Of a DNA stretch of 64,000 bases, positions 1 to 64,000 are shown piece by piece. This DNA comes from Candidatus Multivoradales bacterium (GTDB lineage Bacteria; Acidobacteriota; Thermoanaerobaculia; Multivoradales; Multivoraceae), in NCBI GenBank assembly GCA_965223325.1, contig CBDCWI010000002.1, positions 1,952,001-2,016,000 of the forward strand, read 5' to 3'. How positions within the stretch are numbered: the stretch's first letter is position 1; the number at the start of each line of letters is the position of its first letter. Below the pieces are notes generated by a model. That model searched no databases. It worked only from the letters and a program-made list of their open reading frames with translations, and was not told the DNA's origin. The translations under genes and the position numbers were made by a program.

Positions 1-56
1 CGCTCTGCCCGGGTGAGGTACTGGCATCCATTGCGCTGGATCGAGTCGAGGGTCTC

Positions 57-1403
57 TTACCCAAGGAGCCGTTTCAGATAAGGCGTCTGGAACACGCCCG
101 ATGGATCGAGTCGCTTGCGAACCTGCTGAAACGCATCCCACCGCGGGTAGAGCGGCTCGAGTTCCTGTGCCTCGAGATAGTGCATCTTGCCCCAGTGCGG
201 GCGACCTCCGTGATTGCGAGCGATGGCCTCTGCGTCTCGAAAGAACGGCTCGTGCTCGAGCGCCGCGGCCTGATGAAGCGAAAGGGTTACGACGTCTTCG
301 CCCCGGTTCATGCCGAGGTAGGTGTCATCGGCCTGGACAGTGCGGTACTCGATCGGCCAGGTGATGTCTCTGAACCTCCCCAGCATCAGCTCACGCAGTT
401 CCGCCCAGCACTCTCTACCCCGGCTGCGCGGTACGACGTACTCGAGCTCGTTGAAGCGCGTCGTGCGAGACGACGGGAACACCTCTCCGCTCCAGCCGAC
501 GCGCTCCCCCACGAGGCCTTGTTCGTCTTGCGTTTCTTCGCGATCCTCGGGGTCGCTGGTGATATCGAGCGTCTTCGCCAGGCAGGCGTCTTGCTGCGAC
601 ACCCAGAAGAACTCGAAGTGACGGTGGCCCTGGATGCGCTCCTCGAGTGATTCCGCCAGCGCCTCATAGGGCACGATCTCGGTGCGCTCGTGGAGTCGAA
701 ACCGCTTGACGACCCGAAGCTTGACGGTCACCAGGACACCCAGCGCACCCAGATGTACCGCCAGCGCACGCACGACCTCGGGGTCGCTCGCTTTGTCGAA
801 CTCGCGCAGTTCGCCTTGACCGTCGATCAGAGTCGCGCCCAGAACCAGGGTCGACAGGGAGCCGAGCGTGAGCCCAGTGCCATGGGTGGCGGTGGCGGTG
901 GCGCCGGCAACACTCTGGCGATCGATGTCAGGCAGCGTCTCGAGAGCCCAACCCGCCTCGAACAGCGGCGCCGTCAGCTGCGCGAGCTTGGCCCCCGCGG
1001 CGACTGTCGCCACGGCGCCGCCTGTCTCTGACGGCTCGATGCTCACCACCGGCCGCTCGCGCGCCAGGCGCGTGAGCAGCGCCGTCGTGCCGCTGGTGGC
1101 GCACAGCGGAACGAAGGAATGACCGGTTCCGGCAACGCGGAGGGTCTCTTTGCGCCGGATCGATTCACGAACGGCGTCGACGAGTTGCTGCTCTGATGTG
1201 GCGCGCTCGACCGCCCGCGGGCTCCACTCGATGGCGCCCGACCAGTTCTTCCACAGCTCTCGTTCTGGCGCCACTTCTTCTTGTGATCTCGGGCGGCCGA
1301 GGCCGGCGGCCGCAGATGTTGGCAGGGCCGCGGCCGCGAAGGCGCCGAGGCCCGTACCAACGACCCGACGACGGGTGAACAAAGGGTCATGTCGTTGGGT
1401 CAT
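57..1403 (-). CDS. FAD-linked oxidase, D-arabinono-1,4-lactone/L-gulonolactone oxidase family, with Tat signal
   Basis: WKNWSG, VAGTGHSF (FAD-binding His), C-terminal GGRPHWGK...LDPSGVF (ALO domain). N-terminus TRRRVV, hydrophobic stretch, AAA. Start placed at ATG 1403 behind an AGGAG-like RBS. Confidence 0.85.
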   Translation of the reverse strand: MTQRHDPLFTRRRVVGTGLGAFAAAALPTSAAAGLGRPRSQEEVAPERELWKNWSGAIEWSPRAVERATSEQQLVDAVRESIRRKETLRVAGTGHSFVPLCATSGTTALLTRLARERPVVSIEPSETGGAVATVAAGAKLAQLTAPLFEAGWALETLPDIDRQSVAGATATATHGTGLTLGSLSTLVLGATLIDGQGELREFDKASDPEVVRALAVHLGALGVLVTVKLRVVKRFRLHERTEIVPYEALAESLEERIQGHRHFEFFWVSQQDACLAKTLDITSDPEDREETQDEQGLVGERVGWSGEVFPSSRTTRFNELEYVVPRSRGRECWAELRELMLGRFRDITWPIEYRTVQADDTYLGMNRGEDVVTLSLHQAAALEHEPFFRDAEAIARNHGGRPHWGKMHYLEAQELEPLYPRWDAFQQVRKRLDPSGVFQTPYLKRLLG

Positions 1404-1423
1404 CTCGCGCTCTCCTTTCTCCG

Positions 1424-2692
1424 CTACTGCGACCGGCCGCGCGCCGCGATCGGCCAAGGACCCTGCAGCGAACCGTTCTCGAACGGATGCAGTGTGTCGT
1501 AGAGGTTGATGGTGGGATCACAGTGCGAAACCAGAAGCATCGCCTTCTCACCCAGGCGCAAGGGCCGAGGTTCGGCAGCCAGTGCCTCGGGCAGGAACTG
1601 GACGATTCCGTGCTCGTCACCACCGTAGTGATACACCAGGCCCTCGAGGTCGCGGAACACTGGCTTGGCGTTGGGTTCGTTGGCGAACGCCTTGTAGCCC
1701 GCATCGACTGTGATCAGTTCATCGACCGGCTGGCTGATCGCGGTCGCCAGCACGAAGAGCGCCGGTTCAAAGTCATCGAACACCTCGCCAGCGCTGCCAC
1801 CGATTGCACGGTACTGCACATCCATGAAGCAATAGGAACCGACCTGCAGCTCGGTCAAGCCACCGAGCAGAGTACCTTCTTGGGTATCGATGTCGTAGGT
1901 GCCGGTTCCGCCTCCAGTCATGATCGGAACAGCGATTCCATTCTCTTCGAGAAGCGCACGAGTTTCGAGTGAGGCGGTGAGCGCTTTCATCGAAGCCGCG
2001 GCACGCTTGTCGTGCCCTTTGATGTGCATCACATGACCGGCATAGGCCTGCAGGCCACGGAAGCGCAAGCCCTCGAGCTCAGAAACCAGGCGCGCCAGCT
2101 CGAGCGCCGGCGCACCGGGAGCGATGCCGGTTCGGCGGGTCCCGGTATCGAGACCGATCACGACACTGAGCCGAATACCGGCCGCGCGCGCTAAGCGGTC
2201 GAGAGCACCCGCCGCCTCGGCATGATCGACCAGCATGATGAACCCCGGTGCCCGCCTGGCAAGAGCCACCACCCGTTCGAACTTCTCCGCCGTGGCTACT
2301 GGAGAGGTGATCAGCACCCGGTCAATCCCGTGCTCGACCATCACCGCTGCCTCACTCAGTTTCGCGCAGCAGATCCCCACCGCTCCCAACTCGAGCTGCC
2401 GCTTCGCCACCCGTGGGCACTTATGGGTCTTTGCGTGCGGCCGCAGAGCGACACCGGCCGCCTCAGCATGGGTCGCCATGCGGGTGAGGTTTCGTTCGAA
2501 GGCGGCATGATCGAGCACCAGGGCGGGGGTCGGCAGCGCATCGAGGCCAGCAATCGGCTCCGCGGGAAAGCCGGCCGAGGCGCGTCCCGGCCACCCGATT
2601 CCTGCCCGCACTCCGACCACTCCTCCCAGACCGACCAACCCGCCGGTCACCACGGAGCGCCGAGTCATACCGACCTGCCGATTCTCGCTCAT
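1424..2692 (-). CDS. DSD1-family fold-type III PLP enzyme (D-threonine aldolase/D-serine dehydratase-like), with Tat signal
   Basis: LPTPALVLD, LRPHAKTHK (PLP Lys), QAYAGH, GGGTGT, ELQVGSY, DEHG, SHCDPTINLYD, IAARG. N-terminus TRRSVV...ASA. Confidence 0.88.
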   Translation of the reverse strand: MSENRQVGMTRRSVVTGGLVGLGGVVGVRAGIGWPGRASAGFPAEPIAGLDALPTPALVLDHAAFERNLTRMATHAEAAGVALRPHAKTHKCPRVAKRQLELGAVGICCAKLSEAAVMVEHGIDRVLITSPVATAEKFERVVALARRAPGFIMLVDHAEAAGALDRLARAAGIRLSVVIGLDTGTRRTGIAPGAPALELARLVSELEGLRFRGLQAYAGHVMHIKGHDKRAAASMKALTASLETRALLEENGIAVPIMTGGGTGTYDIDTQEGTLLGGLTELQVGSYCFMDVQYRAIGGSAGEVFDDFEPALFVLATAISQPVDELITVDAGYKAFANEPNAKPVFRDLEGLVYHYGGDEHGIVQFLPEALAAEPRPLRLGEKAMLLVSHCDPTINLYDTLHPFENGSLQGPWPIAARGRSQ

Positions 2693-2899
2693 CAACGGAT
2701 CATGACACTTCCTGCAGAACCGACCGCTCCGTCCAGCCAGTGCCCGGCCCAGACGAGCGCTCGACCCTTCAAGTGCGGCGGGCTAGGTGAGAGCTGGTTG
2801 TGCGCCTGGGTCAGCGAGCGCCAGCCGTTTCCTTCTTCCCAACCTTCTCGAGGGTCAGGGTGGCACCTACAGATCGTCAGCTTCGCGCACAGGGAAGAG

Positions 2900-3458
2900 A
2901 ATCCATTCGCGAACAGACTCTGCGCGACGACCACCAGTGGTACTACAACACCGAAGTCTGGGAACGCACGACCTTCCTTGGCGTCCCGTGTGGAAAGTCG
3001 GTCTCCGACATGTGGAACTACCAGGAGATCATCTTCGAGTTGAAGCCTTCACTCGTAGTTGAGTTTGGCGCCCATCGCGGAGGCGCACTGTTCTTTTCTC
3101 GAGACGCTGAAACGCGCCTCACCAAAAGGACGGGTTCTCACAGTCGACGTAGCCACCCAGAAGATCGACTCGCGCGTTCGCACGGATGGTTTGAAGACAC
3201 TCTTGCCACTGCCCCGGTCACGCAACTGGCGGTTCTCCGAGCAGACGGTGACATGTTCTCCTCGACCATGGCGATTCTCGATGGGCTCTCCGAAAAGGTG
3301 TCGCCCTACTCTTCATCGATAACTACGGCGCGATCGCCGCATGCAAGGCCGCGGTCGACGAGTCTCGCGCCGCCCACGACATCGCAGACGTCATGCACAC
3401 GATCGACTGGGCGGCGGGTGTCTACTGGCGTAAAGGATCTCACCGCCCGTCGAGCTAG
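2900..3458 (+). pseudogene. Degraded sugar O-methyltransferase locus: CmcI/rhamnosyl O-methyltransferase N-part joined to TylF/MycF/NovP C-part
   Basis: HQWYYNTEVW...KSVSDMWNYQEIIFELKPSLVVEFG (CmcI family). Frameshift near 3097 into FLETLK...VLTVDV. Abrupt switch near 3183 to GWFEDTL...AVLRADGDMFSST (TylF). Second frameshift near 3310 into FIDNY...CKAAVD...IDWAAGVYWRK, stop at 3456-3458. No clear start codon. Confidence 0.75.
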
Positions 3459-3582
3459 TCGGCGGCAGATTCCCAACCGCCTCCAACGTATCCAGTCTCG
3501 CCGCTCGGTAGGGAGCTTCCCATCACCGCGGACACGTATCAAGGACTCGGAGGCCAACGCCAGGTGTGAGCGATCTTCGGCC

Positions 3583-6351
3583 CTATTCGTTTCGCAACGC
3601 CCGCATCGGATCGATGCGAGTGGCGCGAAGTGCGGGAACCAGACAGGCGAGGAAAGCGACCAGCAGCAGAATGGGCGGAACCAAAGCGAAACTGATGGGG
3701 TCGACAGCGCTCACATCGTGGAGCAGCCCGACCAGGAGGCGGCCGGCACCGAGTGAGGCGAGGAGTCCTATTGCCACACCGACCGCCGTCGTCCTCATCC
3801 CCGAACCAAGGATCATCTTGAGGATGTCCCGGCGGGTGGCACCCATCGCGATGCGCAGGCCGATCTCTCCGGTCTGGCGGTGCACCGAGTAGGAGAGTAG
3901 TCCGTAGAGTCCAACGACGGCGAGTGCCAGTCCGAGGAGCCCAAAGGCAGAGACCAGGGTGGCGGCAAGGGTGGCGGGAAGAAAGGCACTGCTCCTCAGG
4001 TGGTTCTCGAGAGTTTTGACGTCTAGCAACAGGACTTTGGCATCGAGTGCACGACTGGCGCTCTGAACCTGCGCAGAGAGTTCAATGGGCGGTAGAGCTG
4101 AGTGCGCGACCAGGGTGGCATTGAGTGAGGCACCCAGACCTTGCTCATAAGAAAGGTAGAAGTAGGGAATCGGCTCTTCCGCGACCTGTCTGTACTTGCC
4201 GTTTGCCGCGATACCCACCACTTCGATCCTCTCGCCGCGAGACTCGTCCAATCGGAACGTCAGCCCGATAGGATCTCGCCCCGCCCAGAAGCGCTCCGCC
4301 ATCGTCTGGTTGATCACCGCGACCGGCACGCGACCTTCGATGTCGGTCGTCTCGATACCCCTACCGCGCAGGATGGGCGTACCGAGGGTCGCGAAGTAGT
4401 GACCATCGACCGTGGCGTAGAGCGCTTGAAGCGGCTCGCCGGTGCGGCGGTTGCTCTCGGCTCCATCCACGTAGACCGAGCCGTTCATGGCAAAGGTATC
4501 GAGGGGAATCGGCATCGCCCAGGACGCTGTGTGCACCCCCGGTAAAGACGCGACTCGCTCTCGCAACGCTCGATAGTACTCACGGCTACGCTCGGCGTCG
4601 TAGCCGTTGAGACTCAGATCCACCGAAACCGCCAGCCGATTCTCGGGCTCGAAACCGACGTCAATCGCAACGGTGTTTTGGAGACTACGAGCAAACAGAG
4701 ACGCGGACACGAGGAGTACCAGGCAGGCTGCGACTTCGGCCACCACCAGTACCCGTCGTAGTCCACCACTGCTCGCGCCGCTACTCAGCCCTCGCCCCTC
4801 GGATCGGAGACTTCCGCCCCAGTCCGACTTAGAGATCCGAAGTGCGGGGACCAGCCCGAACAGAACAGCGGTGACGGCGGTCAACAAAACAGCGTAGGCG
4901 ACGATCGACGGATCGAGTGACGGATCGAAGCTGATCGGCAGAGATGTACTGCTCATCGACGCCGCGAGGACGCGCATCGAAGCCACCGCCAGCGCCAGGC
5001 CGGCGGCTCCTCCAAGGGCTGCGAGTACCAGACTCTCGGTCAACAGCTGGCGCACGACTCGTGCGCGGCTCGCGCCCATAGCCAGGCGAATGCCGACCTC
5101 CCGCCGTCGGGTCGCCGCTCGCACCAGAACCAGGTTGGCGACGTTGACGCAGGCGATCAACAGAACCAGAGCCACCGACAGCAGCATGACGAGAGATGCC
5201 AGGCGAAGGATGGGTCCACTGCCCGTTCCCATCCTTGCTTGGGACTCGGGGAGCACCCGGATCGAAATCCCTTCGTTGGCCTCCGGGTATTCCTCTGCAA
5301 GCTGTAGAGCCATTGTCTGGAAGCGGATCTGAGCCTGCTCAATCGAAACCGATGGTGTCAATCGACCCACCGCCCAGATGCTGCGGCGCTTGCGATCCAG
5401 GAGAATTTCCCGACTGACGGGTGAGAGGACTTCTGCTGCCGAGAGTGGCAGCCACAACTCGGCGGTCATGAGGGCATGCGCACCCCGGAAGCCGGGTGGT
5501 GCCACGCCGATGATGGTGAAGGTCTCACCGTTGAGCCTCAACTGACGGCCGACCACGCCCCTGTCGCCGCCGAGCCGACTCTGCCAGAGCGCGTGCCCAA
5601 TGATCACCACCGGCTCTACTGGACCGTCGTCAGCCCGCGAGTCGAAACCCCGGCCGAGCAGCGGCTCGACTCCGAGAGTCTCGAAGTAGTTGGCACTGAC
5701 CACGCTTCCCCATACACGCTGGCCCGCTGCCTCGACTCCGCCACCAGGTTCAGAGTCAGCCTGAAGCTGGACGGACAATGGGAAGTGGAGCGCCATCCTC
5801 CCGACCGACGTCTCCTTCTTGTACTCGAGATAGTCGGGATAGGACACGCCGTCGGCGACGCGCCCGTCTCCGTCCACTGCCGCAAAGACGACGATCTCGC
5901 GAGGATCTTCGAGATTGGGCGGCCTCCACAACAACGAGTAGATGAGACTGAACATCGAACTGTTGATCCCGATGCCGAGAGCTAGAACCAGCACGACCAC
6001 CGTCGTGAAGCCTGGCTTCTTGGCGAGGGTTCGAACGGCGTAGCGTAGATCTTGAAAGAAGCTCCACACGATTTCACCTCCAGAGAGTCGACGGTTGGTC
6101 GGCGGCGACCAGGGTTCGGGTAGTGGCGGCGCCGAAGGAGTCGCGACCCAGCTGTGCTCTATCGCTTCGAGATCGATCAGCTGTCGCACCGCCTTCTGGA
6201 ACGCGACCTCCGCAGAATCGCCTTCATCGACCTTCCGCTCGACCAGGATCCGAAGATGGTCCTCGAGCTCATCGAGATCCTCGTCGGCGAGCTCCGCTCG
6301 TCGCGCCAGACTCTGTCGCCACCATCTGATGTCGTGATCGAGAGCGCTCAT
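3583..6351 (-). CDS. Duplicated MacB/FtsX-type ABC permease (ADOP-like) with N-terminal permease-prefix region
   Basis: QDLRYAVRTL.K.PGFT, LLIACVNVANL, RRREVGIRLAMGASR, EIGLRIAMGA, IDPMRALRNE; two FtsX/MacB_PCD modules. ATG 6351 overlaps the padR stop (ATGA). No ATPase gene adjacent. Confidence 0.9.
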   Translation of the reverse strand: MSALDHDIRWWRQSLARRAELADEDLDELEDHLRILVERKVDEGDSAEVAFQKAVRQLIDLEAIEHSWVATPSAPPLPEPWSPPTNRRLSGGEIVWSFFQDLRYAVRTLAKKPGFTTVVVLVLALGIGINSSMFSLIYSLLWRPPNLEDPREIVVFAAVDGDGRVADGVSYPDYLEYKKETSVGRMALHFPLSVQLQADSEPGGGVEAAGQRVWGSVVSANYFETLGVEPLLGRGFDSRADDGPVEPVVIIGHALWQSRLGGDRGVVGRQLRLNGETFTIIGVAPPGFRGAHALMTAELWLPLSAAEVLSPVSREILLDRKRRSIWAVGRLTPSVSIEQAQIRFQTMALQLAEEYPEANEGISIRVLPESQARMGTGSGPILRLASLVMLLSVALVLLIACVNVANLVLVRAATRRREVGIRLAMGASRARVVRQLLTESLVLAALGGAAGLALAVASMRVLAASMSSTSLPISFDPSLDPSIVAYAVLLTAVTAVLFGLVPALRISKSDWGGSLRSEGRGLSSGASSGGLRRVLVVAEVAACLVLLVSASLFARSLQNTVAIDVGFEPENRLAVSVDLSLNGYDAERSREYYRALRERVASLPGVHTASWAMPIPLDTFAMNGSVYVDGAESNRRTGEPLQALYATVDGHYFATLGTPILRGRGIETTDIEGRVPVAVINQTMAERFWAGRDPIGLTFRLDESRGERIEVVGIAANGKYRQVAEEPIPYFYLSYEQGLGASLNATLVAHSALPPIELSAQVQSASRALDAKVLLLDVKTLENHLRSSAFLPATLAATLVSAFGLLGLALAVVGLYGLLSYSVHRQTGEIGLRIAMGATRRDILKMILGSGMRTTAVGVAIGLLASLGAGRLLVGLLHDVSAVDPISFALVPPILLLVAFLACLVPALRATRIDPMRALRNE

Positions 6352-6677
6352 GCCGGGTCCCAGAGCCGCAGTAGCGCCCGGTGAACCGTCATCCACTGCT
6401 CGCGCTCGGTGGCCAGTGCCGCTTGGCCGGCCTCGGTGAGGGTGTAGTACTTCCGCCGACGACCCGTCTCCGGGCGCCGCCACTCGGACTCGATGAGTCC
6501 CTCGTGCTCGAGCCGGTGGAGCACCGGGTAAAGCATGCCGTCACTCCATTCGATGTCGCCGCCGCTGAGGAGCCGCACCCGCTGCAGAATGGCGTAGCCA
6601 TAGCTCTCGCCCTGCGCCAGGATGGAAAGGACCAGCGGTCTCGCCGAGGCCGCCACCATGTCTTTCGAGATCGCCAT
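6348..6677 (-). CDS. PadR-family transcriptional regulator
   Basis: LSILAQGESYGYAI, GMLYPVLHRLE.EGLI, RRRKYYTLT.AG; coupled to the permease gene. Confidence 0.92.
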   Translation of the reverse strand: MAISKDMVAASARPLVLSILAQGESYGYAILQRVRLLSGGDIEWSDGMLYPVLHRLEHEGLIESEWRRPETGRRRKYYTLTEAGQAALATEREQWMTVHRALLRLWDPA

Positions 6678-6742
6678 CTTCCTGCCTCCAGATCCAGAGA
6701 AAGGCCCATCCAAGCGGGCCGGCTCTATAGGTGACACTCCAA

Positions 6743-6763
6743 TACATAGAGGTTCTAGTGTTA
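6743..6763. promoter_or_regulatory. Possible PadR operator (imperfect palindrome)
   Basis: AT-rich TACATAGA-GGT-TCTAGTGTTA about 65 bp upstream of padR; PadR genes are commonly autoregulated. Confidence 0.35.
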
Positions 6764-7050
6764 GATACGGAAGAGAGCGGCCAGGGTTAACAAAAAGATC
6801 GCGCGGCGATGAGGATCGCTGCCGATCGCCGTCGCGTGCTCCGCGTGCGAGCGCCTGGGAGGGCCCCGAGCGTTTCGGTCTCGCTCGGCCTGGTTCACCG
6901 GCTCAATCGGGTACAGGGGCCAGAGGTACCAAGTCGGGGTGATGCGAGACCTACCGTTCAGTTTCATGATGCCGGTTGGACTCGGAGGTGGGACCGGTGG
7001 ATCCTGCCTTCCCGGGGACCTCTCCGCGCGTCCCCGCTCTCCGCCTGCCG

Positions 7051-8805
7051 CTACCAGCTCGGCGCGACCGGGCGTCTAAGCGCATCGATCAGCGGTCGGT
7101 CGAGCTCGTAGATGTCGGGGCGAAAGTGCACCGCGCCCTCTTCGTCGGGCCAGGCGGTGAAATAGGTCAGGTGCACGGGTACGCGATGTAGCAACCGTGC
7201 CTGGAGCTGATTTCGCGAGGCGACTGCATCGTCGACCAGCCAGCGGTTCCAGAGGGGCGTGCCCTCGAGCAGTTCGTTCGCCAGCTCGAGCGGGCGCTCG
7301 ACGCGAATGCAACCGGAGCTCTTCGCCCGATCGCGCTCATCGAAGAGCGCTTTGGCGGGTGTGTCGTGGAGGTAGATGTCGTAGTTGTTGGGGAACATGA
7401 ACTTCAAGCGCCCTAGTGCACCCTCAGGGCTCGGTTTCTGGCGCAAGCGGTACGGGAAGTTGTCCCGGTCGAGCTCGTGCCAGTCGACGCTTGCTGGATC
7501 GATGCGCTGCTCGTGGTCATCCCACCCTTTGAGGACTTCGAAGCCTCGCCGCTTCAAATGGCCAAGGTCGCGCTTGATCTGCGGCAACTCGTCCTCAATG
7601 GCGAGGTTGTGCGGCACCTCCCAATGGGGGTTGAACACCAGGAAGCTCATCTCGTCGCTGAAAGCATGGGTCGGTCGCCCGGGCCGCCCGACCACGACCT
7701 TCATGTCGAGGATCACGCGGTGGTTCTCGACCAGCTCGAGGCGAAAGAACGGAATCTGCACGTTGATGTGCCGCTTCCCGAGGTCGTGCGGCAACCACCG
7801 GAGACGCTCGAGGCTGAGCTCGATCTGGCGGAGACGATCGCGCGCCGGAATCGCCATCTCACGACGCGTCACCGGCCCAACCTTGCCGTCGACCTCGAGC
7901 CCGTGGCGTTTCTGGAAGCGGCGCACGGCGCCTTCGAGCTCGGCGTCGTACCGCTCTGGGTTCGTGGCTTCGCGCGAGGTGAGGTCGCCGGTGGCACGCA
8001 TCCTCGCCCGCAATACAGAAAGGCGTTCCGAAGGGGCACGTTGCCCCAGCACAAGAACCGGCCCTTCGGGCACCACCTCCCAACCGCCGCCCAGGGCGAG
8101 CGTACGATAACGATCGGCAGCGTCCATCAAGCGACGGTAGGCGGGCGTCAAAGGAGTGAGCGTGTCCCAGACCTCGTCGAAGTTGCCGCCCGCGCTCTGT
8201 TCGACGACGCCAGAAATGTCTCGCTCGTGGCGAAAGTAGCCAAGAGCCGGATCAAACACCCCGGCACGCTGGCGCCCCGAGAGCAGGTGCGCCGCGTAGC
8301 GCAGGAGACCATCGGAGAGCAGCAACTCAAAGGTGGCCGCAGCCTCGACGGACCAGCCGCCCTGGGAAGAGTGGCGACGGTGGCGTTCGAGCAGCAGCAC
8401 CAGGGCTCCGTGATGATACTCGCCGGTAACGAGGCCATGCGCCTGGGCCTCCTCGAGTGCCGCTACGGCCGCTCGAGCCGCTCGGGTGGGCCGGCCCGAG
8501 GTCAGCCAGAGAGCCGCGCCATCGCGACCTGAATAGAGTCGCGAAAGTGCCCTTCGTTGATGGATCGGCTCGACAAAAGAGCCCACCGGGAGCTCACGCA
8601 GGAAGCTGCCCTCGATCTGCCCCAACCGTGAGGTCATTGCAGAGCGCAGGTCGTCTTGGTTGATGCCCTCAGCTCCCGGGGGAGAGGCGATGACGACTGC
8701 GAGAGACAGGGCGACGGTCAGCATCACGGCTACCCTACCGGCTGGTGGCCAGCGGTCCAGTGGTTCGAGGACGCCAGACACGGTCAAGACAATGGGTCGC
8801 GGCAT
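7051..8805 (-). CDS. Murein L,D-transpeptidase, YcbB/LdtD-like
   Basis: Peptidoglycan-binding motif AVRRFQKRHGLEVDGKVG; YkuD motifs VVVGRP, FNPHWEVP, IYLHDTP, SSGCIRVE; N-terminal hydrophobic segment. Confidence 0.9.
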   Translation of the reverse strand: MPRPIVLTVSGVLEPLDRWPPAGRVAVMLTVALSLAVVIASPPGAEGINQDDLRSAMTSRLGQIEGSFLRELPVGSFVEPIHQRRALSRLYSGRDGAALWLTSGRPTRAARAAVAALEEAQAHGLVTGEYHHGALVLLLERHRRHSSQGGWSVEAAATFELLLSDGLLRYAAHLLSGRQRAGVFDPALGYFRHERDISGVVEQSAGGNFDEVWDTLTPLTPAYRRLMDAADRYRTLALGGGWEVVPEGPVLVLGQRAPSERLSVLRARMRATGDLTSREATNPERYDAELEGAVRRFQKRHGLEVDGKVGPVTRREMAIPARDRLRQIELSLERLRWLPHDLGKRHINVQIPFFRLELVENHRVILDMKVVVGRPGRPTHAFSDEMSFLVFNPHWEVPHNLAIEDELPQIKRDLGHLKRRGFEVLKGWDDHEQRIDPASVDWHELDRDNFPYRLRQKPSPEGALGRLKFMFPNNYDIYLHDTPAKALFDERDRAKSSGCIRVERPLELANELLEGTPLWNRWLVDDAVASRNQLQARLLHRVPVHLTYFTAWPDEEGAVHFRPDIYELDRPLIDALRRPVAPSW

Positions 8806-8889
8806 TGCCGATCACCAGCAGACGCTCTTCGCTAAGCCTAGCGACGGTGAGGTCGGCCTCGGTGCCCCATCGTTACTCACTCGCCGCTG

Positions 8890-10329
8890 TCACCCTCCGC
8901 TAGTGCAACGGGACTCCGCCGACGCATGCATACGAAGTGACCACCCGCGCAGCAGCAGGCCGAGCCCGATGAGCAGCAAGGGCCCGCCATAGACGATGGC
9001 CACGTAGAGCCAGTCGACCGGGTCTTCTTGGAGTGCGTAGAGTCCCGCACCGAGGTAACCCACTCCCGACACCACCAGCACCAGTACGCCGATCGCCACT
9101 GCCACGGGAGTGGATCGCGCCATTTTGAACGGCGCATCCATTCCGTCGAGTCGTGCGCGAATGTAGGCGAGCGCCACGAAAATGTAGGGCACCACCAGCG
9201 AGAGCGAAGCCAGGTCGTTGAGGAGCGCGATGAACGCCTCGGAACCAGCCAGCCCGGCCAAAACGCTAAGCAGCGGGATCAGGATAAAGAAGACCGTAAC
9301 GGCCGCCTGCATCCACAACGCGTGGTGGAGAGTTCCTTTCTCATCGGAGCGAGTGAGGGGGGCGGGAAAGGTCCCCTCGGGCACATCGGCGAACATCGCA
9401 CGGATCGGGGACTCGATCCAGAGGACGTAAGCCGCGACGCTACCTAGCGTGATGACCACCATCGCCAGTCGGCCGATGGCATCTCCGGGCAGACCGAGGG
9501 TCTCGGCCCAGGGTAGCCACACGTCATACATCCCGGTCGCCTTGGTGACCTCATGCACCGGCATGAGCATTGCGACGGCCACGGTGGCAAGCGTGTAGGC
9601 GGCACCGATGAGAAGGGTGGTCAACAGAATGGCGCGCGGGAAGGTCCGTTGCGGATCGTCCGTGTCGTTGACGTAGGGAGCAGCCACTTCGGCTCCCGCA
9701 ACAGCGAACAGCAACCACGCGAACGTCGAGAAGTAGTCGAGATCGAGCTGCGGCCAGAGCGCTTCGCCGGTGAAGGGTGTCGCCGAACCTCTCCCGGCGA
9801 GCGCGAGAACGAAGGGAACAACCACAAGCACTGCAATCAGGACAAGGGTTGCCTTGCCAAGCCAGTCTCCGAGCACCGAGAACACGCGCACGCCGCGGGT
9901 GGCCAGCCAGGTCAGAAGGAGACAGAGGAACGCCCCGAGAACCGGCAACGCCCAGGTGACGTTCTCGAACACGTCGACGCCACTCACGGCCAGCGAGGCG
10001 CGGATCGGCAACTTGCTGAACGAGGACTGAAGGTAGACGAGGTTGGCCACGAAGTAGGACCACGTCCCCACAAACGCCCACCGGGAGCCCAGGCCACGCT
10101 CCATGAAGCTGTAGATGCCGCCGCGCGCCTGTGTGTTGTCCGAGGCAAACTCGGCGAGAATCAGTGCCAGCGGCAAGAAATAGAGGAAGCCAACCGCAAG
10201 CCAGGAGGGAACTGCGGCGAGACCCAGCTCAGCGAGATTGTCGATGACGTTCGCGAAGCCGAAGGTGGTGACCACGATGAGCATGCTCACCGTGACCATC
10301 GACATCTTCTGGTTGGATGAGTGGCTCAA
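8890..10329 (-). CDS. APC-superfamily amino acid permease (YjeM/GadC-like)
   Basis: About 12 TM segments; FGFAN, YFLPLALILAE, GGIYS, FAVAGAEVAAPYV. Confidence 0.85.
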   Translation of the reverse strand: MSHSSNQKMSMVTVSMLIVVTTFGFANVIDNLAELGLAAVPSWLAVGFLYFLPLALILAEFASDNTQARGGIYSFMERGLGSRWAFVGTWSYFVANLVYLQSSFSKLPIRASLAVSGVDVFENVTWALPVLGAFLCLLLTWLATRGVRVFSVLGDWLGKATLVLIAVLVVVPFVLALAGRGSATPFTGEALWPQLDLDYFSTFAWLLFAVAGAEVAAPYVNDTDDPQRTFPRAILLTTLLIGAAYTLATVAVAMLMPVHEVTKATGMYDVWLPWAETLGLPGDAIGRLAMVVITLGSVAAYVLWIESPIRAMFADVPEGTFPAPLTRSDEKGTLHHALWMQAAVTVFFILIPLLSVLAGLAGSEAFIALLNDLASLSLVVPYIFVALAYIRARLDGMDAPFKMARSTPVAVAIGVLVLVVSGVGYLGAGLYALQEDPVDWLYVAIVYGGPLLLIGLGLLLRGWSLRMHASAESRCTSGG

Positions 10330-10421
10330 GATCGCATCTTACTGCGACGTTGGGCGCTCCCCATCGCCCGTCTGACGCCAGGCCCGGTTACCTCTTCGGA
10401 GATCAGCGAGACCCCCGCTGG

Positions 10422-13400
10422 TCAGGGAACCGATCGACCCCAGGCCGTTGTATCGCCGGACTCGAACCCTTCCAGGAATAGATAGGGGGTCAGTCGCACC
10501 TCGTCGATCCAGAGGTCTCCGGCAGCCACCGAGGGCCGCGCTCGGATACTGCAGGCCGCCGAAGTGGCCGACTCTCCGCCCAAGAGGTCAAAGGTCCTCC
10601 GGAAGCGGTACCAGGTTCCCTCGGAATCGTCGGCAGGTTCTATCAGGCTTGCAGTTCTCGACAGCGGAACCAGACAACCCGGCTGCGCGTAGAACTCGCA
10701 GGCCAGGCGAAGCGCCTGCGTATCGACGCTAGTGGCGCCGAGCGACGCCATGAAGCGCTCGCCGGCGTCCTCGGGGAGCTCGACACACGCCTCGATGGCG
10801 TAGTCGGTGGTCGCGTCGGAGGCGATCAAGAAGGACCCCGAGTGCGGGGACTCGGCAATGTCTGGAAACGCGGCGAAGGCGTCTTCGGTATCCGGCGGGT
10901 CGATGGTCCAGCCGGCGCCGCCGCAGTCGAAGTGGCCGTTGGTGATGAGGTTGCGGGAATCGACCCGGAAGTCGACGTGCAGGTCGTCACCCGGGACACC
11001 ATCGCGATTGGCGTCGAGAGCGTTGCCCTGCGGGTCCTCCAGGCCCAGCGAGCCACAAGCAATCAAGCGGTAGAGACCAGGGCCGGAGCCACCGGTTCCC
11101 AGCGACAGCTCAACTCGAGCTTCGTCGAGCATGGTGGCTGACCACACCTCGACAGCAACGTCGTCATCCACGGGCAGTCCACAGGTCGTGGTTGCAAACG
11201 ACTGATCGGGGCCCGCCGACACCACCCTGAAGACACTGGGATCGGCAGTCGACGGTTCGTCCATCGGCTCGTCGAAGTGGATCCTCAAGGCGCCTGGTAG
11301 GGCAGCCATCGAACGGCAGGCGTCAAGAGTCTGATCTGCGAGGCCATTGACCGCATCGAAACGAAGCTCAGTGACCTGAGGTCCGCGTCCATCGACCTCG
11401 ATCAGGATCGTCGAAGCGTTGTCTTCTTCGAGAGTTTCGGCACGCTCCGAGCCCACCCGCGCGGTGCTGGTGATCGAAGGCTCGCTGGCATTGGTCACGA
11501 CGACGATACTCGCGACCGCCATTTCTCCAGAGGCGAGCGTGCCGAGATCGCAATGGACCACGTCACGCGCATGCCAGCAGCTCGTAGAACCGACAAAACT
11601 CAGGCCGCGAGGCACCGGGTAAAGCACCTCCGTGCCCGGTGCATCGAGCGCTCCCTGGTTGGTGACCGCAAAGTTGAGAATCAGCGACTCCGCCACACCC
11701 GCTACATATTGCGACGCTGTATGGCGCAGCCGCAGGTCGGTTGCCTGCGCGACCCGAATCGTCGCCACGTCGTTGGCGGTGACGGGAAGAAAAGAACCCA
11801 GCCAGGCATTGCCCTCGACCCGGGCCTCGAAGGCTCCCTCGACGGGCGGAGCGGTGGTTTCGAACGTCAGCGTGTGGACCGTGCCAGCTGCCAGCCGCGG
11901 CAGCGTGCAGGCCAGCGAACTGCCGCTCAGCTCGCAGGTGAAGGGGCCGCTGTCGAGATGATCGAGGCTGGCCGTTTCGTCGACGGTGAGTGAAAACGAA
12001 ACGTCGTCGAGCTCCACGCTGCCGTAGTTGGCTGCGATCAGTCGGTGCAAAACGGTGTCTCCAGGCGCCACCGGTTCCTGATCCTGGGTCAGTCGAAGAT
12101 CGAAACGTGGCTGATGCAGCCTGCGCAGGTCGAGGGTCTCGCCTGGGAAGAGCAAGTGGGACAGGTTGTCGAGCTGCAATGGGAGCGCCTCTTCATTGGC
12201 GCCGGCGATGAGCGTCCAACCCCGAAGCGTCACCGTTGATCCCGCAAGCAGGGTTACATCGAGCAGGTCGTAGTCGGGCAAGACGAAGACCAGATCCTGG
12301 TCGCCGGCCAGCGACTCGGCTCGCGCACCCAGATCAAGGCAGGTGAGCGTCACGGCATCGGGAACCTCCTCGCTTTCCTCGGTCTCTTCGTCGACCCAGG
12401 TCGACGAATCGATGCCGCTAACCTGCAAGAGATCGTCACACACCGACACGGCCGAGGGCTCAATGGCGGTGCGCCGCGCCTGCTCCGGAGGGGCGGGCGG
12501 GCGTAGGCCTTGCGCGTGCACGACCACACCGTCCTCGAGTGTTGGCCCGTCGACGACCAGCGGTGCGCTGCGATCGTGGGCATCAACCGGCAGAACCCCG
12601 AGGCTCTCGATACGGCCCGTCGTCACGCCACCGTGAGCGACGTCACTGAAATCGACGCCAGCGACACGAGGATCAGGGTCGACCGAGGCGCCCAGTGCGT
12701 CGGCATCCTGGTCGAGGTCGACCATTTCGAACTCGAACTCCATGCGCGCGCTGTTGCCCTCTTTGTCACGGGTCACGCAGCTGACGAAGGTGGAGCCATA
12801 GGGTCGAGGAGTACCGAGCGCGGGAAGACAAAAGGCGTGTCCTAGAACGATCGAGCCCTCTGCGTCGGTGGCAACGAAGACCGTGTCGTGAGACGACTCA
12901 AAGAGCCCGACGGCGTCGCTGAAAAGCGGCAGGGTCTGATTCTCTGAGTCTTCTGCGAAGGCCATCGGGGTGTCGTAGCCGTTGGCGATCACCCCATACG
13001 ACGTCTTGCCCTCGTCAAACGAATCACCGGGACCAGCTAGCAACTGCGGCTCGGTCGTATCCGTTATCGTGACGAGTTGGCGAAGCGAGGCCCGGTTGCC
13101 GAAGCTGTCAGTCGCCGTCCACTCGACCCACGTCGTGCCCACCGGTAGAGCGACTGGAGACACGGACACGGTTACCGGGTTGATGTCCTCAGCGAGCGGT
13201 TCAGGAAGCAGTTCGGTCGGAGTCTGGAGAGCAACTGCCTCGAGGGTCAGCGCCGTCACCGGCGCGAAGACCGGTGGAACCCGGTCGACGACGGTGACAA
13301 CGCGCGAGCACGAGGCAGGGTTGCCGGTACCGTCCGCCGTACTGAAGGTCACCGAAGTGGCACCGTAGGGCAGGGGCTGAGGAGCATCGTGGTCAATGAC

Positions 13401-16400
13401 CAGTGGCGGCAAGTCGGTGTTGTCCGAGGCCGACGGCGAGGTGAAAAAGGACCGCAGGCCGGAGTCCAGGATGCGGTCGAGAGCTCCCGGGTCGTAGACG
13501 TACCCCGACGTGTCGTTGCCCTGCACTTCGACCGCCGCCGGACAGTCGAGTGTGGGAGCTTCGGTGTCGAGGATCACCTCTAGGGTGACCGTCGCCGGCT
13601 CACTGCGGTCGTCGAACGGATCGCTGGCGCTGAAATCGAATGCATCAGAACCTACGCCGCTCGGAAGATAGGTGACCTCACGGCACTCAGCTTCCGGATC
13701 AGGACATTCGACCGTTGCGAACTGCGCACCATCGAAGACATGCAGGCGACCGAACTGATTGGAGTGCGGGCTGAGATGTTCGGCCAGATAGAATCGGCCG
13801 TCGGCGCCGGTCGCGAACGACGACACACTGGTGAAATCACCCGGCGAGAGAATCGACATGATGTTGTTGGGATCACCGTCGGGCACGATTTCTTCGAGAA
13901 ACTCGGCCGAGGATGTGGCGAAGGTCAAGATGCGAGGGACTCGCCCGCCGCGATCGGGGTTGTCGCTGATGAGGAGCCGGGCGGTAGCGTCGTCGAGGTC
14001 GAGTTGGCCATAGGTCGTCTGGGCGCTCGTCTGATAGCTACAGACTCCGGCACCGCGGTTGAAGTCGAAGTCCTGGAGGTCGGTCGGGAAATGGACGAGG
14101 ATCAAGCTCCCGCTGCTGACGCTGTACTGCTCGAGGGTGTCGTCGCAGACGTTGGTCATGAACAGGTTGCTGCCCACCACTGCGAGGTCGCCAAAGGGGA
14201 AATCGCTGGCGTTGCCACGCGTCATGACACGGCGCAGGGCGCCGGTGTCGCGGTTCACTTCTTCCACCCCTCCGAGCCCGAGAGCGAAGAGGTCTTGCCC
14301 GCGTGCAGTAATGGCATGCGCCTCTGAGATATCGAGGAGCTTGGTCCAACTCGTGTAGTTGCCCACCCCCGGCCCCACGGTCAGGCAGAGGATCTCGGCG
14401 TTGGTGTTGGTGCCGCCGGTCGAGAGCAGGCATGCCTCACCGCCGAGCACCTCGAAGTCGATCCAACTGCCCTCGCCACCATTGGGAGTGACGGGGTTCT
14501 GCGCCACCGACGAGTCGTAGAGCACCACCGCGCTCAGCAACCGTCCAGCGAGATCAAAGCGATACAGGTAGCTGTCGTTGAGGACATAGATCGTGCCATC
14601 TGCGGCTTCGCGCACCCGGTCGATGGGAATGAACGGGAGGAGGAAGGTCCTACTGAACACCTCCTCCTCGGCGATCTTGAAGCGCAGGCGAACGACCTTC
14701 TTGTCACGATCCCCGACGAAGCGTAGGTAGTGCCAGGTGCCACCGCTGACGTTTTCGGTGGGCCGGTAGATGTCAGTGAGCGGGCCGATCTCGGGCAGGC
14801 CGTCACCGTCTCCGTCAGGATCTACAAAGGCATCCAGGGCACGCGAGAAAGAGCTGCCGCCTCCCAAGGTCTGGATCGAGATCGAGCCGCCACCATCGGA
14901 CTGTTTGGCCAACCAGATCTCTCGCGGGTTGCTCACACGGTCAGGATCGTCGTAGTAGGCGATCGCGGCGCGGTCGGCGGCGACACCCAGCGAGTAGCGC
15001 AGCTCTGGGACGGCATCAGCCAGCTGATAGCGACCGCCACCTATCGACTCGAGCGGCACGACGACGACCTCGGAACCTCCATTGTCGGTCACAATGAGGT
15101 CGCGAAGAGAGGTTGATCCGCCCGAGAAACCTCCTTGACCGCCGATCGAGTTCGGGAGGGTGTTGACCAGAAGCCCCTGCGGGTCGCTGACCAAAGCGCT
15201 GAGATCGGCGACGACGTACCACTCGAGGTTGTCTCGGTGCCAGACCTTCTTGCTGTCCCAGTCCGCGGCAAACAGAATGCCGTTCTGCTGCCCCTGGTTG
15301 TGATTCCCGTCGAGCGCACTGCGTACGGTGCCCGCCTCTGTGGTGCCGGAGTCTTGTGTCTTGCCGTGATTGAGACTCAAGCTGTGCGGTTCGAACGGTG
15401 TCTCCCAGATCTTGTCGAGCTCCGCGTAGCCATCGGTCGCGAGGATGATCCTCTTGGACACCGCATCCGCGGCGAGATTGAATGTGCCACCGTCGAAGAC
15501 CACTTCGAGCACGCTCGATGCCTCACCCAGCATGCCGCTAGCGGTGTAGCGGTTCTGGAAGATGGCCTCGAAATCGATCTCGAGGTCCCCGAGTGCTGGC
15601 TGCGACAGAGCACGGAAACGTAGCGGTCGGTCGAAGTCAGGGTCGGACGCAGTAAGCGGGATGGCAACCGGGTTGGTACTGCCCACCGTGTAGCTCACCA
15701 TCTCGGCCACCGGCGGCATGTTGGTTCCCTCGATGCGCGGAAAGACCTGAAGGGCGCTCACCGACTCGTTGCCGGACGGGTCCGTCAGGGTCCATTCAAC
15801 GTCGCTCGCCACCCCAATCGGGAAGGACACCTGGTCGCAGGCGGTTGGAGAGCCGCCTGGGATCGTGGCCAGGCACGTCACCGCAGGAGTGACCGACGCA
15901 AAGTCGAAGTACGGCGGCGGTGAGAGAACGAGACCGAACGCCGAGCCCTGGTCTAGCGGCTCGTTACAGAGATAGACGTCACAGCCAATCTGGTCGAACG
16001 GCAGGGTCAGGGTGCCGGCTGGCACCTCGACGCCTTCGCTGTCGAGCGGCAACAGGTCGGGCGGAACCGTGTCCTCGACCCGAATGGTGAGCGTGACGGA
16101 GCTCTGGTTGCCATTGCGGTCGGTCACCGTCACGGGAAACGTGTGCGCTCCGAGCGGTAGGTAGCCGGGCACCACCAGATCGACGGCGGGTGAGGGATCA
16201 CAGTTATCGCTGATGCCCAGCCACGAACGATCGAAGGCAAGCGGCAGATTGTCGGGCATGGAGCCCTCTGGAATCGCCTGCTTGGGCTGAGTGCGGACGT
16301 TGGTGCCGCCGATGCTCGTGGCCTCGAAGAGGACTTCGAGATCGCCGGTCTGGATGTCGGGTGGGAAGTACTCGTTGACCCGTAGGTTCTGGTAGTAGCG

Positions 16401-17447
16401 CACGGCGCGCGTCTTGCCCATTCGCGGGTAGTAGGGAGACGCCTTGTGGATGTTGGCGATGAAGTCGAGCCGGTGATCACCGGCCTCAAAGGTGCAGCGG
16501 CCGCCCGGCTCACACGTATGAAGTGAGCCGTTACCAACCGCCCAACCCATGAACGCACCCTGGAGGACTTCCTCGAGATCGAAGCCGAACCGCAGCGCAT
16601 CCAGCATCAGGTCGAGAAAGCCCGGGAAGATATCGTCGAGCGAGAACTCAAAATCCCAGGGCAATTCGAGAAGCCCGCAAGGGTCCATTTCGCCGATCAG
16701 CCCGAGGGCGTTCTCGATTGGCTGGCGCAGCTTCTCCAGCTCGCAGAAGTCCTCGGGCGTCAAAGACTCGGCGAGGGAACCGGTGACGACGCGGGCTGCC
16801 GACGGGTAGGTTCCCCAGGGGTCGACGTAGAGAAACTGACGTTCCTGAAACGGTCCGTAGCTCTCAACCGGGTAGAGCGCCGGCCGGTTGGGCTCGGCGA
16901 TGTCCTCCGTATCGACGTCGATGGCGAGCTCGATCGTGCAGGAGCTCTTATCGCCCGGGTCGGCGACGTCGAAGTCGAGATTTGGTGGGTCGATGGGGTG
17001 GTAGCTCAAGAGCTCCGCCGCGATCTGTCGTTCCTGTGCATCGAGTTCGAGGAACTCCTCCTCGACAATGATCGGCGGACACGACGCGGCGGTGAGAGCG
17101 CCCGCCGCGATCATGCCGACGCCCTTGGCGGCCTTCTTCTTGGCAACCTTGGCGGCGCCTACCTTTCCCTGAGTCAGGATCTTGAACAGTTCGGAGGCTT
17201 TGACACGCGTCAGTTCCTTGACGCCTTTGACCGTCAGTTGGGAGCCAACCTGTTGACAGGGCACGGCAACATGGTTGACGCCGGCCTCAGAACGCGGCCC
17301 AGTGGGCAGGTCCCGACAGGCCGCGGGGAGCTCGCCGGGCACGGTGTCGGGGATAGGGCAGACCTGCGAATGGGCTGGAATCGCGGCGGCCGCGGCAATT
17401 GTGACCAGGAAGAGAGGGGCGAGGACGGAAAGTCGGGAGGGCTGCAT
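10422..17447 (-). CDS. Giant secreted/surface protein (2341 aa) with HYR-like repeats, Ig-like domain, beta-propeller region, DUF11 domains and C-terminal GFESGD motif
   Basis: Sec signal peptide; repeated DT..P...ATD..GN.S HYR-like units; two DUF11-like units (DLRLTQ...NYGS, DLRLRH...TNQG); ends FLEGFESGDTTAWGRSVP. Confidence 0.8.
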   Translation of the reverse strand: MQPSRLSVLAPLFLVTIAAAAAIPAHSQVCPIPDTVPGELPAACRDLPTGPRSEAGVNHVAVPCQQVGSQLTVKGVKELTRVKASELFKILTQGKVGAAKVAKKKAAKGVGMIAAGALTAASCPPIIVEEEFLELDAQERQIAAELLSYHPIDPPNLDFDVADPGDKSSCTIELAIDVDTEDIAEPNRPALYPVESYGPFQERQFLYVDPWGTYPSAARVVTGSLAESLTPEDFCELEKLRQPIENALGLIGEMDPCGLLELPWDFEFSLDDIFPGFLDLMLDALRFGFDLEEVLQGAFMGWAVGNGSLHTCEPGGRCTFEAGDHRLDFIANIHKASPYYPRMGKTRAVRYYQNLRVNEYFPPDIQTGDLEVLFEATSIGGTNVRTQPKQAIPEGSMPDNLPLAFDRSWLGISDNCDPSPAVDLVVPGYLPLGAHTFPVTVTDRNGNQSSVTLTIRVEDTVPPDLLPLDSEGVEVPAGTLTLPFDQIGCDVYLCNEPLDQGSAFGLVLSPPPYFDFASVTPAVTCLATIPGGSPTACDQVSFPIGVASDVEWTLTDPSGNESVSALQVFPRIEGTNMPPVAEMVSYTVGSTNPVAIPLTASDPDFDRPLRFRALSQPALGDLEIDFEAIFQNRYTASGMLGEASSVLEVVFDGGTFNLAADAVSKRIILATDGYAELDKIWETPFEPHSLSLNHGKTQDSGTTEAGTVRSALDGNHNQGQQNGILFAADWDSKKVWHRDNLEWYVVADLSALVSDPQGLLVNTLPNSIGGQGGFSGGSTSLRDLIVTDNGGSEVVVVPLESIGGGRYQLADAVPELRYSLGVAADRAAIAYYDDPDRVSNPREIWLAKQSDGGGSISIQTLGGGSSFSRALDAFVDPDGDGDGLPEIGPLTDIYRPTENVSGGTWHYLRFVGDRDKKVVRLRFKIAEEEVFSRTFLLPFIPIDRVREAADGTIYVLNDSYLYRFDLAGRLLSAVVLYDSSVAQNPVTPNGGEGSWIDFEVLGGEACLLSTGGTNTNAEILCLTVGPGVGNYTSWTKLLDISEAHAITARGQDLFALGLGGVEEVNRDTGALRRVMTRGNASDFPFGDLAVVGSNLFMTNVCDDTLEQYSVSSGSLILVHFPTDLQDFDFNRGAGVCSYQTSAQTTYGQLDLDDATARLLISDNPDRGGRVPRILTFATSSAEFLEEIVPDGDPNNIMSILSPGDFTSVSSFATGADGRFYLAEHLSPHSNQFGRLHVFDGAQFATVECPDPEAECREVTYLPSGVGSDAFDFSASDPFDDRSEPATVTLEVILDTEAPTLDCPAAVEVQGNDTSGYVYDPGALDRILDSGLRSFFTSPSASDNTDLPPLVIDHDAPQPLPYGATSVTFSTADGTGNPASCSRVVTVVDRVPPVFAPVTALTLEAVALQTPTELLPEPLAEDINPVTVSVSPVALPVGTTWVEWTATDSFGNRASLRQLVTITDTTEPQLLAGPGDSFDEGKTSYGVIANGYDTPMAFAEDSENQTLPLFSDAVGLFESSHDTVFVATDAEGSIVLGHAFCLPALGTPRPYGSTFVSCVTRDKEGNSARMEFEFEMVDLDQDADALGASVDPDPRVAGVDFSDVAHGGVTTGRIESLGVLPVDAHDRSAPLVVDGPTLEDGVVVHAQGLRPPAPPEQARRTAIEPSAVSVCDDLLQVSGIDSSTWVDEETEESEEVPDAVTLTCLDLGARAESLAGDQDLVFVLPDYDLLDVTLLAGSTVTLRGWTLIAGANEEALPLQLDNLSHLLFPGETLDLRRLHQPRFDLRLTQDQEPVAPGDTVLHRLIAANYGSVELDDVSFSLTVDETASLDHLDSGPFTCELSGSSLACTLPRLAAGTVHTLTFETTAPPVEGAFEARVEGNAWLGSFLPVTANDVATIRVAQATDLRLRHTASQYVAGVAESLILNFAVTNQGALDAPGTEVLYPVPRGLSFVGSTSCWHARDVVHCDLGTLASGEMAVASIVVVTNASEPSITSTARVGSERAETLEEDNASTILIEVDGRGPQVTELRFDAVNGLADQTLDACRSMAALPGALRIHFDEPMDEPSTADPSVFRVVSAGPDQSFATTTCGLPVDDDVAVEVWSATMLDEARVELSLGTGGSGPGLYRLIACGSLGLEDPQGNALDANRDGVPGDDLHVDFRVDSRNLITNGHFDCGGAGWTIDPPDTEDAFAAFPDIAESPHSGSFLIASDATTDYAIEACVELPEDAGERFMASLGATSVDTQALRLACEFYAQPGCLVPLSRTASLIEPADDSEGTWYRFRRTFDLLGGESATSAACSIRARPSVAAGDLWIDEVRLTPYLFLEGFESGDTTAWGRSVP

Positions 17448-18005
17448 GAAGGGTCTCCTGCTTGAAACCCAAGAATACCCAGAAAAACTAGAAAATTCAA
17501 ATTACGGAGCCCAAGTGACTGCCGACCCAAACCAGAGGACCCTTGGGCGGCCTGGCCGCACCCGACCTCCTCGTCGACTGACCCTCGAACCTGTTGCAGA
17601 GCATCTCGGTGGTCAAGGCGCGGCCACCTTGGAACCGCTAGGTGTAGGTCGAGCGGTGTAGTCCTGTTCGGCAACGATCAGCTTCCCGCTCTCTACGCGG
17701 CCCGACTGGGAGTCGACGAAGGTGAAGTCAACTCAGGTGGTGTCGCGGTCCGCTCCTGGTGACGCGCGGTCGAGCGACGAAACCACGACGTGGTGGCCGA
17801 ACACCATGCCGGGCCGTTCTGGGCTCCCGGTGCGCTCGCCTATCGGACACCGTGTGTTCGACGAATCGAACTGCTGTCACCCGTCTCGACGTTCGGGCGA
17901 CTCAGTGTGTCGCCGCGCGTCCTCGGGCCGAGTCTCTATCCGCCCGCTGCGGTAGATTGAAATCAACTCCGTCCCAAAACCCAAGGCACAGGCAGGAACA
18001 AGATC

Positions 18006-19262
18006 ATGAGAACAACAACGATCGCGAGCCTTCTGGTCATGCTGATGGCCGCACCGGTGCTCGCCAGCGACGGTGACTCCACCGAGGGCTTTCACGTCAT
18101 CAGCGAGGTCGAGTTCAAAGAGCGAATCGAAGGGTTCTGGTACGGCCAGCTGGTCGGCAACTACATGGGCTTCCCGTTCGAGAACGTCTACATCGAAGAG
18201 GCCGTTCCGGTTCTTGTCGAGAAGTACTACACGATCGAGAACCGGGGTGACCTGCGCATCAACAGCCGGGACTCCCGCGGCGCGACCAGTATGTTCGCCT
18301 CCGCGATGGACGGTGCGTGGTCAGACGACGACACCGACATCGAGTTCGTGACCCTGCACGCGGTCGAGAAGTACGGCCTCGATCTCGACTACAGAGAGAT
18401 CACCGAGATGTGGAAGCGCCACATCAACCGTCGCATCTGGGTGGCAAACCGCACCGCGCGCGACCTGATGGATGAGGGGTTGGTTCCACCGGCCACCGGC
18501 AGCAAGGAGCACAACAAGCACTGGTTCCAGATCGACCCCCAGCTGGTCAACGAGATCTGGAGCGCCTTCTACCCTGGGATGCCAGTAGCAGCGGCCAAAA
18601 GGGCCGAATGGGGAGCGCGCATCACCAACGACGACTGGGGCACCCATCCGACGATTCTCTACGCCGTGATGTTTAGCGCCGGCTTCTTCGAGGACGATCC
18701 GGAGACGCTCGTCAAAATGGGGCTCGAGTTCCTGCCCGAAGACAGCCCGTTCACCGACGGTGTTCGCGATGTTCTCGCGTGGCACGCCGAGCACGACGAC
18801 TGGCGGGTCACCAGAAAGCTCATTCACGACAAGTACTACCGCTACAAGAAGGGCGACTTCGAGGCCCCGGTCTCCGTTGTCTCATCGCTCATCAACGGGC
18901 TCGCCGGCGTCATGGCGGTGCTCTATGGCGAGGGTGATTTCGTCAAGACGACCGGAATCGCGGTCAGCGCGGGTTACGACTGCGACAACCAGGCGGCGAC
19001 GATGGCCGGCCTGATTGGAGTCATGAAGGGTGCCTCGGTCATTCCGAAGACCTTCACCCATGAGCTTGGCCCGCGCCCCTGGAAGACGCCTTTCAACAAC
19101 TCGTACATCAACTTTGCGCGCGACGATATCTCCGTCCACACGCCGATTTCGGAAATCATTGCGCGCATCATTCGGGTCAGCGAACAGGCAATCTTCGAAG
19201 CGGGCGGCCGGAAAGTGGATTCAAACGGGCAGGTTCAGTACCTGATTCCCAAGGGGCGGTAA
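18006..19262 (+). CDS. ADP-ribosylglycohydrolase-family protein with signal peptide
   Basis: GQLVGNYMG.PFE, SDDDTDIE and GYDCDNQAAT.AGL.G metal-binding motifs; N-terminal MRTTTIASLLVMLMAAPVLA. Confidence 0.8.
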   Translation: MRTTTIASLLVMLMAAPVLASDGDSTEGFHVISEVEFKERIEGFWYGQLVGNYMGFPFENVYIEEAVPVLVEKYYTIENRGDLRINSRDSRGATSMFASAMDGAWSDDDTDIEFVTLHAVEKYGLDLDYREITEMWKRHINRRIWVANRTARDLMDEGLVPPATGSKEHNKHWFQIDPQLVNEIWSAFYPGMPVAAAKRAEWGARITNDDWGTHPTILYAVMFSAGFFEDDPETLVKMGLEFLPEDSPFTDGVRDVLAWHAEHDDWRVTRKLIHDKYYRYKKGDFEAPVSVVSSLINGLAGVMAVLYGEGDFVKTTGIAVSAGYDCDNQAATMAGLIGVMKGASVIPKTFTHELGPRPWKTPFNNSYINFARDDISVHTPISEIIARIIRVSEQAIFEAGGRKVDSNGQVQYLIPKGR

Positions 19263-19386
19263 CGCGACCCCGCAGCCGCTCCACTACCCTTCCCACCGCC
19301 TCTGGAGCACACCGCTTTGACCTTCTTTGGCAACCTGCCAGTGCTCGCACTAGACTCGACGAGTCCAGAGAGGAGAGCCGAAGACG

Positions 19387-19596
19387 ATGAAAGTGATCGT
19401 TGACTACGAACTCTGCCATTCCAACGCCGCCTGCCTCGACGAGTGCCCTGAGGTCTTCGCCTTGAACGAAGAGGACCAGCCGATGGTGCTTTGCGAGCAC
19501 CCCCCGGAGAAACTCCGCGACAAGGTGGAGTTTGCCGCGCTCTGCTGCCCGCGCTCTGCCATCACGGTGCTCCCAGACCAGCCCGAAGGCGACTGA
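19387..19596 (+). CDS. Small single-cluster ferredoxin (probably 3Fe-4S)
   Basis: MKVIVDYELCHSNAACLDECPEVF...CPRSAI (Asn at the second Cys position); GAGGAG RBS. Confidence 0.85.
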   Translation: MKVIVDYELCHSNAACLDECPEVFALNEEDQPMVLCEHPPEKLRDKVEFAALCCPRSAITVLPDQPEGD

Positions 19597-19905
19597 CGGC
19601 GGGTTCGTTCTCGAAGGCTTCGTGAGTCGCCAGCGACCAACAGTGGCGCGGCAACCCCTGCCACCCCGGTCCGCCCCGGTGAGGACAGCGCAATCCAGGA
19701 CATTGAAACTCTCCGGCAGGTTCAGAAAAGTTCAGGGAAAACTGACTGAGTATTGTGGCTGGCCTCGTTTCGGGAGCGCGTGATGACGGCAGCCAAGGGG
19801 GCCGCAGGAAAGTCGCTCGTTCGCCAGTTTGAATGCGGTAGCCAGTCACTCAACGCGGTTCTCGAGGTCCATCCAAGAAGTACAGAACGGTCGGGAACTA
19901 GCGCC

Positions 19906-20541
19906 ATGGACCAGGTAACCGAAGCGAAGTGGGACAAGGCGGCTCGGGGCTTCGACGTCATGGGGGGCTTTGGCCCCGAGAAGCGCTGGGAACCCGACAA
20001 GCGGCGCTTGTTCTCGCACATGAAAGGGCGGGTACTCTTCGTAGCCATCGGGACCGGTCTCGACATCCCCTTCTTCCCGCCCGGTCAGACCATCGTTGGG
20101 CTCGACATCAGCACCAAGATGCTCGAGAAGGCAAAGCCACGGGCGGAGAAGTACGACGGGCACATCGAGCTACGTCAAATGGACGTTCACGACCTGGACT
20201 ACGAGAGCGCCTCCTTTGACCAGGTTTTCACATCGTGCACGTTCTGTTCGGTCCCCAATCCCGTTCGAGGGCTCGAGTCGCTACAACGCGTACTCAAACC
20301 GGGCGGCAAGATTCGCATGTTCGAACACACCGGAAGTCGCTACTTCCCGTTCAGCCTGATGATGCACCTGATGACACAGGTCTCCCGTCACCTCGGCCCG
20401 GAGATGAACCGGAAGACAGTCGCGAACGTTCAGGCCGCAGGTTTCGAGCTGGTCGAAGTGGAGAACATCTTTCTCGACATCGTCAAGATGATCACTGCAC
20501 AGAAGCCGCACAGGGCGCAAGCCAACCAGGCCGTCGCGTGA
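19906..20541 (+). CDS. Class I SAM-dependent methyltransferase
   Basis: VLFVAIGTG, GLDIST.ML, MDVHDL, FDQV, CTFCSVPNP, VLKPGG...FEH; start at ATG 19906. Confidence 0.85.
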   Translation: MDQVTEAKWDKAARGFDVMGGFGPEKRWEPDKRRLFSHMKGRVLFVAIGTGLDIPFFPPGQTIVGLDISTKMLEKAKPRAEKYDGHIELRQMDVHDLDYESASFDQVFTSCTFCSVPNPVRGLESLQRVLKPGGKIRMFEHTGSRYFPFSLMMHLMTQVSRHLGPEMNRKTVANVQAAGFELVEVENIFLDIVKMITAQKPHRAQANQAVA

Positions 20542-20703
20542 GACCCATGAGGCACCGCAGGGTGACCGAACGACTCCGTGCAGCGTGCGTGCGGATCGGG
20601 CCAGAAAACTCAGTCGGCGCTGCGCCGCTCCACTGCCAGAAGGGCCGCGGCCTCGCCTATTCGGCCAGGCGGCGAGCAATCGAAGTGGGCGCGAAGCGAG
20701 TCC

Positions 20704-21052
20704 TCAGCCGTCGAGCTCAGCGACGAGAGACTTTGGGGCCTGCAATCGATAGCTCTCGTCCACCCTCAGGGGGAAGCTCGTCGGGTTCGAATCTGAGAGT
20801 CGTCCAGCCCGCCTTGCCTACTCCCCAGCTCCCGGAGCGGGCGCTCGCCAGCACCTGGGCTTCCTCCATCGATGGGCCAAGCTTCACCATGACGTTGTAG
20901 CCCTTGTCGTTCTCGCCGAGGAAAAGAAAACTCTTCTTCCGAGCCTTGAAACTCCGTTTGACGCAAGAGTCGCCCTCGGCCACCTCGGGATAGCTCAATG
21001 CCTGTTTCCGCAGCTTGCGGACGACCTTGTTCTTGAAACGCTCGGTTGACAT
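20704..21052 (-). pseudogene. MmcQ/YjbR-family protein with a frameshift near the C-terminus
   Basis: ALSYPEVAEG...FKARKKSFLFLG...VMVKL...GKAGWTT. The expected family tail VDESYRLQAPKSLVAELDG* lies in another frame beyond about 20765. Confidence 0.65.
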
Positions 21053-21202
21053 CCAGCCAGCCTACACAAGCGTCAGCAGGTGCTTCCTGCCGCGCGCCCT
21101 CCCCTTTCTGCCGGTGTGGTGTCCCTCGGTTGGCACGCCGCAAACGCTACAGTGCTGGCCAGGAAAACCCCTACGACAACCGGCGGTCAGAAGGAGAACG
21201 AT

Positions 21203-22117
21203 GTGACGGAATGGAATCTCGCGTTCGACGGCAAGAGCACAGCTGACGATGTGCTGGCCGATCTCGACCTGAGCGGCAAGACTGCCATCGTAACGGGCGC
21301 CAATGTCGGCATCGGCTTTGAAACCGCACGCGCCCTCGCCGCGAAGGGGGCACACGTGGTTCTGGCGTGTCGCAGCGAGCCCAAGGGGGAAAAGGCACGC
21401 GGCGAGATTCTGGGGCGACACCCGCTGGCGCGAGTGTCGGTCAAGGCCCTCGATCTGAGCTCCCTCGACAGCGTCCGGCATTTCGCCAACGACCTGACGG
21501 GAGAAGCTTCCCTCGAGTCGATCGACATGCTGATTTGCAACGCCGGACGGTTCGGCGGTGGCTACAGCGAGACCCGGGAAGGTCACGAGATGACCGTCGG
21601 GGTTTGCCATATCGCGCACTTCCTCCTGGTGCAGCTGTTGCTTGAGCGAGTGGTCAGAGCGCATGGCCGGGTGGTCATGGTCTCTTCCGAGTCTCACCGA
21701 AACCCCAAGACCCTCGACTTCGACAACTTCCCGCTCAGTCGGTCGAACTACTCGGACCTGGTTGCCTATGGCCAGGCCAAGTTGTGCAACGTCCTGATGG
21801 CGAAAGAGCTCCAACGTCGCTTCAGCGCGTCAGGCATCACCGCCTACTCGTTGCACCCCGGCACCCTGGTTCCCACCGCCATTGGGCGCAACTCAATCCT
21901 CGCCAAGGTACTGATCCAGGTGGTGCGTCCTTTCACCAAGGGCCTCGGCCAGGGGGCCGCAACCAGCGTGTTGTGCGCTGCCCATCCGGAAGCCGAGAGG
22001 GCGGCCGGCGAGTACTTCTCGAACTGCCGCCCAGTGCGCTCGAGCCGCGAGTCTTGTGACCAAGGGGCGGCCGCGAAGCTATGGCAAGTCAGCGAGAAGT
22101 GGGTAGCGGCCGAGTAG
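21203..22117 (+). CDS. Short-chain dehydrogenase/reductase (retinol dehydrogenase/WWOX-like)
   Basis: TGANVGIG, CNAG, VSSESH, YGQAK, SLHPG; GTG start after AAGGAG. Confidence 0.88.
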   Translation: MTEWNLAFDGKSTADDVLADLDLSGKTAIVTGANVGIGFETARALAAKGAHVVLACRSEPKGEKARGEILGRHPLARVSVKALDLSSLDSVRHFANDLTGEASLESIDMLICNAGRFGGGYSETREGHEMTVGVCHIAHFLLVQLLLERVVRAHGRVVMVSSESHRNPKTLDFDNFPLSRSNYSDLVAYGQAKLCNVLMAKELQRRFSASGITAYSLHPGTLVPTAIGRNSILAKVLIQVVRPFTKGLGQGAATSVLCAAHPEAERAAGEYFSNCRPVRSSRESCDQGAAAKLWQVSEKWVAAE

Positions 22118-22169
22118 CGGGTCGGGCCGCGGCCTGCAGCACGATTGCAGCGCAGCGTCATCGATTGCT

Positions 22170-23630
22170 TCAGCGAAGAACCTCGCGGACGACCTCACCG
22201 TGCACATCCGTCAGGCGAAAGTCACGCCCCTGGTGCTGGTAGGTCAAGCGCTCGTGGTCGATTCCCAACAGGTGCAGGATGGTGGCGTTCAGATCGTGGA
22301 CGTGAACTCCCCCATCGACGATGTTGTAGCCGAAGTCGTCTGAGCTGCCGTAGCTCATGCCTGGTTTTGTGCCGGCACCGGCCATGAAAACGGTGAAGCA
22401 GCGGCCATGGTGGTCACGCCCGTAGTTGGTGTCGGTCAGCTTGCCCTGGCAGTAGACTGTGCGACCGAACTCGCCGCCCCAGACCACCAGGGTGTCTTCG
22501 AGCAGGCCGCGCTCCTCGAGATCTTTCACCAGGGCCGCGCTGGCGCGGTCGACGTCACGGCACTGGAGTCGCAAATCACTCGGCAGATCCCCGTGCTGGT
22601 CCCAACCGCGGTGGTAGAGCTGGATGAACCGAACATCACGCTCGGCCAGGCGCCGGGCCAAGACACAGTTCGCAGCGAATGTTCCAGGTGTGCGGGCATC
22701 TTCGCCGTAGAGGCTGAATGTGCTCTCGGGCTCGTCGCTCAAATCCACCAACCCGGGCACGGACGCCTGCATGCGATAGGCCATCTCGTACTGGGCAATA
22801 CGGGCCAGGATCTCGGGGTCGCCGAACGCGTCGTGCTGCTGCTGGTTGAGTTCTGCCAGCGCGTCGAGCATGCGCCGCCGTGACTGGCGGTCGATGCCTG
22901 GTGGATCGGAGAGGTAGAGCACTGGGTCCGCGGCCGAACGCAACTGCACCCCTTGATGCTCAGAAGGCAGGAACCCCGTACCCCACAGACGTTGGAAGAG
23001 TGCCTGCGACTCGCGCTTCGAGCTGCCTTGCGAAATCAGGACGATGAAGCCGGGCAGGTCTTCATTCTCGCTGCCAAGTCCGTAGCTCAACCAGGCGCCC
23101 AGACTCGGACGGCCGGGTTGTTGGTGGCCGGTCTGGAGGAAGGTGATTCCTGGATCGTGATTGATCGCTTCGGTGTTCATGGCCTTGAGAAAGCACAGTT
23201 TGTCGACCACTCCTGCGACGTTGGGCATGAGCTCACTGACCCAGGCGCCACTCTCGCCGTGCTGCGCGAACTCGAAGTTGGATGCGACGACCGGAAACTC
23301 CGCCTGGTTGGCGGTCATGCCAGTGACCCGCTGATCGCCTCTGATCGAGGCCGGCAGTTCGGTGCCATGCCGTTGTCTGAGTTGGGGCTTGTAGTCGAAC
23401 AGGTCGAGCTGCGACGGAGCACCCGACTGAAACAAATAGATGACCCGTTTGGCCCTGGGCGGATGATGGAAAGAGCCGAGGCTTCCGCGTGGACCGTCCG
23501 AGGCGGAGGCCTCGAGGCCGCCAGGCAGGAGGTAGGACAGCGCGGCGACGCCGATACCGGCACTCGACAGGCCAAAGAACTGCCGACGATTGATCAGGAG
23601 TGAGCCTTCGAGGCGTGGGTCGTGGGTCAT
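22170..23630 (-). CDS. DUF1501-family protein with Tat signal
   Basis: NRRQFF Tat motif; [41 protein letters not shown]. Confidence 0.88.
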
Positions 23631-23674
23631 GGTAGGCGGTGCTCCGTCAGCGGGCGATCGACTCCGCGAAGGTT

Positions 23675-26600
23675 CTACGGGCGATTCAACGTTTCGTCGA
23701 GGTTTAGGATGACGCTGGCCACCAGGGTCCAGGCAGCGAGTTCGACCGACGGCAAGTCGTCGGGGACCGCCGAATCGCCCACGTCGAGCAACTCTTCGGC
23801 AGCGCCAGGTGTGCTCTCGAAGTGTGCGAGTTGAACGGCTCTGAGCCTGCGCAGGGTTGCCACCTCTTTCTCGCTTGGCGGCCGCGACAAGACGATTTCG
23901 AAGGCCATTCGGAAGCGCTCCTCGTCGCCGGCGGGGCCTTCACTCAGCAGACGCTCGGCGAGCCCTCGCGCCGCCTCGACGTACTGCGGGTCGTTGAGCA
24001 GAGTCAGAGCTTGGAGTGGCGTGTTCGAAATCCCCCGCTTGACCGTACAGGTCTCGCGGTTCGGTGCGTCGAAGACCAGCATGTTGGGCGGCGGCACAGT
24101 GCGTTTCCAGAAGGTGTACAGGCTGCGTCGGTACAGATCTTCGCCCTCGCCTTGGGTGAACTCACTCGCCGAGAAGCGCCCGTCACTCTCGTAGCCGATC
24201 TCCTTCCACAAGCCCGGCGGCTGATACGGGTTGACTCCCGGCCCGCCGAGTTTCTCGACCAGGAGGTCCGCGTAGACCAGAGCACTGTCGCGAAGCACCT
24301 CGGCGTCGAGTCGGAAGCGCGATGCGCGCGCCAGCAGGCGATTCTCCGGATCGCGCTGCAGCAACTGTGGCGACACCGCAGCACTCTGGCGATAGGTCGC
24401 GGAGGTCACAATCAGACGTTGCAGCGCTTTCATATCCCACCCTGATGCGACGAACTCGGTTGCCAGCCAGTCGAGGAGTCCAGGATGCGAGGGCGCCTGG
24501 CCCTGGGTGCCGAAGTCCTCACTGGTCTTGACGAGTCCATGACCGAAAAAGCGCTGCCAAAGGCGGTTGACGGTGACGCGAGCGGTGAGCGGGTGCTGGG
24601 GGTCCACCAGCCAGCGGGCGAGGTCGAGGCGGGTGGCATTCGCACCATCGGCCACCGGTATCGACGGCAGAACAGCGGGCGTTGTCGCATGAACCTGCTC
24701 CCCAAGAAGGTCGTACTGGCCCCGCTCGAGGAGAAAGGTCGGGCGCGCCTTCTCTCGTTCCGCCATCACCATCGTCGTAGGGATGCTGGCGTCTAGCTCC
24801 TCGAGCTCCGCTTCGAGTGCCGCGAAGCGTTTCTCCTCGTTCGCGAAGCCGGGCCAGAGGTTGCGCCGGTAGTGACGGCGAAGACGGTTGGCTTCTTCCT
24901 CTGTCAGCTGCTCGTCACTTGTGGTGAGTAGCGTCTCGAGGGCGAAAGGGAGGACACCAGAGGTCTCCTGCTCGAGCACTGCTCGAAAGGGGGAACGCTC
25001 CGCAGGGTCCGTCGTCTCGGTCCAGATCTCGGCGAAGAGGTGATTGGCTCCGGATTCGAGATGTAGATCGAGGCGCCCCGCCCGGCAGTCCTCCTGATCG
25101 GGCTCTTCCTTCTCCGCCTCAGGCGCACTCTTCACCAGAGATCTGGACTTCGGCGGGCAGCTCGCCACCGGCTCGCCGTTGAGCCAGAACCGGTAGCCAT
25201 CTGCGGCGATCGAGAGAGTCGAAGTGCGCTCGGACGGAGCGTCGATCAGGCGGTAGAGCCTGGTGGTTCCGGGCGGAAAGAAGATCTCGGCTTCGAACGG
25301 ATCTCGAGCGTCCTCGGTCGCGAGCATCGCCGCAGCTGGCACCCAGACGAGTCGGCCGTCGTCGTAGCGTGCCTCGAGATCAGGCACGCCCGGCGCGTTC
25401 TCGGGCGGCTCGAAGTCGGGGTAAGGGCCACTCCAAGACCAGCCCGAGCGTTCACCAAGGGCCAAAGCTGGGTCATTCGAAAGCGCCAGCCGAAAACGGC
25501 CGATGACGCGCTGGGCGAACTGGGAGTTGTGGTGCAAACGCACTCGAATGCGTGAACCGGCAGGTGCGTCGAAGGGTTCCTGTGCAAAAAAGACCGCGAC
25601 ACGCTTGGTCTCCTTGCCGGCGAAATCGGCTGACCAGCCCGTCGTTTCGCCCTCGTCGATGGCTAGGGCGACAGGTGTTGCGGGATGGCGGTGATCGGCC
25701 ATGGCAAAGGCGAATTCGATCGGCTCACCGAAGGGCTCACCCGGCATCGCCACCGCGACCTCGAACGTCGTCAGGGTGAACGTGCCTTCTCCAACCGACC
25801 GGCCAATCCCGCCTTCGGGCAACCGGTCGTCGCGAAGAGCCTCGAGGCGAAGAGCACGAATGCCGGTCGCGGAGACATCTGCGATGACCTCGAGTGTGTC
25901 AGTGTCAGGGTTGGGACCGACAACCAGAACCGAGCCGTCGGCTCTGTACTCGAACTCCGCCCCGTTCTCTGAGACCAGCTCGCCGGGAACGATGGACTGC
26001 CAGCGCCTCGAGAGCTCGCGCTGCCAATCCTTTCGCCACTGCTCCATCGCGCGGTCGACCTCAGGCTTCGGGTCGTCGAGCAGGCTGTAGAGCGGAGCGA
26101 GGTCTTCGAGCAGGCGGTTACGGGCGAGCTGCTGCGCCTCGTCGGGCGCAAGCAGGTACGGCTCAGCGTTCCCGTCCATCCCGTCCAGGCCTTCTTCATC
26201 GATCGAGTTGAAGAAGGCCGCCAGCTGGTAGTACTCGAGCTGCGAGATCGGGTCGTACTTGTGGTCGTGGCACTTGGCGCAGCCGACGGTCATGCCGAGC
26301 CACACGGTCGCTGTCGTATCGACACGATCGAAGACGTACTGGGTTCGGTATTCCTCGGGTATCGCACCACCCTCGAAGTTGATCATGTGGTTGCGGTGAA
26401 ACCCGGTGGCCACGAGCTGCTCGTGCGTTGGCTCAGGCAACAGGTCGCCCGCTAACTGATCGATCGTGAACTGGTCGAAAGGCTGGTTGTCGTTGAAGGC
26501 GTCGATCACCCACTCACGCCAGCGCCACATGAACCGCTCGTTGTCGATGTGGTACCCATTGGTGTCGGCGTAGCGCGCCGCATCGAGCCAGTAGCGCGCA

Positions 26601-27715
26601 GCATGCTCACCGTAGCGCGGCGATGCCAACAGCCGATCCACGAGTCGCTCGTAGGCGTCTGCGCGCAAGTCGCCGAGGAAGACCTCGACCTCGCCTGTGG
26701 TTGGAGGCAGCCCTGTCAGGTCGAGGCTGAGCCGACGGATGAGAGTCCGACGGCTGGCTTCAGGTGACGGGCTGAGCCCCTCATCGTGGAGTCGCGCGAG
26801 GACGAACCTGTCGATGGGATTGCGCACGCCGGCATCGTTAGCCAGAGTTGGCGGTCGGGGCCGCTCGGGCGGCACGAAGGCCCAGTGTGGTTGCCACTCT
26901 GCACCTTGCAGAATGAAGGCCGCCAGCTGCTCGACTTCGCGGTCGCTGAGCTGGTGTTCTGGCCCCTCGGCGGGAGGCATGCGGTCTCTGGGATCGAGCG
27001 CTGCAATACGGTGGAAAAGCTGGCTGCTGGCGAGATCGCCAGGGGTGACGGCACGACGCCCCGAAGGCAGGACCGCAAGAGCACCTTCTCGGGTGTCGAG
27101 GCGAAGGCCAGCCTCACGCGCCTCTTCATCAGGCCCATGGCATTCGTAGCAGTGCTTGGAAAGAAGCGGTCTGACGTGCTGGTTGAAGCTCACCGGCTCG
27201 GCCGCCTCGAAGTCGCTCACTGCAAGGTGGGTGACCCGTGGCACCTCACGCGCCGAAACCCTTACCGCGGCTTTCAGTTCATGGCCTGGACCGTCCGGCC
27301 ACAGCGCTCCGGCGTCGAGCCAGGCAGAAAGAGTGGCGATTTCTGCATCTTCGAGCGGCCGTGGCGGTGGCATCTCCAGCCCACCGTCGCGAAGCACCGC
27401 CTGAAACAGCAGCGACTCACTGGCCGACCCCGGAACGATGGCGGGGCCGCTCTCACCTCCCACTAGCATCGCCGGCCTGGAATCGAGGCGGAGCCCGCCG
27501 CGCTGACGAAGCGGGCCATGGCAAGCGAAACAGTTGCGCTCGAGGATGGGTGCTACCTGGGCGGCAAAGAACGCTTCATCGGAAGCCGGGCGAGGTTCCT
27601 GAGCCATCGGCACACCAGCGACTCCTGCGATGAGGAGCAGCAGGGCAAAGACGACCGCTCGCCACGGGCAGGGATCCTGGCCCGAGAGGATGAGTTGGTT
27701 CGAGGGTCGCGGCAT
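23675..27715 (-). CDS. Planctomycete-type cytochrome c / DUF1549 / DUF1553 domain protein
   Basis: Heme motifs [21 protein letters not shown]; [12 protein letters not shown]; [14 protein letters not shown]; [11 protein letters not shown]; TPLQAL.LLND; signal peptide. Confidence 0.88.
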
Positions 27716-28005
27716 GGCTGGAGAGTCCTAACAGGGTTCGAGATGACTGGCTGTCAAGTACCTCGAATCTACAACCAGGGGCTTCACTCCAGCCATTCAC
27801 CTCGCCGCCGCTCGACCAGGGCCCTCTTCGCTCTCAGCTTCAGCTGCACTCGGTTCACCTTCTCCCATGAGCTTCGTAGCCGCTCACCGGCTGGTTCAGC
27901 AGGATGACATGAGTGCCGAACTTCTCCGACGAGATCCGGCAGGTTGCATTGGCTCTTGCTGGCTTGGGGGGTCGTCATCGGAACCACTATGGGCGGTCAA
28001 GAAGT

Positions 28006-28614
28006 TCACAGCTCGCCGTGAACAACGGACGTCGTAGGAACGGTGTCGGTGGCGCCGCCTTTGCCCTCCAGACCGGGAGCGAGGAGGTCCTCGAGAAAGA
28101 ACGCGGAGAGCTCGGCCCGACCGCTCAGCCCGGACTTTCGGTAGACGGCAATCGAGTGTTGACGGGCCGTACGCTCGCTCTTGCCCGTCAATCGAGCAAT
28201 CTCCTTGTGGCTCAGCCCCTTGAGCAGCAGGACGGCGGCTTGCCGCTCGGCCGGGGTCAGCCCCCAATCGCGGAGCTGTCGATCGATCTCTTCACCCAGG
28301 CCAACTACCAGTTTGCGGGCACGAGCCCGCCACAAATCGCGCTCTTTCAGGTGCCGCTCAAGCGTTGCCGAGGCGAACTCGAGCGACTGCCGTGCGCCAT
28401 GCCAGGCACGCCACAGGTAACTCGCTGTTCCCAGGCTCAGTAGCATGATCGTGACCTCGAACAGCACATGGAACGAAAAGATCGTGTCGGGGTTGTCGAA
28501 CGCGAGGTCGACGACACCGCCAATCGCAATCGCGCTCAACAGAGCGGCCAGCAGCAGGTAGAGACGAGCCGGTTCGGTGTGACGATCCACAGAAACCTCG
28601 CAGAGCCGGACCAT
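28006..28614 (-). CDS. Membrane-anchored LuxR-family (GerE HTH) transcriptional regulator
   Basis: Two N-terminal TM helices, then WGLTPAERQAAVLLLKGLSHKEIA...SERTARQH...YRKSG...RAEL.AFFLEDL. No receiver domain. Start codon uncertain. Confidence 0.82.
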   Translation of the reverse strand: MVRLCEVSVDRHTEPARLYLLLAALLSAIAIGGVVDLAFDNPDTIFSFHVLFEVTIMLLSLGTASYLWRAWHGARQSLEFASATLERHLKERDLWRARARKLVVGLGEEIDRQLRDWGLTPAERQAAVLLLKGLSHKEIARLTGKSERTARQHSIAVYRKSGLSGRAELSAFFLEDLLAPGLEGKGGATDTVPTTSVVHGEL

Positions 28615-28629
28615 AGGTCATTTGACGGA
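28614..28629. promoter_or_regulatory. Candidate LuxR/NarL-type operator
   Basis: TAGGTCA-TT-TGACGGA, with palindromic core GTCA-TT-TGAC, between the divergent luxR and efflux genes. Confidence 0.4.
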
Positions 28630-28762
28630 GCCCCAGAAACTGGTCGTTTCCCAGGGACAGCTAGAGCGCTTGGCGGATTCCCCATTGTAGGCCACGCATC
28701 TAACCTGCATTGATCCTTGGGACCACCGGTCCCCTGGGTTCAACGACCAATCGTGCCCGAAG

Positions 28763-30154
28763 ATGACGTCCCCGCCGAAACCGAAACCGAAACCGAGCCC
28801 GGTCCGGGCTGCGACCGTGCTCTTCTGTCTCGGTACCACGACAGCCGGCCTGGCGCTTGGCTCGTCGAACGAAGGGGCTCCTACGATCGCCCCTGCCGCG
28901 CTCGACGCCGCTCAGCCGGTTGGTGCAGCGCAGGCCCTGGACGCCCTGATGACACGTGCTCGGCAGAGCAACCTCGCGAGGTACCGCGCCGCCCACCTCG
29001 ATCTCGAACGAGCCGAGCGCGCACTCATGACGACAGTCGACCCCTCTCACCTCGAACTGCAATCCGAGGGGCTCGGAGATTCCCTTTCCCGAGAGCCCAA
29101 CGCGATCGACACCATTCGTTGGATCCGCCCGGTCGCGGCTCCGTGGCGGGCTCCTGCCCGCCGCGACGCGCGAACAGCTCTCGAGCGTTGGCACCGTGCC
29201 GAAAGCCAGCTGAGGGCGACAGACGTAGCAGCCGAGGTTGCCGACCTGTGGTTGAACTGGGCCGCCCACCAGGCCAATTTGAAGGTGCGAGAAGATCGGT
29301 TGCAGCGCATTGAGCGAGCGCTGCGGGTTTTTGAGGCACGATTCGAACGCGGCGAGGTCGCGGGTACCGAGGTCCGTCAGCTCGAAGCACAACGAGCGGA
29401 AGACTTGGCAGCCGTGCTCGAAGAACGGCTGCGGAGCAACGAACATCGCCTTACGCTCGAAAGCTGGCTGGCCGTTCCGCCACCACCACCCCGGCCCTAT
29501 AGCCTCTCCCAGTTGCAGGGCTGGCTCGAGGCCACGATTCGCCAGGACCACTCGGAGTCCCGCCCCTCGCAGCAGATCGAGCGCATCCAGGCGCGCGCCG
29601 ATCTCGATCAAGCACTGGCCCGCTTGCGCGAGAAAACCGCCTCGGGGAACCCTGCCGTCACGCTCGAGTTCGAACGGATCCCGGCGCTCGATGGCGCTCG
29701 TGCGGTCGAAGCACTGGGAGTTCAGGTCAGCATTCCGCTGTCTTTCGGGCGCGACGTGCGCGAGCGAAGAGGCGCGGCCCGACGCAACGCCGACCTGGCC
29801 GCAGTGACGGCATCCAGGAGTCAGGCCGCGCTAGCGCGTGACCTGGAGCTATGGAGTTCGCGGCGCGTCTCTGCCGCCGAGGGATTAAAGGACCTCCGAT
29901 CCGCCGTCGAGCGTCTCCCGCGCACGGAGCACTCGCTCTCCGAGCAGTTCCGCCTCGGTGCCATCACCTACGTCGTCTTTCTCGACGGCCTCGCCAGGCT
30001 CGACGACGTTCGTCTGCGCGAGATCGAACTCCAGACCCTGTTCTTGCGATCTAGCATCGCGCTCGCCCGTCTCAGCGGAAATGCCAGCCACTTTCCACTG
30101 GGTCCGTTCGACCCGACGTCCGGATCTCGATCCGCACCTGAGGAGAAGCCATGA
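28763..30154 (+). CDS. TolC/CzcC-family outer membrane efflux protein
   Basis: Helical OEP-like repeats (ARFERGEV, EQFRLGAITYVVFLD), GVQVSIPL; first gene of an RND operon. Confidence 0.75.
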   Translation: MTSPPKPKPKPSPVRAATVLFCLGTTTAGLALGSSNEGAPTIAPAALDAAQPVGAAQALDALMTRARQSNLARYRAAHLDLERAERALMTTVDPSHLELQSEGLGDSLSREPNAIDTIRWIRPVAAPWRAPARRDARTALERWHRAESQLRATDVAAEVADLWLNWAAHQANLKVREDRLQRIERALRVFEARFERGEVAGTEVRQLEAQRAEDLAAVLEERLRSNEHRLTLESWLAVPPPPPRPYSLSQLQGWLEATIRQDHSESRPSQQIERIQARADLDQALARLREKTASGNPAVTLEFERIPALDGARAVEALGVQVSIPLSFGRDVRERRGAARRNADLAAVTASRSQAALARDLELWSSRRVSAAEGLKDLRSAVERLPRTEHSLSEQFRLGAITYVVFLDGLARLDDVRLREIELQTLFLRSSIALARLSGNASHFPLGPFDPTSGSRSAPEEKP

Positions 30155-31374
30155 AACTCGGGAGGCCCGCGCGTGCGCTCTACTTTGCTGTGGCCGACCG
30201 CGCTGCGCTGGGACTGACCGCCATCGCCTCGAGCCTCCTGGCGATCGGGCTCATCGGCCCGCCTTCGGCTGGCCAGGGCTCGCCCTCTCGAACCATCGAG
30301 CTGAATTCCACTGAACTCGAGCGTGCTGGAATCGTGACCACGGCCGTGAGGGCTAATGACTCCCAGCGCATCGTACGCGTGGTCGGCCAGGTCGTGCGAT
30401 CGCCGGACGCTACTCACGCGGTGCGCAGCCCGGTCGAGGGTCGCGTCGAGAGTCTCCTCGTCACTCCGGGCACCGTTGTTCGCCGAGGGCAGCTCTTGAT
30501 GACGCTGCACTCGCACCGTGTGCACGAAGTCTCAGCGAATCTGAGACTCGCAAAGAGCGAGCTCGAGATCGCGCGCAACCGCCTCGAAGCCGGTCGCCAA
30601 CTCCTCGAACTAGAGGGGATCAGTCGTCTCGAGCTCGAGAGGCGGGAGCAGGAGGCTCTTCGTGCGGACCTTGCCGTCCAGGCCCTGGTCGTCGATATGG
30701 AAGACGTGGGACTGACTCGCGAAGAGATCGACGCCATGTCCGTTGGGTCGCTCCATGGCGAGCTTCCCGTACGCGCCCGAGTCGCAGGAACCGTGCTCGA
30801 TCTGCACGTTGCCACCGAAGCCAGGGTGCTGCCGTGGGAGCCGCTTCTGTCGATCGGCAAGTCGGAGAGCCTGGAACTCGATCTCCAGGTGCAGCCGAGT
30901 CTCTCGCAGGGAATTCGGCCTGGAGATCAGATGCGATTCGCACCGGTCGGTAGCGAAGCCTGCTGCGACGCAGTGGTCCTGACACGGATTCCACAGGTCG
31001 ATCCGACCACCCGAACGGTCAAGGTGCGCGCACAGGTGACCGGCTCCACGACGGGCCTGGTGGCCGGCATGTTCGTCGAAGGCAAGCTGACCAGCAGTGG
31101 TCCGGGACGAGCGGGGCAGTCCTCCGCAACTCTTGTGCCCGCCGGCGCCATCCTTCGACTCGATGGCGAGGACGTCGCGTTCGTGCTCGAAAGGCCCGGA
31201 AGATTCAGACCGACGCCGGTTGAGGCCGGCGCGTTCGACGGCACGCACTACCAGATCAACAACGGTCTATCGGTCGGGCAACAAGTCGTTGTCGAAGGCA
31301 CCTTCCTTCTCAAGTCGAAACTTCTGCGCGACGCGAGTGCGGAAGGTGACGCCGGCCGTGGAGACCCACCGTGA
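30151..31374 (+). CDS. RND efflux periplasmic adaptor (CzcB/CusB-like)
   Basis: VRSPVEGRV...PG..VRRGQLL, VDPTTRTVKVRA, GL..GQQVVVEG.FLLKS; ATGA overlap with the upstream gene. Confidence 0.85.
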   Translation: MKLGRPARALYFAVADRAALGLTAIASSLLAIGLIGPPSAGQGSPSRTIELNSTELERAGIVTTAVRANDSQRIVRVVGQVVRSPDATHAVRSPVEGRVESLLVTPGTVVRRGQLLMTLHSHRVHEVSANLRLAKSELEIARNRLEAGRQLLELEGISRLELERREQEALRADLAVQALVVDMEDVGLTREEIDAMSVGSLHGELPVRARVAGTVLDLHVATEARVLPWEPLLSIGKSESLELDLQVQPSLSQGIRPGDQMRFAPVGSEACCDAVVLTRIPQVDPTTRTVKVRAQVTGSTTGLVAGMFVEGKLTSSGPGRAGQSSATLVPAGAILRLDGEDVAFVLERPGRFRPTPVEAGAFDGTHYQINNGLSVGQQVVVEGTFLLKSKLLRDASAEGDAGRGDPP

Positions 31375-34300
31375 GGCGACTGGTCGAGGTTGCACTCGAG
31401 CATCGACCCGTGGTTCTGGCCTTCGCCGCCCTTCTCGCCGTCGGCGGCTTGACCGCCATCCGAGAGCTGCCGATCGACGCGTTCCCCGACGTGACGAACA
31501 TTCAGGTCACCGTCATCTCGCAGGCTCCTACTCTGTCGCCGCTCGAGATGGAGCAGCTCGTGACCTACCCTATCGAGCAAGCATGCTCGGGCTTGCCGTA
31601 CTCGACGGAGATTCGTTCGCTCTCCAAGTTCGGGCTGTCGATGGTGACAATAGTTTTCGAGGACGGAACCGACATCTACTTCGCCCGTCAGCTGGTGATG
31701 GAGCGGATGCTGTCGGCCCGCGAAGAGCTGCCCGAACAGGTCTCGTCTTCCTTGGGACCGATCTCGACTGGGCTCGGCGAGGTCTTCCAGTACACGCTCG
31801 AAAGCGACGAACGCGACTTGACGGAGCTTCGGACGTTGCACGACTGGGTGGTCCGCCCCGTCCTTCGAACCGTTCCGGGGACTGCCGGCGTCGACTCGTT
31901 TGGCGGCTTCGTGAAGCAACATCACGTGGTCGCGGACCCGAACGCGCTGCGTCATCAGGGACTGACGCTCAACGATCTGGCCGAGGCGGTGGCGTCGGGA
32001 AACGGGGTGGTCGGTGGGTCGTACCTCGAACGGGGCGCCGAACAGTACGTGGTGCGCGGCGATGGCTGGATGCGCTCAGCCCAGGACGTTCGGGACACCG
32101 TGGTCTCTTACAAGAGTGGCGTTCCCGTCCTCCTCGGCCAGGTCGCCACTGTCGAGAGTGGACATGAGATCCGCCAGGGTGCCATCAGCCAGAACGGTGC
32201 CGGGGAACAAGTCGCCGGCATCGTCCTCATGCTGCGAGGAGCATCGGGGCGCGATGTGGTTGCGGGAATTCGCGAGCGCCTGAACACCGTGCGTGCGAGC
32301 CTGCCTGATGACGTGCGGATTGTGCCCTTCTACGACCGCAGCGAACTGGTCGCGACGGCTCTCAGCACGGTCAGCAGAGCCCTGCTCCAGGGCGCCGTCC
32401 TGGTCACCCTGGTGCTGCTGTTCTTCATGGGCCACCTGCGCTCAGCCCTGGTGGTCTCTCTGCAGCTACCGCTCGCTGCTCTCGCCACCTTCCTCGCCAT
32501 GCGCACCGTAGGGTTGTCCGCCAACCTGATGACTCTCTCGGGGATCGCGATTGCCGTCGGCATGCTTTGCGACGGTGCCATCGTGCTGGTGGAGAACGCC
32601 GTACGAATGCTGGCGGAGCACGAGAGTGGCGAACCGCACCTTCGCCGTCGCCTGGTCACAAGCGCCACTGCCGAAGTCGCGCGGCCGATTCTTTACGGTG
32701 TCGCCGTGATCATCGTCGTCTTCCTGCCGATCGCCACCCTGCAGGGCATCGAGGGCAAAATGTTCGCCCCGCTGGCCTACACGATCTGCCTGGCCCTGGT
32801 GGCAGCTCTCGTTCTCACCTTCACCGTCATGCCTGTCCTCGCGTCCTTACTGCTCAGGCCTGGAGGGTCGTACTTCGGAACCTCGATTCCGCACCCTGCG
32901 GACCTGGCGAGAAGAACCTATCTGCCGGTGCTTGCAGGAACCCTCGGCCATCCCCGGCTCGTCGTTGGTGTTGCCGTGGTGCTGGCCCTGGTGGCTGCCG
33001 TTCTGGTTCCGACTCTGGGCACCGAGTTTCTGCCCTCCATGGACGAGGGCTCCATCGTCGTCCAGCCGTTTCAGCTGCCGTCGGTCTCGCTCACCGAATC
33101 GCTGCGCAACGTGCGACGCATCGAGCAGACGATCATGGAGCTGCCCGAGGTGCACCGCGTCGTCAGTCGTACGGGGCGGTCCGACATCTCTTCGGACCCG
33201 ATGGGAGTAGGTGAGAGCGATCTCTACGTCTTGCTCGAGGATCGTGACCAATGGGAAACCGCCGCCACAAAGGCTGGGTTGGTTGCGGCCCTCAGAGAAC
33301 GCCTCGAGAGCATTCCTGGAGTCGAGTTCGGCTACACCCAGCCCATCCAGATGCGGGTCGACGAACTGATCTCTGGCGTCAAATCCCAGGTTGCAGTCAA
33401 GATCTTCGGCGACGATCTCGACCGACTGGCGACTCTGGCGGAGGAAGCCACGGTGCTGCTTCAGAGAATCGAAGGTGCCGTCGACGTCAAGACCGAGCCC
33501 ATCGAAGGGCTGGGTTACCTCGAGGTGAAGATCGATCGCCAGAGCCTCGGGCGTTTCGGAATCCGAGTCGAGCAGGTCCAGCAGATCATCGAAACGGCGA
33601 TTGCGGGCCGAGTGGTAACGCAAGTTCCCGAGAACGATCGACGGGTCGGCGTTGTCGTGCGGCTGCCCAAGGACTTTGTTGCGCAGGTGGACAACCTCCT
33701 CGCTCTTCCACTCTCCACGCCGGCCGGCGAACGCGTCGAGCTCGGCGAGGTGGCCACCATCGAGCTCGCCGAAGGCCCGGCTCAGGTTTCACGCGAGGAT
33801 GGCAAGCGTCGCGTGGTCGTCGAGCTCAACCTCGAGGGCCGGGACATTGGTGGCTTCGTGCGCGAGGCCACCACAGTTCTCGGAGAGGGACTCGAGCTTC
33901 CGACTGGCTGGTACATCACCTGGGGTGGTCAGTTCCAGCAGCAGCAGCGCGCGATGGCGCGCCTTCGTGTGATGGTTCCAGTCGCCCTGCTTCTGATCTT
34001 CCTCCTGCTCTACCTGAACTTCCGCAGAACCACCCCCGTTCTCTTGATCTTGGCCAACATTCCCCTGGCCCTCGTGGGTGGCGTCTTCGGTCTCAAGCTC
34101 TCGGGTCTCTACCTCTCGGTGTCGGCCTCGGTGGGGTTCATCTCGTTGTTTGGCATCGCTATTCTCAACGGCCTGGTCATGATCGAGTTCATCGAGAAGC
34201 TCGAAAGAGAAGGGCACGCTCGCCGGAGCGCCATCGTGGAAGGCGCCGAGATGCGCCTGAGACCGGTTCTGATGACCGCTGCCACGACCGCGTTGGGACT

Positions 34301-34472
34301 CCTCCCGCTGGTTTGGGCGACCGGCGTCGGCTCCGAGGTCCAGCGCCCCCTGGCGGTGGTGGTCGTCAGCGGAGTGGTCACCTCGACGCTCCTGACCCTC
34401 TTCGTACTCCCGGTCCTCTATCAGCAGTTCGGCGGCGACAACTTGCCTCATCCAAGGAATCGAGCTCCCTAG
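31371..34472 (+). CDS. CusA/CzcA-family heavy-metal efflux RND transporter
   Basis: LPIDAFPDVTN.QV, LGPISTGLGEVFQY, DGAIVLVEN, EGKMFAPLA, RLRPVLMTA, GSEVQRPLA. Confidence 0.92.
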   Translation: MRRLVEVALEHRPVVLAFAALLAVGGLTAIRELPIDAFPDVTNIQVTVISQAPTLSPLEMEQLVTYPIEQACSGLPYSTEIRSLSKFGLSMVTIVFEDGTDIYFARQLVMERMLSAREELPEQVSSSLGPISTGLGEVFQYTLESDERDLTELRTLHDWVVRPVLRTVPGTAGVDSFGGFVKQHHVVADPNALRHQGLTLNDLAEAVASGNGVVGGSYLERGAEQYVVRGDGWMRSAQDVRDTVVSYKSGVPVLLGQVATVESGHEIRQGAISQNGAGEQVAGIVLMLRGASGRDVVAGIRERLNTVRASLPDDVRIVPFYDRSELVATALSTVSRALLQGAVLVTLVLLFFMGHLRSALVVSLQLPLAALATFLAMRTVGLSANLMTLSGIAIAVGMLCDGAIVLVENAVRMLAEHESGEPHLRRRLVTSATAEVARPILYGVAVIIVVFLPIATLQGIEGKMFAPLAYTICLALVAALVLTFTVMPVLASLLLRPGGSYFGTSIPHPADLARRTYLPVLAGTLGHPRLVVGVAVVLALVAAVLVPTLGTEFLPSMDEGSIVVQPFQLPSVSLTESLRNVRRIEQTIMELPEVHRVVSRTGRSDISSDPMGVGESDLYVLLEDRDQWETAATKAGLVAALRERLESIPGVEFGYTQPIQMRVDELISGVKSQVAVKIFGDDLDRLATLAEEATVLLQRIEGAVDVKTEPIEGLGYLEVKIDRQSLGRFGIRVEQVQQIIETAIAGRVVTQVPENDRRVGVVVRLPKDFVAQVDNLLALPLSTPAGERVELGEVATIELAEGPAQVSREDGKRRVVVELNLEGRDIGGFVREATTVLGEGLELPTGWYITWGGQFQQQQRAMARLRVMVPVALLLIFLLLYLNFRRTTPVLLILANIPLALVGGVFGLKLSGLYLSVSASVGFISLFGIAILNGLVMIEFIEKLEREGHARRSAIVEGAEMRLRPVLMTAATTALGLLPLVWATGVGSEVQRPLAVVVVSGVVTSTLLTLFVLPVLYQQFGGDNLPHPRNRAP

Positions 34473-34863
34473 GAGAAGCGCGCTTACCGGGAAGTTCGGC
34501 CAAGGAGTTCAGCGGACACGAGCATTTTTAGCGAAACGACCGCCACTCAGAGAGGCGCGCGCAACTCAGCTGGGAAGTCGCCCGTGCTCCCACCCTTCAA
34601 GTAGGCCCACGGGATCGGCTCTTCGATCTCGCGTGGGAGCGCTCCGCAGCCGAATGAAGCGCCTCGTGTTGCTCCCTTCGGACCGAAGGTCCACTCAGGG
34701 TATGGTGTCTCTGAGACCTCTTCGTATCCTGAGACAATGTCCTGCAGATCATCGCCGACTGGCTTGCAGGGTTGAAACCTACGCTGATTCCGCAGCCTGA
34801 GGACAGACGCTGACTTCGGAGCGATCTCCCCGTCTCATCACGACAAACTCCCTAGGATGCTGC

Positions 34864-36666
34864 GTGAATCTCGAGCAAGGACTGGTCTTGGTGGTTCTCG
34901 TCGGTCTGCTGGCAATGTTCCTGTGGGGGCGTTGGCGCTACGACGTAGTCGCCGTCGCCGGCCTTCTGCTGTTGGGAGCCGTCGGAGTAATTCCACCGGA
35001 GGAGCTCTTCAGCGGTTTTAGCAGCCCAGCCGTGATCACCGTCGGAGCCGTTCTCGTAGTGAGTGCGGCGCTCGGTCGTTCGGGCGTCGTCGACTTCTTG
35101 GCCAGATCGGCCCTCCAGCTAGCGGGCGCTTCGACGACGGGGCAGGTCTTCGCATTGGTATTGCTGGGGCTCGTCTGCTCGTCGTTCATGAACAACGTGG
35201 GCGCCCTTGCACTCCTGCTCCCAGTTGCCCTCCGCATCTCGGAGACTACAGGCATCTCGCGCAGCAAACTGCTCATGCCTCTGGCCTTTGCTTCGCTGCT
35301 TGGCGGGATGACTACTCTTATCGGTACACCACCCAACATCATCGTCTCCGGCTTTCGCCAGGCCTCGCTGGGCGAACCTTATCGGCTCTTTGACTACACC
35401 CCGGTAGGTCTCGCGATTGTCGGCCTCGGCCTCCTCTACCTACCCACCGTAGGCTGGCGCCTGATTCCCGAGCGGCGTTCCGAGAACATGAGCGAACGGT
35501 TCGAGCTCGGCCACTACGTGACCGAGTTTCTGTTGGCGGAAGGGAGCGCGCTCGAGGATCGGAAGGTGGCCGCATTGGCCGAGCTCGGACTCCCGGAGAT
35601 CGTCGTTCTATCCGTGGTTCGGGGCGGGCATCGCACGGCCATGCCATCACCAGAGATGAAGCTCGAAGTTGGGGATCGGCTGCTCATCGAGGTCGATCCT
35701 CGCCATGTGGACGAGTTCGTGGAGCAAACCCGGCTCGAGCTCTACCCCGCTGAAAACGACTCGACCGACAAAGAAGACGGAAACTCGGGCTCCCGCCACA
35801 AGATCGAGGCCGAGGACGTAGCCCTCGTTGAGGCCCTGGTGCTCCCAGCATCGCGACTCGTGGGCACCTCGGCGCGAGCCAGCAACCTCCGCAATCTTCA
35901 TCGGGTCAGCTTGATCGGTGTCGCGCGACGGGGTGCCTTCGTGCGTGGTTCAGTCGGTGACCTCGTGCTGCGGCCGCTCGACCTGATCTTGCTGCAGTGC
36001 GCCCGTAAGCGTCTTTCACCGACCCTCTCGGAGCTCGGCCTGCTTTCGTTAGCGCAGCACGAAAGCCTGCGTTCCTCGAAACGCCAACTCCTGCTGACGA
36101 CCGTGATTTTTGCGGCAGCGATTGTTGTGGTCGCCATGGGTTGGTGGTCTGCGGCCATGGCCTTTGCCACTGCGGCGATCGTCATTGTGCTCTCTGGACT
36201 CCTACCTACGCAGGAGATCTACAAGTCCATCGACGCATCGGTGATCGTACTCTTGGCGGCTCTCATTCCGGTTGGTCGTGCGTTTGAGTCGACAGGAGCC
36301 GCCGCTACCCTTGCTGACTTCATGATCGGACTCGTCGGCGGGCTTGCCCCCGTGTGGGTGCTGGGCACATTGATGCTGGTGACCATGATGCTTTCGGACA
36401 TCATGAACAATGCCGCAACCGCTGTCGTCATGGCACCGATTGCACTCGAGATCTCGAAGACCCTAGGCCTGGCGGCCGACCCATTTCTCATGGCCGTGGC
36501 CATCGGCGCGTCTTCCGCCTTCTTGACTCCGGTCGGCCATCAGTCGAACCTGTTGGTGGTGAACCCGGGGGGCTATCGTTTCTCGGACTTCTGGCGCCCA
36601 GGTCTGCTGTTGGAGCTGATGATCGTCGCAGTCACGTGTCCGTTGCTTCTCCGGATCTGGGGCTAG
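34864..36666 (+). CDS. SLC13-family permease with two TrkA-C domains
   Basis: FMNNVGA, LGGMTTLIGTPPN, IMNNAAT, FLTPVGHQSNLLV..PGGY.F.DF; central soluble TrkA_C pair. Confidence 0.88.
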   Translation: MNLEQGLVLVVLVGLLAMFLWGRWRYDVVAVAGLLLLGAVGVIPPEELFSGFSSPAVITVGAVLVVSAALGRSGVVDFLARSALQLAGASTTGQVFALVLLGLVCSSFMNNVGALALLLPVALRISETTGISRSKLLMPLAFASLLGGMTTLIGTPPNIIVSGFRQASLGEPYRLFDYTPVGLAIVGLGLLYLPTVGWRLIPERRSENMSERFELGHYVTEFLLAEGSALEDRKVAALAELGLPEIVVLSVVRGGHRTAMPSPEMKLEVGDRLLIEVDPRHVDEFVEQTRLELYPAENDSTDKEDGNSGSRHKIEAEDVALVEALVLPASRLVGTSARASNLRNLHRVSLIGVARRGAFVRGSVGDLVLRPLDLILLQCARKRLSPTLSELGLLSLAQHESLRSSKRQLLLTTVIFAAAIVVVAMGWWSAAMAFATAAIVIVLSGLLPTQEIYKSIDASVIVLLAALIPVGRAFESTGAAATLADFMIGLVGGLAPVWVLGTLMLVTMMLSDIMNNAATAVVMAPIALEISKTLGLAADPFLMAVAIGASSAFLTPVGHQSNLLVVNPGGYRFSDFWRPGLLLELMIVAVTCPLLLRIWG

Positions 36667-36888
36667 CATCGAGACCGCGCGGTTGTTCTCGGCCAGGCAA
36701 CAAGGCAACGAGAAACAGCCCCGAATTGGAAGCGTGATTTGAGGCTATTTACGCAAGTTGAGGTCGTTTCCGCGACCTCGCCTCGGAGTTGGCAAGTGTA
36801 GTGGGCGATTTCAGGCCCTGCGGTGGGCGACTCTGCGCAGCCATCTCTGTGCATCACCGATCCCCTCCCTCGTCAAACATCCTAGCGC

Positions 36889-37746
36889 TCAGTACAACAG
36901 CTCCACCCATCTCCCCCCGGCAAGGAGCTCCGCCTTCCTGCGCTGCCAGGCCTCGGCCGACCCCAGGATCCCACTCAGTACATGGTCGAGCTCATCGCGG
37001 ATGTGCTCTAGACCCGCTACGTACACGTAGGTGCGAGGCTGGCCGAGCATTTCGACCAGCTCCTCGGCGCGCTCTTCGAGGGCAGAGTCCCAGGCAATCG
37101 GCGCACCCCAAGCTGGGCGCGGACTCAGTGCCTTCACCGCCTCGAAGGTGTCGCAGTCGTAGTACTGAGCGAAGTCATCGCGCTCGTCGTTCATGTAGAG
37201 CAGCTCGAGGCCAGTTCTTCCGCCGTAGTACAGCCGCACTTCTCCCTGCCAGTCCGGAATGTTCTGGTAGATGTGCTTGACCAGCGTCCTGAAGGGAGCG
37301 ATGCCGGTACCGGTGCCGACCAGGATCAGGCTGGCGTCCCTTTCTCGTGGCACCTGAAAGGGCATGCCATAGGGACCGGCCAGGATCAAAGTCTCGCCCT
37401 GCCTAAGGTCGCACAGGAAGTTCGACGCGATGCCTTCGAACTCCTCACCGCTGTACTCGTCGACGTAGCGACAGCGCTTGACGCAGATCTTGATGCGCTG
37501 GTGGGTCGCGTCGGCCTCGGGAAGGTCGGCAACGCTGTAGAGACGGAGGTGATCGTACTCGCCGAAGGCGCGGTCGCCGGGGGCCAGGACGCCGACGCTC
37601 TGCCCTACCTCGAAGGCGGTGTCGCGCTTGGCGAACTCGAGCAGAAGCTCGCGTACCTCGTCGTCAGACTGTTCGGAGGTGATGCGCTCGGACGACAGTA
37701 CGGTCGCCTCATAGCGTTCGCTGGTGTCGTAGTCCTGGAGTCTCAT
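36889..37746 (-). CDS. Ferredoxin--NADP+ reductase (plant-type FNR fold)
   Basis: LRLYSVA, ICVKR, GIASNFLC, GTGTGIAPF, ALSPR, C-terminal VELLY. Confidence 0.85.
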   Translation of the reverse strand: MRLQDYDTSERYEATVLSSERITSEQSDDEVRELLLEFAKRDTAFEVGQSVGVLAPGDRAFGEYDHLRLYSVADLPEADATHQRIKICVKRCRYVDEYSGEEFEGIASNFLCDLRQGETLILAGPYGMPFQVPRERDASLILVGTGTGIAPFRTLVKHIYQNIPDWQGEVRLYYGGRTGLELLYMNDERDDFAQYYDCDTFEAVKALSPRPAWGAPIAWDSALEERAEELVEMLGQPRTYVYVAGLEHIRDELDHVLSGILGSAEAWQRRKAELLAGGRWVELLY

Positions 37747-37961
37747 GTTCCTACTTCCTCTTTTGGTGGCACGCTCGTTCCACGACCCGAACGCTCACAA
37801 GGCCCGCGGCACCCACAGTTTCCACAGGCGAACAGACGCTCGAGGGCGTCTTCGCTGGACCTTTCGGGAAAGCTGCGCTGCCAGGCACGCTGAATCAGCA
37901 GCCAAGGCAGGATCAGCACTGAAATCGCGGCGCAGGCGAGCAGGAGATCGATCGTGTTCAT
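37743..37961 (-). CDS. Small membrane protein with C-terminal Cys cluster
   Basis: One TM helix then CGNCGCRGPC; stop overlaps the FNR start (ATGA); purine-rich RBS upstream. Confidence 0.6.
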   Translation of the reverse strand: MNTIDLLLACAAISVLILPWLLIQRAWQRSFPERSSEDALERLFACGNCGCRGPCERSGRGTSVPPKEEVGT

Positions 37962-37988
37962 CTTTCTTTGACCTCTTTCGATCGGTCC

Positions 37989-38570
37989 TCAGCTGGTGAG
38001 GCCGGCGAAACCCATAAAGGTGAGCGACAGGATGCCGGCGACAATCAGAGTGATGGCCGCACCCTGCACCAGGTCGGGAGTCTGGGCGAGCTCGAGCTTC
38101 TCGCGCACTCCGGCCATCAACACCAACGCGAGGGTGAAGCCGGCGCCCGCGCCCAGGGCGAAAACGAGTGCCCCGAGGAAGCCGTAGCCACGGTTGGTCT
38201 GAAACAACACCACGCCGAGAATGGCGCAGTTGGTGGTGATCAAGGGCAGGAAGATGCCGAGGGCACGGAACAGCGCCGGACTGGTCTTCTTGATGAACAT
38301 CTCCACCAGCTGCACGGTCGAGGCGATGACCACGATGAAGGCGATCAGGCGCAGGAAGGGTACGCCCAGGTAGAGCAGCAGGCTGTTGATGGCGTAACCG
38401 CACACCGAGCTCACCAGCATCACAAAGGTCACCGCCGCCCCCATGCGGGTGGCGGTCTCGAGCTTGGCCGACACGCCGAGGAAGGGGCAAATGCCCAGGA
38501 AGTAGGCCAGCACGAAGTTGTTGATCAGGCACGCGCCGAGGAAGATCGAGAACAGGGAGGACTCGCTCAT
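37989..38570 (-). CDS. rnfA: Rnf electron transport complex subunit A
   Basis: NNFVLAYFLGICPFLGVS, LGIFLPLITTNCAILG, LSLTFMGF.GL. Confidence 0.93.
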   Translation of the reverse strand: MSESSLFSIFLGACLINNFVLAYFLGICPFLGVSAKLETATRMGAAVTFVMLVSSVCGYAINSLLLYLGVPFLRLIAFIVVIASTVQLVEMFIKKTSPALFRALGIFLPLITTNCAILGVVLFQTNRGYGFLGALVFALGAGAGFTLALVLMAGVREKLELAQTPDLVQGAAITLIVAGILSLTFMGFAGLTS

Positions 38571-39208
38571 GCGGATCCCTCCCCGGCGCGCCGCTCGCGG
38601 CGCTGCTTCATAGCTTGGAACAGCAGCAGCCACGCTGCCAGGGTGAAGAAGCCGCCCCCGGGCAGGATCATCACCACCCAGGGCTCGAACGCGTCGTGAA
38701 AGAGACCAACCCCAAACAGCGAGCCGGCCCCCAAGATCTCACGTACAGCTCCCAGGGTGAAGAGGCCAAAGGTGAAACCGGCGCCCATGCCCAGCCCGTC
38801 GAGCAGCGAGCGAAACACGGTGTTCTTCGAGGCGAAGGCTTCGGCGCGTCCGAGGATCAGGCAGTTCACCACGATCAGAGAGATGAAGGCGCCGAGCGCC
38901 TTGTGCAGGTCGAGGCTGATCGCTTGGATCAGATAGTCGACCACTGTGACGAAGGTGGCGATGATCAGGATGTAGGTGGCAATGCGCACCTGGCGCGGAA
39001 TGAAGTGGCGCAACGACGACACCAGCAAGTTCGATAGCACCAGTACGAAGGTGGTGGCAAGGCCCATGGCCAGTGCGTTGATGGCACTGTTCGACACTGC
39101 CAGTACCGGACACATCCCGAGCAGCTGCACGAACACCGGGTTCTCACGCCAGAGCCCCTTGACCATCTCGTCGGCAGCCGGCGGCGGGGCGTCTTCGAGT
39201 ATGGTCAC
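38567..39208 (-). CDS. rnfE: Rnf electron transport complex subunit E
   Basis: GLWRENPVFVQLLGMCPVLAV, LIVVNCLILGRAEAFA, VREILG.G, ILPGGGF; GTG start overlaps the rnfG stop. Confidence 0.93.
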   Translation of the reverse strand: MTILEDAPPPAADEMVKGLWRENPVFVQLLGMCPVLAVSNSAINALAMGLATTFVLVLSNLLVSSLRHFIPRQVRIATYILIIATFVTVVDYLIQAISLDLHKALGAFISLIVVNCLILGRAEAFASKNTVFRSLLDGLGMGAGFTFGLFTLGAVREILGAGSLFGVGLFHDAFEPWVVMILPGGGFFTLAAWLLLFQAMKQRRERRAGEGSA

Positions 39209-39891
39209 TTCGAGTCCTCCTCGAAGGTGCTCGAGCGGCGCTCCACCAGCGGCACCCAGCGCTCGGTGCTGACGCGCAGCAGCTCCCCCACCGCCACCGA
39301 CGAAATGGTGGCGCCTGAGATGCCGTCGACCTGCCAAGGCTCGGTCTTGGCGCCGTCGGCAACCGCCACGATGGCGTGGCGCGGTGCACTACCGTCCTCG
39401 TTCAGGCGGACGTCGAGACGCTCGAAGTTGGCGAGGAACTCTTCGTCGGTCTCGATGCGATCGCCTAGACCCGGAGTCTCCCGGCTCTCCAGCACTTCGA
39501 AGCCGATGATTGCGTCGTGCTCGAGCGAGTAGCCGTAGAGGACACGGATCATGTCCTGGTAGCCCATGCCCGCCGCTTCGATCGCGACTCCGGCCAGCGA
39601 ACCGTCAACGCGATAGCCGGCGTGGACCCGCTCGCCCGCCTCTCCCTCGGCGCCACTTTCCTCGGCGCCAACGAAGTCGTCGCCCTCGAGGCGTAAGGAC
39701 CGGGTGCTGACCGTCTCGGGCAACACTTCGAGAATGGCGCGCTCGAGCGCCTCGGCACGGTTGCGCTCAATGGTCTCGGCGGTCGATTGGTGCACTACCA
39801 CGATGAGCAAGGCACAGGCCAGGCCCACTCCGACCATCGCCCGGTAGAGCGGCCAGAGCGGGGTCTGCGGTAACGTCTGAGGAGCGGTCAC
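39205..39891 (-). CDS. rnfG: Rnf electron transport complex subunit G
   Basis: N-terminal TM, GYQD.I, ETPGLGDRI, VDGISGATISS (covalent FMN Thr). Occupies the C-terminal part of ORF 39205..40728. Confidence 0.9.
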   Translation of the reverse strand: MTAPQTLPQTPLWPLYRAMVGVGLACALLIVVVHQSTAETIERNRAEALERAILEVLPETVSTRSLRLEGDDFVGAEESGAEGEAGERVHAGYRVDGSLAGVAIEAAGMGYQDMIRVLYGYSLEHDAIIGFEVLESRETPGLGDRIETDEEFLANFERLDVRLNEDGSAPRHAIVAVADGAKTEPWQVDGISGATISSVAVGELLRVSTERWVPLVERRSSTFEEDSK

Positions 39892-40952
39892 GTCACCACC
39901 TCCTTCGCCGCCGGCTTCGCGCGCCGGGCGCCGTACACCCGCGGCCGGATCCACTGGTCGATCAGCGGCGACGCCGCATTGGCGAACAGGATGGCGTACA
40001 TCACACCTTCGGGCATGCCGCCCCAGATCCGGATCACCACCACCAGCACGCCGATCAGGCCGCCGTAGAGCCAGAGTCCAACCTTGGTCATCGGAGTAGC
40101 CACCATGTCGGTGGCCATGAACACGGCACCCAGCATCAGACCGCCTGCCAGGAGCATGAAGGCGGCGTCGGGGTGGACTGGGTCGAGGGCATGCAGGATG
40201 GTGCTTAGCACTGCGACGGTACCCAGAATCGCCACTGGGATCTGCCAACTCATCATCCGGCGTATCGCCAAATAGAGGCCGCCGAGCAGAATCAGCACGG
40301 CACAGGTCTCGCCGGTGGAACCCGAGACCATCCCCAGGGCGAGGTCGCCCGTGGCTGTGAGTTGCTGTTCGAACTTCATGGCGGAGAGCGGCGTCGGCCC
40401 ACTCACTGCGTCGTAAGTCGGTCTGCTGAAGGGCAGCGCCAGGGTGGACGACGGCAAACGCGTGAAGCGCTCGACCAGGAAGGATGGCTGCCAGCTGGTC
40501 ATCGCGGCTGGAAACGCCGCCTGGGCGAAGGCTCGACCTACCAGCGCCGGATTGAAGGCGTTGTAGCCTAGGCCGCCGAACAGCAGCTTGCCCACCACCA
40601 TGCCGAACACAGCGCCCGTAGCGTTCATCCACAGCGGCAAACCGGGTGGAAGGGTCAAGCCGTAGAGCAGGCCGGTGATCACCGCCGACCAATCGCTGAC
40701 GCTCGACGCCTTCCCTGAGAGCCGACAAGCCGCAGCTTCGGTGGCGACGCAGCTGCCAACCGCCACCGCCAAGGTTGCGAGCGCCGCCAAGCCAAAGGCG
40801 TAGACACCGAAGGCCGCCACGGGCAGCAGCGCCCAGACAACGTTGCGCATGATCACGTCGACACTGCGTCCGCTCATGATGTGCGGCGACGACTGGATCT
40901 CAAGCGTCTTGCGGAGACCGGAGGCGGAGCCCGCCTGGGAGGGGATGGTCAC
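39888..40952 (-). CDS. rnfD: Rnf electron transport complex subunit D
   Basis: SSPHI, KLLFGGLG.N.FNPALVGRAF, DAVSGPTPL (FMN Thr), GSTGET, FMATD...P, PEGV.YAIL..N. Confidence 0.93.
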   Translation of the reverse strand: MTIPSQAGSASGLRKTLEIQSSPHIMSGRSVDVIMRNVVWALLPVAAFGVYAFGLAALATLAVAVGSCVATEAAACRLSGKASSVSDWSAVITGLLYGLTLPPGLPLWMNATGAVFGMVVGKLLFGGLGYNAFNPALVGRAFAQAAFPAAMTSWQPSFLVERFTRLPSSTLALPFSRPTYDAVSGPTPLSAMKFEQQLTATGDLALGMVSGSTGETCAVLILLGGLYLAIRRMMSWQIPVAILGTVAVLSTILHALDPVHPDAAFMLLAGGLMLGAVFMATDMVATPMTKVGLWLYGGLIGVLVVVIRIWGGMPEGVMYAILFANAASPLIDQWIRPRVYGARRAKPAAKEVVT

Positions 40953-42316
40953 GCCGCCCCCTTCTGGAGCGCCTCTTGTCTGGCTGCCGCCTTGCGCACG
41001 GCGGCCTTGGCCATCCGGAAGTGCTGCACCAGCGGGATGTGCGAAGGGCAAACGAAGGAACAGCAGCCGCACTCGAAACAGTCCATGAGGTGGAACTCTT
41101 CCGCCATGCGCGCGTACTCCCCCTTCTTGGCCAGCAGGCCGAGCTGCGACGGGTTGAGGAACAGTGGGCAGGCCGCCAGGCAGTCGGCGCAGTGGATGCA
41201 GGGGTACTCCTTGCGGCGCGCCAACGGTGCGGTCTCGCGCTCGGTGAAAGCAACGACTCCCGACGTACCCTTGGTGATCGGAACGTCGAGACTGGAGGCT
41301 GCGCCGCCCATCATCGGACCGCCGAGAAAGACCTGGCTCGTGTTTTCGGCGAGATCGACCTGCTCGAGCAGGAAGCGCAGCGGGGTGCCGATCGGAATGC
41401 GGTAGTTGCCCTTCTTGCCGACCGCCGGGCCCGAGATCGTGATCACCCGCTCCTGAATCCCCCGGCCGTGCGGGAGCAGGCGCCCGATCTCGGCAGTGGT
41501 GGCGACGTTGGTGCACAGAGCGCCAGTGTCGAGCGGCAAGCCGCCAGAAGGCACTTCACGACCGAGCAATGCCGAGATCAGCATCTTCTCGGCACCCTGC
41601 GGATACTTGACGGGCAGGGTCACCACCTCCGCCGGCAAATCGGCGGGCAGGTTCTCCTCGAGCAGCGCGGCGGCATCGACCTTGTTGTCTTCGATGGCGA
41701 CGATCGCGCGCTCGGCCCCACTCACCGTCAGCAGATAGCGAATGCCCTCGTAGATGTCTTCCGACTGCTCGAGCATCACCCGGTGGTCGGTGGTGAGGTA
41801 AGGCTCGCATTCGACCCCGTTGACGATCATGGTGTCGACGCGTTTGTCCTCGGGAACCGCCAGCTTGACGTGGGTCGGAAAGGCGGCACCTCCCAAGCCC
41901 ACGATGCCGGCAGTCTGGATCGCCTCGAGGATCTGCCGGCGCGGCGCGTCGAGCGGACAGGGTGTTCCCTCAGCCACCTCCTGAGTGGAGCTGGGATAGG
42001 GCCGAAGGTAGATCCCGGTCACCATGCGCCCGCTGGCGCTCGGCACCAGACCAATCCGCTCCACCCTCCCCGAGACCGGAGCATGCATCGCCACTGACAC
42101 CCAGCCTTCGGGACGCGCGATCAGCTGGCCGCGCACCACCTCTTCGTCCTCCCTCACCACCGGTACCGCAGGGGCGCCGATGTGCTGGGACAGCGGCACC
42201 ACCAGAGCTGGAGCGAAGGGAAACCGCCGAATTGGCAGCGAAGCGGTGGTGTCCTTCGACTCCGGCGGATGGATGCCGTGCGGAAACGTGTTGCGTTGGC
42301 GCAGAAAAGAGAACAT
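40949..42316 (-). CDS. rnfC: Rnf electron transport complex subunit C
   Basis: GIHPP, LSQHIGAP, HAPVSG, AGIVGLGGAAFPT.VK, NGVECEPYLT.D, KYPQGAEK, GGPMMG, CIHCADCLAACP, CFECGCCSFVCP. Confidence 0.93.
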   Translation of the reverse strand: MFSFLRQRNTFPHGIHPPESKDTTASLPIRRFPFAPALVVPLSQHIGAPAVPVVREDEEVVRGQLIARPEGWVSVAMHAPVSGRVERIGLVPSASGRMVTGIYLRPYPSSTQEVAEGTPCPLDAPRRQILEAIQTAGIVGLGGAAFPTHVKLAVPEDKRVDTMIVNGVECEPYLTTDHRVMLEQSEDIYEGIRYLLTVSGAERAIVAIEDNKVDAAALLEENLPADLPAEVVTLPVKYPQGAEKMLISALLGREVPSGGLPLDTGALCTNVATTAEIGRLLPHGRGIQERVITISGPAVGKKGNYRIPIGTPLRFLLEQVDLAENTSQVFLGGPMMGGAASSLDVPITKGTSGVVAFTERETAPLARRKEYPCIHCADCLAACPLFLNPSQLGLLAKKGEYARMAEEFHLMDCFECGCCSFVCPSHIPLVQHFRMAKAAVRKAAARQEALQKGAA

Positions 42317-42323
42317 TGAAACC

Positions 42324-45300
42324 TCAGTTGTACTTCTGCCCGCGCTCGATCCAGCGCTCGATGTCCTTGGCCGAGCGGTCTTTCGGCACGCCGGGATGGA
42401 TAATGCCGGCGGTGCAGCGCTCGGCAGCCTTGACGAGGTCCTGGTAGGGACCGGCCTCTGCATCGGCGATGTAGGCCTTGCGCTTGTCGTTGTAGACGAA
42501 AATCTTCGAGTTGATGTGGATGCACTCGTCGCAGGTGGTGCACAGGTCGGTGTCGATCCATGGCGCCACGGCAGGTGGGGCGCCATCCTCGCCGGCTGGC
42601 GGTTCGGCGCCTGCGTTCCCCCCGTTGGCGGCAATCTCTCCTCCCGAGCTCGAGGCCACCACCGGCAGCTCCACCGGCTCGGCCGACAAGAGGTCGGCTA
42701 CCTGATCTCCCTCGCCGACGGCAATTCGCACCAGGTTGCGCGTGATGGTCGAGATGACCTCGCCGCGCACCTTCGCTTCGACCTCAGGTAGCGAGATCTC
42801 TTCCCGATCCAACCCAGCCAGGGCGCGCAACATGGTCCAGAACTGCCGGCGGTCTTCGCACGACCGCACCATGGTGTGGTCGACCAGCAAACGGCTGAGT
42901 CGCTCTTCGCGATCCACCGTCCAGATGAACGGGTAGCGATCCTCGCGCTCCCTCTCATCGAGCTCGAGGAACTCGTCGAGAGGCACCATTTGATCGTTCC
43001 ATGTGTCGGGCGGCGCCTTGCGGAAGTGCTTTCGGAAGCGAACCTCGGTAATCGCGAAGTCGGCGAAGGTCATAGGCAGCTCCATCTCCTTCTCGATGCC
43101 GGACTCGCGGTAGGCCAGTCTGTAGGTCGGCCAGTCCTGGTCGATCGCTGGGTTGCCTTCGAGGTCGAAGCACTCGCGTGGCGTGATGCCGCGGTCGGGG
43201 TCGTAGCGGAAGAGGGGATAGGCACGCGACTCGACCGCCAGCTTTGCCTGGTGGGTGCTCATGTCGTCGCCGATGCCGTGCTCCGGCTGGCAGGCGGTGT
43301 ACAAGTTGAACAGCGCCGGTCGGCGCGCCTTGAGGCCGTGGATGAAGCCCTCGATCATGTGCGACGGGTTGGCCGCGGTGGCCTGCATGACGTAGGTCGT
43401 GCGGTGCGCCATGCCGATCAGGCCAATCTCCTTTCGCTGCTCCTCCTTGCCCCGGCTGACGCGCCCGAACTGCGCCATGTCAGAGACCTGGCCGAGGAAG
43501 CCCGAGGTGCAGGCCTGGCCGCCGGTGTTCGAGTAGACCTGCGTGTCCACCACCACGATCTTGATTGGCTTGCCCGACATCATGGCGCGCGACAAGTTCT
43601 GGAACCCGATGTCGTACATGGCACCGTCGCCGCCAACCGCCACCACCGGCGGGCACAATTCCCACTCCTCGTCGGTGAAGTCCTGCCAAGTGAGGTAGGC
43701 CATCTGCTCGTCGTGCTCGGCCGGCTTGTAGCGCCCCGCAATCTCGAGCTCGGCCAGGCGGATGGCCTTGAAGCCTTCGGCCATCTTGGCCATGTGACCT
43801 TCGAAAATGCCGAGTGCCATCGACGCCGAGTCCTGGAACAGGTGGTTGGTCCAGGGGAAGGGGTAGGGGTTGAAGGGATAGGTGCTGCCCCACACCGAAG
43901 TGCAACCGGTGGCATTGACCATGCCCATCGACGTGCGGCCCTTGCCGCTGGCACCCCGCTCGTAGCGCCAGAGCAGGTTCTTGAGCTTCGCCACCAGGCC
44001 GGTCGTGCGCCGCAGCCACTCCTGGTCGATCGGCTGCGCGCCTTCACGACCTGCGGCGTGTTCGGCGAGGTCGGCCAGCGTCAGGTCCTCGTCCTGGTGC
44101 GCGGCGGTAAAGCCGGCGATGTCGCTCGCGTCGGAGACGTCGAGCCCGCCCACGAGCTGGAGACGCACGTGCTGCTCGAGGCGCTCGATCAGGTCGTGCA
44201 GGTAGGCGGTGTGCTTCTTCACCCGCGGCTGCATCAGCGCCTCGACGGTGGCAGTGAAGAGGTGGATCACCGTCTTCTCGCCGCAGCCAAGGCAGGCACC
44301 GTCGCCACTGGTCAGGGAGAGGTAGTTGTTCTTGTCGAGCAGGATGGTCTCGAGCGCACCAATCGCCTCGTCGATGTCGTCGACGCGGATGTACTTCTGA
44401 GGTGTCGTCGGCAGATCGAGCCAGAAGTCCCAGTGCTGGCGCAAGGTCTCGATGCTGTCGTCGGTCTGGGTGACCCGGTGCAGTGCGTCGTCGTCGCACA
44501 CCTCGACGCACTCCATGCAGCCCTTGCAGGTGTAAGGGTTCACCGTTATCGAGAGCAGGCCGCCGTCGCCAGCCTGGCGCTGCTCGGGCACCGTGAAGTA
44601 GGGCCGAGAGAGAGCGAACTGGAAGTCTCCTAGTTCTTCCCGGAACCAGTCGAGTTCCCGTTCGAGAACTGTACGCTCGACCCCATTCCCGGAAGACCCA
44701 TTCCCGGTCATCTCATCGAGAGCCGCGGTAATCGCACCGTCCATCATCGCCGACACCGAGTCGGTCTCTTCAGCCTGCTGGAACAGACCGCGAAGATGGC
44801 GTTCGACGATGCGTGACGCCTTCGGCAGGTGTTCGACCTCGTGCCCCTGGTTGCGCACCCGCTTCACCACAGTGTCGATCACTTCGCCGACTTCGTTGAC
44901 GAGGCCGGGAATCGCGGTGTCGGGACAAACGGTGTAGCAGTCGCCACAGGCGGTGCAGTTCTCCGGAATCCACTGCGGATGCTCGAAGCGGATGCCGGTC
45001 ATGTCGCGGAACAGCGCCGATACCGCCGGGATCACTCCGAGGCCAATGAACGGGTCGGTCAGGTTGTCACTCCCCTGGCCGCGGACGTAGAAGCTGCCGG
45101 TCTGTTCCCAGAAGCGATGCACATCGGTGATTGGCGCCTGCCCTTGCGGCACCGACTCGAGCATCACCGGTAGCTGCGGGCCGCTGCCGTTTCCGTTCAC
45201 CGGTGCCGCTACCTCCTCGATCGAGTCGTAGGGCACCGGCTTCAGCTCTTCGAACCCACGCTTGACTACGCGCACGTTGTCTGCCACTACCCGCGCGCCC

Positions 45301-47369
45301 TTACTGCCAAACTTCTTCTGCAGCTGCGCCTCGATCGCCTGCAACAGGTGGCCCTCGTCGAGGCCCTCGTGCTCCATGACGTCGGAGGCCCGGAAGAAGG
45401 CACCTTGGAAGGCGTTGCCCTGCATGCGTAGCTGCAGGTCGGGGTCGGTTGCCTCGTCGCGTGCGATCTGAAAGGCATCGAGGTAATAGAGGCGGATCTC
45501 CTTGTCTTCGACGACTTTGCGGAAGCCGGTCGGAATCGAGTGCCAGACCGCCTCCGGCGAGCCGAGATCGCTCTGGATCACGAACACACCACCTCGTCTG
45601 AGGCCGGCGATGGCATTGCTATGGTGGAAGACGTTGGGGTCGGGAGAGAGCACCACGTCGACGTGGAAGTACTCGCAGTTGACCCGGATCGGCTCGGGCG
45701 CCGCCGAAAGGTAGTAGGTGGTCGGCTGCCCCTTCTTCTCGGAGCCGTACTTGGGATTGGCCTTGATGTGGTAGCCGAGCAGGTCGAAGAGCGTCATCGC
45801 CAGGTTCTTGCCGGTAGTGATCGCACCCCAGCCTCCGACAGAGTGGATGCGTACCGTGGTGCTGCCTTCGGGCATCAGGTTGGGGTTCTCACTGCCCTTG
45901 ATCGCCAGCTCACGCACGTGCCGATAGCTCTCTTCGATGGTCTGCTGGTAGATCTCCTGCTTGGGGGTCTTGGCCTGCTCGTGCAGGAAGTCGATCGACA
46001 GGTAGAAGTGTTTGCGGTGCGCGCCGTCGGGCAGCATGTTCTCGATCGCAGCGAGCAGACCCTCGGGCTGTAGGTCGCGACTGCCAAGACCGAAAGAGCC
46101 CGAGTAGAGCGCCGGCGCATCGCCAGGCCCCTGGTAGCTGGCGAGCTCAGGGTAGGGCAGCTCCTTCGCCTCCTGGCTGCGGCGTCCGAGTCGGCGCTTG
46201 CCGACGGGACCGGCGAAGCCGTTCTCGAGTGCCTTCGAGACAGTAGAGCGGACCTCCCGCATCAGCGGTAGATCGGCTGCCAGCGGCTGGTCGAGGCGCT
46301 CGAGAACCGCCACTCCTTTGCGCCCCTCGAGCGCGCGACTGAGCAGGTCGCTCGGGAACGGGCGGAACATCGCGAGCTCGACCACCCCCACCCGGAGCTT
46401 GCGCTCGCTCCTCAGGTAGTCGACCACCGCCTCGGCCGAAGGCAAGACGCTGCCCTGCCCGAGGATCAAGTACTCGGCATCGTCCACCCGGTAGGTCATG
46501 ACGCGCTCGTAACGACGACCAGTCAGGCGGTAGAACTCGTCCATCGCCTGGTCAGTGAGCTCGGCGATGTGGTCGAAGAAGAAGGGGCGCTGCGCCGCGA
46601 CGCTCTGCATGTAGGCGTCCTGGTTCTGCACGACGCCCGACATCACCGGGTTGTCGACGTCCCACAGCTCAGGGATCCGGCGCCGCTGGTCACCGTAGAG
46701 GATGCGCTGAGCCGGAGTCGGGGTGGCGATGATGTCGTCTGGTCGACCGAGGTACTCCTCGATCAGCTCGCGCTCCGGAACCATCATCGATTCGATCAGG
46801 TGGGTAGTCAGGAAACCGTCCTGGGCAACGATGCCCGGGTTGAGAGCGAGCTCGGCGACACGATGGGCGATCAGGTTGAAGTCGGCGGCCTGCTGGGCGT
46901 TCTTGGCAAACAGCTGGAAGAAGCCCGTGTCGTCGACGGCGTGGTAGTCGTCGTGGCCGGCGTGCACGTTGAGGGTGGCTTTGGTCATCGCGCGCGCGCC
47001 AACGTTGAGGACGTAGGTGAGGCGCTTGCCCACCGCCGCGTAAAGCGACTCGTGCATGTAGGCAATGCCCTGGCCCGAGGAGAAGTTGGCCGCCCGCAGA
47101 CCGGTCATCGACAGCCCCGCGGTCACCGCCGCCGCGGCGTGCTCGCCTTCCGGCTCGATGAAGATGAGCGGCCGTCCGGAAATGTTGAGGTGCCCGCTCG
47201 CTGCCGCCTCCGACCAGTACTCCCCCATCTGGGTGGAAGGAGTGATCGGATACGCCCCCGCAGCGTCGCTCGACTCGCGCTCGCAAAGGATCACAGCGGT
47301 GTTGCCATCCACCGCGGAGCGTTCGCCCGGGTACTTGAAGTTCGAGTTGTTGTTCTTCTTCTTCGACAT
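42324..47369 (-). CDS. Single-chain pyruvate(2-oxoacid):ferredoxin oxidoreductase (NifJ/PFOR-type, 1681 aa) with extra C-terminal ferredoxin domain
   Basis: AYPITPST, EGEHAA, YGSEKKG, CTACGDCYTVCP, CKGCMECVEVC, GACLGCGE, ATGCTSVWG, GGDGAMYDIG, YSNTGGQ; C-terminal CTTCDEC...C. Start at ATG 47369. Confidence 0.9.
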   Translation of the reverse strand: MSKKKNNNSNFKYPGERSAVDGNTAVILCERESSDAAGAYPITPSTQMGEYWSEAAASGHLNISGRPLIFIEPEGEHAAAAVTAGLSMTGLRAANFSSGQGIAYMHESLYAAVGKRLTYVLNVGARAMTKATLNVHAGHDDYHAVDDTGFFQLFAKNAQQAADFNLIAHRVAELALNPGIVAQDGFLTTHLIESMMVPERELIEEYLGRPDDIIATPTPAQRILYGDQRRRIPELWDVDNPVMSGVVQNQDAYMQSVAAQRPFFFDHIAELTDQAMDEFYRLTGRRYERVMTYRVDDAEYLILGQGSVLPSAEAVVDYLRSERKLRVGVVELAMFRPFPSDLLSRALEGRKGVAVLERLDQPLAADLPLMREVRSTVSKALENGFAGPVGKRRLGRRSQEAKELPYPELASYQGPGDAPALYSGSFGLGSRDLQPEGLLAAIENMLPDGAHRKHFYLSIDFLHEQAKTPKQEIYQQTIEESYRHVRELAIKGSENPNLMPEGSTTVRIHSVGGWGAITTGKNLAMTLFDLLGYHIKANPKYGSEKKGQPTTYYLSAAPEPIRVNCEYFHVDVVLSPDPNVFHHSNAIAGLRRGGVFVIQSDLGSPEAVWHSIPTGFRKVVEDKEIRLYYLDAFQIARDEATDPDLQLRMQGNAFQGAFFRASDVMEHEGLDEGHLLQAIEAQLQKKFGSKGARVVADNVRVVKRGFEELKPVPYDSIEEVAAPVNGNGSGPQLPVMLESVPQGQAPITDVHRFWEQTGSFYVRGQGSDNLTDPFIGLGVIPAVSALFRDMTGIRFEHPQWIPENCTACGDCYTVCPDTAIPGLVNEVGEVIDTVVKRVRNQGHEVEHLPKASRIVERHLRGLFQQAEETDSVSAMMDGAITAALDEMTGNGSSGNGVERTVLERELDWFREELGDFQFALSRPYFTVPEQRQAGDGGLLSITVNPYTCKGCMECVEVCDDDALHRVTQTDDSIETLRQHWDFWLDLPTTPQKYIRVDDIDEAIGALETILLDKNNYLSLTSGDGACLGCGEKTVIHLFTATVEALMQPRVKKHTAYLHDLIERLEQHVRLQLVGGLDVSDASDIAGFTAAHQDEDLTLADLAEHAAGREGAQPIDQEWLRRTTGLVAKLKNLLWRYERGASGKGRTSMGMVNATGCTSVWGSTYPFNPYPFPWTNHLFQDSASMALGIFEGHMAKMAEGFKAIRLAELEIAGRYKPAEHDEQMAYLTWQDFTDEEWELCPPVVAVGGDGAMYDIGFQNLSRAMMSGKPIKIVVVDTQVYSNTGGQACTSGFLGQVSDMAQFGRVSRGKEEQRKEIGLIGMAHRTTYVMQATAANPSHMIEGFIHGLKARRPALFNLYTACQPEHGIGDDMSTHQAKLAVESRAYPLFRYDPDRGITPRECFDLEGNPAIDQDWPTYRLAYRESGIEKEMELPMTFADFAITEVRFRKHFRKAPPDTWNDQMVPLDEFLELDEREREDRYPFIWTVDREERLSRLLVDHTMVRSCEDRRQFWTMLRALAGLDREEISLPEVEAKVRGEVISTITRNLVRIAVGEGDQVADLLSAEPVELPVVASSSGGEIAANGGNAGAEPPAGEDGAPPAVAPWIDTDLCTTCDECIHINSKIFVYNDKRKAYIADAEAGPYQDLVKAAERCTAGIIHPGVPKDRSAKDIERWIERGQKYN

Positions 47370-47413
47370 CCTCACCCCAAAACGCTGTTCGAACTCAGCG
47401 ACCGATACTGCAC

Positions 47414-48277
47414 TCAGGTCGGCGCGACGGGCGCAGTACCCTGACGGACGACCTTGTGAGCCGCCGCACCCTTGATGACGGTTCCGTCCGGCTCCAGCCA
47501 GACGATGGCGCCAGTCGGACAGCGCGCGATTGGATCGCGAGTCGCGTGATCGCGGCGGTAGTCGACGACCGGTAGGTTGTTGCTCATTGTGATCAGCCCG
47601 GGAGCGTCCATGGCGCAGCGGGCGCAGGCCGTGCAGCCCACCTCGCAGTCCTCGAGGAGATCGTCGCCCGCCTCGAGCGAGCGGCACGCCACCCAGAGCC
47701 GGTGGCTCACCGCGTGCAGCGAGAATAGGTTCTTGGGGCAGGCCTCCACACAGTCGCCGCACGCTGTGCAGAGATCCTCGTTGACCACAGGGAGCCGATG
47801 GCGATTCATCTCGATGGCGCCGAAGTCGCATGACACCTCGCAGTCACCGATGCCGAGGCAGCCCCAGAAGCACCCCTTCCCACCGCCGGCAACCAACGTC
47901 GCCGCCGAGCAGCTCTCGACTCCACGGTAGACGGCGTGCATGCGGGCAACGTTGGCGCCGCCGGCGCAAGCCAGGCGAGCAACGCACTTCTCTTCGTTGC
48001 CCACGTCGACCCCGAGGTAGCGCGCGATGCGCTGGCGAGCCGACTCCGAGCTCACGGTGCACTTGCCGGGCAGCACGTCGCCGCGCACCAACGCCTCAGC
48101 GAACGGCGCACAACCGGGATAACCGCAGCCTCCGCAGTTGGTCTGGGGCAGCAGGTCTTCCACCTCCCGAATGCGCGGGTCCTCCGCCACCGCCAGCCGA
48201 CGATCGGCCAGCACCAGGAGCGAAGCCAAGAGGAGCGTCAGCCCGCCCAGGGTCGCAACGGCGGTGGTCAGGAGCAT
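47414..48277 (-). CDS. rnfB: Rnf electron transport complex subunit B
   Basis: N-terminal TM, EDPRI...LPQTNCGGCGYPGC, CFWGCLGIGDCEVSC, CTACGDCVEACP, CTACARCAMD, CPTGAI. Confidence 0.92.
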   Translation of the reverse strand: MLLTTAVATLGGLTLLLASLLVLADRRLAVAEDPRIREVEDLLPQTNCGGCGYPGCAPFAEALVRGDVLPGKCTVSSESARQRIARYLGVDVGNEEKCVARLACAGGANVARMHAVYRGVESCSAATLVAGGGKGCFWGCLGIGDCEVSCDFGAIEMNRHRLPVVNEDLCTACGDCVEACPKNLFSLHAVSHRLWVACRSLEAGDDLLEDCEVGCTACARCAMDAPGLITMSNNLPVVDYRRDHATRDPIARCPTGAIVWLEPDGTVIKGAAAHKVVRQGTAPVAPT

Positions 48278-48417
48278 GAAGAACGTCCTCCAGAAACGAG
48301 ATTGCCGCGGAACCACGAAAGCAGAGTGGCCCGTCGAGTTGGGGCGGGCCACCGAAGCAACGACTCGAGAATAGCCGTTCTCGGAGAAACTGTAGGTGCG
48401 TGGTCACAGCACCAAAC

Positions 48418-48433
48418 CTAGGGAAAACCCTAG
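48418..48433. promoter_or_regulatory. Perfect palindrome, candidate operator for the divergent rnf/PFOR and hemerythrin/OFOR arms
   Basis: CTAGGG-AAAA-CCCTAG in the 238-bp divergent intergenic region. Confidence 0.55.
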
Positions 48434-48515
48434 ATAGCCAGCCATTTCAAATTCTTTCAGCATTGGAGGATCGGCTCGGGCAGGAGCCGTAACCTGTCGA
48501 TTCGCAGGAGGAACC

Positions 48516-48932
48516 ATGACGGACTCGAAGAAGCTCCATCGCGAGATCCAAGAAGAGCACGACGCGATCCAGACATTGGTTCGACAGTTGTCCAAGGAAG
48601 TCGAGACGCCGGCCATCGAGAGTGAGTTGCGGGAGTTGGCCGGCCTGCTCGACACACACTTCGGCCGCGAGGAAGCCCCGAAGGGTCTTCACGACTCGAT
48701 CGGCGACCGTGCTCTCAACCTCTTGCCGCACGTCGAGAAGCTATCTACCCAGCATCGGGAGATCGCCGGGAACCTGCAGAGCCTGCTCGACCAGTGTGCG
48801 CGGCACACGCGCATGGCTGAAGAGATCCGACAGGGCGCGCGTGGTCTGGTCGAGCAGTTGAAGAAGCACGAGGCCGATGAGAACGATCTGCTCGGTCACG
48901 CCTTCTACGACACCCTCGGAGTCGGCGACTGA
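48516..48932 (+). CDS. Hemerythrin-like (HHE) domain protein
   Basis: EHDAI...HFGREE...QHREI...HEADE iron-ligand pattern; AGGAGG RBS. Confidence 0.82.
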   Translation: MTDSKKLHREIQEEHDAIQTLVRQLSKEVETPAIESELRELAGLLDTHFGREEAPKGLHDSIGDRALNLLPHVEKLSTQHREIAGNLQSLLDQCARHTRMAEEIRQGARGLVEQLKKHEADENDLLGHAFYDTLGVGD

Positions 48933-49003
48933 GAGCCTTGCTCTCCTCTTTCGCTTCTGAAGCTCCCCTTCTCTGAGATCTCGTTGCCTGGTGCCGACCC
49001 GCT

Positions 49004-50902
49004 ATGACCGAGGCACCTGCACCGAAAGCGCCCAATCTGTCCGATCGGCAGCCGGTCGGTGAGCGAGTTGCCATCGATGAGCACATCGTCGAGATCGTCA
49101 GCGACTCCGGGGAGGGCGCACAGAAGGCAGGCCAGACCATGGGCACGGTCAGCGCCCGCATGGGCAACGGCGTCTGGACAGTCGAGATCATCCCAGCCGA
49201 GATCAAGCCGCCGGCACGCTCACGCGCGGGGGCCAGCGGCATCCGAGTCCGAATCGGCAGCCGCGAGATCAACAACGTCGGCGACCGCGCCGACCTGGTG
49301 GTCGCCTTCAACGAGCAGGTGCTCTACGGCCGCGTCGAAGCGGGAGCCTACGGCCCGAAGACGATCGTCCTGCTTGAGAGCTCCTGGGCTGAGCATCCGG
49401 ACGAGGCCATCCGGGAGCAGTACCGCCAGGCGCTCAAGGACTTCAGCCAGGTCGGGCTCAACATCATCGAACTGCCGATCGAAGCGACGTGCCGTACGGT
49501 CTTTAAGAAGCCTCCGGTCGGCAGGCTCCTGGGCAAGAACATGTTCGTGGTCGGCATGCTCGCCCACATCTACGACCGTGACCGTGACGAGATCAAGAAC
49601 GAGATCGAGCTTTTGTTCAAGAAGCGCGGCCAGGAGGTCGTCGACCTCAACCACGAGCTGGTCGACGCCGGTTGGCAGTTTGCGCGCGACAGCGTCAACC
49701 TGCGCTTCGAGATCGGACCGCTAGCCGACAGTGGTGAGCGTGTGGTCATGAACGGCAACCAGGCGGTTGGCCTCGGGGTGCTCGCCGCCGGAATTGAAGT
49801 CGTGGCGATGTACCCGATCACCCCAGCGACCTCGGTGTCGCACTACCTCGCTGCCGCCCTGCCCCGTACCGGAGGCATCGTGCATCAGGCGGAAGACGAG
49901 ATCGCAGCGATCGGCTTCGCGATCGGCGCCAGCTATGCCGGCAAGACAGCCTGTACCATCACCTCAGGGCCCGGTCTGGCCCTCAAGACCGAGTTCCTTG
50001 GTCTGGCGGTGATGGCCGAGATTCCGTTGGTCGTCGTGCTGGTGCAACGCGGCGGACCGTCCACGGGTCTGCCAACCAAAGTCGAGCAGGGAGACCTACT
50101 CGCGGTCCTCTACGGCACGCCAGGAGATGCTCCCAAGGTGGTGCTGGCGCCGTCGACCATCGAAGAGTGCTTCCACTTCGTGGTTCTGGCTCGCAAGCTG
50201 GCCGAAGACCTCCGAGCGCCGATCTTCCTGCTCACCGACGCAAACCTCGCCACCGGGGTGCAACCGTTTCCACGCCCTCAGTTCGATCCGGACTGGCTGG
50301 CGCCACCGCTCGATCAGAGTCCCTGGCCGGACGACAAACCGGCCTACGACTGGGATTCGGCCACCGGCCTGTCGCGTCGGCCGATCCCCGGCCAGCGTGG
50401 CGGCGAGTACGTCGTCACGGGCCTGGCGCACACCAACCAGGCCAAGGTGGTCTACGACTCGCACTCCAACCAGCAAGCCTGCGAGCATCGTAGCCGCAAG
50501 CTCGCTACCCTGGCTTCGACCCTCAAGCCGCCCGAGGTCTACGGCGACGACGAGGGCGACCTTCTCCTCGTGGGCTGGGGCTCGACGCGCGGTTCGATCG
50601 AAGAGGCGGTCGGCCGCCTGCGAGAGCGCGGACACCGCGTCTCGGCCATCCACCTGCGCTTCCTGTCGCCGCTCGAACCCGGGCTCGACGAGATCTTCCA
50701 GCGCTTCGGTCGCGTCATGACGATCGAGCTCAACTACTCCGACCCCACCGACCTCGAGCCGAGGACTTCTCGGCGCATGAGTCAGCTCGCCACGCTGCTG
50801 CGCGCGACATCCCTCCACGATATCGAGTGCTGGTCCCGGGTTTCCGGCCAACCCCTGCCTCCGGGCGACCTAGTGAGAGAAGTGGAACGATGTTTGACGT
50901 GA
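49004..50902 (+). CDS. 2-oxoacid:ferredoxin oxidoreductase alpha subunit (KorA-like)
   Basis: SDSGEG, IPAEI, YPITPAT, QAEDEIAA, TSGPGLALK.E, QRGGPSTGLPTKVEQGDL, GWGST. Confidence 0.9.
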   Translation: MTEAPAPKAPNLSDRQPVGERVAIDEHIVEIVSDSGEGAQKAGQTMGTVSARMGNGVWTVEIIPAEIKPPARSRAGASGIRVRIGSREINNVGDRADLVVAFNEQVLYGRVEAGAYGPKTIVLLESSWAEHPDEAIREQYRQALKDFSQVGLNIIELPIEATCRTVFKKPPVGRLLGKNMFVVGMLAHIYDRDRDEIKNEIELLFKKRGQEVVDLNHELVDAGWQFARDSVNLRFEIGPLADSGERVVMNGNQAVGLGVLAAGIEVVAMYPITPATSVSHYLAAALPRTGGIVHQAEDEIAAIGFAIGASYAGKTACTITSGPGLALKTEFLGLAVMAEIPLVVVLVQRGGPSTGLPTKVEQGDLLAVLYGTPGDAPKVVLAPSTIEECFHFVVLARKLAEDLRAPIFLLTDANLATGVQPFPRPQFDPDWLAPPLDQSPWPDDKPAYDWDSATGLSRRPIPGQRGGEYVVTGLAHTNQAKVVYDSHSNQQACEHRSRKLATLASTLKPPEVYGDDEGDLLLVGWGSTRGSIEEAVGRLRERGHRVSAIHLRFLSPLEPGLDEIFQRFGRVMTIELNYSDPTDLEPRTSRRMSQLATLLRATSLHDIECWSRVSGQPLPPGDLVREVERCLT

Positions 50903-51840
50903 AAGACGACTGGGCCCTCGAGCTTCCTGAGCGCTACTTCACTTTAGAGAACTACGAAGGCGGCATCGCACGCTGGTGTCCCGGCTGCGGCGACCACGGC
51001 ATCCTGGCAGCGGTCAAGAGAATCTGCGCCGAAGAGCAGATCCCATCTGAGCGTGTGGTGGCCATTTCCGGCATCGGGTGCGCCAGTCGCTTTCCGCACT
51101 ACATGCACGCCTACGGGTTTCACGGCCTGCACGGCCGAGCGTTGCCTGTGGCCTGCGGCGTCAAAGCCAGGCGCCCGGACCTGAAAGTATGGGTCGCCAC
51201 TGGAGACGGCGACTGCTGCTCGATCGGCGCCGGCCACTGGCTGCACGCCATCCGCTTCAACATGGACATGACCGTCATGCTGTTCGACAACAACATCTAC
51301 GGCTTGACCAAGAAGCAAACGTCACCCACCACCCCGGTGGGAACCGTCACCAACACCAGCCCGGAGGGTGCCTGGCTGCCGCCACTCAACGTGCTCGAGA
51401 ACGTGCTCGGTTTCACCAATGTCTCCTTCGTAGCGCGTACCGTCGACTGGAACGCCAACCACCTCCACGACACCCTGCGGCGTGCCTACGACCACGAGGG
51501 ATTGAGCTTCGTCCACATCCTGCAACGCTGCCCGACCTACACCGAGCACATCTTCGATGACTGGCGCAACAACCCGGATCGCGTCCTGCTGCTCGAGCAC
51601 GAGGACGGCGTGCCGATCGCCGAGAGCGTGGGCAAGATCTTCAGCCAGCGCCAAGCACACGATCCGCAAGATCTACAGGCGGCACGCCAACTGGCGGTGG
51701 CAGACGATCTGGCCCTCGGCCTCTTCTACTGCAATCCAGAGGCACCTCGCTACGAGAGCTTCACCAACCATGGGCTCGAGATGAGCCGCGAGCAGCGGTG
51801 GTCTGCGATCGCCGAAGAGCTCGATCGCTTCACGATCTGA
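50890..51840 (+). CDS. 2-oxoacid:ferredoxin oxidoreductase beta subunit (KorB-like)
   Basis: WCPGCGD, SGIGC, HGLHGRA, GDGD, DNNIYGLTKKQ.SPT, CPTY. Confidence 0.9.
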   Translation: MFDVKDDWALELPERYFTLENYEGGIARWCPGCGDHGILAAVKRICAEEQIPSERVVAISGIGCASRFPHYMHAYGFHGLHGRALPVACGVKARRPDLKVWVATGDGDCCSIGAGHWLHAIRFNMDMTVMLFDNNIYGLTKKQTSPTTPVGTVTNTSPEGAWLPPLNVLENVLGFTNVSFVARTVDWNANHLHDTLRRAYDHEGLSFVHILQRCPTYTEHIFDDWRNNPDRVLLLEHEDGVPIAESVGKIFSQRQAHDPQDLQAARQLAVADDLALGLFYCNPEAPRYESFTNHGLEMSREQRWSAIAEELDRFTI

Positions 51841-51857
51841 GAGGACCTGGGCAACCG

Positions 51858-53525
51858 ATGTCCGATCGCGAATCCGAGTCGCTCGAGCAACACCTGCGGC
51901 AGCTTCAGGGCTTTCATTTCGGCGTCGAGGGTTCGGGCACTGCGGCGGCCGCCGAGGCGCTTGCTCTGGTTCCCGCCTGGCTGCCGGAGGTAGAACGTCG
52001 GCTCGCCGGTGGATCGAGCCTACGCTGCCTGATCCAGCGCGCCGAGGTTGCCTACTCGAGTGCATGGAAGGATTGGCAGCAGCGGGCCTCCCCCATCGCG
52101 ACGGCACTCGAGTCGTTGGTGGGATCAATCGGCGAGGGCGGTGCCTCCTCGCCTGCTGCACTCGGGGCCATGGGCTCGCGCTTCGTCAACCCGGATGCCC
52201 TCGCCACCAGACTGAGCTCCCAGCGCCGGGAGAGTGTCTCGGCCGAACGCCAGAGCCGACTCGAGAAGAGCCTCGCCGTGCTCCGGCGCGGACTCGAAGG
52301 CCGCATGACCCGTCGCCCGCTGATCCTGTGCGATCCCGACCTCTCAGCCTTGAGCGCCGACCTTCCGGAAGGCATCGACATCACGGTCGAAGAGCGGCCC
52401 TGCCGCTCCATCGTCGAGCCATTCGAGGAACGCGCCAATGAAGTGGCCGAGCTCATCGCGGCGCTACGGGTCGCCCGACTCGAGCTCGAGCAGTCTTACG
52501 ATCCCGCGGTGCACGATTCAGACCTCGTCCACTTCGACTGGCGCAGCCTGCACGACGCCGAGCGGCCCCTCCTGCCCAGCCTGCTCTGTGTCGTGTCGTA
52601 CCCGAACGCCATCGGCGACGAGCTGAGCGCACTGTTTCAGCTCTTGACATCGGCGCTGCCGATCCAGATCCTGGTTCCGGTCGCACCGCTGGCCAGTGCC
52701 TTGGACGGTGAAATCGACCTCGCCCACCTGGCTTTGAGCCACCGACGCAGCTTCGTCCACCAGGGATCCTTGGCCGCAGCCGACTTGCTCGAACGCGGAT
52801 TCGATCGCGCCCTTGCGACACCAGGCGCCGCCCTTCACCTGATTGCCGGTGACGAGCTTGGCGAGGATGGGCAGCCGGAGAGCCCCGGCGCCGCGGTCGA
52901 CGCTCGCTGCCATCCCCTCTTCGTGTTCGATCCCGGGCCGTCGCGGGCCAGCGCCGTGCTCGAGCTCGACGGCAACCAGCTTCCCGATCAAGACTGGGTC
53001 ACCAGCGACGAACTGTCCTTCACCATAGCTCACTTGGCATTGCTGTCGCCCCGCGGCCTCAGGGAGCTGGCGCCAGTCGCCGAAGACCTACTCCCCGAGC
53101 CCGCAACGGCCGGAAACGGGCCTGCGTCCGTTCCATCCAGAATGCAGGCGAAGCCATCCGCTCGGTCCTCCGAAACGCTTCTGCCCCTGGGGGAATGGCT
53201 CTCACTCACCCCCGAGCAGACCCGGCGCAAGCTCCCCTTCATCCATGCCGCCAACCAGGAGGGAGACATCGTCCACTTGGTCGCGAGCCGTCGACTCGCC
53301 CTGGCCTGCATCGAGCGCCTCGACCACTGGCGGACACTCCGGCGCCTCGCGGATCGCACCCCAGCCACCGCACCTCGGGCGCTGCCGAGCGAACAGCTAC
53401 CGATGCTGCCAGACGCCCAGTCGGACGAGCCGGCGCTCCACCCTGATGTCGAACGGTTGCGGATGGCCGAGCAGGTGGTTGGCCGTCTGATGTCGCGGCT
53501 TCTCAACGACGGGCCTTCAGCATGA
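51858..53525 (+). CDS. Hypothetical protein, degenerate paralog of the PFOR TPP-binding/C-terminal region
   Basis: Colinear similarity to the C-terminal third of 42324..47369 (see findings), with no GDG or Fe-S Cys motifs. Confidence 0.7.
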   Translation: MSDRESESLEQHLRQLQGFHFGVEGSGTAAAAEALALVPAWLPEVERRLAGGSSLRCLIQRAEVAYSSAWKDWQQRASPIATALESLVGSIGEGGASSPAALGAMGSRFVNPDALATRLSSQRRESVSAERQSRLEKSLAVLRRGLEGRMTRRPLILCDPDLSALSADLPEGIDITVEERPCRSIVEPFEERANEVAELIAALRVARLELEQSYDPAVHDSDLVHFDWRSLHDAERPLLPSLLCVVSYPNAIGDELSALFQLLTSALPIQILVPVAPLASALDGEIDLAHLALSHRRSFVHQGSLAAADLLERGFDRALATPGAALHLIAGDELGEDGQPESPGAAVDARCHPLFVFDPGPSRASAVLELDGNQLPDQDWVTSDELSFTIAHLALLSPRGLRELAPVAEDLLPEPATAGNGPASVPSRMQAKPSARSSETLLPLGEWLSLTPEQTRRKLPFIHAANQEGDIVHLVASRRLALACIERLDHWRTLRRLADRTPATAPRALPSEQLPMLPDAQSDEPALHPDVERLRMAEQVVGRLMSRLLNDGPSA

Positions 53526-53814
53526 GCAAGTCGTGTCCAGACCTGGGCCCGTTGTGTTCGACTCGCGTCCCAGCTTGAGTTCGTCGAACCAGACCTCGAG
53601 CGGCTCGTCGAAGTCGCTTCCACTTTCTCAACGGGAGGTGTCGTTCCTGGCTTCCGTGGCAAGTCGAGTTGAGAATCATTGTGTACAGCCTGGCAACGGT
53701 CGCCACCGCAATTGCCGAGACCGTTTCGCGCTGCCCGAACTACGCTAACGACCCGGTACACGGCGCTACGTGGGGGCTGAGCCTGTCTGAGGCTCGGCCG
53801 CTCGAAGCGTCGAC

Positions 53815-54333
53815 TCAGTCCTGCATCTGTCGCGTCCACGTCGCCTGGTCGAAGTAGTCGCGCCAGGCGGCGATCTTGCCATCTCTGAGATCGAACGCTC
53901 CCATCACCGGCAGGGCAACGTCCTTGTCGCCGAAGACGAAGCGGTCCATGCGCTCGTTGAGGACTGTGGACCCGACCTGGGAACTGTTGAGGATCTCCCA
54001 GTCGACCTTCGCCGCAGCGTTGACGTAGGACTCGATCAGGTTACGAACAGCCTCGGTGCCCTGCACCGGACCGGTGGGCATGTTGTGGTAGATGGCGTCT
54101 TCGGTGAAGAAGCTCATGATGCGGTCGATGTCTTTGGTGTTGAAGGCGGCGATGAAGTCTTCGACGATCTCGATTCCGTTGCTCACGCTGTCCTCGGCTT
54201 TCTTGGCTGGTTCCGGCTCCGTCGCGGACTCGCGTGCAACCAGGGGGCTGCAGAGCAACACGACGGCCAGGAGTGCGCCCGCGCCCCTACGGATCAGGTC
54301 TGGTGCGGTCGCAGTGCGGGGTGAATGGTTCAT
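53815..54333 (-). CDS. Limonene-1,2-epoxide hydrolase family (NTF2-like) protein with signal peptide
   Basis: YHNMP, NERMD, LPVMG.F, WRDYFD (Tyr/Asn and Arg-Asp/Asp catalytic set); N-terminal RR plus hydrophobic segment; ATGA overlap with tetR. Confidence 0.82.
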   Translation of the reverse strand: MNHSPRTATAPDLIRRGAGALLAVVLLCSPLVARESATEPEPAKKAEDSVSNGIEIVEDFIAAFNTKDIDRIMSFFTEDAIYHNMPTGPVQGTEAVRNLIESYVNAAAKVDWEILNSSQVGSTVLNERMDRFVFGDKDVALPVMGAFDLRDGKIAAWRDYFDQATWTRQMQD

Positions 54334-54971
54334 GGATCGGCTGCACTTTCTTCTTTGTCTGCTGGCAGTAGCCCGTTGAGCAGGAGCTCGAAGGCACCTT
54401 TCAGTTCGTGATCCGTGGGATGAGCGATGGCACCGAGATTGCGTCGCGAGTCGCGCAGGACCACGAGGCCCAGAAACGACGCCCACATCAGGTCGGCGAC
54501 ACCGCGGCTGTTCGGGATTCCCAGAGTCTCCTCGAGCAGACTCGCCAGGCCCCTGAAATCGTCGCCCGAGCGCTTTTTCAGCTCCTCCAACACGGCCTGC
54601 TCGACCGAGTCCGTCGAGCGCGGATGACCGAGGTAGGTGAACACGTGAAAGTACTCCGGGTGCTCCTTGGTGACCGTGACCCAGAACTCCCACAGGCTGG
54701 CGAGCTTCTGCACTGGCTCGTCTCGTGACTCGCGGATCCGCTCAATCCCTTCGGACATGAAATCGATGCTCTCGAACAGGAGCGACGTGAAGATCTCGTC
54801 TTTACTCTTGAAGTAGAAGAAGAGCGTCGCCTCGGAGAGCTCGCAACGCTCGGCGATCTCACGGGTCGTGGTGCCGTTGAAACCCTTCTCGCGTACGAGG
54901 GCCCGAGCCGCTTCGAGCACCGCGCCCCGTCGTGCCTTTCGCTCCCTCTGTCGTCGCTCCTGGACACCCAT
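54330..54971 (-). CDS. TetR-family transcriptional regulator
   Basis: KGFNGTTTREIAERCELSEATLFFYFKSKDEI helix-turn-helix. Confidence 0.92.
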   Translation of the reverse strand: MGVQERRQRERKARRGAVLEAARALVREKGFNGTTTREIAERCELSEATLFFYFKSKDEIFTSLLFESIDFMSEGIERIRESRDEPVQKLASLWEFWVTVTKEHPEYFHVFTYLGHPRSTDSVEQAVLEELKKRSGDDFRGLASLLEETLGIPNSRGVADLMWASFLGLVVLRDSRRNLGAIAHPTDHELKGAFELLLNGLLPADKEESAADP

Positions 54972-54980
54972 CGCTCGTGA

Positions 54981-56123
54981 CTAGCCTTCCATGTTGCGCG
55001 CGATCGTTTCGCGCTGGATTTCGCTCGTACCTTCTCCCAGCTCGAGCACCTTGCAATCCCGATAGAAGCGCTGCGCCGCACTCTCTCGCATGTACCCCTG
55101 CGCTCCACACAGGTGGAGTGCACGCTCACACACCCAGGTGCACGCCTCGGTGGCGAAGAGCTTGGCCATCGACGCCTCCTTGTCGTGGACTTCTTCCGCG
55201 TCGACCAGCCCGGCCGCATGCACCGTAAGGTGCCAAGCCGCTTCGAGACGGGTCGCCATCTCGGCCAGCGCGAAGCGGACGAACTGGTGGCCCTTCAAGG
55301 GCACGCCGAACTGTACTCGGTCGCGGGTGTAGGCGCTGGCCTCCTCGAAGGCGGCCGTTCCGAGACCCACGCCGAAGGCAGCGCTGGCGATACGTCCGAG
55401 CGTCAGCACCTTCATCGCCTCGAGGAATCCATAGTCCTCGGGCCCGAGCCGCCGGTCCAGCGGGACTCGGCAACCGTCGAGGACGATCTCGGCCATCTCG
55501 GAGGCGCCCATGCCGAGCTTGTGCATGGGTGGACCGACCGATACACCCGTGTCGGTGCTTTGGACCAGAAAGAGGGACATGCCCTTCAACCCCTTCTCAG
55601 GTGTGGTCGAGGCGACGACGACCATGAAGTCGGCAAACGGTGAATTGGTGATGTACATCTTGCTGCCACTCAGAACGTAGTCGTCGCCCTCGCGGCGCGC
55701 GCGGGTCTTGACGGTCGACACGTCGGCGCCGGCTCCCGACTCGGCGTAGGCCCAGCAACCGATGCTGTGGCCGGCCAGGGCAGCGGGAAGGAAGGCCCGC
55801 TTCTGCTCTTCGCTGCCGAGATGCAGGATTCCGGCGCAGGCCAGAGCAGTGTGCACGTAGCCCCCGAGTGCAACCGCCGCCGAGCCGCGCGCCATTTCGC
55901 GGCAAAAGAGCGCGTAGTCGAGGGCGCCGCCGCCACTGCCACCGAGCTCTTCGGGAAAGCCGATGCCAAGCCAGCCCTGCTCCCCAAAGCGGCGAAAGAG
56001 CTCTTGGGGGTAGCGCTCGTCCTGATCCCAGGTCACAGCATGGGGCAGTACTTCGCGCTCGACGAAGGAGCGCACACTGTCGCGCAGCAGCTTCTGTTCG
56101 CCACTCAATAGCTGGTCGCCCAC
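54981..56123 (-). CDS. Acyl-CoA dehydrogenase
   Basis: AESGAGAD, GSKMYITN, KLGM, R.QFG, SMAKLFATE, GAQGY, GEGTSEIQR; GTG start after AAGGAAGGAG. Confidence 0.9.
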   Translation of the reverse strand: MGDQLLSGEQKLLRDSVRSFVEREVLPHAVTWDQDERYPQELFRRFGEQGWLGIGFPEELGGSGGGALDYALFCREMARGSAAVALGGYVHTALACAGILHLGSEEQKRAFLPAALAGHSIGCWAYAESGAGADVSTVKTRARREGDDYVLSGSKMYITNSPFADFMVVVASTTPEKGLKGMSLFLVQSTDTGVSVGPPMHKLGMGASEMAEIVLDGCRVPLDRRLGPEDYGFLEAMKVLTLGRIASAAFGVGLGTAAFEEASAYTRDRVQFGVPLKGHQFVRFALAEMATRLEAAWHLTVHAAGLVDAEEVHDKEASMAKLFATEACTWVCERALHLCGAQGYMRESAAQRFYRDCKVLELGEGTSEIQRETIARNMEG

Positions 56124-56198
56124 CTGGGCTCCTTCCTTTTGTCGATGAGCACGCGAGAGGCTCGCGCCGTCCATCTGCGTTCGCCATTCGCCACGTAG

Positions 56199-56984
56199 CT
56201 ACCTGCCGACATACCGGGGCGCCCGCTTTTCGCGAAAGGCGGCGACGCCTTCCCGGTGGTCCTCGCTCTGGAGACACTGCACCTGAGCAAACACCTCGTA
56301 GTCGAACTCGCCCTCCATGGGCAAATCGAGGGAGCGCCGGATCGCGCGCTTGGTAAACGCCAATGCGCGCGGTGGACCGACGGCCAGCTCTCTCGCCAGC
56401 TCGTCCGTTGCGGCGTCGATCTCATGGTCGGCAACACAGCGGGTGACGAGCCCGATCTGCTCGGCCTCGGGTGCGGGCACGAAGCGACCCGACATCATGA
56501 TCTCGGTGGCGCGGCCGAGGCCGACGAGTCGCGGCAGAAAGTAGCCGCAAGACATGTCACAACCGGCCAGGCCGATCTTGACGAACGGGGCTCGAAGACG
56601 GGCGCTCTCTGCTGCGATCCTGAAGTCGCAGGCCAGCGCCAGGCCGAGGCCACCACCAACGGCGTCACCGTGAAGGCGGGCGATCACCGGCTTGTCGAGG
56701 CTCGAGATCCGGCGGACGGGATCGAGATAGCGATCGACGATGCGCTCCCACTCTGCCGGTTCGCGGGGCGTCATCTCGCCTTGATCGGCCCCGGCGCTGA
56801 ACAGGCGGCCGGAGCCGGCTAGCACGACCGCGCGAACACTGTCGTCCTCGGCGACCTGATCGAAGGCTGCCATCAGCGCCTCGACGGTTGCGATCGAGAT
56901 GGTGTTCAGGCGATCGGGCCGGTTGAGGGTGACTCGCGCGACACCGTCGCTTGCACTCACCAGGATCGCTGACTCGTCGGTCAT
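56199..56984 (-). CDS. Enoyl-CoA hydratase/isomerase family protein
   Basis: LNRPDRLN, FSAGAD, GGGLGLALACDFR, EGVAAFREKR.P. Confidence 0.9.
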   Translation of the reverse strand: MTDESAILVSASDGVARVTLNRPDRLNTISIATVEALMAAFDQVAEDDSVRAVVLAGSGRLFSAGADQGEMTPREPAEWERIVDRYLDPVRRISSLDKPVIARLHGDAVGGGLGLALACDFRIAAESARLRAPFVKIGLAGCDMSCGYFLPRLVGLGRATEIMMSGRFVPAPEAEQIGLVTRCVADHEIDAATDELARELAVGPPRALAFTKRAIRRSLDLPMEGEFDYEVFAQVQCLQSEDHREGVAAFREKRAPRYVGR

Positions 56985-57008
56985 TTCTCGACTCCTCGAA
57001 TCTTCCGT

Positions 57009-58154
57009 TCAAGACTTCTCGTTCAGACCCTTGGTGGCAGCCACGATCTCTCTGAGCACTTCGCTCGAGCCCGCTCCGATGGTGAAGGCCAGGCAGTCGC
57101 GATGCAGGCGTGCCATCAAACACTCCTCCATGTACCCGATCCCACCGAAGATCTGAGCGCACTCGCGAGCCGCATCGAGGGCAGACTCGGTGGCGAAGAG
57201 CTTGGCCATCGATACCTCGCCATTGCAGGGCTCGCCCCGCACGTAGAGATCGAGCGCTCGGTAGGTCAGCGCCTCGGATGCTTCGATCGTGGTGGCAACG
57301 TCTGCGAGTCGGTGCCGCCAGACCTGGAAGCCGAGCAGACTATGGCCGAAGGCCGAGCGCTCGTGGCCGTAACGCCGCGCCTCTTCCCACATGACACGCA
57401 TCTGAGCCGTCGCCATCAGCGCCAGGATCAGCCGCTCGGCTTCGAAGCCCTTCATGATCGACACAAAGCCCGTGTTCTCCTCGCCGACCAGATAGCGGGC
57501 CGGGACTCGGCAGTCGTGGAACGCCACCTCGGCGGTGTCGGAGGCGTGGGTACCGAGCTTCGTGAGTCGGCTCGAGGAGAACCCCTCGGTCGTCGTCGGG
57601 ATGACGATCAGAGAGATCCCCTTGTGACCCTCGTCGCCTGTGCGCACGGCCGTGGTCACGAAGTCAGCGATCGTGCCGTTGGTGGTGTAGACCTTGCTGC
57701 CGTTGATGACGTAGTCGTCGCCATCACGCACCGCTCTGGTTCTGAGTGCCGCGACGTCGCTGCCGGCATGTGGCTCGGTAACCCCCAGGGCACCGATCAT
57801 CTCCCCGGCCGCAGCCGGGCGAACGAACTCTTCGATCAGCAGAGGCGAGCCGACATGGTCGATCACCTTGGTGGCGAACTCGGCATGCGCCAACAGACTG
57901 ACTGGCACGCCGATCGAACCACAGCGGACGAGCTCTTCGACGAGGATCGCGGTGTACCAGAAGTCGAGACCCTGCCCGCCGCCCTCCTCGGAGAGTCGAA
58001 TCCCGAGGTAGCCGAGCTCGCCGAACTCGCGGAAAAGCTCGCGCGGCACACAGCCGGCCTGCTCCCACTGGTCGACGTTCGGGACGATGCGCTGGTCAAC
58101 GAACTGACGCACGGCCTGGCGCACGGCCTCGTGCTCTTTCCCGAAACCAGTCAT
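57009..58154 (-). CDS. Acyl-CoA dehydrogenase (LCAD/AtuD-like catalytic Glu position)
   Basis: TEPHAGSDV, NGSKVYTTNG, SDTAE, FEAERL, FGGIGYM, IGAGSSE. Confidence 0.9.
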   Translation of the reverse strand: MTGFGKEHEAVRQAVRQFVDQRIVPNVDQWEQAGCVPRELFREFGELGYLGIRLSEEGGGQGLDFWYTAILVEELVRCGSIGVPVSLLAHAEFATKVIDHVGSPLLIEEFVRPAAAGEMIGALGVTEPHAGSDVAALRTRAVRDGDDYVINGSKVYTTNGTIADFVTTAVRTGDEGHKGISLIVIPTTTEGFSSSRLTKLGTHASDTAEVAFHDCRVPARYLVGEENTGFVSIMKGFEAERLILALMATAQMRVMWEEARRYGHERSAFGHSLLGFQVWRHRLADVATTIEASEALTYRALDLYVRGEPCNGEVSMAKLFATESALDAARECAQIFGGIGYMEECLMARLHRDCLAFTIGAGSSEVLREIVAATKGLNEKS

Positions 58155-58223
58155 CTCTGACCTCCGCTCTTCTAGGACAGCTCTCGCTCTCGATTCGACC
58201 TTGATGAGTGCTGGAAGCGTATT

Positions 58224-58256
58224 CTGAGTGTCACTCAGTTGTCAAGTTTCACTTGA
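58224..58256. promoter_or_regulatory. Two adjacent palindromes, candidate TetR operators in the divergent promoter
   Basis: CTGAGTG-T-CACTCAG (58224-58238) and TCAAGT-TTC-ACTTGA (58242-58256). Confidence 0.65.
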
Positions 58257-58328
58257 AATTCGAAGGTCGCTCTGCTACGTTGCTCACACCCCACAACAGA
58301 GACCGCAAGAGCGACAAGGAGGGGCCCC

Positions 58329-59486
58329 CTGGCCATCAGCACTCCGGCAGCGAAGGCGCCCGTGATCGCCGGCGTAGGGCACACCGCGTTCGGGCGATTC
58401 GAAGACCAGAGCCCCTGGGATCTCGAGGCCGAAGCGGCACGGCTGGCCGTTGAGGACGCGGGGCTCGAGCCCCCCGACATCGACGGGCTGTTGACCGATC
58501 CGGGTCCTGCCCAGGGGATCCTCGACGGCATCACTCCGCACTTTCTCCGCATGGGGGCTCTTCTGGGAATCGATCCGACGTTCGCCGGCTCGGAGCTCCT
58601 CGGTGGTGCCGGGAGCGTCGCGATCGTGCAGCGTGCCGCCATGGCGATTGAAGCGGGCCTGTGCAACACGTGCCTGTGCATCTACGGCGACAGCGCCCTA
58701 TCGCGTCCAGGCTCCTACGGGTACGGCCGGGGCGACGAGTCCGCGTTCGGCTTCTTCGGCGCCGTCGGCCTCCATGCCCTGGCCGCAGAGCGTCACCGAC
58801 ATCTCTATGGCACGCGCGAGGATCACCTCGGCGAGGTCGCCGTCGCCGCACGAGCCTCTGCGGCTCGCACCGCCCATGCCCAGCGGAAGAAGAGTCTGGC
58901 GATGAACGACTACCTGGCGAGTCCGTTCGTCGTCGAGCCGCTGCGACGAGACGACTGTTGCCTGATCTCGGACGGCGCCGCTGCAGTGGTGGTCACGAGC
59001 ACCGAGCGCGCAGCCGATCTGGCGCACGCGGGGGTCCGGGTTCTCTCTTACCGCCAGGCGCACAGCCTCTCGACCTACGCCTCGGCCGATCACTTCGACC
59101 ACTCCCCCGCTGCTCGTTGTGGGCCCGCCGCTTTCGAGGCCGCCGGAATCGGGCCGCAAGACGTTGATGTCCTGCTGCTCTACGACTGCTTCACCATCGT
59201 CGTCCTGCTGCAGCTCGAGGACTACGGTTTCTGCCCCCGTGGCGAAGCGGGCCCGTTCGTCGAGGGCGGGCGCATCGCTCCGGGCGGTGAGCTGGCGGTC
59301 AACCCAACCGGTGGGCTGCTGGCCGAGGGCTACGGTGGCGGCATGCTGCACGTGATCGAGGCTGTGCGCCAGCTCCGCGGCGAGGCGGATGAGCGCCAGG
59401 TCGAGGACGCCGAGGTCGCTCTGGTGAGCGGCCATGGTCTCGGCATGAACACTCACACAACGCTCTTGCTCGGAAGTGCAGCGTGA
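58329..59486 (+). CDS. Thiolase-superfamily protein, SCP-x/Ltp2-like
   Basis: IAGVG.T, CCLISDGAAA, YDCFT, NPTGGLLAEGY, EAVRQLRG. Start is either CTG 58329 (6 nt after AAGGAGG) or GTG 58362. Confidence 0.85.
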   Translation: MAISTPAAKAPVIAGVGHTAFGRFEDQSPWDLEAEAARLAVEDAGLEPPDIDGLLTDPGPAQGILDGITPHFLRMGALLGIDPTFAGSELLGGAGSVAIVQRAAMAIEAGLCNTCLCIYGDSALSRPGSYGYGRGDESAFGFFGAVGLHALAAERHRHLYGTREDHLGEVAVAARASAARTAHAQRKKSLAMNDYLASPFVVEPLRRDDCCLISDGAAAVVVTSTERAADLAHAGVRVLSYRQAHSLSTYASADHFDHSPAARCGPAAFEAAGIGPQDVDVLLLYDCFTIVVLLQLEDYGFCPRGEAGPFVEGGRIAPGGELAVNPTGGLLAEGYGGGMLHVIEAVRQLRGEADERQVEDAEVALVSGHGLGMNTHTTLLLGSAA

Positions 59487-59920
59487 GCGAGCAACACGAA
59501 CGCCCGCTTCCCACGCCCTCCGCCGCCACCCAGGCCTTCTGGGAGGCGTGCAGCAAAGGTGTGCTCGAGGTCGCCGCTTGCCGTCGCTGCCAACACTCCT
59601 TTCTTCCCGCCGCACCGTGCTGCCCTCGGTGCTGGTCCTCTCGACTCGAGCAGCGCCCGGTCTCGGGCAGAGGAGAAGTCGAGACGTTCGCCATCTACCG
59701 GCGCACCTACCACCCAGCACTTCCGGCGCCCTACGTCGTGGCGCTGATCGAGCTCGAGGAGGGGCCGCGTCTGTTGTCGAACGTCATCGGCTGCGCGCCG
59801 GAGGAGGTCGAGATCGGCATGGCAGTCGAGGTTCGCTTCGAGGAAATCGCGCACTCCGAGGATGGGAAAAAGGTCGCCGTACCCCTCTTCGTGCCCCGAG
59901 ACACTCCAGGACGTCGTTGA
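59483..59920 (+). CDS. DUF35 Zn-ribbon/OB-fold acyl-CoA-binding protein
   Basis: FWEAC, CRRC...CPRC, SGRG.V, PYVVALIELEEGPR, IGM.VEV.F; overlaps the thiolase stop. Confidence 0.9.
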   Translation: MSEQHERPLPTPSAATQAFWEACSKGVLEVAACRRCQHSFLPAAPCCPRCWSSRLEQRPVSGRGEVETFAIYRRTYHPALPAPYVVALIELEEGPRLLSNVIGCAPEEVEIGMAVEVRFEEIAHSEDGKKVAVPLFVPRDTPGRR

Positions 59921-59937
59921 GCGAAAAGAGGCCAGAC

Positions 59938-60828
59938 ATGTCACAGCGTGATCAAGGACAAAGGAGACACCGTCGCGTCGGCGACTTCGTCCGTTCCGGA
60001 GACTGGAGCGACTACTGGACGACTCGAATCAGCAAGGCCGAGGCCGGTCGAATCTGGGTGCGCGGCTATCCGGTGGAAGAGCTGATCGAGGAGCTGTCCT
60101 ACACCGAGTCGGCGCTTCTCCTCCTTCAGGGTGAGGTGCCAAGCGAACGAGAGGCTGCCCTTTTCGACCTTGCGCTGCGCAGCGGAATGGACCAGCAGTT
60201 CATCAGCGCCGCCGCCGGTGCCGCCCGTTTCACCGCCTCGGCGTTCCCCGATTCGGCGGTGCCGGGTCTGGCCTCTGGCATGTTGGCCACCGGTTCGGTA
60301 ACCGGCTCTCCTCGAGAGCCCGCCGAGATGCTGATCGAAGCGCTCACTCTCCAGTCTGAAAGAGAGCTGGAACAAAAAGACGCCGTCCGTCAGACGATCG
60401 CCATCTGGCTCGACCGGCGCGGCGCCGTTCCGGGCTTCGGCCACCCGGTGCACAAGGAGGCCGAGCCACGCGCCGCCACCGTGCGACGCCTGGCGCTCGA
60501 GCTCGAGGGGTGGCGCGAGCACGGCCTCATGCTCGATGCCATCGAGAAGGAGCTGGCACGAGAGAAGGGACGACCCATTCCAATCAACCTGGCAGGCGCA
60601 ATCGGAGCCGTGTTGGCCGACCTGGGTCTCGATCCCCTAGCGATCGGGGGCCTCGGCGCTCTCAGCTACGGCATGTCGATTCTCGCGCACGTCGTCGAGG
60701 AGATCCGTGAAGGGGTCCCTCTGCGCATCATCCCGGCCGAGCTCGGCGCCAGCTACGTGGGCGTCGGCGAACGACACCTCGACGAACGCCAGCGCCACCG
60801 GCGCTCGAAAGGAGAGGACCAGGGATGA
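59938..60828 (+). CDS. Citrate synthase/citryl-CoA lyase-fold protein with divergent active site
   Basis: WTTRIS...IWVRGY..EELI, VPGFGHPVH..EPR, IPIN, LAH..EE. Alternative TTG start at 59917. Confidence 0.78.
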   Translation: MSQRDQGQRRHRRVGDFVRSGDWSDYWTTRISKAEAGRIWVRGYPVEELIEELSYTESALLLLQGEVPSEREAALFDLALRSGMDQQFISAAAGAARFTASAFPDSAVPGLASGMLATGSVTGSPREPAEMLIEALTLQSERELEQKDAVRQTIAIWLDRRGAVPGFGHPVHKEAEPRAATVRRLALELEGWREHGLMLDAIEKELAREKGRPIPINLAGAIGAVLADLGLDPLAIGGLGALSYGMSILAHVVEEIREGVPLRIIPAELGASYVGVGERHLDERQRHRRSKGEDQG

Positions 60829-62381
60829 TCCACCCCTATTCTCACTATCCCGCACGCGCCCGGCAGCGCACACCGGACGCCATTGCTCTCGTCGATGGCG
60901 CGCGCACAACGACCTTCGCCGAACTCGACCAACGTGCCACGAAGCTTGCCCACGTGCTCATCGACGCGGGGCTCGAGCCCGGAGACCGCGTCGCTGTCGT
61001 CCAGGAGAACAGCACCGCCTACGTCGAAACGGTGATCGCCATCGCACGAGCCGGCGGGGTGCTGGTGCCAATGCTCGGCGCACTGACCGAGCGCGAGCAC
61101 GGCTTCATGGTGAGCGACTCCGATGCGCGCTTCGTGGTCGCGCTCGGCGAGCGCACCGTACGGCGGGCCGAGGCAGTCGCCCAGGGCAGGAGCGTGCTGG
61201 CCTTCGACGGCAGCCGAGCGGAGCGAGATCTCGGTGCACTCCTCGAGAGCGCATCGACCGCGACCGTGACCGTAGATCGACAACCGAGCTCTCTCGCCCA
61301 GATTCTCTACACCTCGGGCACCACTGGCCACCCCAAGGGAGTCACCCATAGCTACGCCAGCGTCTCGGCGGCGATGGGAGCCTGGGCCACTCTCTTTCAT
61401 CTCACCCCCGAGGACCGTCTCCTCGGCCAACTCGCCCTCAGCCACTTCGGCGGTCGCGCGATGGACAGCTGCTGGGTGGCGGGTTCGAGGCTGGTGATTC
61501 TGCCCGAGGCCGACCCTGAGGTCATGCTCGAAACCATCGCGGCCGAACGCATCACCATGATCCTGGTCGTTCCGACCTTGTTGCGCATGCTGCTCGATCA
61601 CCCCGCAGCGGCCGACGCCGATCTATCGAGCCTGCGGGTCGTCCTCTACGCTGCCTCGCCGGCGGCGCCCTCACTGGTCCGTCGAGCGATCGAGCGCCTG
61701 GGAGACGTGCTCTACACCGGCTACGGGCAAACAGAAGCCTACGGCCTCAACACCACGATGTCGCCCGGCGAGCATCGAGAGGCACTCGAAACACAAAACG
61801 CACGGCTGACGTCGGTGGGCCGCGAGTGCGACACCTTCGCGCAGGTGCGCATTCGAGGACAGGACGGCGCCGAGGTGGCGGCAGGTGAGGTCGGAGAGAT
61901 CTGCCTCAGTGCACCATGGGTGACACCCGGCTTCTGGAATCGACCCGACCTCGACGAACTGCGACTGTCCGGCGGCTGGCTACGCACCGGTGACCTCGGA
62001 CGCGTCGGCGAAGAAGGCTACATCTACCTGGCCGATCGCAAAGAAGACATGATCATCACCGGCGGCTACAACGTCTACCCCGCCGAAGTCGAGGCCGTGC
62101 TCTCGGAGCATCCGGCGATCGCCGAGTGTGCCGCCTTCTCTGTGCCGAGCGCGCAGTGGGGCGAGGCCGTTCGTGCCGCCGTCTCGCTGCGACCGGAACA
62201 GACCGCCACGCCCGAGGAGATCCTCGAGTTCGCCAAGGAGCGGCTCGCCCGCTTCAAAGTTCCCAAGGCCATCGAGGTGATGAGCGAACTGCCCAAGACG
62301 CCGGTGGGCAAGATCCTGCGGCGCGCCCTGCGCGAGCCTCATTGGCAGGGCCACGACCGCGAGGTTCATGGAGCCGAGTGA
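60825..62381 (+). CDS. Acyl-CoA synthetase (AMP-forming ligase)
   Basis: YTSGTTGHPKG, YGQTE, WLRTGDLG, DRKEDMIITGGYNVYP.EVE, LPKTPVGK. Confidence 0.92.
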   Translation: MIHPYSHYPARARQRTPDAIALVDGARTTTFAELDQRATKLAHVLIDAGLEPGDRVAVVQENSTAYVETVIAIARAGGVLVPMLGALTEREHGFMVSDSDARFVVALGERTVRRAEAVAQGRSVLAFDGSRAERDLGALLESASTATVTVDRQPSSLAQILYTSGTTGHPKGVTHSYASVSAAMGAWATLFHLTPEDRLLGQLALSHFGGRAMDSCWVAGSRLVILPEADPEVMLETIAAERITMILVVPTLLRMLLDHPAAADADLSSLRVVLYAASPAAPSLVRRAIERLGDVLYTGYGQTEAYGLNTTMSPGEHREALETQNARLTSVGRECDTFAQVRIRGQDGAEVAAGEVGEICLSAPWVTPGFWNRPDLDELRLSGGWLRTGDLGRVGEEGYIYLADRKEDMIITGGYNVYPAEVEAVLSEHPAIAECAAFSVPSAQWGEAVRAAVSLRPEQTATPEEILEFAKERLARFKVPKAIEVMSELPKTPVGKILRRALREPHWQGHDREVHGAE

Positions 62382-62407
62382 GAGAGGTTGAACATGAGAA
62401 GCCGACC

Positions 62408-63469
62408 ATGAGAGCCATACGCCTCCACGAAGGCAGTGAGATGCGGGTCGAAGACGTTCCAATGCCCGAGGCCGGTGCGGGAGAAGTACTCGTTCAGGTC
62501 CAGGCGGCGGGCGTGTGCGGTACCGACCTCCATGCCGCCCACGGCCACCTGCCGGTAGCGCAGCTTCCGGTCACCATGGGCCACGAGGGAGCCGGCATCA
62601 TCAGCGCGGTCGGCCCAGGTGTCGATTCGGATCTCGAGGGCGCGCGTGTTCTGCTCCTACCCAGCGAAACCTGCGGCCAGTGCGCGGCCTGTCGGGTTGG
62701 CCATCTCGGTCTGTGCGCGAAGGCAAAGATCTTCGGCATGGCGCGCGACGGCACCTTCGCAGAAGCGATCGCCGCTCCGGCCAGTTGCGCCATCCCCTTG
62801 CCCGCATCTGTCCCCTTCGAGCACGGCGCCATTCTCGCCGACGCCGTGGCCACGGCCTGCCACGCTGTCGCCACCCGCGGCGCGATCACGGGAGGCGAGC
62901 GGGTCGCCGTCATCGGTTGCGGCGGCGTCGGCTACCACGCGATTCTGATTGCTCGGCTGCTCGGTGCCGAGAGGATCGTTGCCGTTGACGCGAGCCTTGG
63001 AGCCCTCGATCGAGCGCTCGCCGCCGGAGCCGACGTCGCCATCGACGCGCGAGACGAGGGTGCCTCCAAAGCGATCTTCCAGGCCGCCGGCAGCGGCGGA
63101 CCCCACGTCGTCATCGAGTACGTCGGCCGTGCGTCGACGGTCGAGCTGGCCCTCGGCTGCGTCGCACGTGGTGGCTCGGTCGTGGTCGGCGGTGTCGGCA
63201 TGGACGCCCCGCGCCTGCCCCCGCTGCTCTCCTTCGTCGGCCGCGAAGTCTCGCTTCTCGCGTCCATGGGCTACACGAGAGCTGAGCTCGACCAGGTCGT
63301 GGCCTGGGCCGCCTCGGGCGAGCTCGACCTGTCGAAATCGATCACCGCGCGGTATCCGCTCGAAGACGCACCGCAGGCGATCGACGACCTGGCCCATCGA
63401 CGCGGCGATCCAGTGCGCCTGGCCCTCTTTCCAAAAGAGCAGTTCGCGGAGCTACCCGGCGACCGCTAG
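62408..63469 (+). CDS. Zn-dependent alcohol dehydrogenase (MDR family)
   Basis: GVCGTDLH, GHEGAG, CGQCAAC...C, GCGGVG. Alternative GTG start at 62378. Confidence 0.9.
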   Translation: MRAIRLHEGSEMRVEDVPMPEAGAGEVLVQVQAAGVCGTDLHAAHGHLPVAQLPVTMGHEGAGIISAVGPGVDSDLEGARVLLLPSETCGQCAACRVGHLGLCAKAKIFGMARDGTFAEAIAAPASCAIPLPASVPFEHGAILADAVATACHAVATRGAITGGERVAVIGCGGVGYHAILIARLLGAERIVAVDASLGALDRALAAGADVAIDARDEGASKAIFQAAGSGGPHVVIEYVGRASTVELALGCVARGGSVVVGGVGMDAPRLPPLLSFVGREVSLLASMGYTRAELDQVVAWAASGELDLSKSITARYPLEDAPQAIDDLAHRRGDPVRLALFPKEQFAELPGDR

Positions 63470-63540
63470 GCGAGCTCGCGAGTCCACCAGCAGCCAAACA
63501 ACTTCAATCGACAACGAGCTACACCCTCAAGGAGACATCC

Positions 63541-64000
63541 ATGGCCGGTTACGAAGACAAGTACAAGCACCTTCTGCTCGAACGGCGAGAACGCGGCATC
63601 ACCATCCTGACGTTCAACCGCCCCGAGAAGAGGAACGCCGTGTCGCAGGAGGTCCACGACGAAATCGAGGACATGTTCCGTGAGATCGGCGAAGACCAGA
63701 CGATCAGCGCACTGGTCATCACCGGTGCCGGTGATGCCTTCTGTGCCGGCGGCGATGCCACCGGCATGACCAGTGGCTCGATGGTCCCGAAAGGCGCAGC
63801 AACCCCGTTTCGCTCGGTGCGCAAGCTACTCCACAGCCTACTCGAGATCGAGCAGCCCGTCATTGCCGCCGTCAACGGCCCCGCCTTTGGCCTGGGCGCC
63901 AATATCGCGCTCTTCAGCGACATCGTCATCGCCGCGGACGACGCACGCATCGCCGACAACCACGTCCGCATGGGCCTCGTCTGCGGTGATGGTGGCGTCA
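63541..64000 (+). CDS. Enoyl-CoA hydratase/isomerase family protein, truncated by the window edge
   Basis: MAGYEDKYKHLLLE...FNRPEKRNA...GAGDAFCAGGD...AAVNGPAFGLG; AAGGAG RBS. Not in the ORF track because it has no stop in the window. Confidence 0.88.
   Translation, partial: MAGYEDKYKHLLLERRERGITILTFNRPEKRNAVSQEVHDEIEDMFREIGEDQTISALVITGAGDAFCAGGDATGMTSGSMVPKGAATPFRSVRKLLHSLLEIEQPVIAAVNGPAFGLGANIALFSDIVIAADDARIADNHVRMGLVCGDGGV

Follow-up and report, generated by a model that had tools for sequence, protein, structure and literature searches.

The window, a 64,000-nucleotide stretch of DNA, encodes an Rnf operon in which a giant PFOR separates rnfB from rnfC. A divergent arm on the other strand is made up of a hemerythrin, a two-subunit 2-oxoacid:ferredoxin oxidoreductase (KorAB) and a PFOR-like protein (X). 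The Rnf of PFOR-linked loci is a distinct clade, and we put the chances at about even that the region is a 2-oxoacid:NAD(P)+ electron-transfer module arranged around this Rnf, coupled to an ion gradient and working in the oxidative direction. Such a gene set would probably link central carbon metabolism directly to membrane energy.

Gene content and conservation of the locus

Pfam and NCBIfam scans, a survey of start codons and the sequence itself placed all 13 genes where the initial annotation had put them, with the gene content that it had described for both arms and the tight spacing that it had described for the minus arm. On the minus arm, rnfB is followed by PFOR (1681 aa), rnfCDGEA and the genes for a membrane Cys protein of 72 aa and a plant-type FNR, and several neighbours overlap by 4 bp. 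The PFOR stop codon and the ATG of rnfC are 7 nt apart, rnfD, rnfG and rnfE each share a GTGA overlap with the preceding gene, and rnfA and the FNR gene each share an ATGA overlap. The plus arm reads hemerythrin, korA, korB and X.

36889..37746, minus strand: plant-type ferredoxin-NADP+ reductase-like flavoenzyme (FNR), 285 aa (Pfam NAD_binding_1)
37743..37961, minus strand: small membrane Cys protein, 72 aa (translation, between rnfA and FNR)
37989..38570, minus strand: rnfA, 193 aa (TIGR01943, ATG start at 38570)
38567..39208, minus strand: rnfE, 213 aa (TIGR01948, start at 39208)
39205..39891, minus strand: rnfG, 228 aa (Pfam FMN_bind, GTG start at 39891, GGAGG upstream)
39888..40952, minus strand: rnfD, 354 aa (TIGR01946, GTG start at 40952 overlapping the rnfC stop)
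40949..42316, minus strand: rnfC, NADH/FMN subunit, 455 aa (TIGR01945, start at 42316)
42324..47369, minus strand: giant PFOR, 1681 aa (Pfam POR_N, PFOR_II, POR, Fer4, TPP_enzyme_C, Fer4_13)
47414..48277, minus strand: rnfB, long clostridial-type polyferredoxin subunit, 287 aa (Pfam FeS and Fer4, TIGR01944, ATG at 48277)
48278..48515, no strand: intergenic region separating the divergent rnfB and hemerythrin genes, 238 bp (sequence)
48516..48932, plus strand: hemerythrin HHE-domain protein, 138 aa (PF01814)
49004..50902, plus strand: korA, alpha subunit of the two-subunit 2-oxoacid:ferredoxin oxidoreductase, 632 aa (TIGR03710)
50890..51840, plus strand: korB, ThDP/[4Fe-4S] beta subunit (Pfam TPP_enzyme_C, TIGR02177 under cut-off)
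51798/51858..53525, plus strand: X, predicted ThDP-less paralogue of the PFOR C-terminal half, 555-575 aa (BLASTP to PFOR, AF2 and Foldseek)

The start of korB is likely the ATG at 50890 rather than the GTG at 50827 that opens the longest reading frame. The intergenic region contains the palindrome CTAGGGTTTTCCCTAG at about 48418-48433, and scans of 48278..48515 for consensus promoters and terminators gave results no better than shuffled sequence.

The supposition that similar clusters exist in other genomes proved right, as the rnfB-PFOR-rnfC-type arrangement is present in hundreds of species, and the proposed gene-neighbourhood search found the order rnfB-PFOR-rnfCDGEA(-small protein-FNR) to be strongly conserved. 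Among related loci with enough flanking sequence, rnfC followed PFOR in 58/59 and 72/72 loci and PFOR preceded rnfC in 54/54 and 59/61, across about ten phylum-level labels. Because it recurs in related loci of so many phyla, the arrangement is far beyond chance.

The giant PFOR, its Rnf and the accessory proteins

The PFOR of the window appears catalytically live, with its ThDP, substrate and Fe-S ligands intact. Domains I-II-III-V-VI, with insertions, are followed by an extension that is conserved at the C-terminal end, a linker that is disordered and variable (about aa 1521-1600) and a tethered single-[4Fe-4S] ferredoxin domain (about aa 1601-1681). The protein scored 411 bits against TIGR02176, under the NCBIfam cut-off of 911, and aligned to 6cin in five pieces, and its YPITPST and Arg motifs align with those of Moorella PFOR. 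Across 114 full-length relatives (1621-1681 aa), the GDG...N motif, Cys 805/808/811/815, 948/951/954/958 and 1026/1029/1156/1287, and the ferredoxin-domain Cys 1610/1613/1616/1652 were invariant, while the linker varied. The ferredoxin tail matched Pfam Fer4_13; in an AF2 model of aa 1395-1681, the ferredoxin domain reached a pLDDT of 95-98 and model residues 169-200 (aa 1563-1594) a pLDDT of about 40, and the top Foldseek match was D. africanus ferredoxin I (1fxr; E 2.9e-4, TM 0.84). Homology is the basis for the presumed substrate specificity of the enzyme.

RnfB, which has an N-terminal membrane helix and 20 Cys that are invariant in an alignment of 46 sequences, scored 88.2 bits against TIGR01944 (cut-off 68.7) and had 7zc6_B (E 1.8e-48) and 9eri_B as its closest solved relatives. 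Cut-offs were also exceeded by RnfC (TIGR01945; 488.5 bits, cut-off 245.95), RnfD (TIGR01946; 308.5 bits, cut-off 207), RnfE (TIGR01948; 247.1 bits, cut-off 213.4), RnfA (TIGR01943; 239 bits, cut-off 229.3) and, for Pfam FMN_bind, RnfG (49.6 bits, cut-off 22), which scored 83.4 bits against TIGR01947, under the cut-off of 102. The RnfC phylogeny that the initial annotation had suggested as a check on a distinct clade placed 124/124 PFOR-linked RnfC sequences together with support 100. Second Rnf copies from PFOR-linked genomes fell outside this clade, and the next full-length RnfC cluster scored 429 against 634 bits, with at most 47% identity. Rnf types with a live and with a dead PFOR formed sister clades (SH-aLRT 100, 98 and 100); the PFOR-like gene of one such dead type (locus L151, 36% identity) has lost the ThDP and substrate motifs, unlike the PFOR of the window.

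These results bear on an alternative that we regard as unlikely, namely that the genes are co-regulated and share a ferredoxin pool, the fused ferredoxin being of soluble type, with no docking, supercomplex or channelling, and that KorAB-X lies next to them as genes requiring the same regulation. Passages of PMC12174285 and PMC13768988 describe anaerobes in which PFOR and Rnf work as separate components alongside free ferredoxin, one related locus (L038) carries a giant PFOR with no rnf genes nearby, and two Nitrospirota Rnf operons have no PFOR, one of them (L141) nesting in the PFOR-linked clade; this reading would, however, have to accommodate a PFOR that interrupts the rnf genes instead of flanking them, in an order kept across phylum labels, and Rnf subunits that form their own clade and travel with PFOR. 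The sister clade also retains a dead PFOR at the same position, which is hard to explain unless that protein serves Rnf structurally or as an electron relay.

At least 32/48 loci have an open reading frame resembling the small Cys protein, with rnfA on one side and the FNR gene on the other. In the protein, a single hydrophobic helix precedes a W..VQ..W..F...D.L...C..C.C...C motif, with W20, Q24 and C49 invariant in a 28-sequence alignment (A1). None of these 28 sequences matched any Pfam or NCBIfam family, NqrM included, and a profile search of the genome with PF04400 (NqrM) gave no match to the small protein. It is a candidate Fe-S maturation factor, NqrM-like only in position and architecture. 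ApbE is a known pump-maturation factor encoded in the flanking sequence of 15 related loci, and the small protein probably helps pump maturation as ApbE does. FNR matched PetH-type FNR models over its full length, under the NCBIfam equivalog cut-offs, and its residues 6-281 matched solved plant and cyanobacterial FNRs (E 4e-35 to 1e-26). The FNR gene follows rnfA in 44/51 and 42/53 loci and is missing from 7/51 and 11/53, with the Rnf genes constant.

The hemerythrin-KorAB-X arm

Hemerythrin scored 33.1 bits against PF01814 (cut-off 25.3), and a homologue lies directly upstream of korA in at least 23/74 KorA-related loci, a lower bound obtained by tblastn at 1e-5. KorA scored 512.1 bits against TIGR03710 (cut-off 482.75), with 6n2n_A as its closest solved relative (E 1.9e-80); a second korA elsewhere in the genome scores better. 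KorB matched Pfam TPP_enzyme_C (E 1.5e-27), fell slightly under the cut-off for TIGR02177 (243.1 bits, cut-off 261.9) and retains CPGCG and GDGD motifs. The putative specificity of KorAB is likewise drawn from its homologues.

X matched no family in Pfam or NCBIfam, and its description as a PFOR pseudo-subunit in the initial annotation was borne out. Residues 209-526 align to aa 1189-1528 of the window's PFOR (BLASTP; 24% identity, E 2e-21), the GDG ThDP motif is replaced or absent, and an AF2 model (pLDDT 82, pTM 0.77) with a predicted PFOR fold matched PFOR (6cio/6cin) at E 1e-6, as well as OFOR beta subunits, in Foldseek. By its alignment and modelled fold, X is a ThDP-less paralogue of the C-terminal half of PFOR, covering domain VI and the family-specific extension. 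An X homologue follows korB in 62/67 loci. Most X relatives (53/61) end in a linker and a CxxCxxC ferredoxin tail and 8/61 do not; the window's X has no such tail, and a reading of all three plus-strand frames beyond the gene revealed none.

The X genes lead directly into rnfB of the sister, dead-PFOR Rnf in 36 of 61 cases and lie beside a live-PFOR Rnf in 7/61, the window's arm being one that adjoins a live-PFOR Rnf. In three Bacteroidota loci (L110, L112, L118), korAB is co-directional and behind rnfB. The window's genome holds one Rnf, with a sole rnfD above cut-off, and KorAB-X therefore has no other Rnf partner here. A separate X gene was found in only 1/5 cultured carriers, so that, given also the gaps in FNR, neither FNR nor X is core. 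Of the proposal that a second OFOR arm is part of the hub, what stands is that hemerythrin-KorAB-X is a conserved module, repeatedly joined to Rnf operons and not a chance neighbour; its evolutionary home, however, is the sister Rnf type with a dead PFOR.

Direction of electron flow and relation to known systems

In the oxidative mechanism that we favour, the giant PFOR would convert pyruvate and CoA to acetyl-CoA and CO2, and electrons would travel along the three canonical [4Fe-4S] clusters of the enzyme to the ferredoxin domain that it carries; swinging on a disordered tether of ~80 residues, this domain would deliver them to the RnfB polyferredoxin or to the plant-type FNR. From RnfB, the Rnf complex would reduce NAD+ and pump Na+ or H+, and the FNR branch would reduce NADP+. 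The hand-over would be direct, with no free ferredoxin. Hemerythrin-KorAB-X would be a second input, in which KorAB oxidises 2-oxoglutarate and X may serve as the adaptor that fits KorAB to the acceptor system of PFOR.

The module is thermodynamically reversible. A reductive mode, which we consider possible although doubtful, would have a respiratory ion gradient drive Rnf backwards, from NADH to ferredoxin, with PFOR as a pyruvate synthase (acetyl-CoA and CO2 to pyruvate), KorAB as a 2-oxoglutarate synthase and FNR adding NADPH-derived electrons; the outcome would be C2 assimilation and anaplerotic CO2 fixation. In 11 related loci, under three phylum labels, the flanking genes include one for PEP synthase, which catalyses the next gluconeogenic step, and 7 loci have its regulatory kinase there; the carriers, judged by record titles, include Thiocapsa, Thiobacillus-like bacteria and methanotrophs, many being autotrophs and some sulfur-oxidising or phototrophic. 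These flanks and autotrophic carriers favour the pyruvate-synthase direction, as do passages describing an A. vinelandii Rnf run in reverse by the proton motive force of aerobic respiration (PMC12174285) and Aquifex PFOR and OGOR acting as carboxylases (PMC10052474). In the host genome, however, two isocitrate lyase genes and a malate synthase mean that pyruvate synthase is not needed for C2 growth. Electron transfer from NADPH to low-potential ferredoxin via FNR would also be uphill, the C-terminal region common to giant PFOR and X was found in only 16/201 sampled genomes of the host's phylum, and nothing in the sequence fixes the direction.

The host genome also has two aceE-type PDH E1 genes, and the module is therefore dispensable for pyruvate oxidation. 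For this PDH-containing heterotroph, we infer that the module runs oxidatively and conserves energy when oxygen or energy is limiting. This downhill course agrees with the presence of FNR and with a route outlined in PMC13768988, in which E. coli PFOR (YdbK) supplies NADPH through flavodoxin and Fpr under oxidative stress. That route is also a precedent for a reading that we hold to be very unlikely, in which NADPH made through PFOR, the tethered ferredoxin and FNR is the main output, Rnf is an overflow valve, and hemerythrin senses or buffers O2 or NO for oxygen-sensitive Fe-S enzymes. The FNR gene that ends the operon in most loci and the hemerythrin gene upstream of korA are consistent with it, but FNR is absent from 18/104 loci where absence is visible, and seven membrane-pump genes would be a heavy cost for an overflow valve.

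The claim of an uncharacterised system stands insofar as we found no biochemical characterisation of the PFOR-containing Rnf gene set in the literature, and has to be amended in that the set had been noted once in print; no mention was found beyond one sentence in a 2014 genome paper on the Solemya velum gill symbiont (Dmytrenko et al. 2014, PMC4287430). The rnf2 operon described there (rnfB2-PFOR-rnfC2DGEA) has, like the window, PFOR between rnfB and rnfC in an rnfBCDGEA-type operon, and its authors suggested pyruvate as the electron donor. That single-sentence passage mentions neither the giant size, the tethered ferredoxin and the small Cys protein nor FNR, the KorAB-X module, the wide distribution or experiments. 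No paper was found on the sister KorAB-X/dead-PFOR variant.

Compared to homodimeric single-chain PFOR (Moorella thermoacetica 6CIN, Desulfocurvibacter africanus 1B0P/7PLM, TIGR02176), the window's enzyme agrees in domain order and has the same ThDP motif, substrate Thr/Arg motifs and three [4Fe-4S] sites. Its chain exceeds theirs by about 450-500 residues, with extra segments near aa 383-466 and within 821-1148 and, unlike the homodimeric enzymes, a C-terminal extension of ~280 residues ending in the tethered ferredoxin. In the Na+-NQR operon with nqrM and apbE, as presented in a passage of PMC12174285, the final pump gene is likewise followed at once by one for a small membrane Cys protein, and RnfA and RnfE have NqrE and NqrD as their homologues; no sequence similarity between the window's small protein and NqrM (PF04400) could be detected. 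Relative to KorAB with the solved relative 6N2N, the KorA match is strong and the KorB Cys and GDG motifs are kept, whereas the window's copy is a second, more divergent one in its genome and its type is accompanied nearly always by X and frequently by hemerythrin and an Rnf operon.

The sister operons (KorAB-X-rnfB'-dead PFOR-rnfC'D'...) have in common with the window the hemerythrin-KorAB-X set, a PFOR-like gene between rnfB and rnfC, and an RnfC from the neighbouring clade. Their embedded PFOR lacks the ThDP and substrate residues, which leaves KorAB as the sole live enzyme (as seen for L151), whereas in the window the embedded PFOR is apparently live, KorAB-X is transcribed from the other strand and X ends without a ferredoxin tail. 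The six subunits of clostridial and acetogen Rnf (C. tetanomorphum 7ZC6, A. woodii 9ERI), with their long polyferredoxin-type RnfB, are the same as in the window, and the gene order is near their rnfBCDGEA/CDGEAB. Free ferredoxin is the electron donor of those complexes, whose operons contain no oxidoreductase; the window's operon, unlike theirs, includes PFOR, FNR and the small Cys protein, and its RnfC belongs to a separate clade.

Gene content of the two divergent arms

Pfam and NCBIfam scans, a survey of start codons and the sequence itself revealed every gene that the initial annotation had listed for the two arms (window coordinates):

36889-37746, minus strand, FNR-like gene (ATGA overlap)
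37743-37961, minus strand, small ORF of 72 aa
37989-38570, minus strand, rnfA (ATGA overlap)
38567-39208, minus strand, rnfE (GTGA overlap)
39205-39891, minus strand, rnfG (GTGA overlap)
39888-40952, minus strand, rnfD (GTGA overlap)
40949-42316, minus strand, rnfC, its ATG 7 nt past the PFOR stop
42324-47369, minus strand, giant PFOR of 1681 aa
47414-48277, minus strand, rnfB
48516-48932, plus strand, hemerythrin HHE-domain gene
49004-50902, plus strand, korA
50890-51840, plus strand, korB (50890 is the likely start)
51798-53525, plus strand, X, a PFOR-like protein of 555-575 aa

The Rnf complex (RnfABCDGE) is represented by its full set of six subunit genes, all matching subunit models; rnfA, rnfB, rnfC, rnfD and rnfE passed their NCBIfam cut-offs, and rnfG, below its own (83.4 bits versus 102), passed Pfam FMN_bind. 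A two-domain FAD- and NAD(P)-binding fold extends over the whole FNR-like protein, which matches solved FNRs over residues 6-281 (E = 4e-35) as well as Pfam NAD_binding_1; since it scores under the PetH equivalog cut-offs, we describe it as FNR-like and not as a PetH orthologue. The hemerythrin passed Pfam PF01814 (33.1 bits; gathering score 25.3) and fell short of the bacteriohemerythrin NCBIfam model (31.5 against 84). KorA and KorB constitute a two-subunit OFOR of the KorAB type: the alpha subunit passed TIGR03710 (512.1 bits; cut-off 482.75), while the beta subunit, just below the TIGR02177 cut-off (243.1 versus 261.9), passed Pfam TPP_enzyme_C and contains both ThDP/cluster motifs, CPGCG and GDGD.

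The 238-bp divergent rnfB/hemerythrin intergenic region contains a perfect palindrome, CTAGGGTTTTCCCTAG (window 48418-48433), which could be a candidate operator common to both arms. Consensus promoter and terminator scans gave matches no better than those in shuffled sequence. The flanking genes appear unrelated to the module; they encode an AcrB-type efflux pump and a CitMHS/TrkA-C transporter on one side (31371-36666), and a SnoaL/limonene-epoxide-hydrolase-like protein, a TetR regulator, an acyl-CoA dehydrogenase and an enoyl-CoA hydratase on the other (53815-56984).

The genome (6.69 Mb, 2 contigs, 98% complete) has one rnfC, one rnfD and no PFOR other than that of the window. It also carries an Nqr-like gene, an rnfD/nqrB homologue under the rnfD cut-off (G000:C2:506377-507189, G000 being this genome and C2 one of its contigs), and a second, better-scoring korA (G000:C2:2247500-2249296). 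The C-terminal region of PFOR and X was found at E ≤ 1e-20 in 16 genomes of a sample of 201 from the phylum; the two other genomes of the same family are without it at this threshold.

The giant PFOR and its predicted ferredoxin tail

Compared to the Moorella PFOR (6cin, 1171 aa), the giant PFOR aligns over domains I-III, the start of domain V and domain VI, with additions near aa 383-466, within aa 821-1148 and in a C-terminal extension of ~280 residues. Across 114 full-length relatives (1621-1681 aa), the ThDP motif GDG...N, all eight Cys of the domain-V clusters, the proximal-cluster Cys 1026, 1029, 1156 and 1287, and the C-terminal Cys 1610, 1613, 1616 and 1652 are invariant, and the stretch at ~aa 1521-1600 is gap-rich with an identity of 0.14-0.27. 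The domain order I-II-III-V-VI, GDG...N and the Cys for three [4Fe-4S] clusters, seen with Pfam, the 6cin alignment and these relatives, identify the protein as a PFOR. It reached 411.1 bits, in three stretches, against the 911.35 required by the NifJ-type equivalog TIGR02176, which places it in a separate subfamily. Source records give it generic names only, and its family-specific C-terminal region occurs in 2028 protein clusters at 90% identity (E ≤ 1e-10). The YPITPST and Arg motifs, which we take to be substrate contacts in PFOR, align with those of the Moorella enzyme, and pyruvate is the putative substrate.

An AlphaFold2 run on aa 1395-1681 with 46 sequences returned a confident extension domain, a disordered segment (aa 1563-1594, pLDDT ~40) and a ferredoxin domain (pLDDT 95-98), for which the top solved match was D. 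africanus ferredoxin I (1fxr; E = 2.9e-4, TM 0.84, rmsd 0.9 Å over 58 columns). Since the catalytic and cluster motifs are invariant and the model contains a tether, the giant PFOR looks catalytically live, with a predicted fourth cluster on a flexible linker. A complex prediction that paired residues 28-287 of RnfB with the ferredoxin tail of PFOR scored 0.00 and is evidence neither way.

We see an even chance that the region encodes a 2-oxoacid:NAD(P)+ module coupled to an ion gradient, with electrons travelling via tethered ferredoxin to RnfB and FNR. The PFOR would deliver electrons to both acceptors through its tethered ferredoxin domain, and KorAB, aided by X, would likewise feed them via tethered ferredoxin domains.

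Conservation of the minus arm and direction of electron flow

The initial annotation had supposed that similar clusters may exist elsewhere, and had proposed looking for the order rnfB-PFOR-rnfCDGEA-fnr and for a distinct RnfC clade. A PFOR scan of one genome per species found at least 730 relatives, the best 80 of which yielded 75 loci, and an rnfC-seeded set contributed 79 new loci. Each set comprises the 80 top-scoring hits of a longer list and is thus biased to close relatives; the two have four contigs in common (L031/L087, L010/L095, L034/L104 and L016/L139, where L numbers denote related loci from other genomes). The order was kept in nearly all of these best-80 loci with enough flank.

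Gene order in the loci of the two sets (PFOR-seeded; rnfC-seeded)
rnfC directly after PFOR: 58/59 (≥1.5 kb downstream; exception L038); 72/72
Giant PFOR directly before rnfC (≥5.5 kb upstream): 54/54; 59/61
rnfB directly before PFOR: 46/61; 40/56
rnfB elsewhere in the locus: 10/61; 11/56
rnfB unseen in the locus: 5/61; 5/56
FNR after rnfA: 44/51; 42/53

Where rnfB is displaced it sits behind the FNR gene, an order found in Bacteroidota and Methylotuvimicrobium. L038 is the sole locus whose giant PFOR (66% identity) has no rnf gene nearby, the range covered being ~5 kb on the downstream and ~10 kb on the upstream side. Among the rnfC-seeded loci two deviate: L151, whose PFOR-like gene shares 36% identity, and L164 (Nitrospirales). 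In L164 and L141 (Nitrospiraceae), two Nitrospirota operons, rnfB adjoins rnfC with no PFOR between them, which looks like secondary loss. Record titles label the carriers as Acidobacteriota, Myxococcota, Gamma- and Betaproteobacteria, Bacteroidota, Planctomycetota, Verrucomicrobiota, Hydrogenedentota, Calditrichota, Spirochaetota and Eisenbacteria; cultured ones include Methylotuvimicrobium buryatense 5G, Thiocapsa marina, T. roseopersicina, Algoriphagus kandeliae, Seonamhaeicola, Flavivirga, Pelagicoccus mobilis and Flammeovirga. In Algoriphagus kandeliae the operon is followed by korAB-X as well.

FNR is missing from 18 of the 104 informative loci, which weakens the case for a mainly NADPH- or redox-stress-related role, an explanation that we hold to be improbable. 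At least 32 of 48 loci have the small ORF between rnfA and the FNR gene; it combines one hydrophobic helix with the motif W..VQ..W..F...D.L...C..C.C...C; its family matched none of the Pfam and NCBIfam models, NqrM included. We rejected NqrM (PF04400) as its identity given that 0 of 28 family members matched at E up to 1 and a genome-wide PF04400 search missed the ORF, only architecture and position being NqrM-like.

Other genes recur in the flanks, such as ApbE (15 loci) and LysR regulators (12 loci). At L112:2686-3051 and in 18 other Bacteroidota loci, the gene immediately upstream of PFOR, in the same orientation, encodes a conserved protein of 122 aa; its only match, to HEPN, was weak and below threshold (E = 6e-4), and it is unrelated to the hemerythrin of the window. 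In Woeseiaceae-type and related loci (L008, L010, L103, L129 and L131) we observed, on the upstream side of rnfB, a kor-like pair of another kind (29-46% identity) together with a 103-aa 2x[4Fe-4S] ferredoxin, a third way for an OFOR to adjoin the live-PFOR Rnf.

PEP synthase (~800 aa) adjoins the cluster in 11 loci (L011-L014, L020, L021, L142, L003, L022, L066 and L120), with its regulatory kinase/phosphorylase in 7, which hints at gluconeogenic, pyruvate-synthase use in some lineages. These neighbours, and the numerous autotrophs among the carriers, favour a module running reductively, in the carboxylating direction. We consider this mode possible but rather unlikely because the genome of the window holds both PDH and the glyoxylate shunt (two aceE genes, two isocitrate lyase genes and malate synthase), which would make carboxylation dispensable. 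For the same reason, and because the FNR step is downhill, we favour the oxidative direction for this heterotroph, in which the module would conserve energy.

The KorAB-X module, probable shared ancestry and precedents

X aligns with aa 1189-1528 of the window PFOR (24% identity, E = 2e-21) with GDG replaced, and its sequence, which holds no GDG, lacks the ThDP-binding GDG...N motif. Its AlphaFold2 model (pLDDT 82, pTM 0.77) matches the PFOR structures 6cio/6cin (E ~1e-6) and OFOR beta subunits. By alignment and model, X is a ThDP-less paralogue of the C-terminal half of the giant PFOR; having the fold but not GDG, it counts as a pseudo-enzyme related to the family rather than as a functional member, in agreement with its initial designation as a pseudo-subunit.

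Among the best 80 loci kept from 564 KorA relatives, X follows korB in 62 of the 67 with enough flank, and in 23 of 74 the gene before korA is a hemerythrin homologue. A word-indexed search with X had returned three relatives only and, set against the 62 loci found by context-based tblastn, understated the family. The 61 X genes that could be delimited were sorted according to context and to the presence of a tail (an Ala/Pro linker plus a CxxCxxC ferredoxin tail).

Contexts of 61 X genes (genes; with tail)
X straight into rnfB', then a PFOR-like gene (24-32% identity) and rnfC' (44-50% identity): 36; 35
X beside a live-PFOR Rnf: 7; 4
X without an adjoining rnf gene: 16; 12
X at a contig end: 2; 2

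The window X lacks a ferredoxin tail, and the three plus-strand frames downstream of it encode none either. The tail-less copies (L206, L218, L224, L229, L233, L263, L271, L211 and window 51798-53525) all carry Acidobacteriota-type labels and, except for L211, occur only where no dead-PFOR Rnf follows; given these labels they allow no conclusion on a tie to live-PFOR genomes, and the absence of the tail may go back to one event in one lineage. In L151 the PFOR-like gene retains the domain-V and tail Cys and has lost YPITPST, the substrate Arg, the ThDP Asn and a Cys of the proximal cluster. In the window, KorAB-X has no Rnf' of its own and stands back to back with the live-PFOR Rnf, so that this locus is a natural hybrid of that Rnf and a module otherwise of the dead-PFOR type.

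Among 1.84 billion representatives, a single full-length cluster matched the window RnfC at 65% identity (634 bits); the full-length cluster ranked after it reached 47% (429 bits). In a FastTree of 182 rows, all 124 of 124 PFOR-linked RnfC proteins fell in one clade of 132 (support 100), which answers the question of a distinct clade; its remaining members were L151, the PFOR-less L141 in a nested position, four representatives and two rows whose context is unknown, L164 being absent from the trees. The second rnfC copies of Thiocapsa marina and two Methylotuvimicrobium genomes lay outside. RnfC of Methylotuvimicrobium grouped with Bacteroidota, and the gene order common to both points to whole-cluster transfer. 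A quick IQ-TREE search (118 rows, LG+G4, rooted on those second Rnf copies) recovered a live-PFOR RnfC clade (60 rows, SH-aLRT 100) and a KorAB/dead-PFOR RnfC' clade (26 rows, SH-aLRT 98) as sisters within an 87-row group (SH-aLRT 100). This sister position is most simply explained if a PFOR gene between rnfB and rnfC was ancestral to both types.

The joint inheritance of the Rnf clade and PFOR, and the fact that the sister clade keeps a dead PFOR in the corresponding place, speak against co-regulation alone without docking, which we judge unlikely. Returning to the coupled module, we put forward tentatively, as a less probable extension, a membrane-bound "2-oxoacid dehydrogenase with a pump", in which the live PFOR and KorAB-X would be interchangeable inputs docked on RnfB/RnfC, the dead PFOR of the sister clade would be a docking scaffold, and electrons on tethered ferredoxin would never enter the soluble pool.

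In aerobes, the oxidation of pyruvate and 2-oxoglutarate is usually assumed to give NADH alone. If the proposal is true, such a dehydrogenase would operate in mostly aerobic bacteria under ~10 phylum labels and could let them build up the ion gradient, or draw on it, where central metabolism handles pyruvate and 2-oxoglutarate, with both inputs on a single pump in the window. A hard-wired PFOR/KorAB-Rnf module would harvest an extra 100-200 mV as ion gradient or, reversed, spend the gradient on fixing CO2 into pyruvate. Carriers of this widespread gene set include groups of ecological importance (marine sediment Woeseiaceae, Flavobacteriia, Saprospiraceae, methanotrophs, purple sulfur bacteria, Acidobacteriota, Planctomycetota and Myxococcota), and the module would bear on growth-yield models, the hypoxia survival of "aerobes" and methanotroph engineering. 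With its tethered ferredoxin and its dead-PFOR sister form, the system also provides a tractable case of electron-input module swapping on a respiratory pump.

A literature search found no biochemical study of the arrangement and, in the passages retrieved, one passing mention only, a sentence on the rnf2 operon of the Solemya velum symbiont (PMC4287430). The arrangement is not described in the passages of a 2026 PFOR review that concern the searched terms (PMC13768988), and the term "PFOR" occurs 0 times in the searched text of a 2025 RNF/NQR review (PMC12174285). The order rnfBCDGEA has been reported from Chlorobi and Bacteroidetes (PMC4014512). Set beside these precedents, the cluster is real and widely conserved, and is a new arrangement of known parts.

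Follow-up and report, generated by a model that had tools for sequence, protein, structure and literature searches.

An open frame of 555 codons, at 51858-53525 on the plus strand of the 64,000-nucleotide stretch of Candidatus Multivoradales bacterium DNA analysed here (the window), lies behind korA and korB and raises the question of where its product comes from and why it is kept. The initial annotation had described an intact gene coding for an apparently dead paralog of the TPP-binding half of the long PFOR encoded nearby, retained as a scaffold or regulator that might dock KorAB or pair with PFOR so as to connect both with Rnf, and had suggested pairwise and profile alignment with this PFOR, structure prediction with a fold search and inspection of homologs for a C-terminal ferredoxin. 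Both the coordinates and the intact frame proved right. Hereafter, the protein encoded in the window is called P0001 and the family to which it belongs X. No Pfam or NCBIfam family matched P0001 at E <= 0.01 and no PDB sequence at E <= 1, and a TPP_enzyme_C match was detected neither in P0001 nor in 8 other X members tested.

The ATG of the X gene is located 17 nt past the korB stop codon and is preceded immediately by a GAGGA Shine-Dalgarno sequence. A GTG at 51798, which would yield 575 aa, was rejected as an alternative start since it would lie within the last part of korB and since the Shine-Dalgarno sequence precedes the ATG at 51858. The GC3 of the gene (78%) is like that of the adjoining genes. 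A scan of 48300-53900 returned no promoter-like site and three terminator-like sites versus 2.8 expected, a number not above chance; the same scan recorded a weak hairpin at 53535-53548, just past the X stop codon and likewise not above chance. An antisense ORF of 269 aa overlaps the X gene in the ORF list, and long spurious ORFs occur in the window.

The features of the locus are given in Table 1. The korB gene probably starts at a conserved Met at residue 22 of the ORF, about 50890, and its product is intact, C51, C54, C85, C235 and G126-D127-G128 being invariant in a 52-row alignment of KorB. The PFOR encoded between rnfB and rnfC contains the CLGCGE, NATGC, GGDGAMYDIG and YSNTGGQAC motifs and, as judged from these, is catalytically intact. 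The listed rnfC ORF overlaps the 3' end of the PFOR gene, so its true start lies further downstream. The rnfA-like ORF has 54% identity with its positional counterpart in the same-genus genome G001, which is in turn matched by an RnfE query at 36%.

Table 1. Coordinates of the genes at the X locus, with the evidence for each assignment.
Feature	Coordinates	Strand	Evidence
rnfA-like ORF	37795..38532	-	assigned by position only; no Pfam match at E 1e-3
rnfE	38567..39337	-	Rnf-Nqr 1.3e-65
rnfG (ORF as listed)	39205..40728	-	FMN_bind 6.2e-13
rnfD (ORF as listed)	39888..41516	-	NQR2_RnfD_RnfE 1.9e-107
rnfC	40949..42634	-	RnfC_N, Complex1_51K, Fer4
long single-chain PFOR, 1681 aa	42324..47369	-	POR_N, POR, PFOR_II, Fer4, TPP_enzyme_C, C-terminal tethered Fer4_13
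rnfB, 312 aa	47414..48352	-	PF04060 FeS 1e-13 and Fer4 domains
hemerythrin-domain protein	48516..48932	+	PF01814 9.1e-8; first gene of the hemerythrin-korA-korB-X unit
korA, OFOR alpha subunit (domains III-I-II)	49004..50902	+	POR_N 8.3e-50, POR 1.7e-17; TIGR03710 512 bits, above cut-off
korB, OFOR beta subunit (PP domain), intact	50827..51840	+	TPP_enzyme_C 1.5e-27, PFO_beta_C; TIGR02177 243 bits
X (P0001), 555 aa, putative cofactor-less PFOR domain V'-VI-VII relic	51858..53525	+	translation, BLASTP, AF2 model, motif loss, family membership

BLASTP comparison of P0001 with the large minus-strand ORF gave 87.4 bits (E 1e-21, 24% identity over 354 columns), residues 189-506 aligning with 1343-1682 of this 1835-aa ORF, that is 1189-1528 of the 1681-aa PFOR. 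All the colinear blocks that had been pointed out between the two proteins are contained in this alignment. Profile comparison of the X family with 48 cluster PFORs was also significant (hhalign probability 100, E 8.5e-89), and the collinearity begins where domain V begins and extends to the C-terminus. Within the window's own genome, P0001 matched only itself and this PFOR. On these alignments, the resemblance between X and PFOR is far beyond chance.

The AF2 model of P0001 obtained with a 132-row alignment reached a pLDDT of 85.5 and a pTM of 0.82, superseding an earlier prediction from a 4-row alignment (pLDDT 53). The top Foldseek matches of this model were all PFOR or OFOR beta chains (E 2.8e-6), and VIA-align superimposed its residues 46-499 on residues 809-1170 of 6cin_A, corresponding to PFOR domain VI (Z 23.7, rmsd 5.0, 274 residues aligned); the Z value with the oxalate oxidoreductase beta chain 5exd_F was 19.6. 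X is thus predicted to keep the PP-domain fold of OFOR and PFOR (TPP_enzyme_C, PF02775).

The residues that serve catalysis are gone. With the window PFOR as reference, Cys is found at the four proximal-cluster ligand columns in 0, 1, 2 and 0 of 132 X members, and the Asp of the GDG motif is retained in 4 of the 132. P0001 has none of the four Cys and no GDG Asp, reading S-Y-P where PFOR has G-D-G, and it has also lost the two Fe-S motifs of domain V. The reported absence of the TPP/Mg motif and of the Fe-S cysteines is therefore borne out and, with the BLASTP and fold matches, so is the description of P0001 as a paralog of PFOR's TPP-binding half that lacks the cofactor sites. By this loss of ligands, P0001 is predicted to bind neither thiamine diphosphate/Mg nor a proximal [4Fe-4S] cluster and is regarded as a pseudoenzyme.

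P0001 is moreover a short form of X that has neither the helical V' insert nor a terminal ferredoxin. Of the R-x-F-H and P-A-L-L motifs of the family, its N-terminal module retains F19-H20 and P39-A40-x-L42, with Q17 where the family has R; the stretch of about 110-130 columns carrying R-x-D-Y-P-L and D-N-L-x-R-L-E (the helical insert) is missing; and the chain ends after the conserved amphipathic helix. At many columns that are strongly conserved in the family it has a different residue (W365S, R367V, D392H, W463H), and its G499D is unique among the 132 rows.

A word-index search yielded only 3 relatives, which made X look rare; an exhaustive profile search corrected this impression: it retrieved 2079 library proteins, among them long PFORs, at E <= 1e-3, and each of the 150 top-scoring ones reached at least 339 bits. 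A locus search with a 24-row alignment located 368 X loci in species-representative genomes, the hosts belonging to Gammaproteobacteria, Planctomycetota, Eisenbacteria, Myxococcota and Acidobacteriota. The family is thus widespread and unnamed, has no Pfam or NCBIfam model, and its members are annotated as 'ferredoxin' or 'hypothetical protein'. Most are about 830 aa long and have, at the C-terminal end, a [4Fe-4S] ferredoxin attached through a Pro/Ala-rich tether. P0001 is 25-38% identical to 131 other members. In the tree, X forms a clade (support 100) whose sister group consists of the C-terminal halves of every cluster PFOR, live and dead, and P0001 falls inside a 7-row short subclade (support 100). 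A recent duplication of the neighbouring PFOR is ruled out by this topology. An origin from a dead PFOR-like protein is not supported either, X being sister to live as well as dead halves and having many residues in common with the live ones. The word paralog used in the initial annotation therefore holds in the sense of a PFOR-derived protein but not in that of one born in this genome, as X is a separate, supported clade spread over several phyla.

Do homologs carry the C-terminal ferredoxin that the window copy lacks? Most do: a tethered CxxCxxC...C ferredoxin (Fer4_13) is present at the C-terminus of 105 of the 152 best library matches to X and in 79 of 80 fetched loci. Its placement follows an either/or rule, since 45 loci combine X with ferredoxin and PFOR without, 3 loci show the opposite arrangement, and none has it on both proteins or on neither; three further cases of X without and PFOR with ferredoxin were found in genomes G001, G004 and G013. 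When the ferredoxin is on X the cluster 'PFOR' is cofactor-less, whereas PFOR is intact when it carries the ferredoxin itself (45 versus 3 loci, no exceptions). Accordingly, of 48 complete cluster PFORs, 45 no longer have the ligands of domain VI, and the window copy is among the 3 that are intact. These comparisons indicate that in the window lineage X has lost its ferredoxin and that the intact PFOR carries that same tail. It should be noted that one relative, G035 (97% complete), encodes a live PFOR with a ferredoxin tail and no X, suggesting that X may be dispensable once PFOR carries the ferredoxin.

Across genomes the gene order korA-korB-X-rnfB-PFOR-rnfCDGE(A) is conserved: of 71 testable loci, X immediately follows korB in 65, as it does in the window, and immediately precedes rnfB in 62. 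The window's rnfB instead runs on the opposite strand, divergent from the hemerythrin-korAB-X unit, and X is not directly upstream of it. Four loci in Thiotrichaceae hold a solitary X, no korAB or rnfB being found within about 9 kb of it.

We consider it slightly better than an even chance that X is a non-catalytic derivative of PFOR domains V-VI-VII acting as a docking subunit that links KorAB to the PFOR/Rnf electron path. X would be a structural subunit of KorAB, a two-subunit 2-oxoacid:ferredoxin oxidoreductase that itself has no ferredoxin domain, and would hold it beside the tethered ferredoxin and hence beside RnfB, the entry of the Rnf pump, so that low-potential electrons could pass among KorAB, PFOR and Rnf without a free carrier. 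The conserved gene order and the either/or ferredoxin placement fit such a docking or heterodimer mechanism; physical binding of X to KorAB, PFOR or RnfB is what we infer from them, as are the direction and purpose of electron flow. Prediction of a KorB-X complex scored 0.00 in two runs from which controls were absent and counts neither for nor against binding. The fast evolution of X, the odd substitutions and two lost modules of P0001, the G035 genome and the solitary Thiotrichaceae genes all weigh against a docking role. A bolder version, which we hold to be rather unlikely, assembles KorAB, PFOR and Rnf into a single supercomplex, of which X, the tethered ferredoxin and the PFOR encoded among the rnf genes (whether live or dead) would be permanent subunits: the PFOR-derived pseudoenzyme bodies would form the scaffold, and a single swinging [4Fe-4S] ferredoxin domain, on X or on PFOR, would shuttle electrons between the oxoacid oxidoreductases and RnfB, so that reverse Rnf, driven by the ion gradient, could feed reductive carboxylation, or the opposite, with no need of soluble ferredoxin. 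In the variant represented by the window, PFOR would have stayed catalytically alive and X would have shrunk to a mere adaptor.

Is X in the window instead on its way out? According to this explanation, the move of the ferredoxin to the live PFOR left the 555-aa X jobless, functionless and slowly decaying, its frame still open because stop codons are rare in a GC-rich genome. The loss of the N-terminal helical module and of the ferredoxin, the unusual substitutions at conserved columns, the lack of X in G035 and the occurrence of long spurious ORFs, such as the one antisense to X, would all agree with decay, as would divergence: between the window and G001, X is only 37% identical, KorA and KorB being 72% and 76%. 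X evolves faster than the adjoining genes everywhere, and in the window lineage somewhat faster still than in canonical ones (43-53% identity of X at similar KorA divergence). Against decay, comparison with the closest homolog, that of G013, gave a dN of 0.28, a dS of about 1.3 and an omega of about 0.22 over 295 codons, a rough value because dS is near saturation, and intact short forms persist in at least 4 genomes of three genera and in metagenome proteins, all within one well supported clade. The tight spacing to korB with its Shine-Dalgarno sequence and the confident fold prediction also argue against decay, as does a larger ferredoxin-less clade of about 760-aa proteins, found in the tree and among the library matches, in which X is stably kept. 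The omega value indicates purifying selection on X, in line with the proposal that it is kept. Taken together, these data indicate that X is not a decaying duplicate of recent local origin and make the decay explanation improbable.

The surroundings of korAB could also suggest that X shields KorB, whose single [4Fe-4S] cluster is exposed, from oxygen by capping or stabilising this cluster, or that it chaperones assembly, together with the operon-opening hemerythrin. Hemerythrins reportedly protect Fe-S enzymes in Campylobacter, by the title of one paper. The co-directional order hemerythrin-korA-korB-X is found in the window and in all four relatives with enough flank (G034, G001, G029 and G025), hemerythrin is upstream of korA in loci L022-L024, L034 and L039 as well, and X stays with korAB where the cluster is split (window, G001, L041, L054, L072, L087). 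The model would be domain VII, which protects the D. africanus PFOR and is described as an oxygen-protecting element in the portion of PMC13768988 available to us. Most gammaproteobacterial loci, however, contain X with no hemerythrin match upstream of korA, and the family-wide tethered ferredoxin points to electron transfer, not shielding, and we give a protective role a low probability. Retention of a ligand pocket by pseudoenzymes is a familiar phenomenon, and the dead PP domain might still bind a metabolite (2-oxoacid, CoA or nucleotide, for instance) and thereby modulate the activity of KorAB or PFOR allosterically. Several polar residues, namely the N-terminal R-x-F-H motif, P181-C182, H327, H352, D379 and R478, are conserved in X only, but most strongly conserved X positions are common to live and dead PFORs and so look structural, P0001 has lost part of the X-only set (Q17 for R), and no ligand-binding motif was found with Pfam or NCBIfam. 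A regulatory or sensory function is accordingly very unlikely.

Rnf, PFOR and OGOR form the core of low-potential electron metabolism and serve carbon fixation and fermentation in many anaerobes and sulfur-oxidising symbionts. The cluster read by genome papers as 'Rnf plus PFOR' holds a conserved PFOR-derived protein without a curated model, and metabolic reconstructions that count the cluster 'PFOR' as pyruvate oxidation or synthesis may be wrong because its cofactor sites are lost in most lineages. No account of X or of Rnf-linked PFORs devoid of cofactor sites came up in our literature search; supplementary gene tables could still list them. The either/or placement of the ferredoxin is a clue of the Rosetta-stone type that X and PFOR act together, and the window genome offers the simplest version, a live PFOR with a ferredoxin tail and a bare 555-aa X.

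Among known systems, X most resembles domain VI of single-chain PFORs, which consists of the TPP-binding PP domain and a PFOR-specific C-terminal subdomain. The fold predicted for residues 46-499 is the same as in the M. thermoacetica (6CIN/6CIO) and D. africanus (1B0P) enzymes (Z 23.7 and 20.9), with colinear blocks that include the R-A-x-P-L-F-x-Y-D-P and W-R-T-L segments. Unlike domain VI, X has no GDG/Mg site and no proximal-cluster cysteines, is free-standing without domains I-IV, and carries helical inserts of the long Rnf-linked PFOR type. Being a separate PP-domain protein whose gene accompanies that of an alpha subunit, it is also like the OFOR beta subunits of M. marinus KorB (6N2N), S. 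tokodaii (5B46) and oxalate oxidoreductase (5EXD), with which the model gave Z values of 12.6-19.6; true beta subunits, however, keep the four cysteines and GDG, all invariant in the 52 KorB rows, whereas X has none of them and is encoded besides an intact KorB. Two-subunit OFORs are described as having no domain V and a single cluster (PMC13768988, available portion). A 'PFOR' between rnfB and rnfC in the rnfBCDGEA operon was noted for the Solemya velum symbiont (PMC4287430), and the same rnf-embedded gene was named 'PFOR-like' in Endoriftia (PMC11636981); in the available parts of both papers the gene is read as a working PFOR and X is not mentioned. X has the gene cluster and the long-PFOR lineage in common with these proteins and is the sister clade of their C-terminal halves. 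Finally, OFOR accessory subunits are known, namely the Methanococcus PorE polyferredoxin and the epsilon subunit of five-subunit PFORs (PMC13768988, same portion). X is like them in being an extra non-catalytic or electron-carrying protein encoded with an OFOR, with a role and position that, in the part of that source available, are unsettled, a likeness that does not come from sequence comparison; unlike them, it derives from the catalytic PP domain, and the window copy is without any Fe-S motif.

The gene studied here, whose product is called P0001, is open over 555 codons in the translated window, and the intact frame reported in the initial annotation thus stands. Its ATG start lies 17 nt beyond the korB stop codon and is immediately preceded by GAGGA. 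No match to P0001 was returned by sequence search in Pfam, NCBIfam or PDB. BLASTP aligned residues 189-506 with residues 1343-1682 of the 1835-aa minus-strand ORF of the neighbouring PFOR (87.4 bits, E 1e-21, 24% identity over 354 columns), following the colinearity that had been sketched by eye, and the PFOR motifs GGDGAMYDIG and YSNTGGQ lie opposite unrelated residues of P0001. Within its own genome P0001 matches itself and this rnf-linked PFOR, and nothing else. It should be noted that an antisense ORF of 269 aa runs over the 3' end of the gene and has no family match in Pfam or NCBIfam; since its counterpart in the related genome G013 also sits opposite the P0001 homolog, a GC-rich shadow frame is the most likely reading.

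Genes around P0001 in the window
Feature	Position	Strand	Remark
rnfA-like ORF	37795-38532	-	at rnfA position
rnfC, rnfD, rnfG, rnfE		-	same divergent group as rnfB and PFOR
NAD_binding_1 protein		-	same group as rnf genes
Single-chain PFOR, 1681 aa	42324-47369	-	Pfam domains of working enzyme
rnfB	47414-48352	-	divergent from hemerythrin-korA-korB-P0001
Hemerythrin	48516-48932	+	same strand as korA-korB-P0001
korA	49004-50902	+	
korB	50827-51840	+	
P0001, 555 aa	51858-53525	+	
Antisense ORF, 269 aa	53030-53839	-	overlaps 3' end of P0001 gene
SnoaL/LEH-like protein, 292 aa	53815-54693	-	convergent with P0001 gene

Besides the full domain set, the window's PFOR carries a C-terminal Fer4_13 ferredoxin; the protein is of a long and divergent kind, contains inserts, and scores 411 bits on the NifJ model TIGR02176, under the 911-bit cut-off. 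The ORF at the rnfA position gave no Pfam match at E 1e-3 and is conserved in the relative G001, within a region also matched by an RnfE query; the frame or start given for it could be inaccurate. The SnoaL/LEH-like domain of the 292-aa protein is C-terminal, and this protein also has weak sigma-70 (SigJ-type) matches. Further away, 22170-27715 (-) and 10422-17447 (-) hold a planctomycete-type cytochrome protein (PSCyt1, PSCyt2, PSD1; 1346 aa), which adjoins a DUF1501 protein, and a nearby 2341-aa protein with DUF11, HYR and Big_9 domains.

P0001 belongs, as a short variant, to a PFOR-derived family without a name, called here X, that is tied to KorAB and Rnf. A word-index search found three relatives and no more. 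In an exhaustive profile search 2079 proteins passed E <= 1e-3, of which 953 passed E <= 1e-30, long PFORs included; the 150 best matches scored at least 339 bits, while a comparable profile gave PFORs about 210-235 bits. Among 152 proteins (P0001-P0152, that is the listed best matches, including P0001 and P0004, with P0002 and P0003 from the word-index search), 105 end in a CxxCxxC...C ferredoxin (median length 826 aa) and 47, fragments among them, do not. Most homologs, then, carry the ferredoxin that P0001 lacks. Eight further members showed Fer4_13 alone or nothing in Pfam, and database names are 'ferredoxin' or 'hypothetical protein'. Three proteins of 1310-1368 aa (P0133, P0143 and P0149) have an X-like C-terminal half (340-357 bits) with a ferredoxin at its end, and the N-terminal half of the latter two gives weak POR_N and/or PFOR_II matches; the three could represent either fusions involving X or its full-length ancestors.

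When the window's PFOR was added to the alignment of 132 family members, its four cysteine columns held Cys in 0, 1, 2 and 0 members, the Asp of GDG was present in 4, and some GDG tripeptide near the site in 6. P0001 keeps none of the cofactor ligands, as the initial annotation had it for GDG, YSNTGGQ and the Fe-S cysteines. A profile of 24 canonical X matched 48 cluster PFORs with probability 100 (E 8.5e-89); the match is collinear and runs from where domain V begins to the C-terminus, with both CxxCxxCxxxCP motifs of that domain opposite gaps of X. The loss of ligands is old and family-wide, extending beyond P0001.

The structure of P0001 was poorly modelled from a 4-row alignment (pLDDT 53); with 132 family rows, pLDDT rose to 85.5 and pTM was 0.82. 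In Foldseek the model's best matches were PFOR chains without exception (6cio_A, E 2.8e-6), with OFOR beta subunits coming next. VIA-align placed model residues 46-499 on residues 809-1170 of PFOR chain 6cin_A (Z 23.7, rmsd 5.0, 274 residues), and gave Z 20.9 for 1b0p_A, Z 19.6 for the oxalate oxidoreductase beta chain 5exd_F and Z about 10-11 for other TPP enzymes. By these matches, residues 46-499 make up a whole domain VI of the PFOR type.

With each species represented by a single genome, a scan located 368 X loci, the best 80 of which belong to Gammaproteobacteria (Thiodiazotropha, Sedimenticola, Thiomargarita, Woeseiaceae, Chromatiaceae and Achromatium), Planctomycetota, Eisenbacteria, Myxococcota and Thermoanaerobaculia. 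Of the 71 testable loci among these 80, 65 have korB immediately upstream of X and 62 have rnfB immediately downstream, as a rule with a PFOR-sized gene and then rnfC-D-G-E beyond it. The exceptions are four Thiotrichaceae loci with a lone X and L035, L038, L039, L041, L054, L072 and L087. Where the cluster is split, X remains beside korAB (window, G001, L041, L054, L072, L087). Of 40 genomes related to that of the window, six carry a free-standing X, and hemerythrin-korA-korB-X recurs in all four of these with sufficient flank. The lone X of the Thiotrichaceae loci (L044, L046, L070, L076; Thiomargarita) retain the ferredoxin, and no korAB, rnfB or PFOR match occurs within up to 9 kb on each side (about 1.7 kb downstream for L070). 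The hemerythrin gene heads the korAB-X unit in the window and likewise in Myxococcota, Eisenbacteria and Acidobacteriota loci; most gammaproteobacterial X loci gave no hemerythrin match.

Ferredoxin placement was counted at the 48 loci with a complete neighbouring PFOR. At 45 loci X bears the ferredoxin and the PFOR (about 1500-1540 aa) does not, whereas at three (the window, the related genome G034 and the Eisenbacteria locus L039) X is without it and the PFOR (1668-1707 aa) has it; no locus carries it on both or on neither. The motifs C-x-G-C-G-E, N-x-T-G-C, GGDGAM and YSNTGGQAC are kept by exactly the PFORs of these three loci ('live'), whereas none of these four domain VI motifs survives in the remaining 45 ('dead'). 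The domain V cluster motifs are each retained in 43 of 48. Two dead PFORs scanned in Pfam gave neither a POR (domain III) nor a TPP_enzyme_C match, whereas the live PFOR of L039 gave both; dead examples from the loci L022-L101 lie between rnfB and rnfC at L062:12325-16923 and L023:12497-17035. The relatives G001, G004 and G013 have a short ferredoxin-less X and a live ferredoxin-tailed PFOR between rnfB and rnfC. Six genomes carry the ferredoxin on a live PFOR and not on X (window, L015, L039, L021, L102, L103), four of them in one family, so that these are not six independent events. The relative G035 (97% complete) also has a live ferredoxin-tailed PFOR and no X anywhere in its genome; there the PFOR follows an rnfB-like gene (L104, G035:C23:36000-48000), and about 5 kb downstream gave no korA, korB or rnfC/D/G/E match. 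Since the C-terminal tails of X and PFOR are homologous, a recombination event between the two paralogs may have transferred the ferredoxin.

In a quick FastTree of 71 rows, with local support values only, X and the PFOR halves form separate clades (support 100 each), with live (97) and dead (100) PFORs as sisters inside the latter. P0001 falls among seven short ferredoxin-less proteins (support 100), nearest to a G013 fragment (59% identity); G034 and L039 belong to another, larger clade without the ferredoxin, made up of proteins of about 760 aa. Compared to canonical X, P0001 lacks the tether with its ferredoxin and also some 110-130 columns of helical insert, which is what is left of domain V, and it departs at many columns conserved by at least 80% of members. 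In each lineage X diverges more quickly than the genes next to it: canonical pairs are 43-53% identical at 72-76% KorA identity, and the X of the window and G001 37%. A relic in slow decay is nevertheless improbable, as P0001 and its G013 homolog gave omega of about 0.22 over 295 codons (dN 0.28, dS 1.26-1.36; rough figures, dS being near saturation), a value inconsistent with neutral decay. In a Thiodiazotropha pair X gave omega of 0.07-0.10 and KorB 0.03-0.04, again rough and near dS saturation. Codon-position GC of P0001 (74/50/78) resembles that of neighbouring genes.

Taken together, these results establish a real, conserved pseudoenzyme gene, as first proposed; the accompanying idea that it links the KorAB-like enzyme and PFOR to Rnf is one we infer. 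Two-subunit OFORs have a single cluster and no domain V (PMC13768988). Given this background, the order of the genes and the presence of the ferredoxin on either X or the PFOR, X would be a docking subunit bringing KorAB to the tethered ferredoxin and thence to RnfB. Oxygen protection or assembly together with the hemerythrin is about as improbable a role as slow decay, and allosteric regulation is unlikelier still. As a docking subunit, X would be left a bare adaptor in the window's lineage, the tail residing on the live PFOR.

A search of article full texts, supplements apart, turned up no account of X, nor of Rnf-linked PFORs that lack their cofactors. What the window adds is a live ferredoxin-bearing PFOR with a stripped 555-aa X variant, and with it the complementary pattern in which X or PFOR bears the ferredoxin domain. 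The Endoriftia co-expression study lists a 'PFOR-like' gene that falls along with korAB (PMC11636981), and the Solemya velum symbiont genome paper reports PFOR genes between rnfB2 and rnfC2, pyruvate being taken as electron donor (PMC4287430). Genome papers treat the PFOR between rnfB and rnfC as a working enzyme, whereas here 45 of 48 complete clusters encode one without the domain VI cysteines, GDG and YSNTGGQ.
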